Below are positions 1 through 64,000 of a DNA stretch of 64,000 nucleotides, in pieces (positions within the stretch are counted from its first letter, which is position 1; every line of letters starts with the position of its first letter). Source of the stretch: Dehalococcoidia bacterium. GTDB taxonomy: Bacteria; Chloroflexota; Dehalococcoidia; UBA2979. The DNA is taken from the NCBI GenBank assembly GCA_965219085.1, contig OZ244720.1, forward strand, positions 1,888,001-1,952,000, written 5' to 3'. The position numbers were made by a program, and so were the translations under genes. Under the pieces are notes generated by a model. That model saw only the letters and a list, made by a program, of their open reading frames with translations. It was not told the origin of the DNA and did not search any database.

Positions 1-3000
1 CGGCCATCAGCGGTGTCGGGCCTGCATAGTCAGATCCAGCTATTTCGCCGACGCCGAGGGTCACGCCCGGCGCCGTCGGCTCGTCCGACTGGCCATCGGC
101 AGCCTCTGAGACGGCAAATCCGCGGGCTAAGACGCCTCCGATTCTGTCAATGCCACCAGCTTTCAGTACGTTGATATCAGCCCAATCGAAGACGTAGATT
201 TTGCTTCCGACCACGGTGGCGCCTTGCGGAGCCGTCCATACCGGTAGGCCGTTGACGTTACGTGTAATGACCAGGTTGAAATGCCTGGCGCCCGACAGGG
301 AATCGGAGCGCAGGTAGTACGGGTTGATAAAGCCCCCGTTGTTAGATGTGGAGTCGTCCCTGGCGAAAGTCACACCGCGGACGAGGTAGCGATCCGCTGC
401 TCCGACATCGATTGTCCAACCAAGGTTGTCGCCAAGCGACATGATTTCCTGGTCACCCTCACTGGGTTGCGCGAAGTTCGCAGCCAGGATGCCGCTGGTC
501 CGCTGCGAGCCCTTGATGGCCAGGCGCAGCACGCTGCTGGTGCCCGATCTCGCCGTGTCGGAGAGGGTGGCTCCCGTCTCGCCGCCCGCGTCCTCAGCGT
601 CAGACGTCGTCTCCGTGATCGACAGCGAATCGCCGAAATCCGACAGCACGATCCAGTAATTGACGTTCTGGTATGCGAACGCGCCTGCCGGCGCCGTGAA
701 CTCGTTCAGGCCGACCTTGAAGGAGGGCGGGTTCTCGAAGTCGAACAGCTTTGCAGAACGCGATCCCGAGTAGGTGCTCCCAGGAGGGCCTCCGGTCCAC
801 AGGGAGACGCTCAGCCTCGACGGCGCCGGGGGCAGGTCGATCGAGACGCTCGAGATTTCGTAACCCTGGCCGTGCTTCCCCAACTTGAAGCCCATGGCGT
901 ACGTCCCGGTGATCGTCGCCGTGGCCGACGGCGACTGGCCGGTGTTGCCGACCAGCGTCGATGGGGACGGCAATGCGGCCGGTCTGACGAGCGGGCCGAA
1001 CGGCACGCTGGTCACAACCTCCGGGTTGCTGCCCCGGTCCGTGAACGAGACTTGCACCTTGATCAGCTTGCCGAAATCGGCGTCGACCAGCTGGTACCTC
1101 TGTGAGTCGGTACCCACCTCGGTCTCGGCCTCGGTCACGCCATCGACCCGGATCCACTGGTAGGAGAAAACGTAGTTCTCGATGCCAGATTCCGGGCTAC
1201 CGATATAGGGAAGCCCGTCGGCGTCGGCGATGCGCGACGGGTCGGCTGCCAGGATGCCGCCGCCCTCCGCGGAAACCAGGACCACCGGCCGTCCGGTGGC
1301 GTTCGTCACAGTCTGGCGCAGGAACGGGTTCCTCAGCTCGGCCCGGACGATCACGACCACCGTGCTCAGCGAGCGGTTGGCGTCGCTGCTGTCGTCGGTC
1401 GCGGTCAGGGTCAGCGTGATGCGCTGCGTGATCGTCGTCGCCGCCGGCGCGGTCCAGGTGGTGACGAGCGCGGCCGCCTTGGCGAACGTCCCCCCGCCGC
1501 TGCTCGTCCAGGCGTAGCTCAGGCCGTCTCCGTCCGGGTCGGCCGCCGTGCCCTCCAGCGTCACCGTGTCGCCGCCGTCCACGATCGCCGGGGCCGCCGT
1601 GGCCGAGACGCTCGGCGAGCCGCTCGTCGAGGCCGGCACCGTGACCACCACCGTCGCCGTCGCCGTCTCCCTGTGCGCGTCGGTCACCGTGAGGGTCAGC
1701 GTGATCGTCTGGTCGTTGGCCGTCGCCGCCGGCGCGGTCCATTTCGCGCCCGCGACGGCCGCGTCGCTGAACGTCCCGCCGTTGTCGCTGGTCCAGGCGT
1801 AGGTCAGGTCGTCGTTCTCCGGGTCCGTGGCCTGCACGCTCGGCTTCAGCGTCCCCGCGCCCGCCACCACCGCCGTGGCGGGAGTGACCGCCACCACCGC
1901 CGCCCGGTTGCTGCGCGACCAGGCCGAGTGCTGCCGCTGCTTCGAGAGCGGGTAGGCGAAGAGGTCGTCCTCGCCCGAAGCGATCCAGATGATCTCGCCG
2001 TCGGACCACATGCCGCCCACGCTCCCGTGGCTGCTGCGCAACCCAATGTCCTTGCTCGTATCGGTCGTCCCGGCCGGCCAGTTGATCGCAGCGACGGTGT
2101 CATTGGAAGCCGAGAGCGAGGTGGCGATCCACATCGTCGTCCCATCGCCCCACATCGATGCCGCGAGGTTCGCCGACGAGCTGCCCGCACTCACCTGCTT
2201 CGTCGTGTTCCTGGTCAGCGTCCCGCTCGCGGCCCAGTCGTAGGCGAAGAGGGTCGAGTTCCCCACGGTCGACATCCAGAACGTGTCCGCGTCGGCCCAC
2301 AGTCCGTATCCCGACAGCGGCGCGCCGCTGTTGTCAGCCTTGTGCCCCAGCGTGACCCGCGCCGTGCGGTCGCCGAATGTCGCGTCGTCCGCCAGGGAGA
2401 AGCCGTCCAGCGTGATCGGCGTGCCGCTGCCCCCGGACTCGGTCAGCGCCCAGAGCGTGCCCTCGCGGCCCCACAGACCGACGGGACTCGACTGGGCCTC
2501 GGCGACGATGTCCCTGCCGCTGTCGTACAGGCCGTCCGACAGCCTGAACGCCAGGAGCCGGTCGTTGCCTTCGTCGCTGGCCCACAGCGTGGTCCCGTCC
2601 GACCAGAGGCCGTCGACCGGCTCGTATTCGGTCCCGCCGACCGTCAGGTCCACATCAATGTCGCGCAGCGCGGTGCAGGCGTCGTTGGCGAAGTAGATCG
2701 CCCGCACCTGGTAGCGGTACTGCCCGCCCGCTGCGGCCGACCAGTCGAGGTAGCTGCGCGCAGCGGCGTCGACGCAGGTCACCAGCGAGTACGTGTCATT
2801 GCCCGGCGAGCGCATGATCTGGTACTGCAGCACGGTGGTCTCGGCGTTCGTCAGCGTCGGCGCCGACGGCGGGTTCCAGCTCAGTTGCAGCCCAGCGGCC
2901 ATTTCTGTGACCGCCAGGTCCGCCGGTCCCGGCCCACTGCAATCGGGGTCCGTCGTGGGGCAGGTCTGCGTCAACCCACGGCGTACCGGCAGGTCGGCCG

Positions 3001-5011
3001 ATGCCTCGTTGGACTGCTGGCTCTTCACCCCGTCGCGCAGGGCGACGACGCCGTAGGCGTAGCTCGTCCCCACCTGGCTGGCGGTCGCGTCGGTGTAGGT
3101 CGTGTCGGTGTTCGCGGTATCCGCCACCAGGGTGGTCAGCTCTCCCTCACCCACCGCGCGCAGGATCTCGTAGCCCGTGACGCTGTCGGCCTCCTCCGCC
3201 GGGGCCGTCCAGCTCAGCGTGTATCCGCCGCCTTCGACCAGCGTGGCGACGAGGCCGGTGGGGGCGAGGTCAACGGCGTCGTGGGGGAGCTGGACCTGGG
3301 CCTGGCCGGATGCCTGGCTGCGGTCCTCGCCCCGGATGGCCTTCACCTGGTAGGCGTGGGTCTCTCCGGCCTCGGTCGCGGTGGCGTCGCTGTAGGCGGT
3401 GGCTGTGTTCCCGCTGTCGGACACCAGCGTCGTGAACGCTCCCCCGCCCACGGCGCGCAGGATCTCGTAGCCCGTGACGCTATCGGCGTCCTCCGCCGGG
3501 GCGGTCCAGGTCAGTGTGGCTCCGCCCCCGTCGGCCAGCGTGGCGGTCAGACCGGTGGGAGCCAGGTCAACGGGGTCATGGGGGAGCTGGACCTGCGCCT
3601 GGCCGGATGCCTGGCTGCGCTCTTCGCCCCGGATCGCCTTGACCTGGTAGGCGTAGGTCTCGCCGGCCTCGGTGGCGGTGGCGTCGCTGTAGGTCGTGTC
3701 GGTGTTCCCGGTGTCGGCCACCAGGTTCGTCAGCGCTCCCTCGCCCACGGCGCGCAGGATCTCGTAGCCGCTGACGCTACCTGAGTCCTCCGCCGGGGCG
3801 GTCCAGGTCAGGGTCACGCCGCCGCCTTCGACCAGCGTGGCGGTCAGGCCGCTGGGGGCGAGGTCAACGGCGGCAGGAGGCGGGTCGGGCGCGGCCGGGG
3901 TCTGGGCGTCGGCGAAGCTCGACCACTGGCTCGCGCCCTGTGCGTTCACGGCCTTTACCCGATAGACGTACTGGCTCTCCGGCTCTACGGTCTCGTCCGT
4001 GTAGGTGGTGGCCGCCGAGCCGGTGTTGTCCACGAGCGTGATGAACTCGCCGATGGCGTGGATCGAGGTGTCGCGCCGGAACACCTGGTAGTGAGTGATG
4101 GTCGCGTCGCCGGGGTCGTCCCAGGTCAGGCTGACCGAATCATGGGACGCCTCGGAGGAAAGTCCCGTGGGCCGGGCCGGTGCGACCGTGGGGGCAAGGT
4201 CAACGGCGTCATGGGCGAGCTGGACCGTGGCCTGGCCGGATGCCTGGCTGCGCTCTTCGCCCCGGATGGCCTTGACCTGGTAGGCGTAGGTCTCGCCGGC
4301 CTCGGTGGCGGTGGCGTCGCTGTAGGTCGTGTCGGTGTTCCCGGTGTCGGCCACCAGGTTCGTCAGCGCTCCCTCGCCCACGGCGCGCAGGATCTCGTAG
4401 CCGCTGACGCTACCTGAGTCCTCCGCCGGGGCGCTCCAGGTCAGGGTCACGCCGCCGCCTTCGACCAGCGTGGCGATGAGGCCGCTGGGGGCGAGGTCTT
4501 CGGCGGCGGCAGGCGGGTCGGGCGCGGGCAGGGTGGTGGCGCTGGAGAAGCTCGACCACGGACTCGCGCCCGGCGCGTTCACGGCCTTGACGCGGTACAC
4601 GTACTTGTTCTCCGGCTCCACGCTCTCGTCCGTGTAGGTGGTGTCCGCCGAGCCGGTGTTCTCCTCGAGCGTGATGAACTCGCCGATGGCGTGGATCGAG
4701 GTGTCGCGCCGGAACACCTGGTGATGAGTGATGGTCGCGTCGGCGGGGTCGTCCCAGGTCAGGCTGACGGAGTCATGGGACGCCGAGGAGGAGAGTCCCG
4801 TGGGCCGGGCCGGCGGGGCCGTGGCTACGGGCGGCGGCGTGTCGGCGACGGGGTCGGAGCCCTCCTGTTGTCCCCGCACGGGCAGAACACCCGACAGCGC
4901 GCATGCGAAGGCGAGCGCACTCAGGACCAGCGACATGGCGGCCGCGCGAAAGGTCCACCTCCGGCCCACGTTCCGGAAGGCTCGAGCGGCAGCTCGCCGG
5001 CTGGAGGTCAT
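1..5011 (-). CDS. G1: giant secreted FN3-repeat / beta-propeller / Ig-like surface protein (3' end beyond window)
   Basis: Not in the ORF track because it runs off the left edge. ATG at 5011 gives MTSSRRAAARAFRNVGRRWTFRAAAMSLVLSALAFACALSGVLPVRG (signal peptide), then FN3 repeats (VSLTWDDP...YVYRVKAVN; VTLTWTAP...GYEILRAVG), GLWSDGTTLW propeller blades and LTYAWTS Ig/PKD-like units. Same frame confirmed at ATG 893-895. Confidence 0.85.
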   Translation of the reverse strand, partial: MTSSRRAAARAFRNVGRRWTFRAAAMSLVLSALAFACALSGVLPVRGQQEGSDPVADTPPPVATAPPARPTGLSSSASHDSVSLTWDDPADATITHHQVFRRDTSIHAIGEFITLEENTGSADTTYTDESVEPENKYVYRVKAVNAPGASPWSSFSSATTLPAPDPPAAAEDLAPSGLIATLVEGGGVTLTWSAPAEDSGSVSGYEILRAVGEGALTNLVADTGNTDTTYSDATATEAGETYAYQVKAIRGEERSQASGQATVQLAHDAVDLAPTVAPARPTGLSSEASHDSVSLTWDDPGDATITHYQVFRRDTSIHAIGEFITLVDNTGSAATTYTDETVEPESQYVYRVKAVNAQGASQWSSFADAQTPAAPDPPPAAVDLAPSGLTATLVEGGGVTLTWTAPAEDSGSVSGYEILRAVGEGALTNLVADTGNTDTTYSDATATEAGETYAYQVKAIRGEERSQASGQAQVQLPHDPVDLAPTGLTATLADGGGATLTWTAPAEDADSVTGYEILRAVGGGAFTTLVSDSGNTATAYSDATATEAGETHAYQVKAIRGEDRSQASGQAQVQLPHDAVDLAPTGLVATLVEGGGYTLSWTAPAEEADSVTGYEILRAVGEGELTTLVADTANTDTTYTDATASQVGTSYAYGVVALRDGVKSQQSNEASADLPVRRGLTQTCPTTDPDCSGPGPADLAVTEMAAGLQLSWNPPSAPTLTNAETTVLQYQIMRSPGNDTYSLVTCVDAAARSYLDWSAAAGGQYRYQVRAIYFANDACTALRDIDVDLTVGGTEYEPVDGLWSDGTTLWASDEGNDRLLAFRLSDGLYDSGRDIVAEAQSSPVGLWGREGTLWALTESGGSGTPITLDGFSLADDATFGDRTARVTLGHKADNSGAPLSGYGLWADADTFWMSTVGNSTLFAYDWAASGTLTRNTTKQVSAGSSSANLAASMWGDGTTMWIATSLSASNDTVAAINWPAGTTDTSKDIGLRSSHGSVGGMWSDGEIIWIASGEDDLFAYPLSKQRQHSAWSRSNRAAVVAVTPATAVVAGAGTLKPSVQATDPENDDLTYAWTSDNGGTFSDAAVAGAKWTAPAATANDQTITLTLTVTDAHRETATATVVVTVPASTSGSPSVSATAAPAIVDGGDTVTLEGTAADPDGDGLSYAWTSSGGGTFAKAAALVTTWTAPAATTITQRITLTLTATDDSSDANRSLSTVVVIVRAELRNPFLRQTVTNATGRPVVLVSAEGGGILAADPSRIADADGLPYIGSPESGIENYVFSYQWIRVDGVTEAETEVGTDSQRYQLVDADFGKLIKVQVSFTDRGSNPEVVTSVPFGPLVRPAALPSPSTLVGNTGQSPSATATITGTYAMGFKLGKHGQGYEISSVSIDLPPAPSRLSVSLWTGGPPGSTYSGSRSAKLFDFENPPSFKVGLNEFTAPAGAFAYQNVNYWIVLSDFGDSLSITETTSDAEDAGGETGATLSDTARSGTSSVLRLAIKGSQRTSGILAANFAQPSEGDQEIMSLGDNLGWTIDVGAADRYLVRGVTFARDDSTSNNGGFINPYYLRSDSLSGARHFNLVITRNVNGLPVWTAPQGATVVGSKIYVFDWADINVLKAGGIDRIGGVLARGFAVSEAADGQSDEPTAPGVTLGVGEIAGSDYAGPTPLMA
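3568..4815 (-). repeat. Internal ~633-bp tandem duplication of an FN3 pair in G1
   Basis: Shadow ORFs starting at 4058/4691 and ending at 3784/4417 are offset by 633 bp and give near-identical peptides; DNA is visibly near-identical. Confidence 0.8.
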
Positions 5012-5116
5012 GGCGTGCTACGTACTACGTACCGAGCGGCAAACGCCGCGTCGAAGCACGGTCCGCTGGGACGGGACGCGGCCCGGTTGAGGAGGACGAA
5101 AGGGCCAGGAAAAATC

Positions 5117-5130
5117 GGGGGGGGGGGGGG
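5117..5130. repeat. G14 homopolymer in G1 leader
   Basis: aaaatc-G14-taacgta, 106 nt upstream of the G1 ATG. Confidence 0.9.
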
Positions 5131-5204
5131 TAACGTACGTTCTATTGTGACCCGACCGGCGGGCGAGTGAGCGGCCCCGGCGTTCACCCAAGACCCATGC
5201 GCCG

Positions 5205-5415
5205 CTCGTCTCAGGTGCAATGGGACTGGTCTGTCGGGCGCCACGTGAACGCCTTCCCGTAGCACGGGGTCAATTCATGGCAGCATATCACGTAGCCATG
5301 AACGTTCGATGTAAACTAGCCACCTGTTGGTGGCAGGCTGGTGGCGAATCCGCAAAACGTATAGTCGGGGCTGGTTGCTACCTAGTCACAAGGACTACGC
5401 TCAGTAACCGTTTCG
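5205..5415. promoter_or_regulatory. Conserved promoter/leader element P1 (type A distal arm)
   Basis: Minus strand TCGAAC-N16-TATGCT with extended TG; TGGTGGC at 5328 and 5339; plus-strand TATAGT at 5360; 5355-5415 is nearly identical to 23140-23200. Confidence 0.75.
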
Positions 5416-6343
5416 GCGTCTCGATGGCCCGGTTGTACTGACCGAGGTTGTCATGGGCAACCCCCCTAGCGGCGAGGGTCTCCAGATTCTCGGGGTCGAG
5501 GCGCAGTGACCGGTCGAAGTCCTCGATTGCCTCGGCCGGTCTCTCCAGGTTGCCGAGAGCCACGCCCCGGCTGTGGAGGGCGCCAGCATTGTCCGGGTCG
5601 AGCTCCAGGGCAGCATCAAGGTCCCGGAGCGCGCTCTCGTACTCGCCGAGATTGAGCTTCGTGACTGCCCTCGCGCAGCGCGAGAGGTTGCTGAGCGGCT
5701 CCAGCTCGATGGCGCTGTCGAAGTCCTTGATCGCCCGCTCGAAGTCGCCCAGATCGCGGTAGGCGAGGCCCCGGTGGTGGTAGGCGGCCGCGAGACCGGG
5801 CGCGATCTCGATCGCCCCGCTCAGATCCTCCACAGCCCGGGTCGGCTCGCCCAGTTCGGCGTAGGTGTTTCCGCGGTTGTAGTAGGGGTTGGGATCGGCA
5901 GGGTCGGGGCCGATCGCCGTGTCGAAGTCTTTGAGCGCGGCGGCCATGTCGCCTAGCTGGGCGAGGGAGGCGCCGCGGCTGTAGTGCGCGACGGCATCAC
6001 CCGGATCGAGCAGGATGGCAATGTCGTAGTCTCCCACCGCCGCGCGGTGCTCCCCCAGCTCGGCACTGGCATGTCCGCGGTAGTGGTGGGCCTCGGCGTC
6101 ACCGGGCGACAGCTGCAGGGCCTTGCCGAAATCCTCCTTCGCGTGGCGGTCGTCGCCCAGTTGCTGATGCAGCAGCCCCCTCGCGGACAGCGCGGTAGCG
6201 TCGTCGGGATTGGCCGAGTCTGGGTTGAGGCGCTCCAGCAGCTGCCGCAGCTTCTGCTGACTGAAGTCGTCCAGCACCCCATGGTGTCTGCCTTGGTCGT
6301 CCGGTCGCTCCTGCCCGTCCTTGCGGTCGTGCTCTCCACGCAT
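5378..6343 (-). CDS. Tetratricopeptide-repeat protein, 3'-truncated
   Basis: About 8 TPR units (e.g. AYHHRGLAYRDLGDFERAIKDFDSAIELEP). GAGGAG lies 7 nt before ATG 6343. The last repeat breaks at YNRAIE and reads into P1. Confidence 0.8.
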   Translation of the reverse strand: MRGEHDRKDGQERPDDQGRHHGVLDDFSQQKLRQLLERLNPDSANPDDATALSARGLLHQQLGDDRHAKEDFGKALQLSPGDAEAHHYRGHASAELGEHRAAVGDYDIAILLDPGDAVAHYSRGASLAQLGDMAAALKDFDTAIGPDPADPNPYYNRGNTYAELGEPTRAVEDLSGAIEIAPGLAAAYHHRGLAYRDLGDFERAIKDFDSAIELEPLSNLSRCARAVTKLNLGEYESALRDLDAALELDPDNAGALHSRGVALGNLERPAEAIEDFDRSLRLDPENLETLAARGVAHDNLGQYNRAIETPKRLLSVVLVTR

Positions 6344-6781
6344 CGCTGGGCTCCTCTGTCCTTCTCTCGGCGTCCCGCCGCGTCGGGCCGGTCTGTCCCC
6401 ATGGCGCCGCGCCCCCCACTCGTTCTCACGTTGCAGAGTGCGCGCGGCTGCTCTGCCGCGCGGTTGAGAGAAGCGCAGACGGGTACCGACTAGAGGGCCG
6501 CACCCTCGCGTAAGGGGGGGTCCCCGCCTCGGTGCTTCGACTCCAGTGAGGGAACCCACCTCTGGAGCCACGAGGTCGAGTTTCGTCTGCTTCAACGGGC
6601 CTCGGTAAACATGTTCCCTCAATCACCGCCGTATTTCTGCGGGTCCCTCTCCAGGGTGGAACCGCCGCCAATGCTCACCACCGCCCGGTGACCGACACGC
6701 TCGAGCCAGATGCCGGCGAGTGGTCATGCTGCGCTACTCGATTCAATTGCGCGCGAGTGAAGCTCTGCCTGTCAGACACGG

Positions 6782-9700
6782 TCAGCTCGATGCCCGCGTG
6801 ATCGCGATGGTGTAGGCCTGCGTCGTGACGCCGTCCGCGGCGGTCACGGTGACGGTGATCGTGTTCGGACCCGTTGACAGATCCACCTGGTGGCCATTGG
6901 TCGAGCTGTCGTCGTCGGTGGGCGAGATCACCACGGTCGCCTGGTGTTGGTCGCACCCGCCGTGACCGTGGTCGAGGCCACATCGTTGTCGACCGAGAGG
7001 GTGTAACTGGCCGTATCGCGATCGAACGCGAAGTCGATCCCGCTGAGCTCGAGCTTGAGCAGCTTGGCGTTCTCCTTCCAGGGCGAATCGAACGAAGGAA
7101 TCTCCTGCTCCTCGCCGGCGGAGTTCCAGCAAACGATCGAGGTATCGGTCTTCAGGCCGCGCGCCTGGCGGTACCAGTCGATCGTCACTTCCTTGAAGAC
7201 GCCCTGCGGCGCCACCCTGTTGACATTCGTGACCAGCGCGGTCGTGCTGCCGTTCGCGATCCAGCACTTGATGTCACCGCCGACGGTGACGGCGCAAGAT
7301 TGCCGATAGTGCATGTCGACGTGCTGGAACTTGCCGGTCGGCGCGTTCGTCTCCACATGCGTCTGGTGGCCGATCCAGCGACCGCTGTCGTCCCACGGTC
7401 CCGTGAACTCCCAACAGACCAGGTCGCCGTCCGTATTGACGCCATCGTTCGGATCGCCATCCTTGCTGATGCCGCAGACTCGGTAGCCGCCGGCCTGGAG
7501 GAACGTGAACTTGCCGCCCGGCGGCTGCGATGTGGCGGAGCCGCCGAAGGATCGGCAGACGACCTCATCGTCCGCGTTCAGCGCACAGAAAAAGTTGTAT
7601 CCGCTCGTGACAAGCTTGAACGGGCCGCTATGCGTGCTGTTGGCGTCTCCGCCACAACCGACCGAGCCATCCTCGTTGAGCCAGCAGATTCCAGGTTGGC
7701 TGAAGGTGTGAATCTGCTGGATCTTCCCTTCCCGCACGGCCCCAACGTGACCAAATCCGTCCCAGCAGCGCGCGTAGCCATCGGCCTGGATGCCGCATGA
7801 GGAATCATTTCCTGCAACGATCTGGGTGAATATGCCCTCGGGGGTCCGCGGCTCCCGTTCGCTGAAATGCAGATCGCCCCAACACTCGACCGTCCCATCC
7901 ATACGCAGCGCGCAGACGTGGTCCCAGCCGGCGTCGACCTGCTGGAACCCGCCGACCGCCTGGACCACCTGTTTCGCGACGACGGGGTTGTCGACCTTGG
8001 CGATGGTCTTGATGGCGTCAACCAGTTGCTCGTCGTCTGCCTCCACCGATTTCACACCCGACGCCGCCGGGATCGTGATCGAGGTCGTGTCCGAACCCTG
8101 GCTGGCGGCATTGCCTCTCAGCGCGATGACCTGGAAGACGTACGTGGTCCCGGCCTCCGTGGCCGTGGCGTCGCTGTAGCTCGTGGCGGTCGACTCGCTG
8201 TCCGCGACCAGGGCGAACATCTCGCCCTCGCCGACGCCGCGCAGGATCCGGTAGCCGTCGACCGAGGCCGCGCCGGCCGCGGGCGCGGTCCAACCCAGCG
8301 CGACGCCGCCGCCGACGGCAATGGCCGCGGTCAGGCCGCCGGGCGCGAGCAAGGTCAGATCCGCGATGTGCGTGCCCGTCGTCACCGTGAGCGAGAGTTC
8401 GTAGGTGCCGGTCCAGCCGCTCTCCGCCGATGCGGAGACGAAATAGACTCCGTCCGCGTCGGGACTGAACGACTCGATCCGGCTGTCCTTGCCCGTGCCC
8501 GCTACTTCAGAGTCGGTGCCCGTGACCAGGAGGCCGCTCGCGTCGTAGATGCCCAGCAGTTTCGGATCCTCCAGCGTGCCCACCGAGACGAACGCCGGTG
8601 CGCCGTCGACCAGCTGCCACCCGCCGGTCGATTTGCCGCGCATGTCGATCTGATAGGTCGCGCTGGCCTGCAAGCTGAGCCGGTACCAATCGACATCGCC
8701 GACCGTTGCGCGCTCGCCGCGCACCGAACCGTCGACCTCGAGCGCGCACGCCGTGCTCGTGTCCGCGGGCAGATCGCTACCCCCGGCATCGAACTCGCAC
8801 GTCGCGACGACGGCCGCGGTCAGTGCGACCGAGGCTTCGGCCGACGCCTGGCTGCGGACGCCAGTGCGGATCGCATTGACCTGGTAGGTATAGGTTTCGC
8901 CGGCCGTGGTCGCCGTGGCGTCGCTGTAGGCGGTCGCCGTGCCCCCGGTGTCGGCCACCAGGGTGGCCAGCTCGCCGTCGCCGGCGGCGCGCAGGATCTC
9001 GTAGCCGCTGACGCTATCGGCGTCCTCCGCAGGCGCGGCCCAGCTCAGGGCCACGCCGCCGCCTTCGGGAAGCGTGGCGATCAGGCCGCTGGGGGCGAGG
9101 TCAACAGGGTCATGGGGGATTTGGACCCGGACCTGGCCCGACACCTGGCTGCGCTCCTCGCCGCGGATCGCCTTGACCTCGTAGGCGTAGGTCTGACCTG
9201 CCTCCGTCGCGGTGGCGTCGGTGTAGGTCGCGGTCGTGCTCGCAGTGTCGGCCACCAGGGTGGCCGGCTCCCCGTCGCCCACGGCGCGCAGGATCTCGTA
9301 GCCGCTGACGTTCCCGGCATCCTCCGCCGGGGCGGTCCAGCTCAGGGTCACCCCGCCGCCTTCGGCAGTCGCGGCGGTCAGGTTGGAGGGAGCCAGGGCA
9401 ACGGGGTCATGGGGGATCTGGACCTGGGCCCGGCTGGATGACTGGCTCCGCTCCTCGCCGCGGATCGCCTTGACCTCGTAGGCGTAGGTCTGGCCTGCCT
9501 CCGTGGCGGTGGTGTCGGTGTAGGTCGCGGTCGTGGAACTGCTGTCGGCTACGAGGGTGGTCAACTCGGCGTCGCCCACGACGCGAAGGATCTCGTAGCC
9601 GCTGACGTTCTCGGCATCCTCCGCCGGAGCGGTCCAGCTCAGGGTCACCCCGCCGCCTTCGGCAGTCGCGGCGGTCAGGTTGGAGGGAGCCAGGTCAACG

Positions 9701-12126
9701 GGGTCATGGGGGATCTGGACCTGGGCCCGGCCGGATGACTGGCTCAGCTCCTCGCTGCGGATCGCCTTGACCTCGTAGGCGTAGGATTCGCCCGCCTCCG
9801 TCGCGGTGGCGTCGCTGTAGGTCGTGGTCGTGCTCGCAGTGTCGGCCACCAGGGTGGCCGGCTCCCCGTCGCCCACGGCGCGCAGGATCTCGTAGCCGCT
9901 GACGCTGTCGGCGTCCTTCGCAGGAGCGGTCCAGCTCAGGCTCACCCCGCCGCCTTCGGCCAGCGTGGCGGTCAGGCCGCCGGGGGCCAGGTCCTCGGCG
10001 ACAGGCGCTGCCCGCGTCACCGTGACGCTGTAGGTCGCCGTACTCACGCCGTCGGGAGCAGTGACGACGATCGTGATCGCGTTCTCACCGACCGAGAGGT
10101 CGATCTGGTGTCCGTCGGTCTGCGAGTCGGCATCCGCCGTGACGCCAGCGGCGCTGATCGAGGCGTCGGCCGCGCCGTTGCTGAACGCCGGCTCGGCTGT
10201 GATCGCCGTCACCGAGACGTCGTTCGCGACCTCAGCCTCGTAGTCGAAGATGGCGGGCAGGAACGGGCGAACCTCGACATCCGTCAACTTCAGCAGTCTC
10301 AGGCGGGCGCGCTCCGGCATGGAGAATGCCCGGATCAGCGTGCCCTGCGAGTCGGACATCCACATCGTGGCGCCGTCGCTCCACAGACCTCCCGGGTGGA
10401 TCAGTCCAAGGTTCCAGGTCGTAAACCATTCCAGGCTTGGCACCCTCGTGTTGCTGTCGAGTTCAAGGACGCGAAGCCCGCCCATGAAGTTCATCATCCA
10501 GAACAGGTGGCCGTCGCTGTAGGCCGCGAACACCCGCCCCATTTCGCTGGCTACGCCACACCGGTTGTCGCCCCGCTCGAGGTCATCGAGCTCGTACGCG
10601 TACATGGGACCTTCGCAAGTGGGGTCGTCACTGCTGCTGCTGACGACCCGAATGGTGTCGCTGTCGCCCGCAATGCCCTTCAGTTCCGAGTCCGGCGACT
10701 CGATGTCTCGCCCGGGAACACGCGCCCACGTCTCCAGGTCATAGGCGTAGATCTGATTGGTCACCCCGCACCAGTTGTTGGATATCCATGCCGTCTCCCC
10801 GTCGGACCAGATGTCTCCCGGGCAGACCGGCCCGGAGCCGAGACTGTGGCTCCTCAGTTGCTCCGCGGTCTTCAGGTCGAACACCAGCACCTCATCGACA
10901 CGATCGATCAGGACCCACATGCGCTCGCCGTCCGACCAGATGCCCGTGGCCGACCACTCCAGACCCGACCACGATTCCAGCGGCGTGATGACGATGTCCC
11001 TGGACGAATCGCGAACGAGGCCGGTGGACGGATCGCGCGGGGTGTCGACCTCGGCTTCGACCGATGCGGGGCTGGCTCCGTGGCTGTTGAGCGCGAGGAT
11101 GCGGTAGGTGTACTTGCTGGCCGCCTCGACGGTCTCGTCGACGAATGTGGTTACCGTCGAGGCGCTGTCGTCGCTGACCGTCACCGTCGGGCCAGGCTCC
11201 GCGTCGCGCTCGCGGCGCAGAACCCGGTAGCCCGTGACCGTGTCGTCTTCGGGGTCGTCCCAGCTGAGCGTGACCGCTTCCGCCGTCGCCGTGCCGCTCA
11301 GCCCGGTCGGCGCCGATGGCGGCGCCGCGGGCGTGTTGGCCCGCAGATACGCCGACCACTGGCTCAGGCCGAACGTGTTGATCGCCTTGACCCGGTAGAC
11401 GTAGCGGGTCAAGGCACCGACGCCGTCATCGGTGTAGCTGGTCTCGGCGCTGCCGGTGTCGGCCACCACGATGTCGAACCGGCCGGTCTCGTACTCGTCG
11501 CGCAACCGGCGGAGAATCTGGTACCCGGTCACCGTGGCGTCCTGCGGATCGGTCCAGCTCAGCTCGACCGTCTCATGGGTGGCCGAGACCAGGCTCAGGC
11601 CCTGGGGCCGGGCCGGCGCCTCGGTCACCCGCTGCACCGTGGTTGTCGTCGATGCCGCTGCCGCCGGCTCGGCCTCGCTCTCCACCCAGCTCAGGCTCAG
11701 CGCGACCGTGTCGTCCTCGGCCCAGACCTGGGTGGTCGCCCAGACGGAGGAGGTAATCGATCTGCTCTTCACCTCACTCGCATCGGCGGACGCAAACTCG
11801 GTCCCGTCCACCGTCAGGACGAAGTCGTCGCTCGGCTCCGGTTTCAGGTTGAACGCCAGAAAGCCGTTCGACAGCAGGATCGCCACGACGTCAATCGTCT
11901 GGGTATCCGCGCTGAACTCGTCCTCGCTGAGCGTCCCCATCCCGCCCAGGAAGATGCTGTAGCCGTGGGTCGTCTCGCTGCCCGTGCCGTGCACGCCCAC
12001 GGTCAGGGTCGCGGTCCAGGCTGCGGCCGGGGTGTCGGGGACCGGCTCAGAGCCCTCCTCACCCGATACCGGCAGCACTCCCGACAGCGCAAGTGCGAGG
12101 GCAAGCGCCGCCAGGGCTATCGACAT
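6782..12126 (-). CDS. G2: giant FN3/propeller/PPC/RCC1-like/cadherin-like surface protein, frameshift near 6943
   Basis: 1732-aa ORF with hydrophobic signal. The true C-terminus (QATVVISPT...TIAITRASS*, as in G3) is in another frame ending at 6782; gcctggtg here vs gcctgggtg in G3. Confidence 0.85.
8820..10000 (-). repeat. Four tandem ~300-bp FN3 repeats in G2 (same subfamily as G1 repeats)
   Basis: Repeated DLAP..LTA...EGGGV.LSWTAPAED...VSGYEILR...YAYEVKAIRGEERSQ units. Confidence 0.85.
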
Positions 12127-12255
12127 GGGGGCCGCGCGCAGGAACCGCCTCCGGCCTGCGTTCCGGGTGGCTCGTGCGGCGGCATGTCGGCTAGTGGTAT
12201 GCTGCGCAACCCGACCTAAATTGCGCGCTAGTGAAGCTCTGCCTGTCAGACATGG

Positions 12256-15200
12256 TCAGCTCGATGCCCGCGTGATCGCGATGGTGTAGGCCTGCGTCGT
12301 GACGCCGTCGCCGGCGGTGACGGTGACGGTGATCGTGGTCGTCGAACCCGCTGTCAGATTCACCTGGTGGCCGTCGCTCAAGCTGTCGGCGTCGGTGGGC
12401 GAGATCACCACCGTCGCCTGGGTGTTGGTCGCGCCCGTCGTGACCGTGGTCGAGGCCACATCGTTGTCGACCGAGAGCGTGTAGCTGACCGTGTCGCGGT
12501 CGAATTCGAGGTCGATCCCGCTGAGCTCGAGACTGAGAAGTTTCGCGTTGGTCTTCCAGGGGGAGTCGAACGCCGGCGTGTCGATCTCGGCGCCGTCGTA
12601 GCCCCAGCACGTAATCGTGCTGTCGGTCCGCAAGGCGCAGGCATGGGGATACCAGTCGATCGATACGGTCTTGAAATCGCTCGCGGTCAGTCCGCTCAAA
12701 CTCGTCAAGAGGGAGCCGAGACTGCCGCCATGGCGCGTCCAGCACTTGATTTGGCCCGTCTCTGTGACGCCGCAGGTTCGCGTGTAGTGCACCTGAAGGT
12801 GCTGGAACTTGTCAGTGGGGGCTGCTTGCTCGTCCTCCGTGTAACTGGTGTTCTCGGCGGAATCTTGCCCCGTCGTCGCGGCGAACTTGTTCTGCAGCGA
12901 GTGATCTCCGTATCGCCAACACAACACGGTGCCATCGACATCCGGGTCTGTGGCATCCGAACGAATCCCGCACACTCGATATCCGCCGACCTGTAGGAAC
13001 TTGAACGTGCCCGTTGGCACGGCGCGAGCCCCGTGATTGCTCCAACACACGGCTTCGTCGTCGTTGTCGATGGCGCAGGCGATGTAGCTGCCGACGCTGA
13101 TTGAGGTGTAGGTACCTGACGACGGCGGTCCGGCCATGCCGGCCCCGCAATCGACGGTGCCATCGGCGTTCAGCCAGCAGACTCCATCGAGGTTGTTGGT
13201 GTTGACCTGTTGCTTGGGACCAGAACCATCCGGCTGGTAGTCGCGCTCCCAACAGGTTGCGGAGCCGTCGTCACGGATGGCGCAGGTGCGGTCGAATCCA
13301 GCGATGACCTGGGTGAAGATGCCCTCAGGTGTGTCCGCTTGCCTGGCACACACCCAGCGCCCGTCATACGGACCGCCTTCGCAGCGCTCCTTCAGATTTT
13401 CCATCTCGCCCCAGCACTCCAGCGTGCCGTCCATGCGGAGGGCGCACGCGTGCCGCCAGCCGGCGTCGACCTGCTGGAACCCGCCGACCGCCTCGACCAC
13501 CTGCTTCACGACGACGGGGTTGTCGACCTTGACGATGGTCTTGATGGCGCCAACCAGTTGCTCGCCGTCGGAGTTGACGGAGTCGTCCGACTGAACCGAC
13601 TTGGCGGTGCTGTCCGAGTTGTCGGTGGTCAAGGACAGTTCCTTGACGTGCTGGCCGGCCGTCACCGTGAGCGAGAGTTCGTAGGTGCCGGTCCAGCCGC
13701 TCTCCGCGCCGGCGGCGATGTAGTACTCGCCGTCGGTCGATGGGGTGAATGAGGCGACACGGCTGTCCTTTCCGGTGCCGTTCACCTCGGAATCGCTGCC
13801 CGCAATCAGGATGCTGTCGCCGCCGTAGACGCCGAGCAGCTTGGGATCGACCAGCGTGCCCAGGGTGACGAACGCCGGCGCGCCGTTGACCAGGACCCAC
13901 TCGCCGCTCGACTTGCCCTTCATGTCGAACTGGTAGGTGACGCCGCCGACCAGCGCGACCTTGTACCAGTCGACGTCGCCTTCGGCGTCGATTTCGCCGA
14001 TCACGCTGCCGCCGACTTCGAGCACGCCAGTCGTGCTCGGGTCGTGGGGCAGATCACCGTCGCTGGGCGGAGTCGTGTCGATCACCCGGACCCCGTACGT
14101 GCCGGTCCCGCGACTGCCGGAGGTAAAGTCCTCGCGACTGCGCACCACGACGTAGTAGGTGGAATCCTCGGTCGGCTGGAACTCGTAACTGCCGGTCCCG
14201 TTGCCGCCGTCGCGGTCGTGGGACAGCGCGCTGCCGTCGCTGTCGTAGACCGCCCGCAGGTAGGGCAGGCCGAGCGTGTAGTCGTTGTCGCCGTCGGCCG
14301 AACTGACCAGGTCGAGGTAGTAGGTCTTGCCGTCGCCGCCGGTCAGATCGAGCTGGAACCAGTCGTGCTCCTCCTCGGCCGTCTCAATCGAGGCGTCCGT
14401 GGTCGTGCCCAGCGTCAGCGTGACCGGCGTCACGTCGGGGAACGTCTCGAACAGCGTTTCCTCCGGCGTCGGCGGCGCCAGCGGCGGCGGAATCTCGGGC
14501 GGCTCCTGGATCGTGAGCGAGAAGCTCCTCGTGCCGTGTCCCGGCTGGCCGCCGATTCGCACGTAGTAGGTCCCGGCTTCCTTCGGCCTGAAGGTACCGA
14601 TGTTGGACTTGGCGATGATCGTGCCGTCGGACTTGTAGATCGCCCGTCGGAAGACCTCACTGCTCTTGTTCAGCGCCGTCTCGTACTCCGTGCCGGCCTC
14701 GAGCTCGACCGAGAACCAGGCGTCGCTGTCGTTCGGCGGGAACTTGACTGTGCCGCGGATCGACTGGCCTTCGGTCGCCGACTTGGCGGAAATCTCGGCG
14801 AAGCTGTCCGCGTCGAGCGCCTCAACCTCCGTCACGGAGACCTCGTACGGGCCGATCATGCGGACGTCATCGCCGCAGCATGCGTTGTGGCCGAGGTCGA
14901 TGTAGTAATCGCCCGTGCGCGTCGGCGTGAAGACGATCTCCATCGTGCGGTGACGCCAATAGTCGCCGTCCCAGCGGGTGCCGGGCAGCGGCTTGGACTC
15001 GTCACCGAAGCGAATCCCGCCAATCCCAACGACCTCGTCGATAATGTGGTCTCGCCCGAACGTGCCATGAGCGCGCAGCTTGTAGGACTTGCCCGCTTCC
15101 ATGGCGACGACGTACCAGTCGTGGTCGGACGACTTCTCGAAGAAGCCGTTGACCTTGGTGCCGTCGATGCTCAGGCGCGCGGTCGTGCTGGTGTTGTTGG

Positions 15201-18200
15201 GCAGATCGGGTTCCGTCGGGGTGACATCGGTCACCGAGACGCGGTAGTCGCCGAGGAACCGGTTGTACCGAGAGGAAGCGTCCGGACTGACCACCAGGTA
15301 GTAGGCGCCGCTCTTGGGCGCGCGGTACAACGCGCGGGCGTTGCGGCCGTCACCGGAGTCTTCGTCATCGGCGCTGTTGAAGACGCTGATCTGGGGGCCC
15401 GGCAGGACGATCGTGTAGAGGTTCGGGTCGGGCCAGGGACCGACCTTGGAACCGGGCACGACGGCCGACTCGACGTCGACCTGGTAGATGCGGCCCGCAG
15501 TCAGATCGACGGCGATCCAGTCGGTGTCGCCGCCCTGCCACAGCCGGTCGTGGTTGTACTCGATGTCGTAGTCGTCGCTCCAGCGGACCCAGTCGATCCG
15601 ACCCAGCATCGAACCGCCGACCTCGACCCGACCGTGCTGGCCCGGACCGATGTCCCAGATCGGGTAGGAGCGGCCCTGGTCGTCCCTTGTGCGGGTCTCG
15701 CGGAAGTCATCCTCAACCCGCACGACGGTAAACGTGTATGGCTCGGTTCCCCGCCATCTCTCGTTGTAGTAGGGCGAGGTCGAGACGCGGAAGAAGAACA
15801 GGCCGCTGCGCCCCGGCGTGAGGATCGCCTCCTGGTATCCGACATCGACATCCTCGCGACTGAGTGAGTGCATCACGTACTCGGCGCCGTCGGCGTGCTC
15901 GTAGTCATGCTGAACCGCCGACGTCTGCCACGTGAGCACATTCCAGATGGTGCTCGGGTTGCGGCTGCGCACCACGACGGCGTACCGGACGCCCTTCTCC
16001 AGCTCGACGCCCACCCAGTCGGTCCCGTAGGCGCCGCCGCCGTATGTCCCGGGGTTGTCGTCGACGGCGTCGTGTCGACCAGTAATCGTGTCGCCGACCT
16101 GGGCGCGACCCAGGGTCTGGCCGTCATGGCTGAACTCGACGGTGCCGGACTCGGAGATGTTGCCGCTGACCGAGTAGCCGAGCTCGTAGCTCTGCGTGCC
16201 CGAGCCGGCGGGCACGGCGATCCGGATGCGGTAGTCGCCCGCGCGCAAGACGGCGGAACGCGCCTGGCCGTCGCCGTCGTTGGCGCCGGAGCTGAGCAGC
16301 GCGCCGGTCGATGAGTGCAGGTGGATGCCGACGCTCTGCGTGTTGAGCGTCAGGCTCACCTCGCGCACGTCGGTCAGGTTGAACGTGTAGTAGACCTCTG
16401 CCGTGCTCGCGCCGGTCTGCGTGCCCGAGCTGCCGTGCGGGGTGATGTCGCCGATATCGGTCGCGGTGGGCAGATCAATCTCCACAGCGGTCGAGGCGTC
16501 GCTGGCCGTCTCGCCGATCAGGGCGATCACCTGGTAGCCGTACTTGGCGCCGAGCATGACACTGTCATCGGCAAAGCTGACAGCGCTGTCGGACGTGTTC
16601 TCGACCAGAGTCGTGTAGCTGTCGGCCGCGTCGACATCGCGGTCACGGCGCAACACGCGGTAGCCCGTGACTACGTCGAGCGAGGGACCGTCCCAGGTCA
16701 GAGAGACCGCGCCGGCGCCGGCGGAGACCGTCGCCGCCAGCCCGGTCGGCGCGTCGGCCGGCGTATCGACCTCGATTTCGTCCGACTCGGGGCTCAGCCC
16801 GCTGCCGTCGAGCGCGCGGATCCAATAGGCGTACTTGCTGGCGGTGTCGACGGTGTTGTCGACAAACGACGTGGCGGTCGAACCGGTGTCGTTGTTGACG
16901 ATGACCGTGACGCTCGGGTCAACGTCGCGCTCGCGGCGCAGAATGCGGTAGCCGGTCAGCGAACTGTCATCCGGGTCGTCCCAGCCCAGCGTGACCGCGT
17001 CCGCGGTCGCCGTGGCGCTCAGGCCGGTCGGCGCATCCGGCGCCGACGGCAGGTCGGCCTCGACGGCGGTCGGTTCGCTGGCGAGCCCTTCGTGCAACGC
17101 CAGGACCTGCCAGGCGTACTGGCCGCCCGCGCTCACACCGGTGTCGAGGTAGCTGGTTCCGGAACCGTTGTCGGCCATGATCACGGCAAACGCGCTGCCG
17201 GCGACGGCGCGGTCGCGGCGCGTGATCTTGTAGCCGGTCACGCTCGCGTCGCCTGGATCATCCCAACTCAGCGTCGCCGAGGTCGTGGTCACGCTGACCG
17301 TCAGGCCGGTCGGCGCCGGCGGCGCCCCGACCATGTCGCCCTCGATGGTCGCTGGAACACCCACGATCTCGCCGCGCAGGGCGATGACTTGCCAGGCGTA
17401 CTTGCCGCCGGTACTCAAGCCGCTGTCTTCGTAGCTCGTGCCTGTCCCGCTGTCGGCGACGATCTGCACGAACTCGCTGTTTTCGATATCGCGGTCGCGG
17501 CGCGTAATCCGGTAGCCGGTGATGCTCGCGTCGCCCGGATCATCCCAACTCAGCGTCGCCGAAGTCTTGGTCACGCTGACCGATAGTCCGGTCGGCGCCG
17601 GCGGCGGTGGCGGGACGGCCTGCGTATCGGCCCTGACGTAGGTCGACTGCGGGCTCGGGCCGTGGGCGTTGATCGCCTTGACCCGGTAGACGTAGCGAGT
17701 CGAGGCTTCGACCGTCGTGTCCGTGAACCTGACCGCGGCGCTGCCCGTGTCCTCGACGATGATGTCGAAGCGTCCGACCTCGTACACATCCCGCAGCCGG
17801 CGCAAAATCTGATACCCGGTCACGCTTGAGTCCAGGACACGGTTCCAGCGCAGCTCGACCGCGTCGTGGCTGACCGACACCACCCGAACGCCCATTGGCT
17901 TCGCCGGCGGCTCACTGACCGTCTCCGGATCGCCCGGCGAAGACACTTCCCCTGGCGTATACAACGTCACTGTGCCACCCACCGCGACGGACTCGGCCGC
18001 GCTCTCCACCCAGCTCAAACTCAGCGCGACCGTGTCGTCCTCGGCCCACACCTGCGTGGTCGCCCAGACGTAGGAGGTAATTCTGGTGCTCTTCACCTGA
18101 CTCGCATCGGCGGAGGCGAACTCGGTCCCGTCCACCGTCAGGACGAAGTCGTCGCTCGGCTCCGGCTTCAGGTTGAAGGCCAGAAAGCCGTTCGACAGCA

Positions 18201-18537
18201 GCATCGCCACGACCTCGATCAACTGGTCATCCTCGTTGAACGTGTTCTCGCTGAGCGTGCCCATCCCGCCCTGGAAGATGCTGTAGCCGTGGGTCGTCTG
18301 GCTGCCCGTGCCGTGCACGCCCACGGTCAGGGTCGCGGTCCAGGCCGCCGAGCTTTCGCTCTCGACCGCGTCCACGCCTTGTTCGCCCGAGGCCGGCAGC
18401 ACGCCCGAGAGCGCACAGGCGAAGATGAGCGCAATCAGCGTCGCTGAGACGGCGACTGCGCGCAGGGCCGACCTCCCGCCCTTCTTCCAAATCGATCCTG
18501 TGGCGGGACGCTGGATAGCGGTCATGTCGAGAGCCAC
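12256..18537 (-). CDS. G3: giant FN3/PPC/RCC1-like/cadherin-like surface protein
   Basis: ~2100-aa ORF; GGAGG-N7-GTG at 18537 (alternative ATG 18525); signal peptide; ~6 FN3; multiple D.DW(Y/F).V.L..G..Y PPC-like units; VDAGWRHACALRMDGTLECWG RCC1-like repeats. Confidence 0.9.
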   Translation of the reverse strand: MALDMTAIQRPATGSIWKKGGRSALRAVAVSATLIALIFACALSGVLPASGEQGVDAVESESSAAWTATLTVGVHGTGSQTTHGYSIFQGGMGTLSENTFNEDDQLIEVVAMLLSNGFLAFNLKPEPSDDFVLTVDGTEFASADASQVKSTRITSYVWATTQVWAEDDTVALSLSWVESAAESVAVGGTVTLYTPGEVSSPGDPETVSEPPAKPMGVRVVSVSHDAVELRWNRVLDSSVTGYQILRRLRDVYEVGRFDIIVEDTGSAAVRFTDTTVEASTRYVYRVKAINAHGPSPQSTYVRADTQAVPPPPPAPTGLSVSVTKTSATLSWDDPGDASITGYRITRRDRDIENSEFVQIVADSGTGTSYEDSGLSTGGKYAWQVIALRGEIVGVPATIEGDMVGAPPAPTGLTVSVTTTSATLSWDDPGDASVTGYKITRRDRAVAGSAFAVIMADNGSGTSYLDTGVSAGGQYAWQVLALHEGLASEPTAVEADLPSAPDAPTGLSATATADAVTLGWDDPDDSSLTGYRILRRERDVDPSVTVIVNNDTGSTATSFVDNTVDTASKYAYWIRALDGSGLSPESDEIEVDTPADAPTGLAATVSAGAGAVSLTWDGPSLDVVTGYRVLRRDRDVDAADSYTTLVENTSDSAVSFADDSVMLGAKYGYQVIALIGETASDASTAVEIDLPTATDIGDITPHGSSGTQTGASTAEVYYTFNLTDVREVSLTLNTQSVGIHLHSSTGALLSSGANDGDGQARSAVLRAGDYRIRIAVPAGSGTQSYELGYSVSGNISESGTVEFSHDGQTLGRAQVGDTITGRHDAVDDNPGTYGGGAYGTDWVGVELEKGVRYAVVVRSRNPSTIWNVLTWQTSAVQHDYEHADGAEYVMHSLSREDVDVGYQEAILTPGRSGLFFFRVSTSPYYNERWRGTEPYTFTVVRVEDDFRETRTRDDQGRSYPIWDIGPGQHGRVEVGGSMLGRIDWVRWSDDYDIEYNHDRLWQGGDTDWIAVDLTAGRIYQVDVESAVVPGSKVGPWPDPNLYTIVLPGPQISVFNSADDEDSGDGRNARALYRAPKSGAYYLVVSPDASSRYNRFLGDYRVSVTDVTPTEPDLPNNTSTTARLSIDGTKVNGFFEKSSDHDWYVVAMEAGKSYKLRAHGTFGRDHIIDEVVGIGGIRFGDESKPLPGTRWDGDYWRHRTMEIVFTPTRTGDYYIDLGHNACCGDDVRMIGPYEVSVTEVEALDADSFAEISAKSATEGQSIRGTVKFPPNDSDAWFSVELEAGTEYETALNKSSEVFRRAIYKSDGTIIAKSNIGTFRPKEAGTYYVRIGGQPGHGTRSFSLTIQEPPEIPPPLAPPTPEETLFETFPDVTPVTLTLGTTTDASIETAEEEHDWFQLDLTGGDGKTYYLDLVSSADGDNDYTLGLPYLRAVYDSDGSALSHDRDGGNGTGSYEFQPTEDSTYYVVVRSREDFTSGSRGTGTYGVRVIDTTPPSDGDLPHDPSTTGVLEVGGSVIGEIDAEGDVDWYKVALVGGVTYQFDMKGKSSGEWVLVNGAPAFVTLGTLVDPKLLGVYGGDSILIAGSDSEVNGTGKDSRVASFTPSTDGEYYIAAGAESGWTGTYELSLTVTAGQHVKELSLTTDNSDSTAKSVQSDDSVNSDGEQLVGAIKTIVKVDNPVVVKQVVEAVGGFQQVDAGWRHACALRMDGTLECWGEMENLKERCEGGPYDGRWVCARQADTPEGIFTQVIAGFDRTCAIRDDGSATCWERDYQPDGSGPKQQVNTNNLDGVCWLNADGTVDCGAGMAGPPSSGTYTSISVGSYIACAIDNDDEAVCWSNHGARAVPTGTFKFLQVGGYRVCGIRSDATDPDVDGTVLCWRYGDHSLQNKFAATTGQDSAENTSYTEDEQAAPTDKFQHLQVHYTRTCGVTETGQIKCWTRHGGSLGSLLTSLSGLTASDFKTVSIDWYPHACALRTDSTITCWGYDGAEIDTPAFDSPWKTNAKLLSLELSGIDLEFDRDTVSYTLSVDNDVASTTVTTGATNTQATVVISPTDADSLSDGHQVNLTAGSTTTITVTVTAGDGVTTQAYTIAITRASS

Positions 18538-18715
18538 GCAACTGCCTCCTGTGTAGCACGGGCCAAGCCATGGCAAGGTACCACCTGGCTGTGAATCTTC
18601 AATGGAAATAAGCCCACTGCGGTGGCAGTGCGATGTACACTCGGAGAAATAGGCTACGGAGGTAACAAGACCAAATGCGTGAGTTTCGGGCTCTCTTCCG
18701 TGAGCTTTAGTGAGG
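18525..18715. promoter_or_regulatory. Conserved promoter/leader element P2 (type B distal arm)
   Basis: Minus strand TTGAAG-N16-TACCTT with TG; CGGTGGC at ~18620; distal gctacgg...gcgtgagtttcgggctctcttc.gtgagctttag shared with 47375-47439. Confidence 0.75.
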
Positions 18716-18805
18716 ACTTATTTGATTCCGGGTATGGGCCTGCTGGCGGACGCAGAGACGCTGTCGGGGAAGCCGTCCAGGGCGCCACCCTGACGCCCTG
18801 CCGGA

Positions 18806-18890
18806 GTTGCGCGGGCTGCGTCCGGCCGATGCGCCACGAGCGCCGGGACGCCTGCCGCATCGTGTAGATGCTGTAATCCGTTTCGTACCA
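18806..18890 (-). pseudogene. Helicase 3' fragment H1 (SF2/SNF2-like motif VI region)
   Basis: WYETDYSIYTMRQASRRSWRIGRTQP. Confidence 0.7.
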
Positions 18891-18912
18891 AACAGGCGCA
18901 GACAGGGAAGCG

Positions 18913-18978
18913 TCAGTTGGCTTGCGGAGTGCCCTCGCTCCGGATGACGAGCGGTGTGATCGAGGGCAAACCTTCGGC
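18913..18978 (-). pseudogene. 3' stub of an eighth giant surface-protein gene
   Basis: Reads AEGLPSITPLVIRSEGTPQAN*, matching the ends of G4 (AEGLPPLTPLVARSDGPAEAN*) and G5 (DGIPPITPLVAKSEGPPEAN*). Confidence 0.8.
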
Positions 18979-18979
18979 T

Positions 18980-19390
18980 GCGCGCCCCCCTCATACGCAC
19001 CCTGCCCGCGCTCCAGCAGCGCCCAGAGCCGCCCGTAGCGGCTCTCCCAGCGCGGCCACCAGCTCCGGCGCCACCTTGCCGCACCGCCTACCGCCTGCGG
19101 CTTGCGCGCCGGTAGTCCACCCGGCGACCGCCGAAGCGCTACGGGGGGTGCATGGCCTCCTCGCTGCGGCAGCGCAGCGTCAACTCGTCCACGCCGATGG
19201 AGGCCATCGCGCGCAGTCCTGCCCAGCGACTCGGCACCGAGTACCAGGCCCCCTCGACCCGCACCTGCACGCCGCGGGTCACCGAAACCGCCCGCAACTG
19301 GCGCGCGTCGACCTCTCCCCGCAGCCATGCCGGGAGCGCGGCGAGTGACTCCCCGCGCGGCACCGGCGTGAGGTGCTGCAGCCGGATTGC
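18980..19390 (-). mobile_element. Degenerate IS21-like (IstA C-terminal) transposase fragment
   Basis: VRVEGAWYSVPSRWAG motif typical of the IstA C-terminal region, plus frameshifted KPQAV.. / QVAPELVAALGE / YGRLWALL pieces. Confidence 0.55.
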
Positions 19391-19392
19391 CC

Positions 19393-21129
19393 TCACGCGG
19401 GGCGGTACTCAAGGAGCGACGACCGGCCAGTGATTGCGGCTACGCGCACGAGCAACCCGTGGCCGTTCGCGTCCGTCAAGCGCAACTCCTCCTCACCCGG
19501 AACGAACCGGACTGGCTGCTGTCGCCCACCGTTGATGGCGATGTTCGAGGCGTAAAGGTACGTCCTGCCGCTCGTGTCGAGGATCGGGTTGAGGCGACCC
19601 GAGAGGCCGGGGATGTGGCCAGTTCCCTCCGGGAACACGATCGATCCGCCGCCTGGGAGCACAACGAGTTCGACTGCAAGCGACCGTTCCGACGGGATCC
19701 AGTCCCGCTCCACATGCGCGGCGCAGCCTTCCGCCGCGACATACACGGTCATCGGCAGGTGCACCGAGTGCAGATCGAGGCGCGCCTCGCCGCCGCCATC
19801 GGTTGAGGCGCGCCTCCACGTGTTGTTCGGGAAGAGCGCGAGCACGTCGGCACCCGCAAGCAACAGTCCGTCCCGGCGAACCGCGATGACGACGCTTGCC
19901 GGTCCGGAGTCGGGCTCGGCGGCCGGCGGCGTGAGAGAGAGCCCGGAGCCATCGATGAGCCGGAACTCCGGCTCCCTGCCGGTTAGTTCGCGTGTCTCGC
20001 GGCGGATGATCGGCACGCCGTCGCCGCGGCGCTCCATGAAGTAGCGTCTGCCCCAGGCACCCTCCACTGAGCCCGCGTCGATGCGGCCGAGCACCGAGGT
20101 CAGCACCCCGTTCCGCGTCGACTGCCGCTCACCCATGCTCTCGATCGTGAGGTTGTTCGGGAGCGAGCCTGGCGAGCAGAGTTCGAGCCGGTCGGAGAAG
20201 ATCGACAGCCTGATGCGGCTCCCGCGGATCGAGTAGTCACGGTGCACCACCGCATTCACGATCGCCTCGAAGAGCGCCTGCGTGCTGTACTCGGGCAGGT
20301 TCTCACGGGCGGGCGCCTTGCGCGCCCCGACGTGCATGTTGTGCACGGCGAAGGCAAGCGCCTGCGTGATCTGGCCGTCGGTCGGCCCCGTGATTTCCTG
20401 CGCGTCGACCTGGCCCGACGCGCGGTCCGCGCCCCGGTAGCGGACGGCGGTGATCACGGCGTTCGGTAGGAACCGCTCCGGGTGAGCCGTGCAGACCAGT
20501 ACACCGGCCACGGTCGCGCGCGTCACGCCATGCTCGTCAGTCGCGAGCAGGCCGAGCTTCTCCAGCGCAACTTCTGGATCAACGAGGCCTTCGGCGCTGA
20601 GGAGCGGCTTCCACAGCTCCTCGTCGAGGGTCGCGAACCCGGTTTCGCCCACTGTCTGCTCGTCGAAGCTGGGGTATCGGACCAGGCCGCGCTGCTGCGC
20701 CAGTCGCACCCGCTCGTCGCGCGTTATCGGCTGCTTCGCACTACCGACGCGGACGTAGCGGCCACTCGGACTGTCGTGCTGCGCGTGTCCTTCGGGGACC
20801 GTGACCAGTAGGAGGGAGCGTCCGTCCAACTCCAGGCGGTACGCCTCCACCCGGATCGCCGGCTTGATGGAGTCCCTCGCGATCTCCCCGACGAGGCGCT
20901 CCACCGCGTCGAGACGCTCGCGGGACATGCCCGGCACATCGCCCGCGTCCGTGACGCCGAAGAGCAGGATACCGCCGCTCGCGTTGGCGAAGGCACCAAC
21001 CTCGTCGGCCCAGTCGTCGCGGTGATCCCGGGCGGGGCGGTCGCCCCGGAACTCGACCTCCTTGAACTCCCACCCACTGTCCTCGCCCTGACGCAGTCGG
21101 CTCCGGATTTCGTCGTCACTGTAGGGCAT
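19393..21129 (-). CDS. Schlafen/AlbA_2 domain + HATPase_c_4-type protein with extra C-terminal beta-rich domain
   Basis: GEDSGWEFKE...VGAFANASGGILLFGVTD (AlbA_2); EAIVNAVVHRDYS...DRLELCSPG...MERRGDG (ATP-binding RecG-C-like); ATG at 21129. Confidence 0.8.
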   Translation of the reverse strand: MPYSDDEIRSRLRQGEDSGWEFKEVEFRGDRPARDHRDDWADEVGAFANASGGILLFGVTDAGDVPGMSRERLDAVERLVGEIARDSIKPAIRVEAYRLELDGRSLLLVTVPEGHAQHDSPSGRYVRVGSAKQPITRDERVRLAQQRGLVRYPSFDEQTVGETGFATLDEELWKPLLSAEGLVDPEVALEKLGLLATDEHGVTRATVAGVLVCTAHPERFLPNAVITAVRYRGADRASGQVDAQEITGPTDGQITQALAFAVHNMHVGARKAPARENLPEYSTQALFEAIVNAVVHRDYSIRGSRIRLSIFSDRLELCSPGSLPNNLTIESMGERQSTRNGVLTSVLGRIDAGSVEGAWGRRYFMERRGDGVPIIRRETRELTGREPEFRLIDGSGLSLTPPAAEPDSGPASVVIAVRRDGLLLAGADVLALFPNNTWRRASTDGGGEARLDLHSVHLPMTVYVAAEGCAAHVERDWIPSERSLAVELVVLPGGGSIVFPEGTGHIPGLSGRLNPILDTSGRTYLYASNIAINGGRQQPVRFVPGEEELRLTDANGHGLLVRVAAITGRSSLLEYRPA

Positions 21130-21344
21130 CGTCGTCGCTGGCTCAGCCTGTTCCGAGGCCACGGCGGTTCCTCATGCCTCCGTGCAGGACTGGACAACCC
21201 CGACATCCCAGCAGGGCCGGTCACCGCCCGTGGTGTAGACGGAGGCGAGAAGCGGCGGATTCGACTGGCGCATGGTCATTTTACTTTGCGCCGAGGAGCC
21301 CCGATCGATCGGCGGGTCGGCGGCGGCGGAGCCTGGCTGACGCG

Positions 21345-21572
21345 GGTCTCGCAACTGGCGCAGCGATCCGCGCCCAACATCCACCCCTGGAACCAGAACG
21401 TCATCTTCTCGATCAACCGCCTGATGAAGGAAATCGACTGGGAGCCAGAGTACACTTTCCGCTCCGCGTCGAGCAGACCTTCGAGTGGTTCATGAACGAG
21501 CGCATGGACAAGACGCTGGAGCTCGACTGCTCGCTCGAGGACCTGCTGCTGGAGCGCATCCGCGGCGGCTAG
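21345..21572 (+). pseudogene. C-terminal remnant of an NAD-dependent epimerase/dehydratase-like gene
   Basis: FSINRLMKEIDWEPEYTF / VEQTFEWFMNE...LEDLLLERIRGG* across a frameshift; no 5' part. Confidence 0.4.
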
Positions 21573-21580
21573 CGTTCGTC

Positions 21581-22012
21581 TCATTCCACGTCTCCCCGCT
21601 CTCGGGGTTCGATGTCGGCGCGGATTCCCTCACTGATGCGGTCCGTCTCAGCCTGGACGTCTTCGATGCGCCGGAGCGCGTCCGCCTTCGGCAGCTCCAG
21701 CAGCCCCTCCAGACCCTCGCAGAGGGCGTCGAACCGCTGCCATTCCGCCGCCTCGAACCCCTCCGGAGCAAGCTCCCCGCCCGACGTGACCCACGAGCAC
21801 ATGGCGAAGGCGCCTCTTTCGGTATCAAGCGCCTCGTCTCAGTTGTCCTGCTCGACGCACTCCTTCAGGTCGTCCAGGCGCGCGTCGAAGCGTCGTGCGA
21901 GCGTCTCGGAGTCGGCGATCCAGTCCTCGACGTCGGGCAACAACCGCGCGCACCCAGTCAGCGCCAGTACGGCGAGGAATGCGACCGCGATGAGCAGGAC
22001 GGTCCGAATCAC
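21581..22012 (-). pseudogene. Small lipoprotein with in-frame TGA
   Basis: VIRTVLLIAVAFLAVLALTGC lipobox; TGA at 21839-21841; the same frame continues to the stop at 21581. Confidence 0.55.
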
Positions 22013-22119
22013 CCCAGCAGCCGCTTCATCGTCGCGCAGCTCTCGCCCACCATCGCGATTGCGTCCGTGTCGTGATCTTCGTTCACCAGGCGGGTCGTTC
22101 CTACCTCTCTCACAAGGGC

Positions 22120-22345
22120 GGCACTGCTGCCGCTGCTCGATGTGGTCGGCGAAGTGACCGCCCGCATCGCCGCCGCCGAGCGGGAGATCGAGGCGCTGTG
22201 CCGGTCTACCCCGAGACGGCGGCGCTGCGCCAGGTCGCCGGCGTGGGTCCCATCACCGCGCTCACGTTCGTGCTGACGGTGGAGGATCCCGCGCAACCGC
22301 GAGGTGGCTGCCTACCTCGGGCTCGTGCCGAGGCAGCGCTTCCCG
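22120..22345 (+). mobile_element. IS110-family transposase remnant
   Basis: YPETAALRQVAGVGPITALTFVLTVEDP, closely similar to the intact transposase at 49089-50177; frameshifted. Confidence 0.75.
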
Positions 22346-22361
22346 ACCCGGGGAGCAGCGG

Positions 22362-22832
22362 CTAGAGCAACTCCCGCTTGAACAGTAGCCGCTCGATCCC
22401 GTACTTGCGGCTGCCCAGGACGCCGATGATGCCGGCGATCCCGAAGTAGAGGATCGGCACCTCGCCGCCGTGGGCGCCGAAGCCGCCCATGGCCGGGTAG
22501 ATGTGCGGCCACAGCTCGTTGGGGTAGTGCACATCGAAGTACGCGACCACCATCTGCACCGTCAGTGCGCCCGCGCCGAGGCGGGTGAACACACCGCTCG
22601 CGATCAGGATGGCGGCGATCACCTCCACCCACCCGGCGACATCGACCTTCCAGCCGAGCGGGTGATCCGCCGGGAAGTCCCAGAGCAGGAACGCCTTCTG
22701 CACCCCGTGGAGGCCCACGAGGAAGGCGAACAGCAGCCGGAAGCCGAGGTAGAACTCCTCGACGTACGGCAGGAGGTACTTCCCCAACAGCGAGCCGTCG
22801 CCCGCCGCTCCTGATTCATTGTCCATCTGCAT
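22362..22832 (-). CDS. DoxX-family membrane protein
   Basis: Four hydrophobic segments; HGVQK, E...LIASGVFTR..A...MVVAYF..H and GSRKYGI pattern typical of DoxX. Confidence 0.75.
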   Translation of the reverse strand: MQMDNESGAAGDGSLLGKYLLPYVEEFYLGFRLLFAFLVGLHGVQKAFLLWDFPADHPLGWKVDVAGWVEVIAAILIASGVFTRLGAGALTVQMVVAYFDVHYPNELWPHIYPAMGGFGAHGGEVPILYFGIAGIIGVLGSRKYGIERLLFKRELL

Positions 22833-23057
22833 AGCGAATCCCCTCTCGTGGCCGCACCTCGTCTCAAGCGAGGGTACGGCCGCATCTCTCCAGCCGTGGT
22901 GCGTCCCTGCCAGACCTCCGCTTCGGACGAAGGAGGCCGTCGGTCATAGGGAGCCGTCCTCTCCGTTCACCCACACGCGCCGCAGCGCCGGGACCCGCCG
23001 CCACGGCCCCTCGTGGGCCGCTCTCCAATCACTCGAGCCCTCGAACCGGAGGGGCAA

Positions 23058-23200
23058 TCATGGCAACCTACCACCTAGCCATGAAGATTCAATGGACAAT
23101 ATGTCTCTTTTGGTGGCAGTCTGGTGGCGATTCTCAGGAAACCGTATAATCGGGGCTGGTTGCTACCTAGTCACAAAGACTACGCTCAGTAACCGTTTCG
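23058..23200. promoter_or_regulatory. Conserved divergent promoter P3 (type A) between the DoxX gene and the hybrid kinase
   Basis: Minus strand TTGAAT(23092-23087)-N16-TAGGTT(23070-23065) with TG; TGGTGGC at 23111 and 23122; plus-strand TATAAT 23145-23150. Confidence 0.8.
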
Positions 23201-23252
23201 CGCGCCGAGACGCTTGAGCGCCAGGTTCGACTGCAAGAATGAGGCCTGTCAT

Positions 23253-25658
23253 ATGAGCCAGTCCGACACTCCCCGCCCTGAGACCGAGCCCCCTCGGAAC
23301 CGCCTGTCCCAACTCCGCGAGGCCAGCCTCCGCATCAACGAAAGCCTGGACTTCGACACGGTGCTCCAGGAGGTCCTGGCCTCCGCCCGTGACCTGACCA
23401 CGTCGCGCTACGGCGTGTTCATCCTCCTCGACGATGCCGGGCGAATCCGGGAATTCTTCGGCTCCGGCATGACGCCCGAGCAGGGACGGAAGCTATGGCC
23501 CGAGCCGGACCGGGTCAGGTTCTTTGATTACGTTGGCAGAATTCAGAAACCGCTGCGAGTGCGGGACTTCCACAGCCACGCCCGGACGCTGGGTCTTCCC
23601 GAGTTCCCCCCGGCCATGACGGCGAGTTCCCTCCTGTCCTTTCTGGCTGCGCCAATCTCCCACCAGGGCGAGCACTTGGGCACCATCTACCTCGACGAGA
23701 AGAAGGACGGTGAATATACCCAGGAGGACGAGGACACGCTGGTGCTGTTCGCCTCCCATGCGGCGCTGGTCACCGCCAACGCCCGCCGCTACCGGGACGA
23801 ACAGCGCGCCAGAGCGCGCCTGGAGACGCTGATCGACATCTCTCCCGTGGGCGTGGCGGTCTTCGACGCCCGGACGGGAGCGCCGCTCTCCTTCAGCCGG
23901 GAGGCGGTGCGAATCATCGAGAGCCTGCGCGATCCGGACCAATCCCCGGAGCAGCTGCTGGAGGTTGTGTCCTATCGGCGGGCCGACGGATGGAACGTTG
24001 CTCCGTTCGACATAGCTAACGAGCTGCTCGGAGGGGATACGGTGCGGGCCGAGGAGATAGTCCTGAGCGTTCCCGATGGCCGGTCGATCACCGTCCTGGT
24101 CAACGCTACTCCGTTGCGCTCGGAGGATGGCAACGAGGTGGAGACGGTGGTCGTCACCCTGCAGGACATGACGTCCCTGAATGAGTTGGATAAGCTGCGA
24201 GCCGACTTCCTGGGGATGGTGAGCCACGAGTTGCGGGCGCCCCTGACCTCCATCAAGGGTTCGGCCGACACCATGCTGGAGTCCTTCAACTCCCTGGACT
24301 CCGCCGAGATGGTGCAGTTCATCCGCATCATCAAGTCCCAGAGCGATCGGATGCGGGACCTGATCAGCGACTTGCTGGACGTGGCCCGCATCGCGACGGG
24401 CATGTTGTCGGTGACTCCCGAACCGGTGGAGTTGGGAGATCTGGTGGACGAGGCCAAGAGCACCTTCCTGACCGGGGGTGGGCGAAGAAACCTCACCATC
24501 GAGATGGAACTGGACCTGCCCCGGGTGATGGCGGACCGCCGGCGCATCGTTCAGGTCCTGTGCAACCTGCTGTCAAACGCAGCCCGGTACTCCCCTGAAT
24601 CCTCCGCCATTCGGGTCAACGCTGCGCTGGGGGACGACTGCGTCGAAATGTCCGTGGCCGACGGAGGCCAAGGCCTGTCGCCCGAGGAGATGCCGTTGCT
24701 GTTCCGAAAGTTCTCCCGGACCACAGGCCAGGGCAGGGAACGCGAGGCCCCGGACACCGGCCTCGGCCTTGCGATCTGCAAGGGGATCGTGGAGGCTCAC
24801 GGCGGCCGCATTTGGGCCGAGAGCGCCGGCGTGGGCCGGGGCTCCACGTTCACCTTCACCCTGCCGCTGGCCAGCAGCGCCGTCGCGGCCGCCGAGAGTC
24901 CCAGTCCGAGCGTCAGGTCGCAACCCGGGGCCAGAGACCAGGCGCGGATTCTGGCGGTGGACGACGACCCGACGGTCCTCCGCTATGTACGGGACGCCCT
25001 CTCCAGAGCGGGCTATACGCCGGTTGTGACTACCGATCCGGACGAGGCCCTCCGCATCGTCGAGAGCGAGCGGCCCCGCCTGGTGCTGCTGGACCTGATG
25101 CTGCCGGGCAGCGACGGCATCGAGCTGATGAAGAGCATCCTGAACATCGCCGAGGTGCCGGTGATCTTTCTTTCGGCCTATGGCGGGGACGAGACCATCG
25201 CGCGGGCCTTCGAGGCCGGGGCCTCCGACTATATGGTTAAGCCCTTCTCACCCACCGAACTGGTGGCAAGGGTCCGGGGGGCCTTGCGCCGGCGTCTGAT
25301 TTCCCCAACGGGAGAGCCGTCGGAACCCTTCGTGCTGGGCGACCTGGTCATCGACTACGGCGAACGGCGTGTGAGCGTGGCCGAGCGTGCGGTCCATCTG
25401 ACTCCCACCGAGTATGAGCTGCTCTTCGAGCTGTCGGTGAATGCCGGACGGGTGTTGACCTTCGACGCCCTGTTGCACCAGGTCTGGGGCCCTGGTCGCT
25501 CCGGCGACAGGGGGAGTGTCACCACCTACGTGAAGCGGCTCCGCCGCAAGCTGGACGAGGACGCCGCGAGCCCGAAGTATATCTTCGCCGAGCCTCGCGT
25601 CGGCTACCGCATGCCGAAGGGAGGACAACCATCAAGTGAGCCGCCAGCAAATGCCTGA
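23253..25658 (+). CDS. Soluble hybrid GAF-PAS-histidine kinase-receiver-OmpR/PhoB wHTH regulator
   Basis: H-box SHELRAPLTSIKG, N-box NLLSNAARYS, G2 TGLGLAICK, REC VDDD..LLDLMLP..KPF, wHTH LTPTEYELL..VWG..YVKRLRRKL..RVGYR; no TM segment; GAGG before ATG 23253. Confidence 0.9.
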   Translation: MSQSDTPRPETEPPRNRLSQLREASLRINESLDFDTVLQEVLASARDLTTSRYGVFILLDDAGRIREFFGSGMTPEQGRKLWPEPDRVRFFDYVGRIQKPLRVRDFHSHARTLGLPEFPPAMTASSLLSFLAAPISHQGEHLGTIYLDEKKDGEYTQEDEDTLVLFASHAALVTANARRYRDEQRARARLETLIDISPVGVAVFDARTGAPLSFSREAVRIIESLRDPDQSPEQLLEVVSYRRADGWNVAPFDIANELLGGDTVRAEEIVLSVPDGRSITVLVNATPLRSEDGNEVETVVVTLQDMTSLNELDKLRADFLGMVSHELRAPLTSIKGSADTMLESFNSLDSAEMVQFIRIIKSQSDRMRDLISDLLDVARIATGMLSVTPEPVELGDLVDEAKSTFLTGGGRRNLTIEMELDLPRVMADRRRIVQVLCNLLSNAARYSPESSAIRVNAALGDDCVEMSVADGGQGLSPEEMPLLFRKFSRTTGQGREREAPDTGLGLAICKGIVEAHGGRIWAESAGVGRGSTFTFTLPLASSAVAAAESPSPSVRSQPGARDQARILAVDDDPTVLRYVRDALSRAGYTPVVTTDPDEALRIVESERPRLVLLDLMLPGSDGIELMKSILNIAEVPVIFLSAYGGDETIARAFEAGASDYMVKPFSPTELVARVRGALRRRLISPTGEPSEPFVLGDLVIDYGERRVSVAERAVHLTPTEYELLFELSVNAGRVLTFDALLHQVWGPGRSGDRGSVTTYVKRLRRKLDEDAASPKYIFAEPRVGYRMPKGGQPSSEPPANA

Positions 25659-26000
25659 GCCGTTGTTTTCCCACCTTGACGTAAGGGTCGGACAAGATGG
25701 CTGACTCCGACTTGGCCGTCGTCACCGGCGCGCTTCCCGGAGGGAACTTCAGCCGTGAAGTCCCCTCCGAGGGACCATGAGCGCTGCCCCGACTCGCGGT
25801 GCTCGCGGGACACACGTTGCCTACCGAACTGTCCTTCCCACGGACGTTGTTTACACGGGTGAGGCAGGGACAGCCCCGCCGATACCTCCGTGCGGTCGGG
25901 CGGGTAGGCCGGGGGCGAGCCTGCGCCGACGAACGGCACCGGGCTGCACCGTAGTCGGCCGGGGCCCGAGCGCAGAAAACCCCGCACACATTGGCGGGCA

Positions 26001-26036
26001 GGGGGAGGCCACCGCAGGTGCGCGGTGGCCTCCCCC
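26001..26036 (-). terminator. Strong hairpin downstream of helicase fragment H2
   Basis: gggggaggccaccgc-N6-gcggtggcctccccc, 15-bp stem; homologous copy at 35632-35666; no clear U tract. Confidence 0.55.
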
Positions 26037-26053
26037 TGTGTCGACCGGTCTAA

Positions 26054-26620
26054 CTAACGCTCCGCGCCGACCAGTTCCCGCTCGCGCTCCCGGTCGAGCG
26101 CCCACTCGAACAGCCAGAGCGTCGGAGCTTCGTCCCGACGGCGCCGCCCGGGCTCGACCTGCTCTTTCGCCATGAACTCCGCCCACGAGAACAGCGACCG
26201 CGGCGGCTCGCCAGCGTCGTCGCGCCGGTCGTCCGCGTCCACCCCGACCGTGACGGTTTCGACGGCCACCGGCTCGGGCTCGGCCCAGCCGTCGTCGATT
26301 AGCAGCGCCTCGGCGTCAGCGGCCACCTGCTGCGCTTGCGTGAAGACCGACTCGACCGAGTCGGCGTCCTCCTCGCCGGAGACGATCCTGCGCGCGAGCG
26401 CGAGCATGAGGTCGTCGCCGTCGTCACCGAGAGCGGCGAGGCCGTCCTCGGGCAGCTCGCCCTCCACCGCCAGCGACGATTGGAGCTTCTTCGCCACGAG
26501 TTTGAGGGCATCCGCCTGGAGGGTGTTCCGGTAGGCCATGAACACGACCTGCACGGGCTGCGTCTGACCGATGCGCACGACCTGCGCGAAGCCTGCCGCA
26601 TCGTGTAGACGGAGTAGTCG
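26054..26620 (-). pseudogene. Helicase 3' fragment H2
   Basis: DYSVYTMRQASRRS (frameshift) RIGQTQPVQVVFMAYRNTLQADALKLVAKKLQSSLAVEGELPEDGL...; no 5' part. Confidence 0.75.
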
Positions 26621-26639
26621 GCCCCGGTAGCGAGAGCGA

Positions 26640-29600
26640 TCAGTTGGCCTCGGCAGGCCCATCGCTCCTCGCGACCAGCGGTGTGAGCGGGGGAAGGCCC
26701 TCGGCGAACAGCTCCTTGAACTCGCGGTTCACTAACTCCGGCGCTCCGAGGATGTAGGAGACCCACACGCCGCCGTGCAGGGCGTAGAGGGCCGTGACCT
26801 GCTGGCTCTCGGCGCACGCCTCCAGTTCCTCGACGCTGCCCCCCTCGTGGATGAGCAGGCTGAAGCCCTCGATGATGTCGCCGCGCAGGCACTCCGGCCC
26901 CGGCAACAGGGCGCCGTCGCCGCGGTTCGGGTCCGCAGATGGCGGCCCGCCGCTCTTGACGGTCAGTGGCGTCACGGGGGGCAGGCCCTCGGCGAACAGC
27001 TCCTTGAACTCGCGGTTCACTAACTCCGGCGCTCCGAGGATGTAGGAGACGTAGACGCCGCCGTGCAGTGCGTAGAGGGCCGCGACATCCCGGCTCTCCG
27101 CGCAGCTGACCAGCTCCTCGACGCTGCCGCCCTCGAAGACGACGAGGCTGAAGCCGACCGCGATGTCGCCACGCAGACAGTGTGTCCACGGCTCGGGTGT
27201 CGATTCCTGTTCGCCTTCGGCGAAGGCCACGCGGTAGGTCTTCGTGCGGCTGCCGTCGGCCGAGGTCACCGTGACGGTAATCTCAGTGACTCCGCTAAGA
27301 GCTATCTGGTGGCCGTCCGCTTCCTCGTCGGCGTCGGGCGGGTTGATGGCGATGTCCGTGCGCCGCTGCATCGCCTCAGCGAGAACGGTCGTCTCCGTCA
27401 CGCCCTCGGCTACGATGCCCTCGTATTCCGGCCGGCCGGGATCGAACTCCCCGAGGTCGACGCCGCTGAGCGTGAGCGAGGCGAGGCGGGCGTCGATCGC
27501 GTCGGGCATGTTGTAGCTGTAGACCTTGTCGTCGCTGGCGTCGGCGACGTACATCACGTCGCCGTCGGACCAGAGGCCGCGCGGGCTGTTGTTGCTGGCC
27601 CGGCTCAATATGGTGTTGGGGAACTCCTCGTCGCGGACGCGCTCGAGCTCCTTGTCGCCCTCGTCCTCCTCGTCCGCGTCCGGCTCCCCGGACAGCACGG
27701 GCAGGCGGTAGGCGAAGAGCCGCTTGGCGCCGTGGTCGGAGACCCAGACCGTGACGCCGTCGGACCAGATGCCGCGCGGGTCGTTGTTGGCTGCGTCGAG
27801 GGCGCACTCGGCGAGCAGCTCGCCGCTCTCCAGGTCGTACACGAAGACGCTGTCCTTGCCGCCGTCGAGCACATACATCCGCTCGCCGTCGGACCAGATG
27901 CCGCGGGCCTGGCGGTTGCGCGCCGCGAGTTCGATGTCGCGCTCCGCGAGGCGCTCGCCGCTCTCGAGGTCGTGGGCGAAGAGCTTGTTCTGGCCGCTGT
28001 CGGAGACCCAGAGGATCTTGATCTTGCCATCCGACCAGACGCCGCGGGGCGCGCGGTTGCGCTCGTCGAGCTCGAACTCACGGTCCTCGATGCGCTCGCC
28101 GCTCTTGAGGTCGTAGGCGTAGATCGCGTCGTCGGCGCCGTCGCCGTTCTCGAGGAGCCAGAGGATGGAGCCGTCGGACCACGAGCCCGTGGGCATGTCG
28201 TGGGTCGAGTCGAGCGACTCGATGTCGTGCTTGACCGTCCACTCGAAGTCGATGGTGCTCGGCGAGGGCCCGCCGCCGCCGCCACCGCCACCGCCGCCAC
28301 CGACGAAGCCGACGACGCCACGGGTCGTGGGAGCAGCGGTCACCGTGATGGTCACCACGATAGTGGCGTCCGAGGTGGTAGACGCGACGTACAAGGCGTT
28401 GAAGCCGTCGTGGACGGACACCGTGAAGGTGTAGCTGTCCTTCTCCGTACTGTCGAGGACGGCCTTCGTGCGGATCTGGCCGGTGGCCGCGTCGATGTCG
28501 AAGGCATTGGCGTCCGCCCCGCCGAGTGAGTAGGTGAGGACGTCACCCGTGTCCACGTCGGTCGCGCGTACGGGCGCGCCGACGCTCCGGCCTGCTGCCG
28601 TGCCTGCAGAAACGGTGCGGGTAGCTGTGGCTTCTGCGAACGTCGGCTTGGTGTTCGCCGCGGGCCTGGCGTCGCCGACAGGCGTCTGCAGCGTGGCGGA
28701 TGCCGTCTTGCCGCTGCCCAGCCTGTCCGTATAGGTGGCGGTCGCCCGCAGGTACTGGTTGGCGTCGGCGTCGGCTTCCATGTAGCTGTACGACGTTGCG
28801 CCCGTGATATCCGTCCAGCTGCTCCTGCCGTTGGGCGACCGCGCCCACTGCCAGGTCGTGCCGCTGATGGAGCCGTCGCCGTCGCTCAGGTCGGCGATGA
28901 ACTGTGTCACGTCGTCCAGCCAGCCCCGGGGCGGGGAGATGGTCACGACACCCTCTTCCTCCTCGTCCGTAACAGTGACGGTCACGGACAGCGAGCCCGG
29001 CTGGGGTTTCGTGGCGTCGTCGTCGATGGCGGAGACAGTCACCGCGTAGGTCGTCTGACCCTCGAAGTTGGGCGGCGTGCGGAAGTAGAGCTCGCCCCGG
29101 CTGGAGATCCAGAAGTCGTTGGAGAATGCCGACCTTGCCGACCATGTGAATTTGTCGCCCTCCGGGTCAGTCGCCCGGTAGCTCGCCACCATGGAGCTTG
29201 AATTCTCCTCGATCGAGGCGGTGCTGGGGCCCGTCACGACCGGCGCCTCGTTGACGTTCGTCACCGTGATGGTCACGTTCTGCGTGTCGTCGATGGCGTC
29301 CATGTCGTCGGCGCCGCTCTCGTCCTTGCCATCGCTGACTTGCACGGTGACGCGGTAGGTCCGCTTGCCCTCGTAGTCGAGTTCCACGCCCGTCGCCACC
29401 CGCAGTTGCCCGTCGCTGTCGATCTCGAACGAAGCGGCGTCCGTCCCAGTCAGGGAGTAGGTCAGCATGTCGCCCTGGTCGGGATCAACCGCCGACACGG
29501 GCGCGCCAACGTTGTCGCCCGCCGGGGTGTCCTCCGGCACGCTGCGCAGTCCGTCCTCCGTCGACAGGAAGGCGGGGTCCAGGTTGGCAACGCCGACGAC

Positions 29601-32600
29601 GTTGGTCACGCCGGTCGCGGAGCGGGCGAGGTTGCCGTTGCCGGCGGCATCCTCGACGGCGTCGGCGCCGAGCGCCACAGTGATGTTCGCGGACGTGCTG
29701 GTCAGGGCCGTCGCCAGGGCGATTTCGAGCCTGGGTCCAGACAGCACCGACCCCACTGGGGTTGCCTGCGTCGTCGTGCCCGACTTCACGGTGATCTTGG
29801 TGCGGTCGACCGTGCCGATAGCTTCGTTGAAAAAGAAGATGATTTTCGTGCCGTCGGCCGACGTCGTCGGCGCATTGGCGCCGGTCGTGACGAGCGTCGG
29901 GCGGACGCCGTCGACCTTGTGATTGGCGTTGATGGCGACCGCGCTGTGGTCGAGGTCGGCGGCGGTCGTGCTGCCGGTGGCCGTGATCGTGCCGCCGGTC
30001 AGCTTGTTCGCCGCGATCGCGATGCCGTTCGGGGCCGAGTCGTTCACCAACACCGTGTAGCTGCAGACCATCGTGGTCGTGGTCGTGCCGGTCGCGCAGC
30101 CGGCCGCTTTCGCGCTCCCGGCAAAGTTCAGCTCGAGCTGCGGGCTGCCGGTGATGTCGACCGCCTCGCTGAAGGTCACCGTCGCCTCGATTACGCCGCC
30201 GATGTTGTAGCCGTAGGTGGCGTTGTTGGGGGCGGAGGTGAGCGCGACGCCGGTCACGGTGGGGGTGACGACGGTGCTGCCGACGTTATTGGTCACGGTT
30301 ACCGCGACGAGGGTGGTGTTGGAGTTGCCGGCGGCGTCGGTGACGGCCTCGGCAGCGACATCTATTTCGAGGCTCGTGGTCGAGTCGGTCAGGGCCGTCG
30401 TCAGTGTGAGTTCGACCGTGCGTCCGGAAAAACTCTCGCCGCTTGTCGAAAACATGTTGCTGGGGGCGTTGGCGTCGTAGATGGTGATATTGGTTCGGTC
30501 GACGCTGCCGATGTCCTCGCTGAACGTCAGGATCACCTTCGCGCCGTCGGTCGACGTCTTCGGCGCATTGGCGCCGGTCGTGACGAGCGTCGGGCGGACG
30601 CCGTCGACCTTGTGGCTGCTGTCGCGCCCGACCGTGCTGTGGTCTAGGACGGCGGCGTTGGTCGTGCTGCCATTGGCATAGATCGTGCCGCTGTTGAGCG
30701 TGAGCTTGTTCGCCCCAATCGCGACGCCGCCCGTCGCCTGGACGCCCGACTCCACCTCGTAGGAGCAGACCATCGTGGTCGTGCCCGTGGCGGACGCGCA
30801 GTCGGCCGTCTTCGTGACGTTCGGGCTGCCGCCCAGGTCAAGTTCAAGCTGAGGTGTGCCCGTAATGTCGACCGACTCGCTGAACGTCACCGTGGCCTGG
30901 ACGGCCTCGCCGATGCCGTAGGGGGCGGTGGTGGAGGTCAGTGCGACGCCGGTGACCGTGGGCGCGGTGGCGCTGACGACGGCGTTGGTCACGGTGGCCG
31001 CGGCGAGGGTGGCATTGTCGTTGCCGGCGGCGTCGCTGACGGCCCCGACCGCGAGCGCCACGGTGAGGCTTGCGGCCGAGTCGGTGAGCGCCGTCGTCAG
31101 CGTCAGTTCGACCGTGGGTCCGGAAATACTCTCGCCGCTCGTCGGCAGGGCGACGCTGTTGCCCTCGATGGTGATCAGACTTCGAGTCACGGTGTCGATG
31201 TCCTCGCTGAACGTCAGGATCACCTTGGTGCCGTCGGTCGACGTCGTCGGCGCATTGGCGCCGGTCGTGACGAGCGTCGGGCGGATGCCGTCGACCTTGT
31301 GATTGGCGTCGATCGCCACCGCGGCGTGGGCGAGGACGGCGGTGATGGTCGTGCTGCCGGTGGCCGTGATGGCGCCGCCGTTGAGCGTGAGCTTGTTCGC
31401 CGCGATCGCGATGCCGCCGGCAGCCACGTCGCCCGCCACCACCTCGTAGTAGCACCCCATCCAGTTCTGGTTCGTGGCGGCCACGCAATCTACCGCTTTC
31501 GGGGTGCCGGCAAAGTCCAGCTCCAGCTGCGGGGTACCGGTGATGTCCACCGCCGCGCTGAAGTTCACCGTCGTCTCGACAATGTCGTCGATGGCGTAGA
31601 CGTTGCCGGTGGGGTTGGAGGTGAACTCGACCGACGAGACGGTCGGGGGCGGGCCCTGGACCGGGCCAACCTCGCTGCTGTAGCGGGGGTACTCCTGGTT
31701 GCCGGCGTCGTCGTCGAAGATGACTCGGACCTTGAGGTTCTTGCCGACGTCGTCGGCGGTCGGGGTGTAGCTCGAACCGGTCTCGCCGGCAAGCTCGGTC
31801 TCGTCGGCGCCGTCCACCCGGATCCACTGGTAGAGGTACAAGACGTTGTCGAGTCCGTCGGTGGAGTCCGTGATCCCGGAGATATCGGCCGTCAGTTCGA
31901 TGTCCTGCTGAGCAGTGGCACCGAGAGTCGGGACGCCGATTGCGGGGGTGTTGTCCGGCTGGGCGCCCGGCAGGTCGTAGGCGTAGAGCTGGAGGTCGCT
32001 GGTGTCGACCACCCAGAGCACGCGGCCGTCGAACCAGAGGCCCTCTGCGTCAGTGTTGTCGGTGTCCAGGGAGAGGTTCTTGGCGTCGTCCCGGGTCCGG
32101 TCGGCCAGCTGGTAGGCGTAGATCTTGTCGTCCACGTGGTCTGCAACGAAGAGCGTCGTGCTGTTGGACCACATGCCGCTCGGGCGGTGGTTGTTGATGG
32201 TGCCGTCGGTGTTGCTCGGACTCAGCGTGCCGGCGCCGATGTCCAAGGTGGAGGCATGGCTTCCGTCGGAGCGCAGATAGACGAAGATTTTGCTGGTGAG
32301 GTGGTCATTGGTGTCGTCCGCCACCCAGAGGTGGGCGCTGTCGCACGACAGGCCATGGGCGCTACCGTTGTCGGCGTCCAGGGCGACGTCCTTGCTGGAG
32401 TCCCGGGTCGTATCGGACATCTTGTAGGCGTAGACCTTGTTGTCGCCGCTGTCGGCGACGAACATGGTGGTTCCATCCGAACAGATTCCGCGCGCGTCGT
32501 TGTTGCCGGCAGTGTTCAGGTTGTCGAAATCACTGCCGGTATCGCGCAACCCGTCGGAACGATTGTAGGCATAGAGCTTGTCGGCGGCGACGGAGCCGGT

Positions 32601-35351
32601 GCCGTCGTTGGCGACCCAGAAGGTGTCGTCGTTGCCCCAGATGCCCTTGGCTGCCGAGTTGGAGTTGTGGAAGTCGAAGCCGGTGACGCGTTTCAGTGGA
32701 GTGATGGCATTGCCGTACACCGCGATCTCCAACGAATTGCCGCCGGAATCCACGGCCAGGTTGGCAAGGTTTGCGCCCCGATAGAACACGTCCGCGATGC
32801 TGAAGCCTGCAAACGCGCCCGCATCCTCGCCGTTGCTCGAGGTTTGCTGCAGCCGGTGCGCGGCGCCGCCGAGATGGCTCCAGACCACCACGTATGAGGT
32901 GTTGGCCGCCAGCGTCGTTCCGGCCGGCGCCTCGAAGAAGCTGTGGCCCGGCGCGTATTCGGTGGGACTGAGGAAGTCGAACAGCTTGGCGGCCGGCTTG
33001 CCGTCCGCATCGGCGCTGTACACCGCCACCGACACGGATGTCGCATCGTCAGGCACCTGGGCGACGCCGCCCACGCTGTCGGAGCCTTCGATGTTGACGC
33101 CGATGCCCTGCAGCTCGTAGCCGGCCGCGTTGGGGCTGGTCGTGAAGCCCTGCGTCACCACTGAATTAGCAGTGCCGACGGTCAAGAAGCTGTTGTCGGC
33201 TTGCCCCAGGTTCTGCACCATCGCGTGGAGCGGCTCGCCGAGGACGGCCATGAACGGTATGTCGTGAGGACCAATACTCGCATCTCCAGGTCCGTCGAAG
33301 AGGGTCACGCCCGGTGCCGTCGGCGCGTCGTTGCCAGCGGGGTCGATGCCCCACGTGCGCGTAAGGATGGAGTCTACTCTCGTAAATGAGCCGCGAGCAT
33401 CCTGCCCGAAGAAGTATGATGCGCTTCCTTCCACGGTTGCGCCTTGCGGAGCCGTCCAGCCATTTAGGCCCGCATTGTTACGTATCTTGTGCAGGGTGAA
33501 CCGCTTGGTGCCCAGGGCACCGGAGCTTTCGTTCCACAGGTCCATCGGGTTGCCCATGCCGCCGTATTCTGATGTTGCGTTGTCCGAGAGCCAGGAAAAA
33601 CCGCGGATGAGGTAGCGATCCGCTGCTCCGACAGTGATCCCGACAGTCCATAAGTCGCCAAGCGAGATGATTTCCTGGTCATTGTCGAAGGATTGGGCGT
33701 AGGTCGCAGCCAGGATGCCGCTGTCCCGCCTCGAGCCCTCGAGGAGCAGGCGCAGCACGCTGCTGTCCCCGCCCGCGCTGTTGAAGAGGATGGCTCCCGT
33801 CTCACCGCCCGCATCTTCATTGTCGGACGTCGTCTCCTTGATCGACAGCGAGGAGCCGAAACCCGACAGCACGATGAAGTGATTGACATTTTGGTACGCG
33901 AATGCCCCTGCGGGAGCCGTGAACTTGTTCAGGCCGGCCTGGAAGGAGCTCGGGTTCTCAAAGTCGAACAGCTTGTATGCCCTGGTCTCGCCGTGAGTGA
34001 GCTCAGGATGGCCGGCGATCCACAGGGAGACGGTCAGGCTCGACGGCGCCGCGGCCAGGTCGATCGAGACGCTCGAGATTTCGTAGCCCTGGCCGTGAGT
34101 CCCCAACCTGAAGCCCATGGCGTACTGCCCCGTGATCATCGCCGTGGCCGACGGCGACTGGCCGGTGTTGCCTACCAGCGTCGACGGGGTCTGCGACGGG
34201 CCGGCCGGTTGGGCGAGCGGGCCGAACGGCAGGCTGGTCACCGTCTCCGAGTTGCCGCCCCCGTCCTCGAACGAGACTTGCACCTTGATCAGGTTGCCGA
34301 TATCGGCGTCGACAGGCTGGTAGCTGGGTGAGTCGACGCCGATATTGGTCTCGGTCGAGGTATCGCCGTCGATCCGGATCCACTGGTACGACCAGTCGAC
34401 TCGGATGAGGGGGCCAGGCACCGTGGGGAACCCGTTCCCGTCGGCGATGCCCGAAGTGTCGGCCACCAGGATGCCGGCGCTTTCCGCGGAACGAAGGACT
34501 CTCGGCGCGCCGGTGGCGTCCTGGTTCGTGGGCGTTTCATAGCCCTTGACGGTGATCTGGATAGCCTCGTTGCCCCCGCTCTTCTGCTGCCAGGCGCCGC
34601 TGCTCTTCAAGTCGAACTTGTCCTTGATGCTCCAGCCCGTGAGGCCGGTCGCATCTTCTCCTGCGGCGGTGGTGGAATCGAGCGTGACGCTGCCGCTGTC
34701 CTGCTTGATCACCACCACGTAGTTGGTGTTCGCATCGAGGAGAATGCCCGGGTGCGTGAACTCCAGGCTCCCGGCCGGAAAGGCCTGCGGCGTCGTCAGG
34801 ACCGTGCAGGTGGTGGTCGGAAAGTCGTCCGAGGTGCCATCCGCCTCGCAGACCTCGACGTCGAAGCCGTCGCCCTCGGCGTCCTCGGAGACGACGATCA
34901 CGCTGGTCAGCGTGTAGCCGTTCGTCGCCCCGCCCGTGCCGAACAGCTGCGCATGCTCGTTGCCACTGGTCTCGACTTGGTCATCGTTCCCTTGCGCTGT
35001 GTTGCTCACGAGAATGCGCGCGGTTTGCGCCTCCGCCGGCGTTGACCAGAGGAGCACGCCGCCCAGCACCAGCGTCAGCGCCAGCAGGGCAAACCTGGCG
35101 GCGCGCCGGAATGGGGCGCGGCGCGGCGGGGCGACGGCGCGTGGCCCGGCGTGGGGCTGCGCTGCCCGCGGGATCCACGGCAGGGCCGCTTTCGCTCGGC
35201 GGAGGGCGATCACGACGTTACCCCACGGCCTGCCAATAACAAAATGGGGGGGGGGGGGGTACGTATGTGCTAGGTTGCCCTGCACGGCAGACGCCAGCGC
35301 GACGGCAGGGGCCGTCGTCTCAGGTGCATGGACTGGTCTGTCAAGCGTCAC
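26640..35351 (-). CDS. G4: giant surface protein (Ig-like, propeller, SwmB-like, cadherin, conserved C-terminal module)
   Basis: ~2900-aa ORF. Start is either GTG 35351 (GGAGG-N7, reads through C14) or GTG 35213. Signal FALLALTLVLGGVLLWSTPAEA; cadherin motifs (LDYE, TNVNEAP); poly-Gly linker. Confidence 0.9.
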   Translation of the reverse strand: MTLDRPVHAPETTAPAVALASAVQGNLAHTYPPPPHFVIGRPWGNVVIALRRAKAALPWIPRAAQPHAGPRAVAPPRRAPFRRAARFALLALTLVLGGVLLWSTPAEAQTARILVSNTAQGNDDQVETSGNEHAQLFGTGGATNGYTLTSVIVVSEDAEGDGFDVEVCEADGTSDDFPTTTCTVLTTPQAFPAGSLEFTHPGILLDANTNYVVVIKQDSGSVTLDSTTAAGEDATGLTGWSIKDKFDLKSSGAWQQKSGGNEAIQITVKGYETPTNQDATGAPRVLRSAESAGILVADTSGIADGNGFPTVPGPLIRVDWSYQWIRIDGDTSTETNIGVDSPSYQPVDADIGNLIKVQVSFEDGGGNSETVTSLPFGPLAQPAGPSQTPSTLVGNTGQSPSATAMITGQYAMGFRLGTHGQGYEISSVSIDLAAAPSSLTVSLWIAGHPELTHGETRAYKLFDFENPSSFQAGLNKFTAPAGAFAYQNVNHFIVLSGFGSSLSIKETTSDNEDAGGETGAILFNSAGGDSSVLRLLLEGSRRDSGILAATYAQSFDNDQEIISLGDLWTVGITVGAADRYLIRGFSWLSDNATSEYGGMGNPMDLWNESSGALGTKRFTLHKIRNNAGLNGWTAPQGATVEGSASYFFGQDARGSFTRVDSILTRTWGIDPAGNDAPTAPGVTLFDGPGDASIGPHDIPFMAVLGEPLHAMVQNLGQADNSFLTVGTANSVVTQGFTTSPNAAGYELQGIGVNIEGSDSVGGVAQVPDDATSVSVAVYSADADGKPAAKLFDFLSPTEYAPGHSFFEAPAGTTLAANTSYVVVWSHLGGAAHRLQQTSSNGEDAGAFAGFSIADVFYRGANLANLAVDSGGNSLEIAVYGNAITPLKRVTGFDFHNSNSAAKGIWGNDDTFWVANDGTGSVAADKLYAYNRSDGLRDTGSDFDNLNTAGNNDARGICSDGTTMFVADSGDNKVYAYKMSDTTRDSSKDVALDADNGSAHGLSCDSAHLWVADDTNDHLTSKIFVYLRSDGSHASTLDIGAGTLSPSNTDGTINNHRPSGMWSNSTTLFVADHVDDKIYAYQLADRTRDDAKNLSLDTDNTDAEGLWFDGRVLWVVDTSDLQLYAYDLPGAQPDNTPAIGVPTLGATAQQDIELTADISGITDSTDGLDNVLYLYQWIRVDGADETELAGETGSSYTPTADDVGKNLKVRVIFDDDAGNQEYPRYSSEVGPVQGPPPTVSSVEFTSNPTGNVYAIDDIVETTVNFSAAVDITGTPQLELDFAGTPKAVDCVAATNQNWMGCYYEVVAGDVAAGGIAIAANKLTLNGGAITATGSTTITAVLAHAAVAIDANHKVDGIRPTLVTTGANAPTTSTDGTKVILTFSEDIDTVTRSLITIEGNSVALPTSGESISGPTVELTLTTALTDSAASLTVALAVGAVSDAAGNDNATLAAATVTNAVVSATAPTVTGVALTSTTAPYGIGEAVQATVTFSESVDITGTPQLELDLGGSPNVTKTADCASATGTTTMVCSYEVESGVQATGGVAIGANKLTLNSGTIYANGSTTNAAVLDHSTVGRDSSHKVDGVRPTLVTTGANAPKTSTDGAKVILTFSEDIGSVDRTNITIYDANAPSNMFSTSGESFSGRTVELTLTTALTDSTTSLEIDVAAEAVTDAAGNSNTTLVAVTVTNNVGSTVVTPTVTGVALTSAPNNATYGYNIGGVIEATVTFSEAVDITGSPQLELNFAGSAKAAGCATGTTTTTMVCSYTVLVNDSAPNGIAIAANKLTGGTITATGSTTAADLDHSAVAINANHKVDGVRPTLVTTGANAPTTSADGTKIIFFFNEAIGTVDRTKITVKSGTTTQATPVGSVLSGPRLEIALATALTSTSANITVALGADAVEDAAGNGNLARSATGVTNVVGVANLDPAFLSTEDGLRSVPEDTPAGDNVGAPVSAVDPDQGDMLTYSLTGTDAASFEIDSDGQLRVATGVELDYEGKRTYRVTVQVSDGKDESGADDMDAIDDTQNVTITVTNVNEAPVVTGPSTASIEENSSSMVASYRATDPEGDKFTWSARSAFSNDFWISSRGELYFRTPPNFEGQTTYAVTVSAIDDDATKPQPGSLSVTVTVTDEEEEGVVTISPPRGWLDDVTQFIADLSDGDGSISGTTWQWARSPNGRSSWTDITGATSYSYMEADADANQYLRATATYTDRLGSGKTASATLQTPVGDARPAANTKPTFAEATATRTVSAGTAAGRSVGAPVRATDVDTGDVLTYSLGGADANAFDIDAATGQIRTKAVLDSTEKDSYTFTVSVHDGFNALYVASTTSDATIVVTITVTAAPTTRGVVGFVGGGGGGGGGGGPSPSTIDFEWTVKHDIESLDSTHDMPTGSWSDGSILWLLENGDGADDAIYAYDLKSGERIEDREFELDERNRAPRGVWSDGKIKILWVSDSGQNKLFAHDLESGERLAERDIELAARNRQARGIWSDGERMYVLDGGKDSVFVYDLESGELLAECALDAANNDPRGIWSDGVTVWVSDHGAKRLFAYRLPVLSGEPDADEEDEGDKELERVRDEEFPNTILSRASNNSPRGLWSDGDVMYVADASDDKVYSYNMPDAIDARLASLTLSGVDLGEFDPGRPEYEGIVAEGVTETTVLAEAMQRRTDIAINPPDADEEADGHQIALSGVTEITVTVTSADGSRTKTYRVAFAEGEQESTPEPWTHCLRGDIAVGFSLVVFEGGSVEELVSCAESRDVAALYALHGGVYVSYILGAPELVNREFKELFAEGLPPVTPLTVKSGGPPSADPNRGDGALLPGPECLRGDIIEGFSLLIHEGGSVEELEACAESQQVTALYALHGGVWVSYILGAPELVNREFKELFAEGLPPLTPLVARSDGPAEAN
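35246..35259. repeat. G14 homopolymer in G4 leader / N-terminal extension
   Basis: aaaat-G14-tacgta. Confidence 0.9.
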
Positions 35352-35535
35352 GCAAATGCCTCCCGGCAGCACGGGATCCAATCCCATGGCAACGTACCAT
35401 CTTGTGGTGAACGTTCAGTGGACAATAGGCCCAATACGATGACAGTCCAGTGGTAATTCTCAGGGAAAAGCTACGGAAGTAGCAAAAGACCCATTCGCGT
35501 GAGTTTGCGCTCTTATTGTGATTCTAACGTGAGGA
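35310..35535. promoter_or_regulatory. Conserved promoter/leader element P4 (type B)
   Basis: Minus strand CTGAAC-N16-TACGTT with TG; leader gtctcaggtgcatggactggtctgtc shared with P1/P5; direct repeats degenerate. Confidence 0.75.
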
Positions 35536-35631
35536 TCTACTTCATTCTGTCGGGGAAGCCGTTCAGAGTGCCGCCCTACCGGACGCTGCGCGGCGTTTAA
35601 ACGCAAAAGGCCCGCACACATGGACCGGGAC

Positions 35632-35666
35632 GGGGAGGCCACCGCACCAGATGCGGTGGCCTCCCC
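35632..35666 (-). terminator. Hairpin downstream of helicase fragment H3
   Basis: ggggaggccaccgca-N5-tgcggtggcctcccc. Confidence 0.55.
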
Positions 35667-35680
35667 CTCTTGCTTCCGGC

Positions 35681-36144
35681 CTAGCCTCCCACGCCGGCCG
35701 GCTCCGCCTCCCGCTCCAGCGCCCACTCGAAGAGGGAGATGGACGCGGGCTCGGGCCTGCGACTGCGGCGCTTCGGCTTCACCGGCTCGGGCGCGGCCCA
35801 CTCGGCGTCGACTAGCAGCGCCTCGGCCTCCGCCGCGACCTGCTGCGCCTGGGCGAACACCGACTCGACCGAGTCCGCGTCCTCCTCGCCGGCGACGATC
35901 TTCCTCGCCAGTGCGAGCATGAGGTCGTCGCCGTCGTCGCCGTAGGCGGCGAGGCCATCCTCGGGCAGTTCCCCCTCCACCGCCAGCGACGATTGGAGCT
36001 TCTTCGCCACCAGCTTGAGGGCGTCCGCCTGGAGGGTGTTCCGGTAGGCCATGAACACGACCGCACGGGCTGCGTCTGACCGATGCGCCACGACCTGCGC
36101 GAGGCCTGCCGCGTGGTGTAGACGGAGTAGTCGGTCTCGAACCG
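35681..36144 (-). pseudogene. Helicase 3' fragment H3
   Basis: RFETDYSVYTTRQASRRSWRIGQTQPV (frameshift) VVFMAYRNTLQADALKLVAKKLQSSLAVEG... Confidence 0.75.
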
Positions 36145-36166
36145 AACAGGCGCAGCCAGGGAAGAG

Positions 36167-39100
36167 TCAGTTGGCTTCCGGAGGTCCCTCGCTCTTGGCG
36201 ACCAGTGGCGTGATGGGTGGAATGCCGTCCGGGGACAGTTCGCGGAAGGGCTGATTCGCGAACTCCGGTGCGCCGAGGATGTAGGAGACCCACTCCCCGT
36301 CCGCGAGGGCATAGACGGCCGTGACGCGTCGGCTCTCCGCGCAGGCGACCAGCTCCTCGACGCTGCCTCCCTCGTAGACGACGAGGCTGAAGCCCTCGAC
36401 GGCGGCGCCGCGCAGGCACTCGGGCCACGGCTGCGGCCCAGCGGCGTCAAGGTGATCCCCGAACGGGTCTGGCGAGGGAGGTCCGTTGCCGCCGGCGACC
36501 AGCGGCGTCATGACCGGGAGCCCGTCGGCGAACAGCTCAGTGAACTCGCGGTTGACGAAGTTGGGCGCACCGAGGATGTAGGAGACGTAGACGCCCTCGT
36601 GGAGAACGTAGAGGGCTACGACGTGCCGGCTCTGTGCGCAGGCGGCCAGCTCCTCGACGCTCCCGCCCTCGTAGACGACGAGGCTGAAGCCCTCGGCGAC
36701 TTCGCCGCGCAGGCAGTGGGTCCAGGGCTCGGGGGTCGACTGCTCAGCCTCGCCGAAGGCCACGCGGTAGGTCTTCGTGCGGCTGCCATCGGCCGAGGTC
36801 ACGGTGACGGTGATCTCGCCGAGGCCCGGGAGGGCAATCTGGTGGCCGTCCGCCTTCTCGCCGGCGTCGGGCGGGTCGATCACGACGCCGGCGCCGGACT
36901 GCACCGCCGCGGCCTCGACCGTCGTCTCCGCCACGCCCTCGGCGGCGACCCCCGTGTATTCAGTCTCTCGAGGTGAGAACTCCCCGATCTCGATGTCGCT
37001 CATCGTCAGCGTAGCGAGACGGGCGTCGATCGCGTCGGGCATGTTGTAGCTGTAGACCTTGTCGTCGCTGGCGTCGGCGACGTACATCACGTCGCCGTCG
37101 GACCAGAGGCCGCGCGGGCTGTTGTTGCTGGCCCGGCTCAATATGGTGTTGGGGAACTCCTCGTCGCGGACGCGCTCGAGCTCCTTGTCGCCCTCGTCCT
37201 CCTCGTCCGCGTCCGGCTCCCCGGACAGCACGGGCAGGCGGTAGGCGAAGAGCCGCTTGGCGCCGTGGTCGGAGACCCAGACCGTGACGCCGTCGGACCA
37301 GATGCCGCGCGGGTCGTTGTTGGCTGCGTCGAGGGCGCACTCGGCGAGCAGCTCGCCGCTCTCCAGGTCGTACACGAAGACGCTGTCCTTGCCGCCGTCG
37401 AGCACCCACATCGTCTCGCCGTCGGACCAGATGCCGCGGGCGGCACGGTTGCGCGCCGCGAGTTCGATGTCGCGCTCCGCGAGGCGCTCGCCGCTCTCGA
37501 GGTCGTGGGCGAAGAGCTTGTTCTGGCCGCTGTCGGAGACCCAGAGGATCTTGATCTTGCCATCCGACCAGACGCCGCGGGGCGCGCGGTTGCGCTCGTC
37601 GAGCTCGAACTCACGGTCCTCGACGCGCTCGCCGCTCTTGAGGTCGTAGGCGTAGATGGCGTCGTCGGCGCCCGAGCCGTTCTCGAGGAGCCAGAGGATG
37701 GAGCCATTGGACCAGGAGCCGGTGGGCGAGTCGTGGCTCGAGTCGAGCGACTCGATGTCGCGCTTGACGGTCCACTCGAAGTCGACCTCGCTCGGGGTCG
37801 GGCCTGTGGGGCCGCCACCCCCACCCGGACCGATCGGGCCGATGATGATCGGTGGCCTGCTCGGCCTGGTCGTCACCGTGATGGTCACGTCGATGCTCGC
37901 CGTGGCACCTTCGGTGTCGCGCGCCTCGACCGTGACGGCGTACTCGGACGTCGTAGCGGCGTCGAACGTGACCCCCGTGCCGACCGTGATCTGGCCGTCG
38001 GCGTCGATGACGAACGAAAACACGTCGGGGCCCGAGAGGCTGTACGCGAGCGTGTCGTTCTCGTCGACATCCGTCGCCGTCACGGGCGCGCCGACGTGAT
38101 CGCCGGCCTCCGCGCTCTCCGGCACGCTGCGGGTCGCGGCCTGCGACGCGAACGCGGGCGCGTCGTTCACTGGGTCCACCTCCACGGAGACGGTGGCGAT
38201 GTTCGAGAGTGACGGGCTGCCGGTGTCCCGGGCCCGGTAGGTGAACGTGTCCGCGCCGTGGTAGTCGGCGTTGGGCTCGTAGGTAATCGTGCGGCGATCG
38301 CCCGCACTCGCGGGTTCATTCACGCTCGCGCGTCCGTTGAGCGGCGGGGTGACCACCGTCAGCAGCAACTCGCTCGGGTCCTGCTCGGGGTCGCTGTCGT
38401 TGGCGAGGACGTCGATGGTGATCTCGGTGTCCTCGTCGAAACTGCCGGGGGCATCGGCGACGGCGTCCGGCGGCTCGTTCACGTCCGTGACCGTGATCGT
38501 GACCTCGACGGTGTCGAACGCATTGGAGCTGTCGCTGGCCTTGACGGTGACCGTGTGCGAGGGCGCCGTCTCGTGGTCGAGCGATGCTGCCTCCTTCACC
38601 CGGATCTGGCCACTGGCGCCGTCGATCGTGAACAGATCCGATGCGGGCTCGAGCTCGTACCCCACCGTGTTGCCCGGGTCGGGATCGCTGGCGGTGACGC
38701 GTTCCCCGACCGGGGCATCCGCCCGTGCGTTCTCGGCGATGCTGCGGGTCGGGTTCGCCTCCGTGAACGTCGGCGGGTTGTTGACGACGGGGGCTGCCAG
38801 GACCGAGTTGGTGGACACGGCGACGAGGCTCTTGTTCGGCCCGTGGCCGTCGGTGTATGCGGCGGTCGCGCGCAGGTAGTAGCCGATATCTCCCGCGACG
38901 GGCGTGTAGACGCTCGTCGTGGTGCTGTCGGCGGCCCCGGTGACGGCCGTCCAGGGGCCGCCGCGGCTTGTCGAGCGCTCCCACGTCCACGCCGTCGACC
39001 GCACGCCGTCGGGGTCGCCGAGGGTGGCGGTGTAGTCCGCCTCGGCCTGCGGCCGCGTTGCGGGCAGCGCGAGCATCCCGGGCTCTTCCCTGTTCGTGAC

Positions 39101-42100
39101 GCTGACGGCGACAGCCAATGTCGTGGTGTGGGCACCGGCCGAGACACTCAGCGTCACGTCGTAGACGTTGTTCGGGCCGAAGTCGGTCGCGTCCTCGTAG
39201 TCCGGGGCTGCCTTGAACTCCAGCCTCCCGTTCGGGGACGTGAAGTTGAACTGCTCGCTGTCGCTCCCGGCGAGCGGTTGCCAGGCGATGGTGGCGCTCT
39301 CGGGGTCCGACGCCCGGTACGTCCCGACGAGGAGCGTGCCGCCTTCCTCGACGCCCGGCCTGGCGTCGCCGCTGATCGCGGGCGGCTCGTTGACGGGGTC
39401 GACGGTGACGGTGAGGGCGAGGCTGCCCGTCTTGCCGTCGCTGTCGCGGGCGCTGACCGTGATGCCGTAGACGTTGTTCCCGCCCGAGTCGGCGGGGCGC
39501 TCGTGGTCGGGGACGTTCACGAAGGAGAGCACGCCGGCGGCGGTGAGGGCGAAGTCGAGGCGATCCGTCCCGCCCACCGACCACTCGTACGTGAGGGTCT
39601 GGTCGTTCTCCGGGTCGTTCGCGCTGAAGGTGGCGAGCGTGCCGTCATGGTTCTCGGCCACGGTGAGCGCGTTGTTGTTCACGGTGACGCCGCCCGTCGC
39701 CACGAACGAGATATCCGCGGGCTCGTCGACGTTGGTCACGGTGACGGTCAACGTGACGCTGTCGCTCAGGCCGTAGGGGTCCGTAGCGGTCACAACGACC
39801 TCGTACGAACTCCGCGTCTCGTGGTCGAACTGGACGTTGGCTCGCAGTCCTCCGGCGGCCGGGTTCGCGACGGTGAAAGCGTCCGCGTCACGCCCACCGA
39901 GCGTGTAGGTGAGCTGTTCGCCGTCCGGGTCGGTGGCGGTGACGGTGGCGACGACCGCCGACGTGCTGTTGTTCTCCGCCACCTCCTGGGTGTCCGTGGT
40001 GGCCGCAAACGCCGGCGGCCGGCTGGGGACGACCTTGAGAATGCGGTCCGCGCCTCCGCCGTTCGATGTGGTGAGGTAGAGCGCGCCCCCGCGGCCCAGC
40101 ATGGGGGTCCGGAGGCGCCCGTAGGTACCGTCGAGCTCGGGCACGACCACCTGGCTCACGAACCTCCCGGCCGCGGTGAACTCGAAGATCCGGAGCGACC
40201 GGGTCTTGAGCGTGGCGACCGCGAGCCGGCCGCTCCACTCCTCCCAGTCGGGGCCGTGGAGGAAGATGCCGCCGCTGGTCGCCAGCGTCGGGTCGCCGGA
40301 CGACCATCTGGCCTCGACCGCGTCGGGGAACTTCACGCGGTCGGTCATGGGAACGGACTGGTCGTAGCCGGGTACCGGATCCCATCCGTAGTTGCCGCCC
40401 GAGGTCAGCAGGTTGATCTCGTCGTCCACAGTCGGCCCGTGCTCGACCGACCACATCTGGTTCGTGCCGGGGCGGCGAGCGAGGCCCTGCGGATTGCGGT
40501 GGCCGTGGGTGTAGACGCGCGCCGAGGCGGCGAACGGGTTCCCGGGCGCGCCGACGCCCGTCGACGCATCGACGCGGAGCACCTTCCCGCCCAGCGAGCT
40601 GAGGTCCTGCGGTACCGTCCCGGATGCAGCGTCTCCCGTCGCGATCCAGAGGAACCCGTGCGGGCCGAAGCGCAGCCGGCAACCGTTGTGGATGCTGGCC
40701 GCGGGGATGCCCCCGACGAGGGGATCCGCGACACGCGTGGCCGCGGTGTAGTCCGAGTTCATGGTCCAGGCGATCACCTGCACGACGCGCCCGGTGTGCG
40801 CCTGGCAGGTGTAGAACCGCCGGTTGGAGGCGAATCCGGGATCGACGAGGATCGCCATCAGTCCGGCCTCCCCGCTCACGAACAGGTCGCTGAAGTCCGC
40901 CGTCACGGTCTGGACCGTGCCGCCGGTGAGCCGGGCCTTGAGCGCTCCGCCGCGCTCCGTGAGCAGCATCGTCCCGTCCGGTGCGAAGGCGAGATCCCAG
41001 GGAATGCTGAGGCCGGAGACGAGCGTGACGACGGTGATCCCGGGCGCGGCCTCACGCGCGCCGACCGGTTGGCCCGATTCGACCTCGGCGCTCTTGCCCG
41101 TGCCCTCTCCGTCCGCGTAGGTAGCACGGGCCCGGATGTACATCCCCTCGTCGGCGCTCGTCGGTGTGTAGCTTGCGTCGCTACCGGAAACGCTGGTCCA
41201 GTCGGTCTGGTCCGAGGACCGCTGCCACTGCCAGAACACCGACCGCACGCCCCCGTCCGGGTCGCTGATGGCCGCCCTGAGCACGGTTCCAACCCGGGCC
41301 TGAGCGGGCCCCAGCGACACGGCGCCCGCTTCCTCGACGTTGGTGACCGTGATCGTCACGTCGATGGTGTCGCTCAGCCCGTGGCTGTCCGTGGCGGTCA
41401 CCGCGACGGAGTAGCTGGACGCGGTCTCGTAGTCGAGGGCGGCCCTCGTTCGCAGCTGACCCGTCGAGGCCACGATCGCGAAGGAGCCCGCGTCGGGTCC
41501 GCCCAGCGAGTAGCTCAGCGAGTCGCCGCTGTCGGGATCCGTGGCGACGAGCGGTTCGCCGATGTCCTGACCCGAGGCGGTGTTCTCAGGGATGGTGCGG
41601 GCGCCGGTCTCGGTGTCCGGGAAGGATGGTGAGATCGACTGCAGCGTGAACGCGAGGCTCGCGATCCGCTCGGTCGTGAACCTGCCCGTCCCGCGGATGC
41701 TCGTGATGTGGTCGCGCGGGCTGGTGTCGACGCTGGGGCTGAGCGAGAAGTCGTCGCCCTCCTCGCTGCCGGCATCCCACGGGAAGAGGTCCACCTCGTG
41801 CGAGGGGAGCCAGCGGCCCGAGGCATCGAGCAGTAACAGTCCCGAGACGCCGACGAACCAGTCGTGGCTCGGCGCGATCATCGTCGTGACCGTGACCCGC
41901 GGAAACTCGGTTGTGAACCTGCGGTTGCTCAGGGTGCGGGTGGCAGTGGGACTGATGGAGCCGGTGCTGCCCTCGAGGACGGAGAGAGCAGTGGGCGGGT
42001 CGGCGTTCCGCGCCGTGTTGACTTCGCCGCGGAGGGTCGACGTTCCCCCGATTTCCGCCATCGACTCGACGCCCGGACTGGCCGTGCCCCCGCTCTCGAG

Positions 42101-45100
42101 GAAGGTCACGTCGGCGCTGTGCACCGCGCCGATCAGACGCGAGAAGTGCGCCCCGCCAGGGAGACCGTCGGGCGTGACGTCCCTGTTCCACGTGCCCCGG
42201 AAGCGGATGGTGTAGATGGCCGTCGACGCGAAGGGCGCCACCGAATCGCTCGCCGATGGCGTGAGCGACAGATCCTCCTCGGTCCGTGTCACGGTGATGG
42301 TGTAGGTCTCGGTGGCCATGCCGTCCTGCGCGGTGACTTCAACCTTGATGATGTTTTCGCCCACCGACAGGTCGACCTGGACCGGGCTGGCGGTGCCCAG
42401 GCTGTTGTCGTTGCCGTCGAGGAACTCGACGGCCGCGTTCTCGTTGCTCGTGGTCGCTGCGACCGTCGTCCGGGTCACCGTGTACCCGACTGACGGCGTG
42501 TACGAGGTCGTGCCGCTCATGAACGCGGGGGTCAGCCGCACACCACTCAGCGTCAAGGCGCTGAGCGTGGCGTCGTCGGAGAGCGCCGTCGTCCCCATCC
42601 GCGTGGCCGACCAGGGGCCCTCACCTGCGGCGTTCTCCGCCCGCACCTGCACGTCGTACTGCGTCCCGACCTTGAGTCCCGTGACCGTGGCCGTCAGGTC
42701 GCCGGAGGTCCATGCGCCGGACTCGACGGTCCAGTTCGCCTCCATCGTCTCGTCATCGCTAGTCTTGATGTACCGCAAGTCGTAGGACGAAACCGCCGCG
42801 TCTCCGTCCGTGGCGGGCGCGCTCCATTCGACCGTGAGCCCCGACGCGACGCCGGTCACCGAGTCGATCGCCGGGGCGCCGGGCCGTGTCGTACCGACGC
42901 TGGTGGCGGACCAGGCGCCCTCGCCCGCGCCGTTGACCGCGCGCACCTGCACGTCGTACTGCGTGCCGCTGTCGAGACCCGTGACTTCATGCTCCAGGTC
43001 CGGGCCGCCGGAGCTCCACACCTCCGTCTCGACGGTCCAGTTGGCGTCCATCGTCTCGTCCTCGCCGGTCTTGATGTGGCGCAGGTCGTAGGACGTGATC
43101 TCGTCCCCGCCGTCGCTGGCGGGCTCGCTCCACCCGACGGTGAGCGAGCCGCCTGCCCCGGTGACCGCGTCGATCGTCGGAGCGCCGGGCGTGGTGCGCG
43201 GTGTGGCGGTGCGGACGCCCGACCAGGCGTGTTGGTCGGTCCCCACGACCGCCCGCACCTGCACGTCGTAGGAGACCCCGTTGACGAGGCTGGGCGTCGG
43301 GTTGAGCGTGTATTCGAGCGAGCCGGAGGTCCAGATCGACGTGGTCACCGTCCAGCGGGCGTCTGCCTTGTCCGAGGCGTCGCTGCGGATATGGCGCAGG
43401 TCGTAGGAGGTGACGGTTCCCAGGGTCGTGCTCGTGGGCGCGGTCCACTCGATGGCGATCGAGCGGTCGCCTGGGGTGACCGAGTCGATGGTCGGGGCCT
43501 CGTCCGTCGTGGGTGTGCCGGTGGCGGCGTCCGACCAGACGCCGTCGCCGCCGGCGTTCACCCCGCGCACCTGCACGTCGTATTCGGCGTTCCCGGTCAG
43601 GCCGGTGACGACGTGCGAGAGAGCGCCGGAGCCGTCGGTCCAGACGTCCTGCAGGATGGTCCAGTTGGCGTCCACCGTCTCATCGGCGCTGGTCAGGATG
43701 TAGCGCAGGTCGTAGGCGGTGATGTCGGACGCGCCCGTGTTGGTAGGGGCAGTCCAGGTGACGGTGAGCGCCTCGCTGCCGGCCGCGACCGAGTCGACAG
43801 CGGGGGCGGCGGGGCTTGACCGGTGGCCGTACACCGTGAGGCTCCACGAGTTGAGCCGGGCGGCCGTCCCGCCACCCACGTGGTCCGTGATGCGCAGCTT
43901 CCAGACGCCGGCGGGATCCTCGCCAAGGTGCCTGGCGGAACCGAAGCGCACGGGGCCGTCCAGGTTGCACTGGCCCGGGAGGATGCCAAACAACGACGTG
44001 CACTCCCCGCTGCCAACGAGGTAGTGCGGGGAGAGCACGGAGACCGTGCCCGATGGCGACTCGAGCTCGATCTGCAGGTCCCTGAACGCGGCCCTGAGGG
44101 AGGGACGAATCGAGACGAATTCGGTGAACTGCACGCCGGAGCCCATGGTGATGGAGCTGGTGACGGTGGTGGGCGTGCCCGAGGAGGGGAGGTCGGGGAT
44201 CGCCAGATTGGCGGCGCCCGACTCCCGCGTCTCCTCGATGAACAGCGGAAGGCTGGTCCAGCCGACCGCCAGGTCCATCGCCTCCTTGGCGTCGACCACG
44301 CCGAAGCCGTACTCGTGGTTGAACGCGTAGCGCTGGGTCGCGGAGCCGTACTGGAGGGCGCCCTCCTCCCAGCCGGTGTTCGATGGATCGTTCTTCCGGG
44401 CGGAGCCCGCCAGGATGAGCTTCACGTCGCGCCAGGTCAGGTCGGCGTAGGCGCCCCGCAGGAGCGCGGCCACCCCGGACACGATGGCGGCCGTGGAAGA
44501 GGTCCCGCCGAAGTTGTTCCGGTAGCGGCCGTAGTTGTCGGTGGTGGTGATGGCCGCTGGCAAGTAGCTGGCGCCGGAAGGCGCGCATACCCACAGGTTG
44601 GCGCCCTGTTCGGAGTAGTGCCACCGGACACCCCGATCCGTGACCGCACAGGCGGCCGTAGCGGTGTAGTGGTTCCGGAATCCGCTCAGGTTGGAGTTGG
44701 CGCCGACCACCGCGTCGTTGCCGCCGGACCGCACATACAACACCCCCTTGCCGCCGTAGCCCTCCGTGACCCCTCGCACCACCGCCCTTTCCCAGCCCGA
44801 GGGCGCCGTGGCATACCCGGGACCCTCGGTTACCGACCAGCTGTTGTTGCTGATGGCCGTGGTCTCCATCCCCCGCGTCATCGCGTCCGCCGCATTGGCA
44901 TGGTTGTAGTCGTCGATGAGGTTGTAGACATAGATCTGGGCGCGGGGCGCGACCCCCCGAACGCCGATGCCGTTGTCCCGCGCGGCGATGAGGCCGGCGG
45001 CGCCGGTGCCGTGGGTATTTCCGGGATTGAACACGGCTGCGCCGCCGTAGCCGTAGTTGCGGTCCGCAATCACGTTGGGCGCCAGGTCCGGGTGCCCGGC

Positions 45101-46996
45101 GTCAAAGCCGTCGTCGACCAGGGCCACGGTGGCGCCGGCCCCGAGGTGGCCGGCCGCCCACACCTCCCGGACGTTGATGTCCTCGCCCGGCGTCCCGCCC
45201 AGCTGTCCGGTGTTGTCCAGGTGCCACTGGCACCCGGAGAGGGGGTCGCTCAGGGGGTCGCTCAGGGACGCGGTGAGCGCCGTGCACCCGTCGAAGAATT
45301 CGCCGTAGACGTAGTCCTCCCACATGCGCAGCCCGTAACGCCCCGACGTGGGCCCGGAGCTACCGGGCAAACGCGTGACCTTGAGGTAGTACGTTCCCGC
45401 GTCGAGGCGGTCGCGGAGCGTGAACCCGGCGGGCGCGCTCGCGGTGTACCTGCTCTCGAAGATGTTCGCGTCAACGGTGTTGGCGTCCGCGTCCAGCAAC
45501 TCCCCGGCGATGGCGACGGCGGAGCCCGCGGCGACGAGGAGGACATGGGTCGCTTCGGCGAGCTCGATGCGGAAGTAGTCGACGTCGTCCGCCGGGCTGA
45601 TGGTTCCCGCCTTCGGGAACAGCGGGATGAGCGGCTCCGCCGCCGCGGTGGTGCTTCCCGGCTCGGCACCCCGGTTCACGTGGAGCGCGTACACACCGGT
45701 TTCCGCGGGGAAGCCCCCAACCCGCACGTAGTAGGTCCCCACGTCGAGGGTCACACGCACGAAGAAGCGGTTGCTCCCCAGGGGGAATTCCTCGCTGCCT
45801 GTGACCTCCCTACTCCCGCTCAGCCAGAGGTCGCCCCACGTGCGGGCGGGGCCGGTGCTGTGAACCAGCAGGGTGGTGCGCGCGGTCAGCGTGATGCGGA
45901 ACCAGTCCCGGTCGGTCCTCGCCGGATCGATGATCCCCCAGCCGAAGCCGCCGACTTCGACGTCCTGGGCATCGGACCTCGCCGTGGAGTCGGCGACCGT
46001 CGTTGTTCCCAGGACATAAGCGCCCGTGGCGCCGCCGCTGCCCGTGACCTTGACGTAGTAGGTCCCCGCCTGGAGAGAGCCCCAGAGCAGGAAGTTGTGG
46101 CGCCCGTGCAGCTCGTCCCCCAGGTCGTTCTCGCGGAGCAGGTCCCCGTTCTCGTCCAGCAGCTGCCCCACCGTGTCGAGGTCGCCGCGGGTGTAGATGA
46201 TGATGCCGGTCGCCGCCGTCAGCTCGAGCGTGAAGTAGTCGACGTCGGTCCCGGACTCGATCACCCCGCCCATGCGCGTGGTCAGCGGCAGCGTGGTCGC
46301 CGTCTGGAGCGTGCCGCCGTGCTCGGCGGGCGTCCCCGTCGCGGTCGCCGACCAGGCGCCGCCGGTCGCGGCCACGGCCCGCACCTGCACGTCGTAGCCC
46401 GTGCCGTTGGTGAGCCCGGAGAGCACGCCTTCCAGACTCCCGGAGGTCCAGAACTCCTCCAGTACCGTCCAGTTGCCGTCGGCCTTGTCCGTGGCCGTGC
46501 TCTCGATGTAGCGCACGTCGTAGGCCGTGATCTTCGTGGTGGCGGCGGCGGGACCGCTCCACCCGATCGTGACAGCGCCGTCGCCGGCGATGATGGTGTC
46601 GATGACGGGACCGGGGATCCGGGGCGTGCCCGTGGAGGTGGACGACCACTGGCCGTCGCCGGTGGTAACGGCCCGCATCTGCACGTCGTAGCCGACATCG
46701 TTGTCGAGGTCCTCGAGGGTGTAGGTGAGGTCGCCCGACCCGGATGACCAGACGTCCTCGAGCGCGGTCCAGTTGGCGTCGGCCTTGTCCGCCGCGTCAC
46801 TGCGGATGTGGCGCAGATCGTAGGCGGTGATGCCCGTCACGCCGGTGGGCGCGGTCCACTCGATCGTCAGCGAGCCGTCTCCGGCGGTGACGGAGTCGAT
46901 CGTGGGGGCGGCGATGGGCGTCTGCGCAAGAGTGCGACCCGGGGTCACCATCAGCCAGAGCAGGATGAAGGCCGCGAGCAGTCGAGGCCATCTCAT
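36167..46996 (-). CDS. G5: ~3600-aa multi-enzyme surface protein (FN3, PPC, S8 kexin-like protease + P domain, Spondin_N, PQQ glucose/sorbosone dehydrogenase-like, cadherins, C-terminal module)
   Basis: GGAGG before ATG 46996; signal MRWPRLLAAFILLWLMVTPGRTLA; S8 triad motifs VDDG, THGT, GTSS; MIAPSHDWFVGV..PWDAG; HNGCRLRFGP..GHRNPQG. Confidence 0.9.
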   Translation of the reverse strand: MRWPRLLAAFILLWLMVTPGRTLAQTPIAAPTIDSVTAGDGSLTIEWTAPTGVTGITAYDLRHIRSDAADKADANWTALEDVWSSGSGDLTYTLEDLDNDVGYDVQMRAVTTGDGQWSSTSTGTPRIPGPVIDTIIAGDGAVTIGWSGPAAATTKITAYDVRYIESTATDKADGNWTVLEEFWTSGSLEGVLSGLTNGTGYDVQVRAVAATGGAWSATATGTPAEHGGTLQTATTLPLTTRMGGVIESGTDVDYFTLELTAATGIIIYTRGDLDTVGQLLDENGDLLRENDLGDELHGRHNFLLWGSLQAGTYYVKVTGSGGATGAYVLGTTTVADSTARSDAQDVEVGGFGWGIIDPARTDRDWFRITLTARTTLLVHSTGPARTWGDLWLSGSREVTGSEEFPLGSNRFFVRVTLDVGTYYVRVGGFPAETGVYALHVNRGAEPGSTTAAAEPLIPLFPKAGTISPADDVDYFRIELAEATHVLLVAAGSAVAIAGELLDADANTVDANIFESRYTASAPAGFTLRDRLDAGTYYLKVTRLPGSSGPTSGRYGLRMWEDYVYGEFFDGCTALTASLSDPLSDPLSGCQWHLDNTGQLGGTPGEDINVREVWAAGHLGAGATVALVDDGFDAGHPDLAPNVIADRNYGYGGAAVFNPGNTHGTGAAGLIAARDNGIGVRGVAPRAQIYVYNLIDDYNHANAADAMTRGMETTAISNNSWSVTEGPGYATAPSGWERAVVRGVTEGYGGKGVLYVRSGGNDAVVGANSNLSGFRNHYTATAACAVTDRGVRWHYSEQGANLWVCAPSGASYLPAAITTTDNYGRYRNNFGGTSSTAAIVSGVAALLRGAYADLTWRDVKLILAGSARKNDPSNTGWEEGALQYGSATQRYAFNHEYGFGVVDAKEAMDLAVGWTSLPLFIEETRESGAANLAIPDLPSSGTPTTVTSSITMGSGVQFTEFVSIRPSLRAAFRDLQIELESPSGTVSVLSPHYLVGSGECTSLFGILPGQCNLDGPVRFGSARHLGEDPAGVWKLRITDHVGGGTAARLNSWSLTVYGHRSSPAAPAVDSVAAGSEALTVTWTAPTNTGASDITAYDLRYILTSADETVDANWTILQDVWTDGSGALSHVVTGLTGNAEYDVQVRGVNAGGDGVWSDAATGTPTTDEAPTIDSVTPGDRSIAIEWTAPTSTTLGTVTSYDLRHIRSDASDKADARWTVTTSIWTSGSLEYTLNPTPSLVNGVSYDVQVRAVVGTDQHAWSGVRTATPRTTPGAPTIDAVTGAGGSLTVGWSEPASDGGDEITSYDLRHIKTGEDETMDANWTVETEVWSSGGPDLEHEVTGLDSGTQYDVQVRAVNGAGEGAWSATSVGTTRPGAPAIDSVTGVASGLTVEWSAPATDGDAAVSSYDLRYIKTSDDETMEANWTVESGAWTSGDLTATVTGLKVGTQYDVQVRAENAAGEGPWSATRMGTTALSDDATLSALTLSGVRLTPAFMSGTTSYTPSVGYTVTRTTVAATTSNENAAVEFLDGNDNSLGTASPVQVDLSVGENIIKVEVTAQDGMATETYTITVTRTEEDLSLTPSASDSVAPFASTAIYTIRFRGTWNRDVTPDGLPGGAHFSRLIGAVHSADVTFLESGGTASPGVESMAEIGGTSTLRGEVNTARNADPPTALSVLEGSTGSISPTATRTLSNRRFTTEFPRVTVTTMIAPSHDWFVGVSGLLLLDASGRWLPSHEVDLFPWDAGSEEGDDFSLSPSVDTSPRDHITSIRGTGRFTTERIASLAFTLQSISPSFPDTETGARTIPENTASGQDIGEPLVATDPDSGDSLSYSLGGPDAGSFAIVASTGQLRTRAALDYETASSYSVAVTATDSHGLSDTIDVTITVTNVEEAGAVSLGPAQARVGTVLRAAISDPDGGVRSVFWQWQRSSDQTDWTSVSGSDASYTPTSADEGMYIRARATYADGEGTGKSAEVESGQPVGAREAAPGITVVTLVSGLSIPWDLAFAPDGTMLLTERGGALKARLTGGTVQTVTADFSDLFVSGEAGLMAILVDPGFASNRRFYTCQAHTGRVVQVIAWTMNSDYTAATRVADPLVGGIPAASIHNGCRLRFGPHGFLWIATGDAASGTVPQDLSSLGGKVLRVDASTGVGAPGNPFAASARVYTHGHRNPQGLARRPGTNQMWSVEHGPTVDDEINLLTSGGNYGWDPVPGYDQSVPMTDRVKFPDAVEARWSSGDPTLATSGGIFLHGPDWEEWSGRLAVATLKTRSLRIFEFTAAGRFVSQVVVPELDGTYGRLRTPMLGRGGALYLTTSNGGGADRILKVVPSRPPAFAATTDTQEVAENNSTSAVVATVTATDPDGEQLTYTLGGRDADAFTVANPAAGGLRANVQFDHETRSSYEVVVTATDPYGLSDSVTLTVTVTNVDEPADISFVATGGVTVNNNALTVAENHDGTLATFSANDPENDQTLTYEWSVGGTDRLDFALTAAGVLSFVNVPDHERPADSGGNNVYGITVSARDSDGKTGSLALTVTVDPVNEPPAISGDARPGVEEGGTLLVGTYRASDPESATIAWQPLAGSDSEQFNFTSPNGRLEFKAAPDYEDATDFGPNNVYDVTLSVSAGAHTTTLAVAVSVTNREEPGMLALPATRPQAEADYTATLGDPDGVRSTAWTWERSTSRGGPWTAVTGAADSTTTSVYTPVAGDIGYYLRATAAYTDGHGPNKSLVAVSTNSVLAAPVVNNPPTFTEANPTRSIAENARADAPVGERVTASDPDPGNTVGYELEPASDLFTIDGASGQIRVKEAASLDHETAPSHTVTVKASDSSNAFDTVEVTITVTDVNEPPDAVADAPGSFDEDTEITIDVLANDSDPEQDPSELLLTVVTPPLNGRASVNEPASAGDRRTITYEPNADYHGADTFTYRARDTGSPSLSNIATVSVEVDPVNDAPAFASQAATRSVPESAEAGDHVGAPVTATDVDENDTLAYSLSGPDVFSFVIDADGQITVGTGVTFDAATTSEYAVTVEARDTEGATASIDVTITVTTRPSRPPIIIGPIGPGGGGGPTGPTPSEVDFEWTVKRDIESLDSSHDSPTGSWSNGSILWLLENGSGADDAIYAYDLKSGERVEDREFELDERNRAPRGVWSDGKIKILWVSDSGQNKLFAHDLESGERLAERDIELAARNRAARGIWSDGETMWVLDGGKDSVFVYDLESGELLAECALDAANNDPRGIWSDGVTVWVSDHGAKRLFAYRLPVLSGEPDADEEDEGDKELERVRDEEFPNTILSRASNNSPRGLWSDGDVMYVADASDDKVYSYNMPDAIDARLATLTMSDIEIGEFSPRETEYTGVAAEGVAETTVEAAAVQSGAGVVIDPPDAGEKADGHQIALPGLGEITVTVTSADGSRTKTYRVAFGEAEQSTPEPWTHCLRGEVAEGFSLVVYEGGSVEELAACAQSRHVVALYVLHEGVYVSYILGAPNFVNREFTELFADGLPVMTPLVAGGNGPPSPDPFGDHLDAAGPQPWPECLRGAAVEGFSLVVYEGGSVEELVACAESRRVTAVYALADGEWVSYILGAPEFANQPFRELSPDGIPPITPLVAKSEGPPEAN

Positions 46997-47223
46997 GGAG
47001 AACGGCCCTCCGTTGGCCCCGCTGAAACAGCACCCACCCGGACAACGCACGACCCGGCCGCCACCCCAACCGCAAAGTCGGGGCAGGTGCCGGCCGGCAC
47101 CCGCCCGTTCTCATCGTGCGTCCATCAGTCATGCGTCGAGCAGCCGACCCGCCCCGTCGATCCCTCTCACTCGTCCTACGCTAATCGTCCAGAAACAGCG
47201 ACTGCGGGGGCCGTCGGTCCGTC

Positions 47224-47439
47224 CGCCGTCTCAGGTGCATGGACTGATCTGTCGAGCGCCCCGCAAACGCTTCCCGTAGTAACGGGCCAACTCATTGCAA
47301 CGTACCACTTGCCTGTGGATGTTCAATGGAAAAAAGGTCCACTTTGGTGGCAGCCCGGTGGCAATTCTCGGGAATAAGCTACGGCAGTAGCAAGCAAGAC
47401 CCATTGCGTGAGTTTCGGGCTCTCTTCTGTGAGCTTTAG
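47224..47439. promoter_or_regulatory. Conserved promoter/leader element P5 (type B), cut by IS1380
   Basis: Minus strand TTGAAC-N16-TACGTT with TG; TGGTGGC 47345 and CGGTGGC 47356. Confidence 0.75.
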
Positions 47440-48789
47440 CCCTGATCCACCGAAGAAGAGCGGGCGAGGGGCTGCGGTTGGGTGCTCCGCTGTAGCTGGG
47501 ACAATGGGTTTTGAGAATTCACGTCACAGCCACAGGGAGCACCCATTCGATGCTACCAACGAGCGACCCCGACCGGATAGACATCGCCTTCGATGACGAC
47601 CGCCTCGTGGACCACGCGGGCCTGCTGCTCCCGGCCACGCTCGCCCAGCATCTCGGTCTGCAAGAGCTCGCCGACAGCTGCGTCGACCTCGGTGACGCGC
47701 CGGGCCGGGCGAACGCCGGCGACAAGCTGCTGACCCTCATCGCCTCGGCGCTCGCGGGCGGCGACTGCATCGACGACGCCGATGCGTTGCGCGCCGGCGG
47801 GACGGCGAGCGTGCTGGGTTGCACGGTCAAGGCGCCGTCCACCCTGGGCACGTTCCTGCGCAGCTTCCGCTGGGGCCACGTCCGCCAGCTCGACCGCGTC
47901 AGCCGCGAGTTGCTCGCTCGCAGCTGGGCGGCCGGGGCGGGACCCGGCGACGCGCCGTTCACGATCGACCTCGACTCGACGATCTGCGAGACCTACGGCT
48001 TGGCGAAGGAGGGCGCCCGGCACCACGGCTACACGGGCGCGCGCGGCTACCACCCGCTGCTCGCGGTGGCGGCCGGGACGGGTGACGTGCTGATGGCGCG
48101 GCTGCGCGAGGGCCGCGCCAACACTGCCCGCGGCGCCGCCCACTTCCTGCGTGAGACGGTGGCGCGGGTCCGCGCTGCCGGAGCGAGCGGGCAGCTCACG
48201 ATGCGCGCCGACAGCGGCTTCTACAACCACGCGGTCGTCGCCGCCTGCCGCGCGCTGGATGTCCGCTTCTCGGTCACGATTCGCCAGCAACCGAACGTAC
48301 GCACGCTGATCGAGGCGATCCCGGAAGCGGACTGGACGCCGATCCCGTACTGGCTGCCGGGCGGCGCCGCTGTCGCCGAGACGTCCTACACCCCGTTCCG
48401 GCACGCGAAGGACGCCAGCGCGGTCCGGCTCATCGTGCGGCGCGTGAGGCCGGCGCCCGGCTCACAGCTGGCGCTCTTCGCGACGTACAGCTACCACGCC
48501 TTCATCACCGACCGCGCGGGGGAGATGATGGAGCTCGAGACCGACCATCGCCGTCACGCCGAGATCGAGAACGCGATCCGCGACCTCAAGTACGGCGTCG
48601 GGCTCAACCATCTCCCCTCGGGCCGCTTCGCCGCGAACGCGGCATGGCTCGCGGTGCAGGTGATCGCGCACAACCTCGCCCGCTGGACGGCGCGGCTGGG
48701 GCTCGGCGAGGGAATCGTGACGACCAGGACGCTCAGGCGGCGCTACTTCGCTCTCGCCGGACGGCTCACCCACTTCTATGAGGGACGGT

Positions 48790-49060
48790 CTTTCCGCAAG
48801 GCCGACGTGGCGGCCTTCTCCGGGTATGGCGCTCCATTCAAGCCGCTCGTGATGTCCGGTCGCGGAGCCTGTGCCAAGCTTCTATCCGCACTCTCGGTGG
48901 GCTACAGCGAGCCCGGTGCATGAAGGCACATCCTGCTTCCAGGGGGCGCTGCTATCTCTGCCGCGTCCTCGATGGGACAAGTGGGTGCTCGCAGTCGCCC
49001 GTGCTCGGCATCACGTGCGTGGCTTCGTTCGCGCTCGGGTCTTCCTTCCTGATCTCCGGT
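48790..49060 (-). ncRNA. Putative bridge/seek RNA of the IS1111-like element (boundaries approximate)
   Basis: Located 3' of the transposase; contains matches to both target flanks (48980-48987, 49004-49009) and to the donor end (48879-48885). Confidence 0.6.
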
Positions 49061-49088
49061 CCCCGCCGGCTGAGGCGGCGCCTCCCGG

Positions 49089-50177
49089 CTACGCGGCCTC
49101 GCGGGCCACGGCGTGACGCAGCGGCTCGTAGACCTCCCCGCTCTTCCACAGCGCGAGCAGCAGCACCGCCAACCGCCTCGCGACGGCCACGACCGCGCGC
49201 TTCTTCGCGTTGCCCGCCCCTGTTCCCGCGTAGCGCTCACCCCAGCGACGCAGGTCGCTATCGGGTCCGAAGGGACCGAGGATGTAGTGCGCGGCCTGCA
49301 CCAGCAGCCGCCGCAAGCCCGCGTCGCCGCTCTTGCCGATGCCGAGCTGCGGCGCGCGCTCCCCTGAGTCGCGCTGCCGCGGCACGAGCCCGAGGTAGGC
49401 CCCCACCTCCCGGTTCTGCGGGAAGCGCCCCGGGTTCTCGATCGTCAGCACGAACGTGAGCGCGGTGATCGGCCCCACGCCGGTGACCTGGCGCAGCGCC
49501 GCGGTCTCGGGGTGGGCCTCGCACAACGCCTCGACCTCCCGCCCGGCCGCCGCGGTGCGCACGGTCAGCTCGCCAATCGCCTCCACCAGCGGCAGCAGCG
49601 CCGGGCGCAGCCCGTCGGGGATGTGGTCCGCCGTCTTGCGGTGAAAGGCCGCGGCCGTGCACGACGGCAGCGCGGCGCCGCAGGCCTTGACGGCCCCGCG
49701 CACGTGGTTGATGAGCAGCGTCCTCGATCGCACCAGCGCGTCGCGGGCGCGCACCACGGCGAGGTCGTGCTGACTCTGCTCGCTCCTGTGGCGGATCGGG
49801 GCGAGCAACTCCGGGTCGAAGCGCCCCAGCCGCGCCAGCCACGCGGCGTCGAGCCGGTCGGTCTTGCGCTGGCTGCCGGCGATCAGCGCGACCTGGCGAG
49901 GGTTGGCGACGACCACCTCATGGCCGAGGTCCGCCACGACGCGGCTCAGCCACGGCGAGCGCGGCCCCGCCTCGAGCACGACCCGCGCCGGGGAGAGGCC
50001 GGTCAGCGCTGCGCCCAGCGCCGCAGCCGCGGTGCGGACGCGCCGCTCGCGTATCACCTCCCCGCCGGCGCCGAGGGCGTGGACGTGCGTGTAACGATCG
50101 CCCACGTCGAGGCCGACGGTGATGGCGGGCCCATCCTTGCCTTCAATGCTCCGCGTCGTTGCGATATGCTGCTGCAT
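49089..50177 (-). CDS. IS110 DEDD transposase/recombinase
   Basis: VGLDVG, VVLEAG, KTDRLDA, GVGPITA, AYLGLVPRQRDSG; intact 362 aa. Confidence 0.92.
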   Translation of the reverse strand: MQQHIATTRSIEGKDGPAITVGLDVGDRYTHVHALGAGGEVIRERRVRTAAAALGAALTGLSPARVVLEAGPRSPWLSRVVADLGHEVVVANPRQVALIAGSQRKTDRLDAAWLARLGRFDPELLAPIRHRSEQSQHDLAVVRARDALVRSRTLLINHVRGAVKACGAALPSCTAAAFHRKTADHIPDGLRPALLPLVEAIGELTVRTAAAGREVEALCEAHPETAALRQVTGVGPITALTFVLTIENPGRFPQNREVGAYLGLVPRQRDSGERAPQLGIGKSGDAGLRRLLVQAAHYILGPFGPDSDLRRWGERYAGTGAGNAKKRAVVAVARRLAVLLLALWKSGEVYEPLRHAVAREAA

Positions 50178-50606
50178 GGCCGGTCTCCTACCTCGTCAAG
50201 GCTCTTCCGAGCCGCTCTTGGCCCATCGAGGCCGCTGTTTCAGGGGGCGAGTATCCCCCTTGAGGAGGAGGCCGGCCCTCATGCCATCTCGGCCCCAGCG
50301 CTGGACCCTGCACCTCCCCAGGCGCTGGCCCTGGGCCGGGCAGCTGGCAGCCGCGCTCGCGCGACTACGGGCGTTACCGCTCCCGGCCTGACGCCCCCTC
50401 ACAGCGCCGGCCCGGGTCCGAGGCTCGCGCCAGCACGCCCGCGCACGCCTCGCGCTCCCGCGCGCTCGCGCCCTCAGCGCCCCCGAGCCGCGCTGAGCGA
50501 CGGCTCCTCGCTCCGGCACCGCCCGGCGAACGCCGGCGCACCCGCCGAACTCTCCGCCAGCCGGCATCCCGCCCCCTCAAGCTTCGATCGGTGTATCCGG
50601 GTTTAG

Positions 50607-51784
50607 GGATGGTCTGAACAACTCGCCTGAGCGGGTGAGCGGATGCGATCATGGGGTGCGGACCCGGAGAGAGGCGCCCCATGCAGCAGCGTTCGTTCGG
50701 CAGCGTCGAGTACGAGCACAAGAAGGTCAAGACACGGCGGCAGACGTTCCTCGAGCGCATGGACAGGCTCGTCCCCTAGGCTGAGCTGGAGCAGCGCATC
50801 GCGCCCGTCTACCCGAAGCCGGGCCGCGGACGCCGTCCCTACCCGCTGCGCGTGATGCTGCGCATCCACTGCCTGCAGCTCTGGTTCAATCTCAGCGACC
50901 CCGGCATGGAGCAGGAACTCTACGACTCCCGCTCGATGCTCGAGTTCGCCGGTCTCAGCCTCTCCGAGCCGATTCCCGATGAGACGACGATCCTCCATTT
51001 CCGCCACCTACTGGAGCGTCATCAGCTGGGAACGGCGCTGTTCGCGACGATCAACGCGCATCTGGCACGGCAGGGGCTGCAGGTGCGCGAGGGGACGATC
51101 GTCGACTCCACGATCATCAGCGCGCCGTCCTCGACGAAGAACCGGGAACGGGCGCGCGACCCCGAGATGCATCAGACCAGCAAGGGCCGGCAGTGGTTCT
51201 TCGGGATGAAGCTGCACAGCGGCACGGATGCGCGGACGGGGCTGGTCCACAGCCTGCACACGACGGCGGCGAACGTCTCCGACGTGAGCGAGGCGCATCG
51301 CCTGTTGCACGGCGCTGAGAGCGCGGTGTGGGGCGATGCCGGCTACCAGGGAGTGGAGAAGCGCCCGGAGCACGCGGGGTCGGAGCTGAGCTGGCAGGTG
51401 GCGATGCGCCCGGGTCTCAGGCGGCGGCTGGCGCCGGGGGGCGCTGAGGCGCAGGCGGAGCGGCGGAAGGCCTCGCTGCGAGCGAAGGCGGAGCATCCGT
51501 TTCTCTACGTGAAGCGGCACTTCGGATACGCGAAGGTGCGCTACCGGGGTCTTGAGAAGAACCGCCAGCGTCTCGCGCTGCTGCTCGGCTTCGCGAACCT
51601 GTTGCGAGCCGAGCCTCAGCTCGCGTGATCGCGGGAGCGCTGCGTCCGGAATCGCTCGTGCGGGCGATCCCGCAGCGGAATCGGGGCGGGATCGCCCCCT
51701 GAACCGCGGCAACGGCCCCGCAGCGCAGCGCGGTACGCCGATCGACCCGCACCGCGCCCGATACGCCACCTGTTCAGATCATCC
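50607..51784 (+). mobile_element. IS5-family element; transposase 50681-51628 with premature TAG (~50777)
   Basis: IRs ggatggtctgaaca / tgttcagatcatcc; flanks TTAG / CTAG; MLRIHCLQLWFNLSD, IVDSTII, WFFGMKLH, WGDAGY, VRYRGL. Confidence 0.88.
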
Positions 51785-51785
51785 C

Positions 51786-52967
51786 TAGTGTCCTGAGTTG
51801 TTAACGCGATAAACAAGCGGGTATGATGTTGGTACAGCGGGGTGTTGCCCGTGTGGGGCAGACGCTGGAGTGTCATGAGTACCCGACTTGGCCGGCCGAC
51901 GGTGGCGGTTGTACTGAGCGACGATGAGCGTGAGACGCTGGAACGGTGGGCGCGCCGACCGACATCAGCTCAGGCGTTGGCGCTGCGCTGCCGGATCGTG
52001 CTTGCTGTGGCAGAAGGGACCCCGAATACCGAGATCGCCGCGGCGCTTGGTTGCCATCCGGTGACCGCGGGCAAATGGCGCAGACGCTTTGCGCAGCGGC
52101 GGCTCGATGGACTGAGCGATGAGCCGCGCCCCGGTGCACCGCGCACGATCAGCGACGCCCAGATTGAAGCGGTGATCGTCAAGACACTGGAAGAACAACC
52201 GCACAACGCGACGCAGTGGTCGACCAGATCGATGGCCGCCGCGGTGGGGATGTCGCAGACGGCGATCTCCAAGATCTGGCGCGCCTTTGGCCTCAAGCCA
52301 CACCTCGTGGAGCACTTCAAGCTGTCGCCGGACCCGCAGTTCATCGACAAGGTGCGCGACGTGGCTGGACTCTATCTCAACCCACCGGAGGCAGCGGTCG
52401 TCTTGTGTGTTGACGAGAAGACCCAGATCCAGGCACTCGACCGCACCGCCCGATGCTGCCGATGATGCCGAGCGTTCCGCGACGCCAGACCCACGACTAC
52501 GTCCGTCACGGCGCCACCAATCTCTACGCGGCGCTTGACGCCGCCTCGGGCCACGTGATCGCGGACATGACCCCGCGACACCGTGCCCGGGAGTTCAAGC
52601 AGTTCCTCACCCTCATCGACCGCAGCGTGCCCGACGAACTCGCGATGCATGTCGTGTTGGACAACGTCGCCACGCACCGCACCCCGGAGATCCAGCGCTG
52701 GCTGCGGCGTCATCCCCGGTTCACGTTTCATTTCACCCCGGCCTACAGCTCCTGGATGAACCTCGTGGAGCGCTGGTTCGCGGAGCTCACCACCAAATGG
52801 CTCAGGCGCGGCACTCATCACGGCGTCGCTGACCTGATCCGTGCAGTGGAGGCCTGGGTCGCCGACTGGAACGAGCACCCGCGCCCCTTCATCTGGCACA
52901 AGACCGCCGACCAAATCTTCGACAACCTCACCGGATATCTCAATCGCATTCCCAACTCAGGACACTA
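51786..52967 (+). mobile_element. IS630-family element; transposase 51875-52968 frameshifted at ~52452
   Basis: IRs tagtgtcctgagtt / aactcaggacacta in a CTAG context; CVDEKTQIQALDR, VLDNVATH, SSWMNLVERWF. Confidence 0.88.
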
Positions 52968-52970
52968 GCT

Positions 52971-54543
52971 GAGGCTGTCGCACAAACCCCCGAGCGAGGT
53001 GGCATCACAGTAGGATGAGCATGGCGGCGGGGGGCGGAGTGACTCCGAGGTGCCGCCATGACCCAGCGCTTCCTGCCGTGCGAGCGTGACCAGCAATACC
53101 TGATGCCCGCCAGCCTCCGCGACTGGCTGCCCGAGGACCACCTCACGTGGTTCGTGCTCGATGCGGTCAGCCAGCTCGATCTCACGGCGTTCTACGCGCG
53201 CTACCGCGAGGACGGTTGGGGGCGGAAGGCGTACGAGCCCTCAATGATGGTCGCGCTCCTGCTCTATGCCTACTGCGAGGGCGAGCGCTCGAGCCGCCAG
53301 ATCGAACGGCGCTGCCGCGAGGACATCGCCTTCCGCGTGCTGACCGCGAACCAGCAGCCCGACCACGCCACGATCTGCCGCTTCCGCCAGCAGCACGAGC
53401 AAGCGCTGGCGGGACTGTTCGCCGGGGTGCTCAGGCTGTGCGCCGAGGCGGGTCTGTTGCGGGTCGGCGTGGTCGCGCTCGACGGCACCAAACTCCGCGC
53501 GAACGCCAGCCGTGAGCGCAACCGCACGGATGCGGAGCTTGAGGCCGAGGTGCGGCGCATCCTCGCCGAGGCGGAGCGGGTGGACGCCGAGGAGCACGCG
53601 CGCGGCGACGCGCGGGGCGACGAGTTGCCTGCGGGGTTCAGGGACCGCGGGGAGCGCCTGCAGCGGCTGCGCGAGGCGCGGGAGCGGCTGGCGGCCCGTG
53701 AGCGGGAGCGCCAGGAGGACTACGAGGAACGCCTCAGGAGCCGCGCGCAGAAGGACCGGCGCGGGCGCCGCCCGCAGCCGCCGCAGCCCGGCCCGGGTGC
53801 GAAGGTGAACGTCACTGACCCGGACAGCCGCGTGGTGCGCGACTATCACGGCTACTTCCAGGGCTACAACGTGCAGGCGGTGACGAGTAGCGACCAGATC
53901 ATCGTCGTGGCCGAGGTGACACGTGCGGCGACGGACATGCACGAACTACAGCCGATGATCGAGGCAACGAACCCCACCTGCAGGCCGCACACTGCGGGCC
54001 GCCGCGCGTGCTGCTGGCCGACGCCGGCTACTACTCCGAGGCGAACGTGCGGCAGGCCGAAGGCAGGGGTCCGGAGTTGCTGCTCGCGACCCGCAGCGAC
54101 CGCAACCGGCGCGCCCGCGCAGCGCCGCCGCGCGGGCGCATCCCTGCCGGGCTCTCCGTACGTGAACGGATGGATCGCAAGCTGGCGACGCAGCGTGGCC
54201 GGCGTCTCTACGAGCAGCGGCGCTGGATGATCGAACCCGTCTTCGGCGACATCAAGGAGAACCGCGGCATCCGCCGCTTCATGCGGCGCGGGATCGTCGC
54301 GTGCGCCAGCGAATGGAAGCTGATCGCCGCCACCCACAACCTCAAGAAGCTCTATCGTCGGGCGCGCCCGTCACCCCGGCCAGCGAACAGCAACCCCCGA
54401 CGAGGAGACCGGGCTACCGCCGCCGCTGCCGCGTAGCGCGCCTGCCCCGCCAGACACGACCGCTCCGCGCCAACTGCCAACTGCCAACTGCCGACCGGCT
54501 ACCCTTTTGGCACTCCGCCCACGCGACTCCGTGCGACAGCCTC
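52971..54543 (+). mobile_element. IS1182-family element; transposase 53058-54436 frameshifted at ~53975
   Basis: IRs gaggctgtcgcac / gtgcgacagcctc; DWLPEDHL, SSRQIER, PDHATICRFR, ALDGTKL, ADAGYYS, IEPVFGDIK. Confidence 0.88.
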
Positions 54544-54545
54544 AG

Positions 54546-54696
54546 CAGGGTGATGAAAAACCCCTGAAGTCGGGAAACGGAGCGTTTCGCGGCACTGCGG
54601 CGCTCGGAAAAACCCTTGAAAACAAAGGGTTTCTCGGTAGCCGCACGCAGTCGATTCCGGGCCGAGACCGTTCCAGACGACCTTTTCAGCACCCTG
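54546..54696. mobile_element. 151-bp MITE
   Basis: IRs cagggtgatgaaaa / ttttcagcaccctg; internal hairpin aaacccttg..caaagggttt; right flank CTAG overlaps the G6 stop codon. Confidence 0.7.
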
Positions 54697-57600
54697 CTAG
54701 TTCCCCGCCGCCCTGTCCCCGCCGGCGTCGCCCATGGGCGGCTGGGTGCTCTTGGCGATTAGTGGCGTGATGGACGTCAGGCCGTCGGCGAACAACTCCC
54801 TGAACTCGCCGTTCACAGAGTCCGGCGCTTCGAGGATGTAGGCGACGAACTCACCGTCGTGCAGGGCGTAGAGGGCCGTGATGTCCGAGCTCTGCGCGCA
54901 GACCACGAGAGTATCGACGCTACCGCCCTCGTAGATGACCAGGCTGAAGCCCTCGACGATGTCGCCGCGCAGGCACTCGGGCCACGGCAGCAGGGCACCG
55001 TCGCCGAGGTTCGGGTCGGTTGAAGGGGGTCCGTTGCTCCCGGCGACGAGCGGCGTGACCGGGAGAACGCCATCGGCGAACAGCTCGACGAAGGGCCGGT
55101 TCACGAACTCCGGCGCTCCGAGGATGTACGAGACGTGGACGCCGCCGTGCAGCGCGTAGAGGGCCGCGACATCGCGGCTCTCCGCGCACCGGGCCAGGTC
55201 CTCGACGCTGCCGCCCTCATAGACGACGAGGCTGAAGCCCTCGGCGATGGCGCCGCGCAGGCAGTGCGTCCAGGGCTCCGGCGTCGCCTCCCGCTCCGGG
55301 TCTCCCAGCACCACGCGGTAGCTGCGCCTGCGGCTGCCGTCCGCCGATGTGACAGTGACCGTGATCTCACCGACGCCCTCCAGCGCCACCTGGTAGCCGT
55401 TCGCTTCGTCCCCGTCGGCGTCGACCGGATCGATCTCGACCACTGCGCGTCGCTGCACCGCGGATGCCTCGACCGCTGTCTCAGTCACGCCCTCGCCCGC
55501 ACTGCCCTCGTAGTCGATCCTGCCGGGGTCGAACTCCCCGAAGTCGACGCCGCTCAGGGTCAGCGATGCGAGGCGGGCGTCGATGGCGTCCGGCATGTTG
55601 TAGCTGTAGACCTTGTCGTCGCTCTCGTCGGCCACGTACATGACGTCGCCGTCGGACCAGATGCCGCGCGGGCTGTTGTTACTAGCCCGGCTCAGCACCG
55701 TGTTGGGGAACTCCTCGTCGCGGTTCCGATCGAGTTCGTCCTCGCCGTCTTCGCCTGCCTTGAGCCGGTAGGCGAAGAGCCGCTTCTCGCCATGGTCGGA
55801 GACCCAGAAGGTGACGCCGTCGAAGAAGAGGCCGTGGGGATCGCCGTTGGCAGAGGCGAGGGCGTACTCGGCGAGCTGCTCGCCGCCTGCGAGGTCGTAG
55901 GCGAAGAGACTGTCCTTCCCCCCATCCAGCACCCACATCGTCTCGCCGTCGGACCAGATGCCGCGGGGGTCGGCGTTGCGGTCGTCGAGTTCGATGTCGC
56001 GTTCGGGGAGGCGCTCGCCGGTCTCGAGGTCGTGGGCGAAGAGGCGCTCCTGGCCGCTGTCGGAGACCCAGAGGACCTGGCGGTCGGACCAGACGCCGCG
56101 GGGAGCGCGGTTGCGCTCGTCGAGCTCGAACTCGCGCTCCTCGATGCGTTCGCCGCTCTGGAGGTCGTAAGCGTAGATGGCGTCGTCGGCGCCATCGCCG
56201 TTCTCGGCGATCCAGAGCACGGCGCCGTCGGACCAGGCGCCGGTGGGCGAGTCGTGGGTCGAGTCGAGCGCCTCGATGTCGCGCTTCACCGTCCACTCGA
56301 AGTCGACGATGCTCGGCGAGGGCCCGGACGGTCCCCCGCCGCCACCACCGCCTCCGCCACCACCGCCTCCACCGCCGCCGCCGGGATCACCGCCGCCGCC
56401 GGTGGTGATCGCCGTGCCGGCCGTGACGGTGATGGTCAGGTCGGTGCTCGCTGCCCCGCCCTTCTGGTCGTCGGCGGTGACTGTGGCCGTGTACGTGGGC
56501 CGCGTGGCGGCGTCCAGCACCGTCCCGGGACGGACCGTGACCTGGCCCGTGTGCTCCTCGATCTCGAAGTCCACAGCAGCGGCGCCGGTCAGCCGGTAGG
56601 CGAGTGTGTCGGCGTCTACGTCCGTGGCGGTGACCGGCGCGCCGACATTAGCCCCGGGCTGTGCGTTCTCGGAGACAGAGCGCTCGGCCGTGGCTGCACG
56701 GAACTCCGGGGGGTCGTTCACCGACCGAATGGTGACCGAGACCGTGCCCTCATCGGAGAACATCCCGTCTGAGACGGTGTAGGTGAAGGCGTCGGCGCCG
56801 TGGTAGTTGGGCTTCGGCGTGTAGCTGATGGTGTCGTCCGTCTCCACCGTCGCCAGGCCGTTGCCGGGCCAGTTGCGCAAGCTGACGGTCAGGTCGTCGT
56901 TCTCGGGGTCGTCGTCGTTGGTGAGGACATCGATGGTCACCGCCTCGTCCTCGTCGGTAGCGCCCGTGTCGTCGACCGCCTCCGGGGCCTCGTTCACGTC
57001 GGTGACGGTGATGTCGACGACGATGCTGTCGGTGACGTTGGATGAGTCGGTGGCGGTGACGGTCACGGAGTATGCGACTCCCGATTCGAAATCCAGCAGG
57101 GTGCCCTCACGCACCCGGATCTGGCCGCTGCCGCCGTCGACGGTGAAGGAGTCCACGTCGCCGGCAGTGAGGGCGTAGGTCAGCGCGCCGGCGTCGGTGG
57201 CGGTGACCGGTTCGCCGACTGCGGCTCCCGGGGCCGAGTTCTCGTCGACGGAGCGCGTCGTGCTCGCGCCGGGGAACTGTGGGGGGCTGTTCGTCTGCGG
57301 CGGCTCCTGCGTCCGGTGGTCCGAGTCTTCCCGCACGCTCTTGCCGTCGCCCTCCCCGTCGCCGTACGAGGCGGTAGCCCGCAGGTAGTGGTTGAGGTCG
57401 GCCTCGACCGGCGCGTAGGAGCGAGTCCCGGCCCCGCCGATGGCCGACCAGGTGCTTCGGTTCTGCGAGCGCTCCCACGTCCATGAGCGGCCGGTGATGC
57501 CTCCGTCCGGATCCGTCAGGCTCGCCGTGAGGACGGCTCCTACCTGCGGCTGCTCTGAGGACAGGCGGAGCGTTCCCGGTTCTTCCTCGTTCGTGACGGT

Positions 57601-60459
57601 GACCGTCACCGCATGCGCGACCGTGTTCGCGCCGTCCGAGGCGCGCACCGTCACCGAGTACTCATTGTTCCCGCCCGCGTCCGTGGGGGACTCGAAATTC
57701 GGGGTCACGACGAGGCTGAGCACTCCGTTGCTGAATGTGAAGTCGTCGCGGTCCGTTCCCGCGAGCGTCTCCCAGATGACCGTGCCACCCTCGGGGTCCG
57801 TGGCGGTGTAGGTGGCGACCGTCTTTGTGTCGTTCTCGGCATAGGGAACGCTTGCGGGCCCGCTGATGACCGGGGGCTCGTTCACGTTCGTGACGGTGAC
57901 GGTCACGTCCAGCGCGCCCGTCAAGCCACCGTCGGAGGCGCGCAGCGTGACCTCGTACCGGTTGTCCCGGTTGGCGTCGGCCCGCGCGTCGAAGTCGGGC
58001 ACTGCCGTGAAGCTCAAGTCGCCGGCATCGGTTAACTCGAAGTGGCTGCGGTCGGGGCCGGAGAGGGTGCTCCAACTCGTCGTGGCTTCTTCCGGGTCCG
58101 TGGCACGGTAGCGCCCCACGTAGTCGGTGCTGTTCTCCTCGATGGTGACGTGGGCCTCGCCCGTCACCTCCGGGGCTTCGGGGACATCGGTGATGGTGAT
58201 AGTCACGTCGAGAGTGCCCGTCAGGCTGCCGTCGGAGGCGCGTAGCGTGATCTGGTACACGTTCTGACCTTCGTGGTCGGGCGCTGCCTTGAACGTGAGC
58301 ACGCCGCTCGCGCTGAGTTCGAAGGCGCCGCTGTCGGGTCCCGCGAGCGGCAGCCAGGTTACCGGGCCGCCCTCGGGGTCGGTGGCGCTGTAGTTGCCGA
58401 TATCATGCGTGCCACCCTCCTCGTAGTTCACGCTGGAGGGGCCGACGACGACCGGCGCCTCGTTTGGCGGAGTCTCATTCTTCACGGCTCTGTCCGTGAG
58501 CGCCGGTGCCTTGTGCCCGGTGCTCCTCTTGGCGTGCCGAATCGCATTCGTGCCGGGCGTGTAACTCACCGTCACCGCCTGACCCTCCATCACCGCCGAA
58601 GCCAGCGCGAGGGTCACTGAGTCTTCGTTGATCGCGACCGTGGAAACATCCCGCCCGGAGTCATCAACCTTCACCCGAAAGGAATCAGCCGGGGGCAGTA
58701 ACGCTTGGTCCAGACTCCCGACATACGAAAGCGTCAGGTCGGTGCCGTTCACTGTTGCATCCAGGAGGGTGGGCCGCCATCGCGGACGTGGCTCGGAAGC
58801 AGTCGCGGTGACCGACGACCACCGAATCTCCTGCCCTTTCTCTGGCATTGAGTCCAGAGCCGCCTGCAACGTTGTCCGGGCGGCGCTCGACTCCTCGTCG
58901 TCACCAGGCAGCGGTCGTAGTTCATGACGGTCTGCAGACACGTCAAAGAGCTCTCCCGGGCTGTAGAGCTTGTAGCGCTTGTCGCGCGCGTAGGACGACT
59001 CCGGGTGCGCAAAGGGCGAGTCGAATTCACTCACGTACGGCTGTGGGAAGTAGTAGGTGTATATCCAGTCGCGGGGCTGGCCGGGATTGCCTTGCAGCCT
59101 TTCCCAGAAGCTCACGCCGTCGAGCTCGTCACGGTTGGGGATTGTGAGGCCTGCCGCATCGGCCAGGGTCGGCAGGAAGTCGGTGAAGTCGATCAGGTCG
59201 TCGATGACCTGGCCACCCGCCGCCCCTGGAACCAACACGATCAGGGGTACGTGCGTCCCTCCGTCGGTTGGCATGCCCTTGTCCCCATGGATCGTCTCGC
59301 CATCGAGATGCGAAACTTTGGACGCCGGAGTCCCATTGTCGGAAGTGAACAGGAATACGGTGTTGTCGAGCAGCCCCAGGGCCTCAAGCTTGTCGTAGAC
59401 GCGCCCGACGTTGTAGTCGAGGTAGGCAACCATGTCCTCGAAGACGCACTGTGCGTCGTCGGCGTCGGCGCATTGCGCGATCGGGGGGAGGGAGTCAAAC
59501 GGATCGTGGGGAAGGAGCATCGAGTAGTAGGCGAAGAACGGCCTATTCCGGTTTGACTCGATAAAGTCCTGAAGGAAGCCCACCACTTCGTCTGGTCCGT
59601 AGTCGCTGCGGGCGTAATCGATGACCTGCCCGTCGCATTCGAATTTGGGCCTCCAGTAGCGCCTACTTGGGTTGTCCGAGTACCACAAACAGTACGTGTC
59701 GAATCCGGACTCGTCCGCCGCTACGCCGCTCAGGAAGTTGGTCCTCCCCTGCAGTTGCCACTTTCCGGCGATGGCGGTCGCGTATCCGGCGTCGCCAAAC
59801 AAGTCGGCGATCGTGTATTCGCCAGGGAGCAGCGTCCTCCTATCCACGTAGTTCCGGACATTGCTCATGCCCGTCATCAGGGCTACCCGGCTCGGGGTGG
59901 TGCCCGGCTTGGAGTAGGCGTGGGTGAAACGCACGCCGGCGGCGGCGATTCCGTCGAGCCGCGGCGTCCTGTACTGCGTGCTTCCATAGGCGCCGAATAG
60001 CTCGTATCCGCCCTCGTCCGCCACGATGAGAACAACGTTTGGGTCGTGGACGTCCGCTACGGTCACGGTGACTTCGATCGTGGCGCTGGCCCCGGCCGAA
60101 TCGGTGGCCCTCACGACCACGGTGTGCTCCGGCTTGCTCTCATGGTCCAGGGTGGTGTCGTTGGCCACCTGGAGTTGCCCGTCAGCGTTAATGCTGAAGG
60201 AGCCGCTGTCCGGCCCCTCAAGCGAGTAGGTGAGGGAAGTGTCCTCGACGTCCGTGGCTACGACCGGCTCGCCCACGACTGTACCAGCAGCTGAGTTCTC
60301 GGCGACTGAGCGGGTCGTCGCCATGGCGGTGAACGTCGGTGCCTGGTTCACCGGGGGCGTCTGGGCGTGAGCGGTTCGGGATACGGCGAGTAGGGCCGTG
60401 ACTAAGGCCAAAGCGTAGAGCCACGAGAGATTGGATGTGCGGGAGGGGCGCCTAGGCAT
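54697..60459 (-). CDS. G6: sulfatase-fold + SwmB-like + cadherin-repeat surface protein with C-terminal module
   Basis: ATG 60459 with signal (ALALVTALLAVSRTAHA); PNVVLIVAD, TPSRVALMTG, GKWQL, PHDP, FTSDNG; cadherin repeats; poly-Gly linker. Confidence 0.9.
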   Translation of the reverse strand: MPRRPSRTSNLSWLYALALVTALLAVSRTAHAQTPPVNQAPTFTAMATTRSVAENSAAGTVVGEPVVATDVEDTSLTYSLEGPDSGSFSINADGQLQVANDTTLDHESKPEHTVVVRATDSAGASATIEVTVTVADVHDPNVVLIVADEGGYELFGAYGSTQYRTPRLDGIAAAGVRFTHAYSKPGTTPSRVALMTGMSNVRNYVDRRTLLPGEYTIADLFGDAGYATAIAGKWQLQGRTNFLSGVAADESGFDTYCLWYSDNPSRRYWRPKFECDGQVIDYARSDYGPDEVVGFLQDFIESNRNRPFFAYYSMLLPHDPFDSLPPIAQCADADDAQCVFEDMVAYLDYNVGRVYDKLEALGLLDNTVFLFTSDNGTPASKVSHLDGETIHGDKGMPTDGGTHVPLIVLVPGAAGGQVIDDLIDFTDFLPTLADAAGLTIPNRDELDGVSFWERLQGNPGQPRDWIYTYYFPQPYVSEFDSPFAHPESSYARDKRYKLYSPGELFDVSADRHELRPLPGDDEESSAARTTLQAALDSMPEKGQEIRWSSVTATASEPRPRWRPTLLDATVNGTDLTLSYVGSLDQALLPPADSFRVKVDDSGRDVSTVAINEDSVTLALASAVMEGQAVTVSYTPGTNAIRHAKRSTGHKAPALTDRAVKNETPPNEAPVVVGPSSVNYEEGGTHDIGNYSATDPEGGPVTWLPLAGPDSGAFELSASGVLTFKAAPDHEGQNVYQITLRASDGSLTGTLDVTITITDVPEAPEVTGEAHVTIEENSTDYVGRYRATDPEEATTSWSTLSGPDRSHFELTDAGDLSFTAVPDFDARADANRDNRYEVTLRASDGGLTGALDVTVTVTNVNEPPVISGPASVPYAENDTKTVATYTATDPEGGTVIWETLAGTDRDDFTFSNGVLSLVVTPNFESPTDAGGNNEYSVTVRASDGANTVAHAVTVTVTNEEEPGTLRLSSEQPQVGAVLTASLTDPDGGITGRSWTWERSQNRSTWSAIGGAGTRSYAPVEADLNHYLRATASYGDGEGDGKSVREDSDHRTQEPPQTNSPPQFPGASTTRSVDENSAPGAAVGEPVTATDAGALTYALTAGDVDSFTVDGGSGQIRVREGTLLDFESGVAYSVTVTATDSSNVTDSIVVDITVTDVNEAPEAVDDTGATDEDEAVTIDVLTNDDDPENDDLTVSLRNWPGNGLATVETDDTISYTPKPNYHGADAFTYTVSDGMFSDEGTVSVTIRSVNDPPEFRAATAERSVSENAQPGANVGAPVTATDVDADTLAYRLTGAAAVDFEIEEHTGQVTVRPGTVLDAATRPTYTATVTADDQKGGAASTDLTITVTAGTAITTGGGGDPGGGGGGGGGGGGGGGGGPSGPSPSIVDFEWTVKRDIEALDSTHDSPTGAWSDGAVLWIAENGDGADDAIYAYDLQSGERIEEREFELDERNRAPRGVWSDRQVLWVSDSGQERLFAHDLETGERLPERDIELDDRNADPRGIWSDGETMWVLDGGKDSLFAYDLAGGEQLAEYALASANGDPHGLFFDGVTFWVSDHGEKRLFAYRLKAGEDGEDELDRNRDEEFPNTVLSRASNNSPRGIWSDGDVMYVADESDDKVYSYNMPDAIDARLASLTLSGVDFGEFDPGRIDYEGSAGEGVTETAVEASAVQRRAVVEIDPVDADGDEANGYQVALEGVGEITVTVTSADGSRRRSYRVVLGDPEREATPEPWTHCLRGAIAEGFSLVVYEGGSVEDLARCAESRDVAALYALHGGVHVSYILGAPEFVNRPFVELFADGVLPVTPLVAGSNGPPSTDPNLGDGALLPWPECLRGDIVEGFSLVIYEGGSVDTLVVCAQSSDITALYALHDGEFVAYILEAPDSVNGEFRELFADGLTSITPLIAKSTQPPMGDAGGDRAAGN

Positions 60460-60711
60460 GCGCCCGCCGGCGGGCGTGCCGTCCCCTGAGGCCACTGCGG
60501 CCATGAGATGAGCGCGTGGGGTGGTCCGCTTCGCCCGCACTGCGGCAGGAGAGTTCCCGAAGGGTGGGCCTAGGGTTGGGCATGACCGTGGTCCTCGCGG
60601 TGTTCTTGGGTAGGCGCGGGTTGCACGGTGGGCAGACCGCCGAACAGGCGAGACTGCCGCGCGTTGTTGCTGGTGCTGTCATTGGCCGACAAGAGCGTCG
60701 CTTGCAGCCGG

Positions 60712-61005
60712 ACTAACTCTTCGGGACGCCGAAGTGCTCTCCCACCTCCCAGGAGTGGACGAGTCCCTCGGCTTGGGCCTCTTCGGTGTCGATGAGCAAC
60801 GCATGGGCGAAGTCCTTTGCCACTCGTTCGTAACGCTCGGTGAGATCCGTGTGGGTTCGCAGCCGGAGTGTGTTTGCCTGGGTGGAGGAGCCCGTGGGCG
60901 ATGCCGTGGGCGATCACCCGCCGCTGCCACTCGGGATCCACCCGCTCGGCTACGAGCACAACACCAACTGCTTGAGCACCTTGGGCGGCCACGGACGCAC
61001 CTCGA
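60712..61005 (-). pseudogene. Decayed ImmA/IrrE-family metallopeptidase fragment
   Basis: WQRRVIAHGIAHGLLH (frameshift) YERVAKDFAHALLID...VGEHFGVP, resembling R.T.AHELGH..LH / E.EA..FA..LL / LA..FGV. Confidence 0.5.
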
Positions 61006-61014
61006 GCTGGACCT

Positions 61015-63994
61015 GTACACCACGTCGCTGCGGATGTAGCGCAGGTCGTAGCCGGTGATTGCCGATGCGCCAGCGTCACCGGGGGCGGACCACGCGACGG
61101 TGAGCGAGGTTGCGGCTGTTCCCACGGAGGTGATCGCCGGATGGCCGGGCGCGTACCCGTGCCCGTATACCGTGATCCTCCACTTCTTGAGCGTTCCCGA
61201 GGCTCCCCCCGCCAGTTGTTGATGCGCAACGTCCACTGCCCGGCGGGATCCTCGCCGAGGTGGCGGGCGGAGCCGAAACGGAACGGCTCTCGCAGGGGTC
61301 GGTACACGTAACCGAGTCGCGTTGGACGGGTCGTGAGGTGCGACACAGCCCCCGAGGGCGAAATCAGTTCGAACTCCAGGGTTCGGAAGCTGGTGTGGTC
61401 GATCGCGATGTCGACCGCGACGAACTCGACGAACCCCACGTGGCCGCCCTCGATGGACACCTGCGTGCTCGCCCGGGAGCTGATGGTGGTGGGGAGCGCC
61501 AGGTCGGCATCGTCGGACGTCACCATCACCGAACGCCAGGCCGGAGCGGTGGTCCAGCCGTCGGCCAGATCGACCGCAGCGCCGGCATCGACGGTGCCGA
61601 AGCCGTACCAGTGGTTGAACTGGTAGTAGTCCGTCGTCGAGCCGTACTGCAGCGCCCCTTGCTCCCAGCCCGAATCCGCTGCGCTGTCTTGCGCGCGGAG
61701 GCGGCGAGGATCAGCTTCACGTCCCGCCAGCTGAGATCGGGGTTGGCGGCGCGCATCAGCGCCACCACCCCGGACACGATCGGCGCGGAGGCGGACGTGC
61801 CGGTGAACGAACCCGTGTACCACCCCCTGTGGGTCGTCGCGATGCCCAGCGCGCCGTCGCCGCCGGGAGCGCAGACCCAGAGATTGGCGCCCCGCTCCGA
61901 GTACCAGGTGCGGACATCGCCGAGGGTGATGGCGCAGACGGCGACGACTCCATAGTGGTTCACGTATCCGTCGAGGTTCCCGTTGTCGTGCAGGCCCCCG
62001 TTGCCATTGGCCCAGACGTAGACGATTCCCTTCCCGCCGAAGCCCTGCGTGATGCCCGTCTCGATCGCCTGCTCCCAGATTCCAGAAACGGGGGAGGGAT
62101 GCCCGTTGTCGCCGGAGCCCCAGCTGTTATTGGACACAGCGGTGTCTGCCAGGTCACGAGTCATGGCGGGGGCTGCATAGAACTGGATGCCCGAGTGGTG
62201 CAGGATCGCGTTGTACCCGTAGATGCTGGCCCGGGGCGCGACTCCCCGCATGCCCTGGTCGTCGTCGCGGGCCGCGATCAGGCCGGCCACATTCGTCCCG
62301 TGCGTGGATTGGCCCGGGCGGAAGATGTCGTTGATTTGGTTCGTGTCGTGGTAGTCGTGGTTGCGATCGTGGCGCACGTTGGGGCTCAGGTCGGGGTGCC
62401 CGTGATTCATGCCCGTATCGACCACCGCCACGTTCACACCCGCACCCATCGTGGTCCCCCACGCCTCCAGCACGTTGCTGTCCTGGCCCGCCCCTCCGGG
62501 CCGCAGCGCGCCCGTGTTGTGCAGGTGCCACTGGCAACCGGCCAGGGGGTCGCTCATGGGCGATGTCACGGCGCTGCACTCCTCGTGGAACGCCTGCCGG
62601 TGGGTTTCAACCCCGGCCTGAAGGAAATACGCGCCGCCGGAGCCGGGCGCCCCGTCTTCGCTGATCCGGATGCTGTAGGTACCGGCGCTGAGAAAGGCCA
62701 GGCGAGAGACGGCCGTAAACCCACCCTCTAAGGAGGAGTAGGCGTACACCTCGTTCCCCTGATCATCGAGGATGTCCCCCGTGATTGACACCGAGGAGTC
62801 CGCGTACGCCCGCATCAGGAGCCACGTGTCCCCCTCCACCGTCAGGCGGAAGTAGTTCTGGCTGGTGCCGGCATCCACCCGTCCCGCCACAACCGACAGG
62901 AGACCGAGGGGCCGTGCCGTGGCGGCGCTGCCGCCCCTGTCGGGGACCTCCTCGAAGAAGAGCGTGTACGCCCCTGTTGCAGAGGAGGAGTACGCCCGCA
63001 CCTTGACGTAGTAGGTGCCCGCCGCCAGCTCGCGCCTGATCAGGAAGCTCTTCGTCAGTCCATGGATTTCGTTGTCGTCGCTCTCGTCGCCGATTTGATT
63101 GCCGTCCGAGTCCAGCAACGCACCGACCGTGTCCAGCCTGTCAGAGGAGGGGGCCGTGATCCAGACATCGGTGGTGCTGGCGAGCTCGAACGTGAAGTAG
63201 TTGACATCTCCCCCGTTTGCGATCCGCCCCGGCGCCGGCTCGCCCGACGCGACGGTTGTGGCGCTCTCCTGGGTCCCCCCGGGGGCCGGCGCTGGGCGAA
63301 TCTCGAGCGTGTACGGCCCACTCGCCTCCTCAAAGCCATCCACGCCGATGTAATACGTTCCGTGTTCAAGCTGCTGGCGGATGGCGAAGTTCAACCGGCC
63401 GGAGGGGTATCCGCCGTCGTCCCTGAACCTCGTCACGTTCGGGCCCACGAGTTCCCCGCGGGTGTCGAAGTCGCTCACGGTGTAGATCCAGAGATCGACC
63501 TGCTCGGAGAGGACAAGCTGGAAAACATCCCAGTCGTCCGTGCCGTCGATGCGCGCTTCGATGGAGGAGTCCAGCGCGACGACCGTTGCGGCCGACGCCC
63601 TGTCGCCGTGATCCGTCGTCGTTTGAGCGAAGGTGTCCGACCAGGGGCCTGCACCGATGGCGTTGACCGCACGCACCTGCACGTCGTACCCCGTGCTGTC
63701 CCGCAGGCCGCTGACCGTGTGCTGGAGTGAGGTCAGGCTGCTCACACCGGTCTCGACCTCCCAGTTCGCGTCCGCCGTGTCGGCCGCATCACTCAGGATG
63801 TAGCGAAGGTCATAGGAGGTGAGCGCCTCCCCGCCCGTGTCGGAGGGCGCGGTCCAGGCGACCGTGAGGGTGGAAGCGCCGGCGGTCACCGAGCTGATTG
63901 CCGGGGCCGCCGGTGCGGTCTGGCCCCGCACCCGTTCCGCCGCCACACCGAGTGCGAGCAGGGTGCAGACCGCGAGCAGGGCTGCTCGCTTCAC
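61015..63994 (-). pseudogene. G7: FN3-PPC-S8 protease-P domain surface protein, paralog of the G5 N-half; two frameshifts and 3' truncation
   Basis: Signal MKRAALLAVCTLLALGVAA; VDTG, THGT, GTSASAP; G5-homologous sequence continues in ORFs 60570..61823 and 60679..61236 (shifts near 61688 and 61215) and stops after GYDLRYIRSD. Confidence 0.82.
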
Positions 63995-64000
63995 CGCAGG

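Follow-up and report, generated by a model that had tools for sequence, protein, structure and literature searches.

Homopolymer phase variation is textbook biology for pathogens. In Neisseria, pilC is switched on and off at translation by a homopolymer, and in Mycoplasma hyorhinis the vlp genes are a multigene family in which the 5′ region and signal peptide are conserved while the repetitive bodies vary, each member being switched by a homopolymer in its promoter. Unlike the genes reported here, those of vlp encode small lipoproteins of a low-GC organism, and their tract is a poly(A) between −35 and −10. A likeness is also found in the fim genes of Bordetella, a GC-rich genome, which share a promoter "fim box" and a C stretch of 7 to 22; the C run differs between paralogs and species and has interrupted forms such as C6TC3 (PMC1891110). 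The fim2, fim3, fimX and fimN genes resemble those of our locus in being paralogous surface-protein genes with a conserved box and a C run whose length varies among paralogs, and in their two-component activator, which is BvgAS there and only a candidate, a fused kinase-regulator, here. The two cases differ in that the Bordetella genes encode fimbrial subunits and ours giant multi-domain proteins, that the tract here stands 105-250 nt from the start codon, with another putative promoter about 125-150 nt upstream of the tract, and that our candidate regulator is a fused kinase and OmpR-type protein rather than BvgA. For our locus, an effect on transcription is putative.

The proteins themselves have described counterparts in sponge symbionts. 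Sponge-associated genomes show an enrichment of genes with cadherin and fibronectin III domains, those with fn3 being especially numerous in Chloroflexota (PMC8163846, in the part that deals with these domains). The domain content of our genes agrees with this; that part of the paper gives domain counts and does not speak of clustered giant genes, of leaders or a tail held in common, or of homopolymer tracts (PMC8163846). A literature search found no report of homopolymer phase variation in Chloroflexota or sponge symbionts.

The DNA analysed here, which we call the window, is a stretch of 64,000 nt from the genome of an uncultured Dehalococcoidia bacterium, assembled as a single 3.3-Mb contig. 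An earlier note on the window had read it as a candidate system, a jointly regulated and recombining array of genes for giant surface proteins, and did not recognise it as described. Instead, the window belongs to a family of giant secreted proteins that is spread over the genome in about six clusters, of which it is one, and is no self-contained new system: the C-terminal tail of these proteins is found across these clusters, leader and tail combine in differing ways, and both sponge-symbiont adhesion-domain proteins and homopolymer phase variation are known kinds. With slightly more conviction than doubt, we consider the best explanation to be that the cluster belongs to a multigene family, specific to its lineage, whose giant secreted proteins resemble adhesins and are under leader and C-stretch control. 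The features of the window are as follows.

2 to 5011, minus strand: g1, the N-terminal 1670 aa of an 8471-aa secreted giant ORF, with an N-terminal signal peptide, fn3 repeats and RGI_lyase-like, Big_9 and choice-of-anchor R domains.
5117 to 5130, minus strand: C14 stretch of g1, between the box ATAGAACGTACGTTA and GATTTTT; the g1 ATG follows 105 nt downstream.
5207 to 5396, minus strand: leader (class L1) of g1, with the putative promoter TCGAAC-16-TATGCT at 5282-5309.
6928 to 12126, minus strand: g2, a 1732-aa secreted protein with fn3, Cadherin-like and RCC1-like domains; it has no leader of its own and begins 130 bp after g3.
12256 to 18576, minus strand: g3, a 2106-aa secreted protein with C-terminal RCC1-like and Cadherin-like regions and no tail.
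18525 to 18686, minus strand: L1 leader of g3, lacking the C stretch; putative promoter at 18575-18602.
18809 to 18940, minus strand: eighth remnant, a tail end and the first bases of a helicase relic.
19393 to 21162, minus strand: protein with Schlafen AlbA_2 and HATPase_c_4 domains, formerly read as the regulator.
22362 to 22832, minus strand: DoxX-family gene, the first gene after the truncated leader copy.
23051 to 23179, minus strand: truncated L1 leader (model positions 4-131), putative promoter at 23065-23092, divergent from the kinase-regulator gene.
23214 to 25658, plus strand: fused GAF-PAS-HisKA-HATPase-REC-Trans_reg_C protein, a one-protein two-component system with an OmpR-type DNA-binding end.
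26054 to 26662, minus strand: 3′ flank of g4, in which the last ~180 aa of a DUF6094 methyltransferase-ResIII-Helicase_C gene survive as a relic.
26640 to 35387, minus strand: g4, up to 2915 aa, with choice-of-anchor R, cadherin and beta-propeller repeats; its start may be the ATG at 35387, ahead of the C stretch, or a GTG that follows the stretch after about 34 nt.
35246 to 35259, minus strand: C14 stretch of g4, after the box CTAGCACATACGTA and before ATTTTG.
35316 to 35506, minus strand: L1 leader of g4, with the putative promoter CTGAAC-16-TACGTT at 35391-35418.
35578 to 36166, minus strand: 3′ flank of g5, a helicase-gene relic ending in a hairpin with a 15-bp stem (35632-35666).
36167 to 47050, minus strand: g5, 3627 aa, with S8 peptidase, P-domain, fn3, Spondin_N, cadherin, GSDH and Big_9.
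47227 to 47415, minus strand: L1 leader of g5, lacking the C stretch; putative promoter at 47299-47326.
47431 to 54549: five insertion sequences (DDE_Tnp_1_4, IS110, IS5-like, IS630-like and DUF772-type), each multicopy in the genome.
54697 to 60540, minus strand: g6, 1947 aa, with cadherin, sulfatase and Big_9 domains, without a leader of its own.
60570 to 64000, minus strand: g7, a decayed and frameshifted S8 peptidase/P-domain gene.

The eight co-oriented giant genes or remnants counted earlier are recovered as seven minus-strand genes or pieces, g1 to g7, and the eighth remnant. Sequence comparison, domain hits and signal peptides agree in presenting them as modular, mosaic genes for secreted proteins with common 5′ and 3′ modules. 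Pfam domains in the giant genes of the window (fn3, cadherin, Big_9, S8, sulfatase, GSDH) were recognised at E-values down to 1e-53 and signal peptides are predicted on the giant proteins; secreted proteins rich in cadherin and fn3 domains, the mark of sponge-symbiont adhesion-domain proteins, are thus present. A conserved C-terminal module of about 1.6 kb, with the tail, is common to g4, g5 and g6 at 81-86% DNA identity, and in g4 it occupies 26643-28301, with the tandem tail at 26643-27200. Two conserved C-terminal ends had been proposed, of which the tail-bearing module of g4-g6 stands; the "second end", that of g2 and g3, is not distinct from it, consisting of an RCC1-like region and the same Cadherin-like module minus the tail. 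A 1-nt deletion has truncated g2 by about 57 C-terminal codons, whose relic is found at 6710-6927. The g3 region (12061-18525) is 98.9% identical over 6.5 kb to genome positions 310075-316539, g5 matches genes at 298 kb and 3.10 Mb of the genome with 88-91% identity over 6-10 kb, and gene order differs among clusters. By these comparisons the family genes are mosaics of shared modules, and the family has grown by segmental duplication and exchange between paralogs.

Genome-wide, the same tandem Cys-containing tail closes 26 ORFs of at least 900 aa in about six clusters (51 matches to the tail query in the whole genome). Each of the two copies in the tail is an alpha/beta domain some 90 aa long that contains two conserved Cys. 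The tail profile matched 49 of 60 other genomes from the same taxonomic family and gave one marginal match only in a 300-genome sample of the rest of the phylum, a distribution by which the tail appears restricted to one family of Dehalococcoidia. The structure model is confident (pLDDT 89.5); Foldseek returned nothing from the PDB at E ≤0.001, and with VIA-align the top Z among 48,161 chains was 3.9, with no related fold. Pfam matches on the tail were sub-threshold noise only, and it belongs to no Pfam or NCBIfam family. A sorting-signal tail of LPXTG, PEP-CTERM or T9SS type was rejected on account of the polar end (...SEGPPEAN) with no hydrophobic stretch, and NCBIfam sorting-signal models found none in the last 553 aa. 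Non-covalent C-terminal modules such as SLH and CWB2 are likewise small repeated domains on diverse secreted proteins of one lineage, but the tail has no sequence or fold match to them. The common anchor of the earlier note, with neither a Pfam or NCBIfam family nor a solved-fold match behind it, stays conjectural; the tandem tail may act as a common handle keeping the proteins at the cell envelope.

The conserved upstream leader fared better. An nhmmer profile built from four window copies gave 11 genome matches (E 1e-55 to 6e-5), five of them in the window at the positions listed and one more, that of g7, 1.3 kb beyond its end. The leader was thought to repeat with every gene; there are five copies in the window, but g2 and g6 are without one. 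Leader (11 matches) and tail (26 ORFs) both recur genome-wide, but not in a fixed pairing: a recognised L1 or L2 promoter stands ahead of only about 12 of the 26 tail genes, leaving 14 without a recognised leader, and L1 is found ahead of tail-bearing genes, tail-less genes and one DoxX gene. L2 is a second leader class, heading the plus-strand giant-gene clusters, and between them the two classes precede many family members.

The L1 leader carries what we infer to be a sigma-70-like promoter. The pattern nTGAAn, a spacer of 16-17 nt and TAnnnT is kept in all nine L1 copies examined while the middle positions vary; the putative −35 and −10, read from the pattern of conservation, share no more than about 6 of their 12 positions with the consensus, and a generic consensus sigma-70 scan returned no promoter in two L1 regions (34900-36300 and 4900-5500). 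The L2 motif, in which three TTCAC repeats precede a putative promoter (TTCACG-N5-TTCAY-N16-TTCACG, then CTGACA-17-AAGAAT), was found at 11 sites, each of them upstream of a giant gene, and at none in the reversed-genome control, and five of the six TTCAC-N6-TTCAC sites in the genome lie within these leaders. L1 has a comparable layout, yCAyC-N6-yCAyC upstream of the −35. Direct repeats about 11 bp apart just upstream of the −35, as in OmpR/PhoB-type regulons, are therefore present in both classes. The shared leader resembles a common control region, much as the "common on-switch" of the earlier note would have it, yet its conservation may reflect shared descent rather than selection, because the copies are 75-80% alike, like the adjacent coding modules. 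A structured RNA in the L1 5′ region was also considered: RNAalifold on 7 of 9 full copies gave only 6 pairs, and the idea was dropped because none of them shows compensatory change. An Rfam scan of the whole window at gathering thresholds gave no match. BLAST of a 321-nt leader against 40 other genomes found only the tract context, in one genome.

In both leader classes a conserved box is followed by a run of 5 to 22 C's, and the homopolymers of the earlier note are present in the window as two 14-base C runs (G on the plus strand). Only 18 homopolymers of at least 8 bases exist in the whole genome, and six of the seven C/G runs of at least 12 come after the box TAG[AC]AC..A[CT]GT[AT] upstream of giant genes; in all, the box or a near variant of it precedes eleven tract sites, at nine of which it matches TAG/TGG-[AC]AC..A[CT]GT[AT]. 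A C tract beside a conserved box in the 5′ control region of surface-protein genes is also the arrangement of fim. At homologous sites the tract is deleted or reads CTCCTCCCCT, C5, C6, C6, C7, C13, C14, C14, C17, C19 or C22, and two leader copies identical over 300 nt upstream and 218 nt downstream differ as C22 and C19. As earlier proposed, the tracts appear hypermutable, their length varying between otherwise identical paralogous copies and seeming, between paralogs, to change much faster than the flanks. These length differences come from paralogs; the sole public contig across a tract, of 581 nt, has the same C14 as g4 in the assembly, and long-read assembly may misstate homopolymer lengths. 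Of the six L1 copies that lie within the window or next to it, three lack the tract.

What lies around the tract bears on how it might act. The ATTTT(T/G) after it is a possible −10, at 19-28 nt from the box for C13-22, which is too long a spacer for an unassisted promoter; the better-conserved putative promoter lies farther upstream. In another species of the genus a C17 is found in a different sequence context 50 nt before the start of a 3041-aa tail-bearing gene, and elsewhere in the taxonomic family, too, secreted genes carry C tracts at their 5′ ends. A pattern scan for the box and C10 in the contigs of other genomes gave one match, in a Phototrophicaceae MAG, and pattern scans of metagenome contigs gave none. 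Rho is encoded in this genome.

A dedicated regulator behind the same promoter was claimed for the Schlafen/AlbA gene, which has no leader directly upstream. The truncated leader precedes the DoxX gene, and the Schlafen/AlbA gene lies 1.9 kb further, past an IS110-like fragment. With no paralog in the genome and no adjoining leader, the AlbA_2 protein was rejected as regulator of the array. A better candidate is the fused histidine kinase-response regulator encoded next to the truncated leader. All four other close copies of it in the genome lie inside giant-gene clusters; two are full-length (52-58% identity), each divergent from a giant-gene promoter, and two are broken. In other species of the genus, 23 of 37 matches to the kinase-regulator share a contig with a tail gene, 7 of them within 5 kb of it, 12 within 15 kb and 5 more than 30 kb away; it is also found far from any tail gene. 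Co-duplication with neighbouring genes may be a simple alternative explanation of this co-location.

Taken together, these data suggest variation of the cell surface through giant genes, as in some pathogens. It is possible, if less likely than not, that this Dehalococcoidia bacterium, as a putative symbiont, has a contingency system like those of mucosal pathogens. At least 11 slipping box and C-stretch modules would then turn single adhesin genes on, off or to a level, in addition to a common kinase-regulator switch, and so provide a stochastic, combinatorial display of about 26 tail-held giant surface proteins. In the explanation that we prefer, the fused kinase-response regulators encoded in the clusters would read the direct repeats 11 bp apart that precede the leader promoters, forming a common environmental switch for the giant genes. 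To this the C stretch would add, via strand slippage, a heritable, reversible, gene-by-gene setting. The stretch might do so by serving as spacer within a second promoter that depends on an activator, like that of the Bordetella fim genes, or as a C-rich part of a long untranslated leader, such as a site where Rho loads. Should the C stretches indeed act as switches, a mutualist from a very old animal-microbe partnership would vary its surface in the manner of a pathogen, which would be relevant to how sponges tell symbionts from food and to phage pressure. Parts of this proposal are open to direct testing: the two promoter families with response-regulator-type repeats, the one candidate regulator, and the unnamed, family-restricted tail domain with its confident model and no known fold.

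The same observations could come from an ordinary expanded paralog family without dedicated control, whose shared parts are the passive result of recent duplication and gene conversion, and we regard this as possible, if rather doubtful. The C stretches would then be neutral slippage-prone sequence or assembly noise, and the genes would be expressed or decay independently. The leader identity, near that of the neighbouring coding modules, fits such a history, as do the hitch-hiking gene relic in the 3′ flank, the decayed members g2 and g7, the 7 kb of the array occupied by insertion sequences, the RNA structure without covariation support and the empty consensus promoter scan. It accounts poorly, however, for one and the same box and C-stretch module in two otherwise unrelated leader classes, for the near confinement of long C runs to the box context in a genome with so few homopolymers, or for −35 and −10 positions that are invariant amid varying neighbours. 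The triple-repeat promoter motif, with 11 occurrences to none in the control, kinase-regulator paralogs adjoining giant genes in several species, and the recurrence of 5′ C tracts in secreted genes elsewhere in the taxonomic family also argue against it. A misassembly of dispersed repeats, which is scarcely credible, would draw on the many repeats of 0.2-2 kb and the one of 6.5 kb at 98.9% identity; most repeats, however, are just 75-90% identical, the genome is a single contig, and public-run contigs match the junctions exactly at 18496-18941, 22740-23229, 25592-26195 and 35157-35737. These contigs, compared over 17001-37000, are short, come from 4 of the 22 runs containing the locus, with one across a tract, and the runs may include the source sample. 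All 22 runs have the locus in contigs and none listed is an RNA run; a low-share run outside these four bears the label sponge metagenome.

Leader and C-stretch control, which we prefer, must also be set against two other forms of switching. A translational on/off switch would place the start upstream of the tract, so that a one-base change shifts the frame of signal peptide and protein. In g4 the ORF from an ATG 128 nt upstream does stay in frame through the C14 into the main ORF, the other two frames stopping 25 and 33 nt past the tract, and in g1 an upstream ORF crosses the tract and ends at a TGA overlapping the main ATG. However, an open frame of about 90 codons has, by our own estimate, a chance of roughly 1 in 7 at this GC content, the g4 version would place about 110 residues before the signal peptide, and the would-be leader start codon varies among copies (GTG, GGG or ATC). 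All four long-tract L2 genes have stops in every frame, +20 to +252 nt after the tract, so no frame through these tracts joins the main ORF, which starts 236-250 nt downstream, and a frame switch is rejected for L2 genes; the main ATG of the L2 gene at 691 kb has a good GGAGGA ribosome site. We hold this switch to be improbable overall. Cassette-type antigenic variation, in which one expressed gene is rewritten from silent promoterless cassettes as in pilE/pilS or vlsE, and which the "recombining array" of the earlier note implies, is less probable still. Similarity among members is mosaic and the shared flanks could steer recombination, but every full member comes with a start codon and signal peptide of its own, many of them also with a leader, and the bodies are unlike in domain composition. 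Apart from decayed remnants no promoterless partial cassettes were seen, and the locus lacks the pairing of one expression site with silent cassettes that defines those systems.

The 3′ flank, earlier listed as a part of the repeating unit, is indeed conserved, but as a gene relic and no designed part. It corresponds to residues 1094-1272 of a 1275-aa methyltransferase-helicase ORF (74% identity, E 2e-72), that is, to the last ~180 codons of that gene. The junction of tail, helicase-gene relic and leader was copied as one block. The intergenic blocks upstream of g3 and g4, said to be colinear along their length, are so in three pieces (18525-18694 with 35339-35513, 75%; 18761-18791 with 35547-35577, 87%; 18809-18940 with 36063-36194, 83%), and the second block has about 485 bp that the first lacks. 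The 16-mer pointed out at 18761 and 35547 occurs at these two sites of the window only, even with up to 2 mismatches allowed, compared to 0.09 expected by chance.

Seven giant-protein genes, all on the minus strand, fill about 70% of the window (68% GC, within a 3.3-Mb genome in a single contig), and five insertion sequences, together spanning 7 kb, interrupt their array. The features discussed here are as follows.

2-5011 (-), g1, giant gene, the start of an 8471-aa ORF
6928-12126 (-), g2, giant gene shortened at its end by ~57 codons through a 1-nt deletion
12256-18576 (-), g3, giant gene
19393-21162 (-), Schlafen/AlbA gene
22362-22832 (-), DoxX gene
23051-23179 (-), truncated leader of class L1
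23214-25658, fused GAF-PAS-kinase-receiver-OmpR-type protein
26640-35387 (-), g4, giant gene
36167-47050 (-), g5, giant gene
54697-60540 (-), g6, giant gene
60570-64000 (-), g7, giant gene, frameshifted

The giant proteins carry signal peptides and a mixture of fn3, cadherin, Big_9, subtilase, sulfatase, GSDH, RCC1-like and beta-propeller modules. An earlier note had read them as a co-regulated, modular and recombining array; its observation is partly confirmed and its interpretation partly supported. What is present here belongs to known kinds, an adhesin-like multigene family and putative homopolymer contingency loci. For the C stretch described below, the nearest established parallel is the pairing of fim box and C run at the fimbrial genes of Bordetella (PMC1891110, in excerpt). 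The enrichment of cadherin and fn3 in sponge symbionts has already been published (PMC8163846, in excerpt). In the literature we found no description of such loci for the phylum and lifestyle of this organism.

Common 5' and 3' modules emerge from comparison of the window with itself and with the rest of the genome. In the self-comparison, g4, g5 and g6 share a C-terminal module of ~530 aa, which runs from a Gly linker through a beta-propeller and a Cadherin-like domain (PF12733) to a tandem of ~90-aa Cys-containing domains, the tail. The proposed second C-terminal end, found in g2 and g3, is an RCC1-like region plus this Cadherin-like domain, with no tail. Genome-wide, 26 ORFs of at least 900 aa terminate in the tail, in about six clusters; its profile matched 49 of 60 further genomes from the same family and gave a single, marginal match among 300 genomes sampled from the rest of the phylum. 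The tail has no family in Pfam or NCBIfam, and its confident AlphaFold model (pLDDT 89.5) found no fold match among solved structures. In g4, ~11 Gly codons at 28261-28308 (-) join the variable body to the conserved module, and the short contigs from public runs tend to end there.

The 3' flank is conserved, as had been claimed, but corresponds to the final ~180 codons of a DUF6094 methyltransferase-ResIII-Helicase_C gene (74% identity, E 2e-72, to a full 1275-aa ORF at genome 719395-723222) and is closed by a strong hairpin. It is a gene relic that was copied jointly with the tail and the leader that follows, and this joint copying implies that the family spread by duplicating whole junctions. 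Recent exchange between copies is evident in a 6.5-kb copy at genome 310 kb (98.9% identity, breaking off inside the leader) and in other tracts of 6-10 kb at 88-91% identity in the rest-of-genome comparison.

A profile search with the upstream block found 11 copies of L1, the leader class of the window's giant genes, five of them in the window. The elements nTGAAn and TAnnnT, separated by a 16-17 nt spacer, are kept in all nine copies examined while other positions vary; a palindrome, TGAA-NN-TTCA, overlies the putative -35, with the direct repeat yCAyC-N6-yCAyC further upstream. A generic promoter scan made no call at the L1 site and an RNA fold in L1 showed no covariation, so that the promoter is a putative one. 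The second class, L2, heads plus-strand clusters elsewhere; its TTCAC repeats, three in number and in helical phase, are followed by CTGACA-17-AAGAAT, and all 11 occurrences precede giant genes, with none in a reversed-genome control. Leader and tail are associated yet separable: L1 stands before genes with the tail (g4, g5) and without it (g3 and the copy of g3), and also before g1, the DoxX gene and a pseudogene. Both g2 and g6 have no leader and probably rely on the upstream gene.

Only 18 homopolymers of at least 8 bases occur in the genome, and six of the seven C/G runs of at least 12 stand upstream of giant genes, preceded by the box TAG[AC]AC..A[CT]GT[AT] and followed by (G)ATTTT. This module is common to L1 and L2, which are otherwise dissimilar. 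At the homologous site the tract is deleted, interrupted, or C5, C6, C6, C7, C13, C14, C14, C17, C19 or C22, the C22 and C19 standing in two copies with identical flanks (300 + 218 bases). Another species has a C17 situated 50 nt ahead of a 3041-aa tail-bearing gene, and other C runs of at least 12 in the family precede secreted-protein genes. As to how the tract might act, an effect on the reading frame is a possibility for g4 and g1; in four L2 genes the tract is unable to change the protein reading frame. Because the tract lies ~125-150 nt downstream of the putative promoter, in a leader that can reach ~425 nt, and because the genome encodes Rho, action at the leader level would be an equal alternative to a promoter effect of the Bordetella fim type.

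Just upstream of the g1 ATG, ~25 nt (4990-5015, -) hold stop codons in all three frames, and a TGA overlapping the ATG ends an ~85-codon ORF that reads through the C14 tract; this overlap may be chance or translational coupling. Degenerate tract modules at genome 345377-345407 (C7, then GA and T9) and 357337 (C6) precede a giant gene apparently broken by an IS110 copy, and look like decayed switches. The exact box + C10 pattern recurred in only one other species representative, a Phototrophicaceae MAG of a different class of Chloroflexota (contig range 2270217-2272640). At G014:C1:821800-838000, a C19 tract is immediately ahead of the signal peptide of a ~550-aa secreted protein, with a serine-recombinase-like ORF ~3.5 kb further downstream.

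The Schlafen/AlbA gene, taken earlier for a regulator behind the same promoter, does not fit that role: it lies 1.9 kb from the truncated leader, beyond the DoxX gene and an IS110 fragment, and has no paralog in the genome. The fused kinase protein is a better candidate. Four further close copies exist, two of them full-length and two broken, and all are inside giant-gene clusters, both full-length ones divergent from an inferred giant-gene promoter; of 37 matches in congeneric species, 23 share a contig with a tail gene, 7 within 5 kb and 12 within 15 kb. This tie is one of co-location, and the paralogs may have been duplicated jointly with their neighbours.

The interval between the DoxX and Schlafen/AlbA genes looks rearranged, with an inverted IS110-like fragment (22119-22339, 81% identity to 49371-49603) and a second repeat (21585-21976, 81% identity to genome 850804-851195). 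A 414-aa TPR protein (5378-6622, -) is encoded between g2 and the leader of g1; its 96.6% identical copy at genome 3108510-3109590 adjoins insertion sequences and a further giant gene with the tail.

Follow-up and report, generated by a model that had tools for sequence, protein, structure and literature searches.

Regulators of the OmpR/PhoB family bind tandem direct repeats with a period of ~10-11 bp, as exemplified by the pho box of PhoB at activator-dependent promoters. The locus described here shares the main traits of this family: its regulator combines a receiver (REC) with a Trans_reg_C winged helix, two direct half-sites follow one another with an 11-bp period, at which binding is predicted from the sequence, and the promoter-proximal half-site occupies the -35 position of a promoter whose -10 is good and whose own -35 is poor. 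The site lies upstream of the regulator's own gene, which implies autoregulation. In contrast to OmpR/PhoB proteins, which stand alone and are served by a separate kinase, HisKA, HATPase_c and a sensor are found here in the same 801-aa chain. Moreover, the GGTGGC-type half-sites and the SVTTYVKR helix are particular to this orthologue group, and the predicted site also faces a divergent promoter.

Other one-chain architectures have been described. Bacteroides HTCS (PMC11253607) likewise carry a histidine kinase, a receiver and a DNA-binding domain in one chain, and their genes adjoin the locus thought to be controlled; they are, however, located in the membrane, with the sensor in the periplasm and an output domain of AraC type, as opposed to the GAF, weak PAS and OmpR-type winged helix found here. 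Vibrio cholerae ChiS (bioRxiv 10.1101/2020.01.10.902320) is similarly a hybrid kinase with DNA-binding activity of its own and a set of genes under its direct control, but it is membrane-embedded, is termed 'noncanonical' in the title, and differs from the present regulator in phylum and in targets. By Pfam, no AraC-type domain is present in the regulator described here. ChiS is not known to have a Pfam-type OmpR winged helix. Sponge symbionts are characterised by giant 'eukaryote-like' proteins with fn3, cadherin and LRR domains. A literature search returned no work on the present regulator family or on its link to the genes for such proteins.

The window analysed is a 64-kb stretch of a sponge-type Chloroflexota genome (Dehalococcoidia bacterium, GCA_965219085.1, contig OZ244720.1, positions 1,888,001-1,952,000 of the forward strand); searches covered the whole 3,305,961-bp genome, which is 92.7% complete. 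In this genome a short control region, made of a promoter and two repeats spaced by 11 bp, precedes many giant surface-protein genes. The features of the window are as follows.

2-5011: giant gene G1, faced by P1
5282-5309, minus strand: P1 promoter (pattern match), facing G1
5328-5345, plus strand: P1 box, exact TGGTGGC-N4-TGGTGGC; orphan TATAGT at 5360-5365, with a spacer of only 15 bp
12256-18576: giant gene G3, faced by P2
18575-18602, minus strand: P2 promoter (pattern match), facing G3, with G2 downstream
18620-18637, plus strand: P2 box, first half-site intact, second degenerate (GATGTA)
22362-22832, minus strand: DoxX gene, downstream of the P3 minus-strand promoter, standing where orthologues have a giant gene
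23065-23092, minus strand: P3 promoter (pattern match), TTGAAT-N16-TAGGTT with extended -10 TG, facing DoxX; element conserved in orthologues
23111-23128, plus strand: P3 box, proposed regulator site, made of two TGGTGGC half-sites at 11-bp spacing, of which the second overlaps the -35 of the regulator promoter
23145-23150, plus strand: TATAAT, predicted -10 of the regulator's own promoter, conserved in orthologues
23157-23252, plus strand: predicted 5' leader of the regulator mRNA ('type A' arm), conserved in orthologues
23253-25658, plus strand: regulator gene, one-chain GAF-(PAS)-HisKA-HATPase_c-REC-wHTH protein (Pfam domains), 801 aa
26640-35387: giant gene G4, faced by P4
35391-35418, minus strand: P4 promoter (pattern match), facing G4
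35437-35454, plus strand: P4 box, degenerate (GATGAC / AGTGGT), TG cores kept
36167-46998, minus strand: giant gene G5 (fn3, cadherin, subtilase, GSDH and other domains), start codon at 46998; example target
47215-47292, minus strand: shared 5' leader of giant-gene transcripts, ~75 nt, conserved; equivalents at ~5202-5275 and 35312-35384
47299-47326, minus strand: P5 promoter (pattern match), facing G5
47345-47362, plus strand: P5 box, TGGTGGC / CGGTGGC

The promoter described in the first-pass annotation, (T/C)(T/C)GAAn-N16-TAnnnT with an extended TG, is found at all five sites, P1 to P5. Searched as YYGAAN, 13 N, TGN and TANNNT, it yields exactly five matches in the window, all on the minus strand, against 0.07 expected by chance, and none of 100 shuffles reaches five; P1-P5 are homologous copies of one roughly 200-bp module and thus not independent events, which these shuffle statistics do not count. 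The pattern is kept in all nine full copies of the module. At P3 a consensus sigma-70 scan calls no site, and by our count the hexamers match the sigma-70 consensus at 7 of 12 positions on the minus strand and 8 of 12 on the plus strand. Downstream, the leader RNA yields just a small hairpin with RNAalifold (-4.2 kcal/mol), Rfam has no match in the 64-kb window, and the conservation of a short ORF starting in the leader ends, by reading, after about six codons. The leader common to the giant genes also contains a poly-C tract.

The repeats begin 19 and 30 bp beyond the -35 hexamer. That they lie exactly 11 bp apart at P1, P3 and P5 and are degenerate at P2 and P4, as reported at first pass, is borne out by the sequence, with one mismatch at P5. 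The genome scan that the first-pass annotation had called for, on both strands and with at most one mismatch to TGGTGGC-N4-TGGTGGC, returns these three sites only. Degenerate boxes are found in 6 of the 10 module copies, and in X317 the spacing is 12 bp. At first pass such degeneracy was suggested to grade expression; the words concerned, GATGGC, GGTGAC and GGTGAA, are of a kind that also occurs naturally among the boxes of the orthologues, for which the half-site consensus of this orthologue group reads G(G/A)TG(G/A)C-N5-(G/T)GTG(G/A)(A/C). In the alignment of the nine full own copies, three of seven columns are invariant in one half-site and two of seven in the other.

Genome-wide, the module has ten matches, one of them partial, and half of these lie inside the window. 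Described at first pass as a five-copy divergent promoter, it is indeed present there five times, but P3 alone is divergent in the strict sense: at P1 the regulator-side arm survives as a truncated orphan copy, and P2, P4 and P5 have another type of right arm, without a -10. No RNA run containing the locus is listed, and the four runs compared consist of contigs, in which starts and ends do not show. Contigs from three of these runs match positions 22740-23229 (22740-23219 for X4) with no other letters (one gap in X4). Module DNA gave no match in 18 same-genus genomes and one weak match among all 40 relatives searched; the orthologous regions were reached via the regulator protein only, not via module DNA. 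A mobile-element reading of the module has low odds.

The TATAAT on the other side of P3 leads into the regulator gene, as had been noted at first pass, with a repeat at the -35 position; it starts 17 bp after the TGGTGG at 23122-23127. As for the protein, the GAF, kinase, receiver and wHTH parts of the architecture first proposed stand, and the PAS domain is only weak, below its cut-off (20.4 against 22.6 bits). HisKA and HATPase_c score 62.1 and 95.8 bits, Response_reg 93 bits (cut-off 30.2) and Trans_reg_C, at residues 712-787, 68.8 bits (cut-off 26.2). By reading, the kinase has the H-box His (SHELRAPL) and the N, G1 and G2 boxes, the receiver has the DD pair, the Asp of LLDLMLPG and the Lys of KPF, and no hydrophobic span can be made out. 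Neither of the two full-length paralogues inspected in the same genome (663075-665441 and 628857-631229) has a giant gene as its neighbour.

DoxX was considered as a conserved partner of the regulator and rejected: it is not found beside the regulator homologues at any of the 39 loci inspected (L022-L058 and the two own-genome paralogues), and a second, 97% identical copy has an unrelated upstream region.

Regulator orthologues occur in seven other Dehalococcoidia MAG loci, at 77-86% identity (L059, L061-L065) or 65% (L060). All seven keep the minus-strand promoter, both half-sites, the -10 at 17-bp spacing and the regulator leader, so that the co-occurrence of motif and regulator sought in relatives is found at each of them. 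At this fixed distance the -10 reads TATAAT in five loci, TATAGT in L065 and TACAAT in L060. Among the closer orthologues conservation extends over the entire intergenic region and so sets a limit to how finely the footprint can be resolved; in L060, the most distant, the promoter, half-sites, -10 and leader are conserved islands. In all four orthologous loci inspected for this feature (L062, L059, L060 and one of L061-L065), the regulator and a giant gene are transcribed away from each other by gene orientation. Four giant genes of one relative, G044, have only the leader in common and are preceded by another promoter, without a box, which indicates that the size of the regulon is lineage-specific.

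The wider family was compared over 63 non-redundant 250-bp regions upstream of homologues, this orthologue group being left out. With a 9-mer direct repeat (at most two mismatches, GC at most 5 of 9; settings chosen by the analyst), period 11 ranks top, in 26 of 63 regions, against a mean of 7.09 (sd 3.36) for the other 35 periods; periods 32 (17 regions), 33 (15) and 22 (12) follow. The rate at period 11 in 400 upstream regions of the own genome is 8.7%, these controls coming from one genome and having a GC content of 0.63 against 0.58 in the test regions. Period 11 is also top in three other settings and in all six settings of a 29-region test. On the regulator coding strand nearly all of the repeated words have the form xTGxxx; they vary from paralogue to paralogue, as do the recognition helices, and SV(T/R)TYVKR is found in this orthologue group alone. 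A test for a fixed distance from half-site to TAnnnT was informative in just 4 of the 63 regions. Finally, in 14 of 34 homologue clusters an ORF of at least 700 aa starts divergently within 900 bp upstream of the regulator; 13 of these ORFs have domains of the fn3, cadherin, LRR or Ig type, and the remaining one encodes a second regulator.

Based on the above data, we propose that the neighbouring regulator docks at the box, that the module is a promoter-operator cassette and that the giant genes are co-controlled, a reading that we consider reasonably probable. The cassette would be served by the soluble one-chain two-component protein encoded beside P3, whose kinase His would pass phosphate to its own receiver Asp. 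Two winged-helix domains would then bind head-to-tail on the half-sites 11 bp apart. At P3 the bound box would cover the -35 position of the regulator's own promoter, with its perfect TATAAT and poor -35; positively autoregulated promoters that depend on an activator are usually laid out in this way. The same box would be centred at about -56 and -67 from the divergent extended -10 promoter, which in relatives is predicted to drive a giant fn3-type surface-protein gene. In the own genome, the promoter-plus-box cassette has been copied before at least seven further giant-gene operons, and these genes are thus probably co-controlled. The sequence elements, their conservation and the gene linkage are direct observations, onto which the model adds predicted binding, sign of regulation and transcription starts. 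The earlier suggestion that this regulator controls itself and the giant genes gains partial support from comparison, through the orthologues, the 11-bp periodicity and the 13 of 34 clusters divergent from large genes. The mechanism itself, as we propose it, is conventional, consisting of OmpR-type binding and autoregulation.

All close box matches in the genome fall inside module copies, and the box may therefore stand before giant genes through inheritance along with the promoter instead of through selection. This leaves room for a possible, if rather doubtful, alternative, in which the box is merely the operator of the regulator's P3 promoter and the giant-gene copies are decaying passengers of duplication or gene conversion, with no multi-gene regulon. 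Exact or near-exact boxes are indeed confined to 4 of 10 copies (P1, P3, P5 and, with two mismatches, R1, which lies outside the window), and throughout the family the box keeps one orientation with respect to the regulator gene. At P1 and R1 the type A arms are remnants, truncated and orphaned, of copies of the regulator promoter and leader, which shows wholesale copying, and G3 with its module has a twin elsewhere in the genome, with an ORF of equal length (2106 aa). However, the TG cores of the half-sites are invariant in nine of nine full own copies, as in nine of nine orthologous ones, while the adjoining stretch between the -35 and the first box varies freely (1 invariant column of 17, counted from the conservation line over nine own copies). 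The degenerate words, being those of the orthologues' own boxes, also argue against this alternative, as does the divergent pairing of regulator and giant gene, an ancestral trait that is common in the family.

It is improbable that another factor binds the conserved words, or that the palindrome TGAA-N2-TTCA over the -35 is the main operator, with the regulator acting elsewhere. The TGAA/TTC arms are kept in nine of nine own copies and in the orthologues, and the genome has nine Trans_reg_C genes, four of them long fused forms. Yet this palindrome is simply the -35 hexamer plus its neighbour; moreover, the excess of 11-bp repeats lies directly upstream of the regulator genes throughout the family, and the words change with the recognition helix. 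Since sigma-54 promoters are defined by GG and GC at -24/-12, and this spacing fits the repeat pair by reading, the latter could also be taken for a plus-strand sigma-54 promoter (TGGCAG-N5-TGGC). This option has a vanishingly small likelihood and we reject it, because Sigma54_DBD (PF04552) has no match in the 92.7%-complete genome while control genomes match as expected. Sigma54_activat gives weak AAA+ matches only (22-31 bits), with a model that matches 14 of 14 controls, archaea included, and the second element of the orthologues is GTGAA or GTGAC, without the GC.

The proposed co-control by the neighbouring regulator thus provides a concrete and testable wiring diagram, with one protein, one 18-bp site and named target promoters, together with a family-wide rule: each regulator gene is preceded by 11-bp direct repeats and is often paired with a divergent giant surface-protein gene. 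A purified domain and synthetic DNA would suffice to test both, and the organism need not be cultured. A broader joint reading, which we offer tentatively since it is unlikely to hold in full, is that sponge-type Dehalococcoidia may possess a large family of soluble one-chain regulators dedicated to giant fn3/cadherin/LRR surface proteins. The recognition helix of each paralogue would co-evolve with its own 11-bp-phased half-site word, and one regulator may have captured at least eight giant-gene operons by spread of the cassette in its own genome. Variant boxes of the GATGAC and GGTGAC types, which are close to GTGACA words upstream of a paralogue, may split the adhesin repertoire among the four fused regulators. 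Lastly, slippage at the poly-C tract in the leader common to these genes would superimpose a second level of control, stochastic in nature.

The window (G000:C1:1888001-1952000) belongs to a 3.3-Mb, single-contig genome with a GC content of about 68%, in which giant minus-strand genes with abundant fn3, cadherin, Ig and enzyme domains predominate; further giant genes follow past 54697.

2-5011, minus strand, giant gene G1
6928-12126, minus strand, giant gene G2
12256-18576, minus strand, giant gene G3 (2106 aa)
26640-35387, minus strand, giant gene G4
36167-47050, minus strand, giant gene G5

The first-pass annotation had assigned a common promoter to five sites, P1-P5, facing G1, G3, the DoxX gene, G4 and G5, respectively. 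Indeed, YYGAAN followed by a 16-bp spacer ending in TGN and by TANNNT matches the window exactly five times, always on the minus strand at P1-P5. The chance expectation is 0.07 and five matches were reached in 0/100 shuffles, statistics that do not count independent events since P1-P5 are copies of one module, which leaves conservation within and between genomes as the informative measure. Beyond each -35 lies a box of two half-sites 11 bp apart. The repeats described at first pass are confirmed: TGGTGGC-N4-TGGTGGC stands without mismatch at 5328 and 23111 and with a single one at 47345, and no further site on either strand of the whole genome comes within one mismatch; the degenerate versions reported for P2 and P4 are also present. 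An inverted repeat, TGAA-N2-TTCA, covers the -35 hexamer and the spacer start at P3 (23080-23092), with equivalents in P1, P2, P4 and P5; its arms are preserved in 9/9 own module copies and in orthologues, and it might be a second operator.

The other side of P3 reads as previously proposed, with TATAAT (23145-23150) located 17 bp after TGGTGG and leading into the gene of an 801-aa regulator (23253-25658, plus strand). The domains of this protein, namely GAF, a sub-threshold PAS, HisKA, HATPase_c, REC and Trans_reg_C, agree with its description as an all-in-one regulator. The H-box His, receiver Asp and KPF Lys are present, and the 801-aa sequence has no obvious hydrophobic span. Between P2 and P3, 19393-21162 (minus strand) encodes a 589-aa protein with Schlafen AlbA_2 and HATPase_c_4 domains.

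BLAST of P5 and P3 against the genome gave 10 module matches.

P1-P5, module copies in the window
genome 1863426, module copy U1
genome 1953285, module copy R1, just past the window's right end, before the operon running off the window
genome 317-358 kb, module copies X317, X345 (partial) and X357

The promoter pattern occurs in 9/9 full copies, with N16 in seven and N17 in two. Each module consists of a 5' leader of ~75 nt on the giant-gene side, the promoter with its box, and a right arm. In type A arms (P1, P3, R1), TATAAT, TATAGT or TCTAGT precedes ~60 nt of the P3 regulator's leader; type B arms (P2, P4, P5, the X copies and partly U1) have no -10 at that position. By-eye counting in a nine-copy alignment finds invariant columns in the extended -10 (T, A and CA), the -35 region (TGAA/TTC), box 1 (G-TG) and box 2 (TG), plus the A after box 1, with one invariant column among the 17 from -35 to box 1. 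G3 has a twin of the same length at genome 310270-316590; this twin likewise has a module copy (X317), and the same 252-aa ORF stands alongside, which points to segmental duplication. The right arm of P5 is cut by the first gene of an insertion-sequence cluster at 47511-54230 (DDE_Tnp_1_4, IS110-type, DDE_Tnp_1/DUF772 and an HTH_32 protein).

The conserved leader is common to giant-gene transcripts (about 47215-47292, 35312-35384 and 5202-5275, minus strand); a search of Rfam gave no match to it, and by prediction it forms only a small hairpin. Runs of 14 G at 5117-5130 and 35246-35259, poly-C in the minus-strand mRNA, lie in the leaders of G1 and G4, the latter about 35 nt ahead of the likely start codon. 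Run length ranges from about 5 to about 19 in other copies and orthologous genomes, and the 14-G runs may represent a switch prone to slippage or, alternatively, a homopolymer error in the long-read assembly.

Co-occurrence of motif and regulator in relatives, suggested as a check at first pass, is found at orthologous loci. Within the genus, the representative genomes contain paralogues of the regulator only (52-61% identity, full-length in 14/18), and module DNA is absent from 18/18 of them. Orthologues at 76-88% identity occur in a large protein collection, and a genome-contig scan gave seven orthologous loci (L059, 77%; L061-L065, 83-86%; L060, 65%); MAGs with related loci are labelled Dehalococcoidia, SAR202 and Chloroflexota. 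The upstream regions of the orthologous loci can be aligned to P3 along the entire intergenic stretch, sharing the leader with its poly-G tract, both half-sites, the regulator leader and the ribosome-binding site. They keep the minus-strand promoter (TTGAAC-N16-TATTTT with TG) and TATAAT exactly 17 bp after TGGTGA (TATAGT in L065, TACAAT in L060). Conservation in L060 takes the form of islands at both promoters, the TG cores and the start region. Orthologue boxes read GGTGGC, GATGGC, GATGGA or GATGTC, then GGTGAC, GGTGAA or TGTGAC; a perfect repeat of the heptamer is thus peculiar to the source genome, and normal variation covers the 'degenerate' words at P4 and in the X copies. Among five orthologous genomes searched, G042 has three full module copies and one leader-only copy, and G041, G043 and G045 have one module copy each, so that the putative regulon would differ in size between lineages. 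In G044, a single full copy lies at the regulator, and four leader-only copies are joined to another conserved upstream region with a different promoter, making the leader a separable module in its own right.

We extended the 11-bp repeat to the family using regions upstream of full-length homologues from same-genus genomes, the same-class genome G040, the genome-contig scan and two own-genome full-length paralogues. Single-linkage clustering on BLASTN matches of at least 40 bp gave 65 clusters; with the P3 regulator's orthologue group and L060 dropped, 63 regions were tested, one representative per cluster, for 9-mer direct repeats (at most 2 mismatches, GC at most 5/9, low-complexity words excluded). 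Period 11 occurs in 26/63 regions, against a mean of 7.09 (sd 3.36) for the other 35 periods in the range 5-40, with settings that were analyst-chosen and all reported, and approximate start codons. The runners-up, 32 (17), 33 (15) and 22 (12), lie near multiples of 11. The control rate at period 11 is 8.7% of 400 regions upstream of maximal ORFs in one genome, the source genome, which are somewhat more GC-rich than those tested. Period 11 was also first in three other settings and in all six settings of an earlier 29-region test. A fixed distance to a -10 was not demonstrable across the family, with 4/63 regions informative. Nearly all repeat words are xTGxxx on the regulator coding strand (for example GTGACA, GATGACA, GTGTGA, ATGAAGT and TGTAAG); the recognition-helix stretch varies between groups, SV(T/R)TYVKR occurring only in the P3 regulator's orthologue group.

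Divergent from the regulator, L062 has an fn3-rich ORF of at least 1209 aa and L059 one of at least 1204 aa with a weak Ig-type match only, both running off the locus, which makes the pairing of giant gene and regulator ancestral. At P3, DoxX (22362-22832) took the giant gene's place. A 97%-identical second copy of DoxX exists (genome 283798-284265), with homology setting in only ~45 bp ahead of the ATG; the linkage of DoxX to the P3 promoter is thus secondary. P1 and R1 are copies retaining a stump of the regulator side. Across the family, 14/34 clusters with 4-kb flanks have an opposite-strand ORF of at least 700 aa starting within 900 bp upstream of the regulator. Ten of these ORFs run off the locus; 13/14 carry fn3, cadherin, LRR, Ig-type, CARDB or PPC domains, and the remaining one is a second regulator. 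Neither of two full-length paralogues checked in the source genome has a divergent giant neighbour. At L115, paralogous one-chain regulators (1356-3908, minus strand, and 4001-6310) stand head to head across one intergenic region. Homologues at 57-60% identity (L098, L122, L108, L110, L129) lie in MAGs labelled Latescibacterota, Palauibacter, Acidobacteriota and Gammaproteobacteria, indicating either inter-phylum transfer or binning errors; the L098 regulator is divergent from an LRR protein, with three exact 11-bp repeats upstream.

The winged helix and direct repeats are standard OmpR/PhoB parts. Bacteroides HTCS (PMC11253607) and Vibrio ChiS (bioRxiv 10.1101/2020.01.10.902320) likewise fuse a kinase to a DNA-binding part; our regulator differs from them in sensor, solubility and DNA-binding domain. 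Literature searches yielded no paper on the regulator family or its link to sponge-symbiont surface proteins; a further search gave the ChiS preprint alone as an analogue. The orthologue footprint, the family-wide 11-bp statistic and the giant-gene partner count are added here.

A sigma-54 reading of the repeats fails, as no sigma-54 DNA-binding domain (PF04552) was found in the genome, which is 92.7% complete. On sequence grounds, the most economical reading is that the two half-sites are the predicted operator of the one-chain regulator encoded beside P3, where they would serve the regulator's own promoter, with one half-site over the -35 and a perfect -10 alongside. A half-site over the -35 beside a -10 is the layout of PhoB-type activation. 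The same half-sites, at about -56 and -67, would also serve the divergent promoter, and duplication would have put this promoter-operator before many giant-gene operons.

What the first reader, a model, noticed from the sequence alone, without database searches (positions are those of the whole stretch)
18806..36190. Three giant-gene 3' ends fused to different helicase alleles at nearly the same motif: site-specific cassette insertion?
Seen: after the ...AN* stop, a short spacer leads directly into a helicase at (W)(Y/F)ETDYS(V/I)YT.RQASRRSWRIG. In H1 and H3 the 22-nt spacers differ at only 2 sites (cgcttccctgtctgcgcctgtt vs ctcttccctggctgcgcctgtt) and join at the same nucleotide. The adjoining helicase codons differ mostly synonymously (gaa/gag, acg/acc, gat/gac, agc/tcc, gcg/gcc, cgc/agg), implying divergence while still functional. 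H2 joins about 10 nt further in. Inference: repeated independent insertion of giant-gene cassettes with a fixed right end into a conserved helicase site (probably on an ICE/plasmid), or att-like 3' fragments left by tandem integration. No recombinase is visible in the window.
Basis: partly seen in the sequence, partly recalled or inferred. Interest (0 to 1): 0.8.

Follow-up and report, generated by a model that had tools for sequence, protein, structure and literature searches.

The report
Integrase docking sites behind giant genes
The helicase pieces that follow three giant surface-protein genes are leftovers of a conjugative element's helicase that still hold the docking site of a serine-integrase mobile element; they look like one old module copied along with the giant genes, not three separate insertions.

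Summary
Three giant-gene 3' ends (one only a 65-nt remnant) run through a short flank into frameshifted 3' fragments of one helicase. In H1 and H3 the helicase part starts at the same nucleotide (W560). In H2 it starts 12 nt further in.

The motif is not arbitrary. In this 3.3-Mb Dehalococcoidia genome, WYETDYS holds the attB (core GA, codon D564) of a large-serine-recombinase element. Five helicase 5' halves end at that GA and join one conserved arm. Two 3' halves are preceded by the recombinase gene. One complete 26.6-kb copy carries a relaxase-like gene and a 4531-aa giant gene. The only intact helicase sits in a conjugative element.

H1 and H3 begin 12 nt 5' of the core, so they keep a whole attB.

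The same junction and flank occur in five other species of the genus. H2 and H3 share a 2-kb block across the junction. So this is one old fusion spread by duplication, not repeated insertion.

The fragments nevertheless differ like functional alleles (dN/dS 0.08-0.18), which suggests overwriting by incoming helicases.

The closest known system is the streptococcal IME_SNF2. I rate it a new variant of a known kind. How the junction first formed is unresolved.

The parts
36167..47050 (-). Giant gene A (3627 aa). Its C-terminal domain ends ...EAN, with stop at 36167-36169.
   Evidence: ORF list; sequence.
36145..36166 (-).
   Evidence: Homologous flanks follow giant-gene stops elsewhere in this genome and in 5 other species.
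36121..36144 (-). H3 complete attB-like site: left arm 36133-36144, core GA 36131-36132, right arm from 36130.
   Evidence: 22 of 24 nt match the site rebuilt from the attL and attR flanks of the 26.6-kb element and the intact helicases of two relatives.
35681..36144 (-). H3 helicase 3' fragment (codons 560-682 and 729-750 of the 760-aa helicase, to its stop). It has a 1-nt deletion near 36062.
   Evidence: tblastn and blastn against the intact helicase; dN/dS 0.08 against the intact gene.
35609..35667 (-). Two hairpins after the helicase stop: a 15-bp GC stem at 35632-35667, and a stem plus T tract at 35609-35626. This is the helicase gene's own terminator region, now placed behind giant gene A.
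   Evidence: Terminator scan. The same region is conserved after helicases of relatives.
35388..35608 (-). Conserved leader upstream of giant gene B.
   Evidence: Alignment of six leaders with invariant blocks.
26640..35387 (-). Giant gene B (2915 aa; cadherin, cadherin-like and Big_9 domains in its last 1000 aa).
26620..26639 (-). H2 flank. It is the second variant of the giant-gene 3' flank, and the left attB arm has been deleted.
   Evidence: Compare with the flanks of relatives in L097-L101 and the sequence.
26054..26619 (-). H2 helicase 3' fragment, from the core GA (26618-26619; codon 564) to the stop. It has a 1-nt deletion near 26576.
   Evidence: dN/dS 0.11 against the intact gene.
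25981..26036 (-). Hairpins after the H2 fragment: 26001-26036, and 25981-25998 plus a T tract.
   Evidence: Sequence; terminator scan for the second hairpin.
26267..28292 (-). 2-kb block shared with 35780-37825 (85.6% identity over 2053 columns). It runs unbroken from the giant-gene 3' part through the flank into the helicase fragment.
   Evidence: Window self-blast.
18913..18977 (-). H1 remnant of a giant-gene 3' end (last ~21 codons plus stop).
18891..18912 (-). H1 22-nt flank (20 of 22 nt identical to the H3 flank).
18807..18890 (-). H1 helicase fragment, codons 560-587. The attB-like site has its left arm at 18879-18890 and core GA at 18877-18878. The first 21 nt are identical to the intact helicase of this genome.
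18577..18806 (-). Leader of giant gene C (12256-18576). It is joined to the cut helicase fragment at a short stretch that is similar in the helicase and in the longer leaders.
   Evidence: Alignment.
19142..19381 (-). Remnant of a Mu/IS21-type transposase C-terminus, next to the H1 stub.
   Evidence: Pfam Mu-transpos_C_2, E 1.6e-6.

Best explanation
H1, H2 and H3 are copies of one composite module. The module is: the 3' end of a giant adhesin-like gene, its ~22-nt 3' flank, and the last quarter of a conjugative element's helicase gene with that gene's terminators.

Shown:
- The helicase part begins 12 nt upstream of the crossover dinucleotide (GA in codon D564 of WYETDYS). A family of large-serine-recombinase mobilizable elements uses this dinucleotide to insert into that helicase.
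- H1 and H3 therefore keep a whole attB. H2 has lost the left arm.

Inferred:
- The fusion arose once, before the species of this genus split. The likeliest route is a tandem duplication whose ends lay at W560 of a helicase and just past the stop of the giant gene downstream of it.
- It was then copied together with the giant genes, as the unit [helicase 3' part - terminators - leader - giant gene - flank].
- The helicase parts of the window's copies were later overwritten by functional helicase alleles brought in by conjugative elements. This would happen by homologous recombination, or by flank exchange through elements docked at the attB. That would explain why they differ mostly at synonymous sites and carry only one frameshift each.
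- What the module does today is also inferred. It supplies the terminator of the giant gene. It offers a docking site that the integrase can still use, and this genome holds one such occupied site.
For: 1. The site is a serine-recombinase att site.
- Five of the five helicase 5' fragments that reach the region stop at the same GA. All continue into one conserved ~45-nt arm (genome 783750, 1861098, 1866833, 2616813, 3111278).
- Two 3' fragments start at that GA directly after a 526-aa protein with Resolvase, Recombinase and Zn_ribbon_recom domains.
- The two element arms form an imperfect inverted repeat (8 of 11).
- Joining the flanks of the 26.6-kb copy restores the sequence found in intact helicases of two relatives.
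- In 17 of 80 fetched loci of recombinase relatives (62-93% identity across the 80), the same helicase 3' part follows the recombinase directly. The element arm is conserved in these.

2. The element carries giant genes and a Replic_Relax protein. The intact helicase lies in a ~27-kb region with TraG/VirB4-like ATPase, coupling protein, Replic_Relax, its own serine recombinase, primase, SSB and RadC.

3. One old junction.
- The same flank plus helicase start follows giant-gene stops in G004, G012, G013, G015 and G017 (7 loci).
- H2 is explained by the second flank variant seen there plus a ~17-nt deletion.
- A 2-kb block at 85.6% identity spans the junction in H2 and H3.
- The helicase-to-leader junction is the same at three loci.
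- H2 and H3 pair in the tree, with support 80/89.

4. Allele turnover.
- dN/dS over codons 567-679 is 0.08 (H3) and 0.11 (H2) against the intact gene, and 0.18 for H2 against H3. Intact-to-intact pairs give 0.08-0.17.
- Old copies of the module in relatives give 0.34-0.96.
- The H1 and H3 flanks are 20 of 22 identical, but the adjoining 84 nt of helicase only 64 of 84.
- Neighbouring giant-gene blocks show dS from 0.026 to 0.62, a sign of gene conversion.

5. The attB is usable. At genome 865909-865969 a giant-gene stop, flank and left arm are joined at GA to a diverged copy of the element arm.
Against: - The tree of 27 fragments is poorly resolved (4 of 24 inner branches starred). The eight module copies do not form one clade: the tree needs 5 changes. 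One origin is merely not excluded.
- Single origin rests on the shared flank and junction, not on the helicase tree.
- The donor alleles for the proposed overwriting are not in this genome. H3 is at dS 0.35-0.53 from every other copy.
- H1's left arm is the helicase-type allele. Five other copies in this genome carry a lineage-specific C before the core. So H1 needs a conversion tract that runs exactly to the edge of homology, or a separate origin.
- The nearness of the junction to the attB core (12 nt in a 2280-nt gene) is left as unexplained or as selection. Other truncated fragments also start within about 26 codons of the core (about 556, 578, 582). That hints at a site-linked mechanism which I cannot name.
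- Only 2 of 19 genomes of the genus hold a copy with an intact-looking attB under my strict pattern. Only 1 of 19 holds an occupied one. Use as a docking site is therefore rare.
- Conservation across species could also come from horizontal spread of the module.
Confidence: 0.6

Rival explanations
1. Repeated site-specific capture, which is the reader's main idea in sharper form. In this view the giant gene with its flank is the right end of a non-autonomous element moved in trans by the serine recombinase. Its element arm mimics the helicase's left arm. Each of H1 to H3 is then an attR from a separate integration into a different helicase allele, and the rest of each conjugative element was lost later.
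For: - The fragments stem from different functional alleles (dN/dS 0.08-0.18).
- The junction is at the same nucleotide in two alleles.
- The half-sites recognised by such integrases resemble each other. Here the element arm next to the recombinase gene is itself similar to the helicase's left arm over about 30 nt.
- Five of six copies in this genome have a C before the core that none of 13 helicase copies has.
- There are more attL-type joints (5) than recombinase-linked attR joints (2) in the genome.
Against: - In all 17 recombinase loci that have a helicase joint, the element arm is of the ...CCGGAGCC type, never the type seen in H1 and H3.
- H1's 12-nt arm is identical to the helicase allele of this genome.
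- The window holds no helicase 5' half, no conserved element arm and no conjugation genes.
- H2 and H3 share a contiguous 2-kb block, and the downstream leader junction is shared too.
- The attL-type joints near the window (1861098, 1866833) lie on the wrong side to pair with H1-H3.
Confidence: 0.17
2. Plain tandem or segmental duplication of a dead junction, with no functional or mechanistic link to the integrase site. The nearness to the attB would be chance, and the low dN/dS would be inherited from divergence of the parent alleles.
For: The units are shared as blocks. Copies in relatives decay (dN/dS up to 0.96, many indels). H2 has lost its left arm, and H1 is cut after 28 codons.
Against: - H2 against H3 gives dN/dS 0.18 at dS 0.30. 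That is not expected if both descend from one dead copy.
- Several independent fragment starts cluster within about 26 codons of the core.
- One module attB is occupied by an element arm.
Confidence: 0.15
3. Independent decay of separate conjugative elements that each inserted upstream of a giant gene. In this view, separate deletions happened to end near W560.
For: The helicase is the last gene at one end of the conjugative element. The terminator region after the fragments is the helicase's own.
Against: The flank and breakpoint are identical in many copies and species. The leader is not found within about 1.2 kb downstream of any of the 7 helicase loci of relatives that were examined.
Confidence: 0.05

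Closest known systems
IME_SNF2 of streptococci. These are integrative mobilizable elements with serine integrases that insert into the snf2 methylase/helicase gene of Tn5252-type conjugative elements (Coluzzi et al. 2017, PMC5357655; Libante et al. 2019, PMC7168690). I read passages found with the term 'snf2', not the supplements.
   Same: - A large serine integrase.
- The target is the helicase gene next to or fused with a methylase on a conjugative element.
- All insertions are at one position.
[quoted passage not shown] This is reported for one streptococcal element, and here the ORF reads across the joint.
- A relaxase-like mobilization gene is present.
- Truncated target genes remain as 'signatures' in decayed elements.
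   Different: - The phylum is Chloroflexota (Dehalococcoidia).
- The cargo is a 4531-aa subtilase-cadherin-fn3 giant gene and a DUF4011 helicase, not resistance genes.
- The special point is that target-gene 3' remnants with a whole attB are fused to the 3' ends of chromosomal giant genes, multiplied with them and conserved across species.
- No sequence relationship to the streptococcal integrases or targets was tested.
Gene-interrupting serine-integrase elements such as the B. subtilis skin element in sigK or prophages in comK/spsM. This comparison is recalled, not searched.
   Same: Conservative insertion inside a coding sequence at a 2-bp core. The gene is restorable on excision.
   Different: Here the target is itself on a mobile element. 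In addition, extra copies of the target's 3' part persist elsewhere in the chromosome.
Integron or other cassette platforms.
   Same: Arrays of similarly flanked genes, each followed by a recombination site. That is the impression that prompted the finding.
   Different: - No integrase with an adjacent primary site heads the array.
- The sites are attB-type, not cassette-borne attC.
- The unit borders are shared by descent.
- Only one occupied site was found.

Membership tests
Large serine recombinase (integrase) | Resolvase catalytic domain plus Recombinase domain plus zinc-ribbon domain in one ~500-aa protein | tested here: met
   Pfam on P0001: PF00239 E 1.5e-24, PF07508 E 2e-18, PF13408 E 2.3e-9.
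Large serine recombinase (integrase) | Conservative crossover at a 2-bp core without target duplication; the element site has inverted-repeat arms | tested here: met
   Five attL-type and two attR-type joints lie at one GA. The flanks of the 26.6-kb copy rejoin to the sequence of intact helicases. The arms match 8 of 11 as an inverted repeat.
Large serine recombinase (integrase) | Catalytic activity, with excision and integration observed | not testable with these tools
   Only short metagenome contigs could be laid. No joint at the cores appeared among the 15 joints listed (350 more were not shown).
Integrative mobilizable element of the IME_SNF2 kind | Own integrase; inserted in the helicase gene of a conjugative element; always at the same position | tested here: met
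   Context of the intact helicase. In 17 of 80 loci of relatives the same helicase part follows the recombinase.
Integrative mobilizable element of the IME_SNF2 kind | Mobilization function (relaxase and/or oriT) without a full transfer apparatus | tested here: inconclusive
   A 688-aa protein has Replic_Relax (E 9e-9), and no type IV secretion genes appear among the ORFs of the 26.6-kb copy. oriT and transfer were not tested.
Integrative conjugative element (host of the intact helicase) | Type IV secretion ATPase, coupling protein, relaxase-type protein and integrase in one block | tested here: met
   TraG P-loop/AAA_10/TraC, TrwB_AAD_bind, Replic_Relax, and Resolvase+Recombinase+Zn ribbon. 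The element's ends were not determined.
Functional attB (claim for H1 and H3) | Sequence of both arms and the core as in used sites | tested here: met
   H1 has 21 of 21 nt identical to the intact helicase of this genome around the core. H3 has 22 of 24 against the rebuilt site. H2 lacks the left arm, so it does not meet this feature.
Functional attB (claim for H1 and H3) | Actual use by the integrase | tested here: inconclusive
   There is one occupied module site in this genome (865909-865969) with a diverged element arm. No such site was found in 18 other genomes of the genus with that pattern. H1 and H3 themselves are empty.
Integron-like cassette array | Integrase with an adjacent primary site heading an array of cassettes that each carry their own site | tested here: not met
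   The window holds no recombinase. The unit borders are shared by descent.

The most novel reading that the evidence does not exclude
The attB-bearing helicase stubs are kept behind giant adhesin genes as working landing pads and homology handles. Serine-integrase elements bringing new giant genes would dock right behind resident ones. The shared leader and helicase stub would then let whole giant-gene units be duplicated, swapped or lost by recombination. This would be a dedicated system for building and varying arrays of giant surface proteins in these Dehalococcoidia, with conjugative-element helicases continually refreshing the pads.
Probability: 0.15. Interest if true: 0.8.

Novelty: new variant of a known kind. 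Interest (0 to 1): 0.55.

Why it matters
- It shows a nested mobile system in uncultured Dehalococcoidia: an integrase element inside the helicase of a conjugative element. Systems of this kind are described so far mainly in streptococci.
- It links that system to the spread of giant cadherin/fn3 surface-protein genes. Papers listed discuss such domains in sponge symbionts, but I read none of them.
- It gives a concrete, testable recombination site. The arms and core are defined from seven joints.
- It explains why giant genes in these genomes are trailed by helicase debris.
- If the pads are used, they would be a route by which very large adhesin genes are gained and shuffled.
- For annotation, the helicase-frame ORFs left in H2 (within ORF 26054-26662) and H3 (35681-36091) are best treated as pseudogene pieces, not as small helicase genes.

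Tried and rejected
- H2 as an attR with the element arm. Its ...ACCGGGGCC before the core looked like the element arm. The flanks of relatives (L097-L101) show it is the second flank variant with the left arm deleted.
- The junction as a wrong-orientation joint with the element's other arm. The last 7 nt before the core match that arm, but the helicase allele matches 10 of 11 (12 of 12 in H1). An ~85-nt deletion would also be needed. Rejected.
- The conjugative element integrating into the stubs with its own recombinase. This predicts a module joint at the element's far end. There I find a glutamyl-tRNA-synthetase-like gene and no helicase piece. Rejected for this copy.
- The leader as part of the conjugative element. 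It was not found downstream of the 7 helicase loci of relatives that were examined.
- Rfam on the window: 0 matches at gathering score.
- Public runs. Eight runs from four studies hold part of the stretch, and all are kept as short contigs. Contigs of X3, X4 and X7 cover the H3 junction (36033-36299 or 36033-36225) without differences, but these may come from the source sample. None of the 15 joints listed lies at an att core (350 more were not shown). So this gives no evidence either way on excision or on copy-number variants. One of the runs with a small share is labelled sponge metagenome. I draw no habitat claim from it.
- The tree of 27 fragments could not settle one origin against several.
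- Literature on giant genes in sponge-associated Dehalococcoidia: one search (listing only), nothing specific read.
- I ran no literature search for helicase stubs behind giant genes, so I make no claim that they are not in print. (streptococcal IMEs) and one search were my only two searches. The supplementary tables of PMC5357655 and PMC7168690, which list the elements and sites, could not be opened and may bear on how similar the sites are.

Full report
**What is there**

The window (G000:C1:1888001-1952000; 3.3-Mb single contig, about 68% G+C) holds seven very long minus-strand ORFs.

- After the stop of ORF 36167-47050 comes a 22-nt flank, then DNA that reads R-F-E-T-D-Y-S-V-Y-T-T-R-Q-A-S-R-R-S-W-R-I-G-Q. 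It runs on, with one 1-nt deletion, to a stop at 35681.
- After ORF 26640-35387 comes a 20-nt flank, then D-Y-S-V-Y-T-M-R-Q..., running to 26054 with one 1-nt deletion.
- At 18913-18977 only the last ~21 codons of such a gene survive. They are followed by a 22-nt flank and 84 nt of the same helicase. That piece is cut off and joined to the leader of the next giant gene.
- The H1 and H3 flanks differ at 2 of 22 positions. Helicase homology starts at the same base in both, and 12 nt further in for H2.

**The helicase and its host**

tblastn with the fragment led to one intact 760-aa helicase at genome 719398-721677 (Helicase_C and ResIII). In it, WYETDYS is residues 560-566.

It follows a DUF6094/N6 methyltransferase gene and sits at one end of a ~27-kb block. 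That block holds RadC, two SSB genes, a CHC2/Toprim primase, a TraG-P-loop/AAA_10 ATPase, a TrwB-type coupling protein, a Replic_Relax protein and its own large serine recombinase. This is an integrative conjugative element by gene content. Its ends were not mapped.

**The motif is an integrase site**

- All five helicase 5' fragments elsewhere in the genome that reach this region stop at the same GA, the first two bases of codon D564. They continue into one conserved arm of about 45 nt.
- Two 3' fragments begin at that GA and are directly preceded by a 526-aa large serine recombinase whose reading frame crosses the joint.
- The two element arms are an imperfect inverted repeat (8 of 11).
- For the pair at 2616813 and 2590190, the two helicase halves rejoin to exactly the sequence seen in intact helicases of two relatives.
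- Between that pair lie 26.6 kb. They carry the recombinase, a DUF4011/AAA_11/AAA_12 helicase, a Replic_Relax protein, an fn3 protein and a 4531-aa giant gene (subtilase, P-domain, 7 cadherin, 5 fn3, Big_9). The giant gene's 3' end points at the element arm.
- Record titles of recombinase relatives name Dehalococcoidia, Tepidiformaceae and Chloroflexi metagenome genomes.
- In 17 of 80 fetched loci the same helicase 3' part follows the recombinase directly, and the element arm is conserved.
- The other 63 loci showed no helicase piece directly after the recombinase at E 1e-5. Two of them (L029, L038) hold helicase pieces elsewhere in the locus. The nine of these whose recombinase ends were printed have other right flanks.

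**How H1-H3 relate to that site**

Their helicase part starts 12 nt upstream of the core. They are therefore not crossover joints.

- H1 carries the complete site. Its first 21 nt are identical to the intact helicase.
- H3 also carries the complete site, with 22 of 24 nt matching the rebuilt site.
- H2 lacks the left arm.

At genome 865909-865969 a giant-gene stop, flank and left arm are joined at GA to a diverged copy of the element arm. So a site of this kind has been used at least once. No second case was found in 18 other genomes of the genus with that pattern.

**One origin or several**

Evidence for one origin:

- The flank exists in two homologous variants. Both occur behind giant-gene stops in five other species of the genus, followed by the helicase from the same place (7 loci). 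A sixth genome of another genus has a different junction.
- H2 is the second flank variant with a ~17-nt deletion.
- In this genome, 9 of 16 giant-gene stops of this type have helicase-like DNA within 500 nt. Three more keep only a short remnant of the site (read by eye). One is followed by the recombinase gene and one by the element arm. Two have neither.
- H2 and H3 share a 2053-column block at 85.6% identity that runs across the junction.
- The junction between the helicase terminator region and the giant-gene leader is the same at three loci.
- No helicase 5' half ends at W560.

Evidence that complicates this:

- Over codons 567-679, H3 and H2 differ from the intact gene with dN/dS 0.08 and 0.11. 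They differ from each other with 0.18 (dS 0.30). Intact genes of different species give 0.08-0.17.
- Old copies of the module in relatives give 0.34-0.52 against the intact gene and up to 0.96 among themselves.
- H1 resembles intact alleles (72-73 of 84 nt) more than it resembles H3 (64 of 84), although the flanks are 20 of 22 identical.
- The giant-gene 3' parts are mosaics, with dS 0.026 to 0.62 in adjoining 110-codon blocks.

My conclusion is that the junction is old and copied. The helicase part of the window's copies has been replaced by sequence from functional helicases.

The tree of 27 fragments neither proves nor excludes one origin.

**What remains unexplained**

- I cannot say why the breakpoint lies 12 nt from the core.
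- Other truncated copies also start within about 26 codons of it.
- The donors of the replacing alleles are unknown.

A tandem duplication with ends at W560 and just past the giant-gene stop would create exactly one new junction and the repeating unit that is seen. That step is inference.

**Function today (inferred)**

The helicase gene's two hairpins, one with a T tract, now lie behind giant genes A and B. H1 and H3 offer an empty integrase site.

**Comparison with known systems**

The closest described system is the streptococcal IME_SNF2. Those are serine-integrase mobilizable elements that insert at one position in the snf2 methylase/helicase gene of Tn5252-type conjugative elements. In one case the site lies inside the integrase gene, and truncated snf2 genes are left as signatures (passages of PMC5357655 and PMC7168690).

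What differs here:

- the phylum;
- giant adhesin-like cargo;
- multiplication and cross-species retention of target-gene stubs, with a whole site, behind chromosomal giant genes.

**Verdict**

This is a new variant of a known kind, with interest 0.55.

Noticed in passing
window 35388-35608, 18577-18806, 47051-47440; also genome 357690-358070 and 317090-317480: A conserved leader of about 250 nt lies upstream of the giant genes. It has invariant blocks (for example ACTCACGC and CCGTAGC) and a small hairpin. There is no Rfam match. It could be a shared promoter or 5' UTR element.
   Followed up: partly
window 26643-28292 vs 36170-37825: The 3' 550 codons of giant genes A and B are mosaics. dS is 0.026 in one 110-codon block and 0.50-0.62 in the last two. 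This suggests recent gene conversion between paralogues.
   Followed up: partly
window 19142-19381 (-): A remnant of a Mu/IS21-type transposase C-terminus, with in-frame stops downstream, sits where the giant gene of H1 has been lost. Similar sequence recurs elsewhere in the genome (seen).
   Followed up: partly
window 19393-21162 (-): A 589-aa protein with Schlafen AlbA_2 and HATPase_c_4 domains lies just upstream of the H1 stub.
   Followed up: no
window 54697-60540 (-): This giant gene shares about 1.6 kb of its 3' part with genes A and B (71-80% identity). It ends in a different tail and has no helicase stub behind it.
   Followed up: no
window about 23059-23141: An isolated 83-nt match (72% identity) to the giant-gene leader lies in a stretch without a giant gene.
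   Followed up: no
L001 7799-9222 (genome 721.8-723.2 kb): In the copy next to the intact helicase, the methyltransferase gene reads in two frames: the N-terminal part is in one frame and the ...EITDIAA end is in another. Next to the split helicase at 2618610-2619680 it is one ORF. This is either a frameshift or an assembly error.
   Followed up: partly
genome 594985 and 628075 (+), outside the window: Giant genes with a different C-terminal tail (...SDGP) are followed at once by the reverse complement of the helicase around residues 470-490. This is a second, convergent kind of giant-gene/helicase junction.
   Followed up: no
genome 298306/3105823 and 309593/3093137, outside the window: There are two inverted near-identical copies of further junction types. 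In one, a giant stop is joined to the helicase at about codon 580. In the other, an inverted giant-gene piece is joined at about codon 578. This implies a large inverted duplication in the genome.
   Followed up: no

Follow-up and report, generated by a model that had tools for sequence, protein, structure and literature searches.

Within the window, that is, the whole stretch of 64,000 nucleotides analysed, the gene of an IS1380-like DDE transposase is interrupted by an insertion sequence and resumes at position 50290 (Table 1). The insertion sequence encodes, on the minus strand, a DEDD transposase that is intact, as the initial annotation had stated, and has both IS110 domains (PF01548, 67.7 bits, and PF02371, 68.5 bits). 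The protein scores 231.9 bits in the NF033542 model, 'IS110 family RNA-guided transposase' (cutoff of 140 bits), and the C-terminal motif GL-P----S(t)G, as defined in excerpts of PMC11187229, is read in its translation as GLVPRQRDSG. Nearest to the host genome are MAGs labelled Dehalococcoidia. The arms of the inverted repeat, 14 nt long and 86% complementary, are set 3 nt and 7 nt from the ends of the element, the spacing that had been noted before. The non-coding region downstream of the transposase gene is 314 nt long (48775-49088) vs 112 nt for the upstream one (50178-50289). In excerpts of PMC11208160 and PMC11187229, the criterion for IS1111 is a pair of inverted repeats of 7-17 bp that lie subterminally, at some distance from the ends. 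By its sequence features, i.e. the subterminal repeats and the long non-coding end downstream of its transposase gene, this element is a member of the IS110 family with the IS1111-type layout.

Removal of the element restores the IS1380 site, as proposed initially: six uninterrupted IS1380-like copies from the same genome carry a single CT (cacccaCTcgg... or cacccaCTccg...), and the rejoined flanks of the present copy (c1) agree with the uninterrupted copies at 94.5-98.5% over 199-200 nt. The core dinucleotide CT (AG in the transposase sense) is present on both sides of the element, with its second copy at 48773-48774, and target duplication beyond this shared core is absent. The same holds for the IS3-like (11 empty) and IS5-like (8 empty) sites. 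The empty IS1380 junction is also found in contigs of three RNA-library runs, in which 48774 is joined to 50294 with CGG in between. Because the empty IS1380-like sites and these contigs give the limits, the element was assigned to 48775-50289; the extent of 48765-50296 in the initial annotation described a real element with slightly padded limits, and all the strings quoted in it are present where they had been placed.

Table 1. Features of the insertion sequence and of its landing site (positions in the window; tnp, transposase gene).
Feature	Position	Strand	Basis and remarks
Interrupted host gene, IS1380-like DDE transposase	47511..48774	plus	PF13701, 168 bits; uninterrupted copies
Whole insertion sequence	48775..50289	minus	1515 nt including one CT core; empty IS1380-like sites, RNA-library contigs, further copies
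Subterminal inverted repeat, 3' (RE) arm	48778..48791	.	pairs with 50269-50282
Conserved structured non-coding RNA, bridge/seek RNA candidate	48872..49010	minus	39-sequence alignment A1 and RNAalifold
Left-donor guide, RNA auagaAG	48879..48885	minus	identical to the element 3' terminus ...catagaAG, exact 7 nt
Tentative right-donor guide, RNA ugccuuCa	48921..48928	minus	6/8 complementary to the 5' terminus AGatggca
Left-target guide, RNA ggcagAG	48956..48962	minus	same sense as the left flank; partner of 48980-48987
P3 hairpin, between the two target-guide strands	48964..48979	minus	fold and alignment
Right-target guide, RNA cacccaCU	48980..48987	minus	complement of the right flank, AGtgggtg on the tnp-sense strand
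Supposed second target guide of the initial annotation	49004..49009	minus	part of the P1 5' strand, RNA UGCCGAGC, 49003-49010
Intact DEDD transposase/recombinase, 362 aa	49089..50177	minus	PF01548, PF02371, NF033542
Subterminal inverted repeat, 5' (LE) arm	50269..50282	.	pairs with 48778-48791

The scaffold of the candidate RNA is present in 85 of the 90 sequences examined (10 copies from this genome and 80 loci in other genomes). Alignment A1 was built from 39 sequences out of 47 distinct ones; L023 and L029, in which the 3' part is replaced, and the near-duplicates L041, L057, L073, L075, L080, and L087 were left out. The consensus structure consists of 18 pairs, with 97.4% of the cells paired and double or compensatory changes in 8 of the 18 pairs. 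It was matched by none of 500 shuffles, and slid controls were only 24-47% paired. Stem P1 closes the structure, the arm composed of P2, a loop, and P3 forms the predicted target-binding loop, and P4 together with P1 flanks the donor-binding strands. In 36 of the 39 sequences the P3 hairpin has 4 or more closing pairs, with many different stem sequences. Folded singly, the sequence does not surpass its shuffles (z -0.64; 49 of 200 shuffles equally good), and therefore the alignment fold was relied on. The donor part pairs differently in the single-sequence fold than in the consensus, and the guides are unpaired in the former except for one lone C-G pair. The search of Rfam (evalue mode, 48300-50800) gave 0 matches; no curated family covers the candidate RNA. 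A 19-nt inverted repeat joins the P3 hairpin (48963-48981) to the leader of tnp (50217-50235). An RNA-RNA contact there was considered and rejected: the repeat is lost in c7-type copies, and others of its size are common in this DNA.

The internal-loop strands of this candidate RNA complement the left and right half-targets, each on a different strand, and both take in the core. The right-target guide, which had already been proposed as agtgggtg on the plus strand, holds up as a rare string in a hypervariable loop strand covarying with the flank. The mean pairwise identity among 12 close sequences is 38.9% in its columns and 50% in the other guide block vs 91.9% in the scaffold, and the string occurs 3 times on both strands of the 64 kb (1.87 expected), which corresponds to about 0.01 per 314 nt. 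The left-target guide is exact for the sister copies c2 and c4 (gggcagAG) and shows one mismatch to the flank of c1 itself (ggccgAG); in the relative L023, ggccgAG is found at this position. The guide order proposed initially was reversed. In the corrected layout, the complement of the top strand lies 5' of the complement of the bottom strand, which is the order given for IS1111 seekRNA in excerpts of Siddiquee et al. 2024 (PMC11187229). The sense of the guides and the inclusion of the core accord with the definitions of Durrant et al. 2024 (excerpts of PMC11208160).

In respect to the donor, the string CTtctat, suggested in the initial annotation to match the donor end, does so and also covaries in relatives: L049 and L052 carry aauGgaag together with the end catGgaag. 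The strand at 48921-48928 may be the second (right) donor guide; this assignment is kept tentative, as the match is imperfect. In L045, L049, and L052 it changes along with the 5' ends, with 5 contiguous nt in each.

The genome contains 11 copies of four guide classes, each class matching its own flanks, which belong to IS1380-, IS3-, IS5-, and IS110-type elements. The left guide agrees with the left flank at 7 of 7 positions in c2, c4, c5, and c7-c11, at 8 of 8 in c6, and at 6 of 7 in c1; for the right guide and flank the values are 8/8 (c1 and c2), 9/9 (c5 and c6), and 9 contiguous nt (c7-c10). The flank comparison called for initially thus supports the guides apart from c11, where the right flank and guide do not match, and c3, which is discordant, with c1-type guides sitting in a c7-type site. 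Copy c3 is a mosaic. Copies c1 and c2 agree at all 1515 nt (100% identity), yet the IS1380 sequences that flank them are just 90.6-94% alike, which indicates separate recent insertions. The insertion point in the protein of the IS3 host follows ...YNTKRPH and precedes SSLGW, and in that of the IS5/IS1182 host it follows ...EAWASLK. Tail duplications were also observed: pieces of 59-324 nt from the 3' end of the element itself are repeated, and an internal AG precedes each restart. Two copies contain a group II intron.

Covariation of guides and flanks extends to other genomes. The right guide matches the sequence right after the conserved end motif over at least 8 nt in 41 of 66 cognate pairs vs 15 of 4657 non-cognate pairs. 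For the left guide and flank the corresponding values are 24/68 and 40/4781, a noisy statistic, since the loose motif used to place the 5' end often hit the ribosome-binding/start region instead; many left cognate scores of 3-5 are for this reason mis-located ends. In an unconstrained search, most of the best matches fall at the true junction. The targets in related MAGs include istB of IS21.

RNA-library contigs (Logan; 4 runs from 2 studies) cover 48786-48889 and 48960-49167 at a depth of 2-5. At this low depth they could be DNA carry-over; such contigs are uninformative on transcription, strand, or ends, and the gaps in their cover carry no meaning. Scanning 48700-50400 for promoter and terminator consensus sites returned none of either kind, a result that is uninformative in such GC-rich DNA, and a by-eye look for a hybrid promoter across the joined ends gave nothing convincing.

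Taken together, the element at 48775-50289 is very probably an IS110-family insertion sequence of IS1111 architecture whose 3' non-coding end encodes a bridge/seek RNA. The central proposal of the initial annotation, an IS1111-type element inside another IS, with a 3' non-coding end complementary to its own target strands and ends, is supported. In the proposed mechanism, P1 would act as a long-range stem closing the RNA, and the arm of P2, internal loop, and P3 would bear the target guides. The 5' strand of the loop, cacccaCU (48987-48980), would pair with the right half-target on its sense strand, and the 3' strand, ggcagAG (48962-48956), with the left half-target on its antisense strand, the AG core being included in both. 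The strands around P4, ugccuuCa (48928-48921) and auagaAG (48885-48879), would correspond to the donor, namely the 5' and 3' termini of the element itself. By analogy with IS621, ISEc11, and ISPpu9, the RNA-loaded DEDD recombinase would excise the element as an AG-joined circle, with the joined ends (...catagaAGatggca...) as the donor, and the circle would enter IS1380-like elements at gg c(a/c)g AG tgggtg, with nothing but the shared core duplicated. In this scheme the RNA would be made, be bound by the recombinase, and direct recombination, and we infer that the element may represent a new programmable recombinase.

The guides were laid out differently in the initial annotation, which took CTcggc (49004-49009, gccgAG in the RNA) for the second target guide, 16 nt from 48980-48987 and in the IS110-type order. 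Both strings exist, and gccgAG exactly fits the left flank of c1. Against this, such a 6-mer, with 138 occurrences in the 64 kb, is expected by chance about 0.7 times per 314 nt, and its place is within stem P1, a conserved helix that covaries across the 39 sequences. It stays gccgaac or gccgggc in copies where the left flanks are ccaccAG, ccgcatAG, or tcaagAG, whereas the block at 48953-48963 changes to fit. Folding of the minus-strand RNA left the first guide (48980-48987) unpaired but placed 49004-49009 within a paired stem. The earlier layout is hardly conceivable. 

It is very improbable that the target is chosen without RNA, either by a protein that reads DNA or by pairing of subterminal single-stranded DNA as in IS200/IS605, with the fold serving as a DNA- or protein-binding feature. 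Neither Rfam, the RNA-library contigs, nor the promoter/terminator scan demonstrated a transcript, and complementarity alone fails to separate RNA from DNA. However, the RNA of relatives co-purifies with the transposase and is needed for transposition (excerpts of PMC11187229 and PMC11208160), and the consensus helices, including P1 of this copy, contain G-U pairs (types UG and GU) that are valid only on the transposase-sense strand. Reading by the protein alone also gives no account of four specificities on 78-100% identical proteins, with loop strands that track the flanks. In a third reading, c1 was carried to its place by duplication or gene conversion between IS1380 copies, the single-mismatch site being no true target of its guide. 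This origin of c1 is unlikely. The left guide has one mismatch to the c1 flank while c2 and c4 are located in perfectly matching variants, and conversion between copies does happen, as in the mosaic c3; yet c1, c2, and c4, themselves 99.9-100% identical, have host flanks with differences of 6-11%, which points to separate insertions, and IS621 is reported in excerpts of PMC11208160 to tolerate single mismatches outside the core.

In general, the element is very probably a bridge/seek RNA recombinase, of a kind already known, and nothing in its biology is of a new sort. Through it the RNA-guided recombinases gain a distant, high-GC lineage, with guide positions that are now readable and backed by natural covariation in about 70 distinct insertions. 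Bridge RNAs themselves were reportedly found through guide-target covariation among relatives. The recombinases of the four natural specificities in one genome, 78-100% identical, offer a ready-made reprogramming series. The repeated use of other IS for landing is the sole part that a specialist might not expect. It is possible, though less likely than not, that the clade lives inside other IS, where changes in two short loop strands would redirect a single conserved RNA scaffold to conserved parts of unrelated transposase genes or of IS ends; the tail arrays would then be recombinase scars at look-alike internal AG sites, sometimes making stand-alone guide-RNA genes. Such a habit would provide many harmless landing sites, travelling with horizontally moving DNA.

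Among the nearest counterparts are ISEc11, ISPa11, and ISKpn4 (excerpts of PMC11187229), which share the DEDD transposase with the GL-P----SG motif, inverted repeats that lie subterminally and leave short terminal extensions, a long non-coding region downstream of tnp, and an RNA with the top- then the bottom-strand complement, overlapping at the insertion point. The element differs from the IS1111 seekRNA elements in the length of the transposase (362 aa vs the 330-350 aa quoted for the family in the same excerpts) and in protein identity, which is just ~25-28% over residues 21-300, ~77% of the length (ISEc11 28.1%, IS5075 25.9%, and IS4321 25.5%); characterised elements reach 35% at most, the value for plasmid-borne relatives. 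The host here is a high-GC genome.

IS621 and ISCro4 (excerpts of PMC11208160; PDB 8wt6, 9t56) resemble the element in their two guide pairs, for target and donor (the donor pair being tentative here), with guides that read opposite strands to the left and right of a 2-nt core, the core being paired too, and target duplication beyond the core is absent. In contrast to the present element, their RNA is located at the 5' end and not the 3' end, the guide order in the loop is reversed, and the RNA forms two consecutive stem-loops, whereas here the target arm is nested in a long-range stem that bounds the donor strands. In phmmer just the C-terminal 130 aa are aligned (E 3.7e-10 and 1.4e-8). ISPpu9 and MITEPpu9 of Pseudomonas putida (excerpts of Pares-Guillen et al. 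2025, PMC12288879) have AG at both ends, alternative AG sites usable for recombination, and tail modules tandemly duplicated beside the IS. Their extra module is a separate sRNA gene between copies of the IS ends, while the tail duplications described above consist of 3' sequence of the element itself (59-324 nt).

Apart from the papers cited, a search of the literature brought up no specific account of IS110/IS1111 elements aimed at other IS, which does not prove absence. The family does hold a precedent of sequence-specific IS with another mobile element as the landing site. In comparison, the landing sites described here are located in or beside transposase genes of IS1380-, IS3-, IS5/IS1182-, IS110-, and IS21-type elements, and several specificities occur on one scaffold in a single genome.

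The insertion that the initial annotation had placed at 48765-50296, within an IS1380 gene, interrupts a transposase gene of IS1380-like type (PF13701, 168 bits). The genome holds six uninterrupted copies of this IS, in which the site is ...ggctcacccaCTcgg... or ...cacccaCTccg... and CT stands once; the window flanks, joined by script, align with them over 199–200 nt (94.5–98.5%). The 48774 to 50294 junction, with CGG between, is crossed by contigs of three RNA-library runs from one study. On the strength of the single CT and these contigs, the element is therefore delimited to 48775-50289; the insertion stands, with its exact ends corrected. The inverted repeats noted earlier at 3 and 7 nt from the ends are present (14 nt, 86%), and the transposase is intact as claimed, showing two IS110 domains and matching NCBIfam NF033542 (IS110 family RNA-guided transposase, 231.9 bits). 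Among its relatives only ISCro4 (E 3.7e-10) and IS621 (E 1.4e-8) have solved structures, and the alignment with them spans just the C-terminal 130 residues. The non-coding DNA comprises 314 nt downstream of the gene (the long end) and 112 nt upstream. A subterminal inverted repeat and a long downstream non-coding end are IS1111-type features according to Siddiquee et al. (PMC11187229) and Durrant et al. (PMC11208160). Further transposase-like ORFs follow at 50852-52968, and the region is therefore an IS-rich patch; a 3627-aa ORF with repeated domains lies just upstream of the IS cluster.

Features of the element and its surroundings (window coordinates unless prefixed: G000:C1, genome; L010, locus of copy c10)
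Feature	Position	Strand	Description
Element	48775-50289	minus	1515 nt; CT on both sides (AG in gene sense)
Transposase ORF	49089-50177	minus	362 aa; one intact ORF
Right-target guide (5' block)	48980-48987		agtgggtg
Left-target guide (3' block)	48956-48962		CTctgcc
Left-donor strand	48885-48879		auagaAG; equals 3' terminus catagaAG
Candidate right-donor strand	48928-48921		ugccuuCa; 6/8 complementary to 5' terminus AGatggca
P3 hairpin	48963-48981
Transposase-leader hairpin	50217-50235
3627-aa ORF	36167-47050	minus
Transposase-like ORFs	50852-51628, 51842-52465, 52453-52968
IS110-like stretch	22119-22339		81% identical to part of the transposase gene (query 597-829)
c3	G000:C1:340394-341911
c4	G000:C1:1333208-1334571
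Tails after c6	G000:C1:2850004-2850740		~324, 119, 177 and 119 nt
Intron in c10	L010:3026-3932	opposite transposase	~907 nt; same place in c11 (L011)

Across the genome, a single contig of 3.31 Mb, a search found 11 copies, c1 being that of the window, all of which keep an ORF of 361–362 aa (GTG start in c7–c11). The IS110-like stretch in the window suggests, by its sequence, a further, more distant copy or fragment. An alignment in transposase sense shows good conservation of the 3' end outside two short blocks: among 12 close sequences the first block has a mean pairwise identity of 38.9% and the second, fixed AG included, one of 50%, against 91.9% in the remaining 128 columns. After removal of tail duplications, the blocks match the flanks of their own copies across four guide classes. 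The left flank has the same sense as the 3' block, the right flank is the complement of the 5' block, and the AG core lies within both.

Copies of the element: identity to c1, landing sites, flanks and guide blocks
Copy	Identity	Landing site	Left flank	3' block	Right flank	5' block
c1		IS1380-like gene	ggccgAG	ggcagAG	AGtgggtg	cacccaCU
c2	100%	IS1380-like gene	gggcagAG	as c1		as c1
c4	99.9%	IS1380-like gene	gggcagAG	as c1	lost	as c1
c3	97%	DUF772 / IS5-IS1182-type gene, after EAWASLK	c7-type	c1-type	c7-type	c1-type
c5	90%	neighbourhood of another IS110-family gene	ccaccAG	ccaccAG	AGcagctcg	cgagcugCU
c6	88%	IS3-type rve gene, between YNTKRPH and SSLGW	ccgcatAG	ccgcauAG	AGcagccug	caggcugCU
c7–c10	87%	as c3	tcaagAG	ucaagAG	AGctaccgcc	ggcgguagC
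c11	87%	as c3	as expected		unrelated

The guide agtgggtg read in the initial annotation corresponds to the 5' block; with 3 occurrences over both strands of 64 kb, the string is rare. CTcggc (49004-49009), taken there as the second target guide, had to be abandoned: it occurs 138 times in the window, which gives an expectation of ~0.7 per 314 nt, and copies aimed elsewhere keep gccgaac or gccgggc at its place. The actual partner, CTctgcc (6 occurrences in the window), fits the IS1380 variants around c2 and c4 exactly and that around c1 with one mismatch; in a 98%-identical element of another genome (L023) the same place reads ggccgAG, an exact match for c1's host variant. The idea of a guide-carrying non-coding end holds, with one of its two target guides misplaced.

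A scan with one genome per species gave 80 further loci (protein identity 49–98%), titled as MAGs of Dehalococcoidia, Chloroflexia, Acidobacteriota, Gemmatimonadota, Myxococcota and others; the RNA scaffold is found in 85 of 90 sequences (these loci and 10 own copies). With position unconstrained, the longest right-guide match in 1.3 kb of downstream DNA falls mostly directly after ...CAT(A/G)GAAG, and the longest left-guide match in upstream DNA mostly directly before AGAT.... When the ends were fixed by guide-independent motifs (73 distinct guide/flank combinations), matches of at least 8 nt were found for the right guide in 41/66 cognate versus 15/4657 non-cognate pairs and for the left guide in 24/68 versus 40/4781, the latter test being weakened by mis-located 5' ends. 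At six loci of two other MAGs (L023, L034, L036–L038, L040) the 5' end lacks its first 2–3 nt and adjoins the same foreign sequence (...ccagttagccgggcgctc), which may belong to a different element, either inserted at the IS end or joined to it by recombination.

The window and loci yield 47 distinct RNA sequences, and for an alignment of 39 of these RNAalifold gives three helices: P1 (UGCC with GGCA, long-range), P2 (GGGCG-CUGC with GCAGCG-CCC) and P4 (GCACC with G-GUGC). The 18 consensus pairs form in 97.4% of cells and 8 are changed on both sides; none of these measures is reached in 500 shuffles, and pairing in slid controls is 24–47%. Between the variable blocks a hairpin, P3, has at least 4 closing pairs in 36/39 sequences (1–2-nt register shift allowed), with varied stems (GUCC/GGAC, GAAC/GUUC, GGUC/GACC, GGCC/GGCC, GGAC/GUCC); the internal loop between P2 and P3 therefore has the target guides as its two strands. 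In the single-sequence fold of c1, which does not outperform shuffles (z -0.64), both target guides are unpaired save for a lone C-G pair. The string gccgag (49004-49009) is caught inside P1, where in c1 UGCCGAGC pairs with GCUUGGCA. P3 and the conserved transposase-leader hairpin form a 19-nt, 89% inverted repeat, which may be chance; their 6-nt loops are complementary in c1 and not in c7-type copies.

The donor strands are positioned P2–P4 and P4–P1. The left one, already recognized in the initial annotation, becomes auggaAG in L049 and L052, whose termini are catggaAG. The right-donor assignment is tentative; in L045, L049 and L052 this strand and the terminus change together (5 contiguous nt each). 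Behind c6 the 3' end of the element recurs in tandem as partial duplicates, the first with a complete second guide-RNA gene, and such tails also occur behind c2 (59 nt), c5 (78 nt) and in L044. AG precedes each of 5 distinct restart points in the parent sequence (c2, c5, three in c6); the tails fit recombinase action at look-alike AG sites, comparable to ISPpu9, for which recombination at alternative AG sites and modules in tandem are described (PMC12288879).

No difference separates c1 from c2 in 1515 nt, whereas the flanks in their hosts agree at only 90.6–94% (88.5% for c4); these are therefore separate recent insertions and not duplicates of a single IS1380::IS composite. Copies c7, c8 and c9 have 100-nt flanks in common and may be a single event copied. 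Copy c3 combines c1-type guides with a c7-type, IS5-like site; its first ~240 nt show 72–89% identity to c1 and come from another lineage, c6 being closest, and the remainder is 99–100% identical, so c3 is a mosaic from recombination between copies. A deletion in c4 removed the last 151 nt (donor strands, 3' end) and ~84 nt of host IS1380, sparing the gene and the target-binding loop. Both c10 and c11 carry an ORF-less group II intron 15 nt from the IS 3' end (Rfam RF02003, 95.1 bits; RF00029, 44.8 bits); the IS may have moved together with the intron, or the intron may have homed twice.

All four guide classes of this genome aim into other IS. Uninterrupted sites remain in 6 IS1380-like, 11 IS3-like and 8 IS5-like copies, with 10 free perfect predicted targets for c6, 6 for the c7 type and none in the genome for c1-type or c5 guides. 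In related MAGs, 9/10 flank ORFs gave transposase or IS21-helper domains in a Pfam search: IS110 family (L024, L026), IS1380-like (L030), IstB (L032, L050), IS3 (L039), DDE_Tnp_1(_6) (L052, L033) and HTH transposase parts (L044, whose second ORF has HTH matches only). The flanks of L046, L051, L053 and L067, outside the Pfam set, are not IS-like by eye. The ORFs were picked by eye. Some matches adjoin the insertion rather than span it, so a preference for other IS is no more than suggested here.

RNA-library contigs (depth 2–5) cover 48786-48889 and 48960-49167, the latter from the gene end into the candidate RNA; DNA may be present in the libraries, and the contigs cannot show a transcript. 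Judged from its sequence, the element appears to work like seekRNA/bridge-RNA insertion sequences, and its guide positions are now assignable, backed by natural covariation. The block logic is that of LTG and RTG (left and right target guides) in IS621 as defined in PMC11208160, and the order is that of IS1111-family seekRNAs (top-strand complement first) in PMC11187229, provided that top strand there means transposase-sense strand. By its architectural features the element fits the IS1111 group. It shares little protein identity with named members (ISEc11 28.1%, IS5075 25.9%, IS4321 25.5%), the best plasmid-borne relative reaching 35%, and the element is a distant new addition to an already known class of RNA-guided IS.
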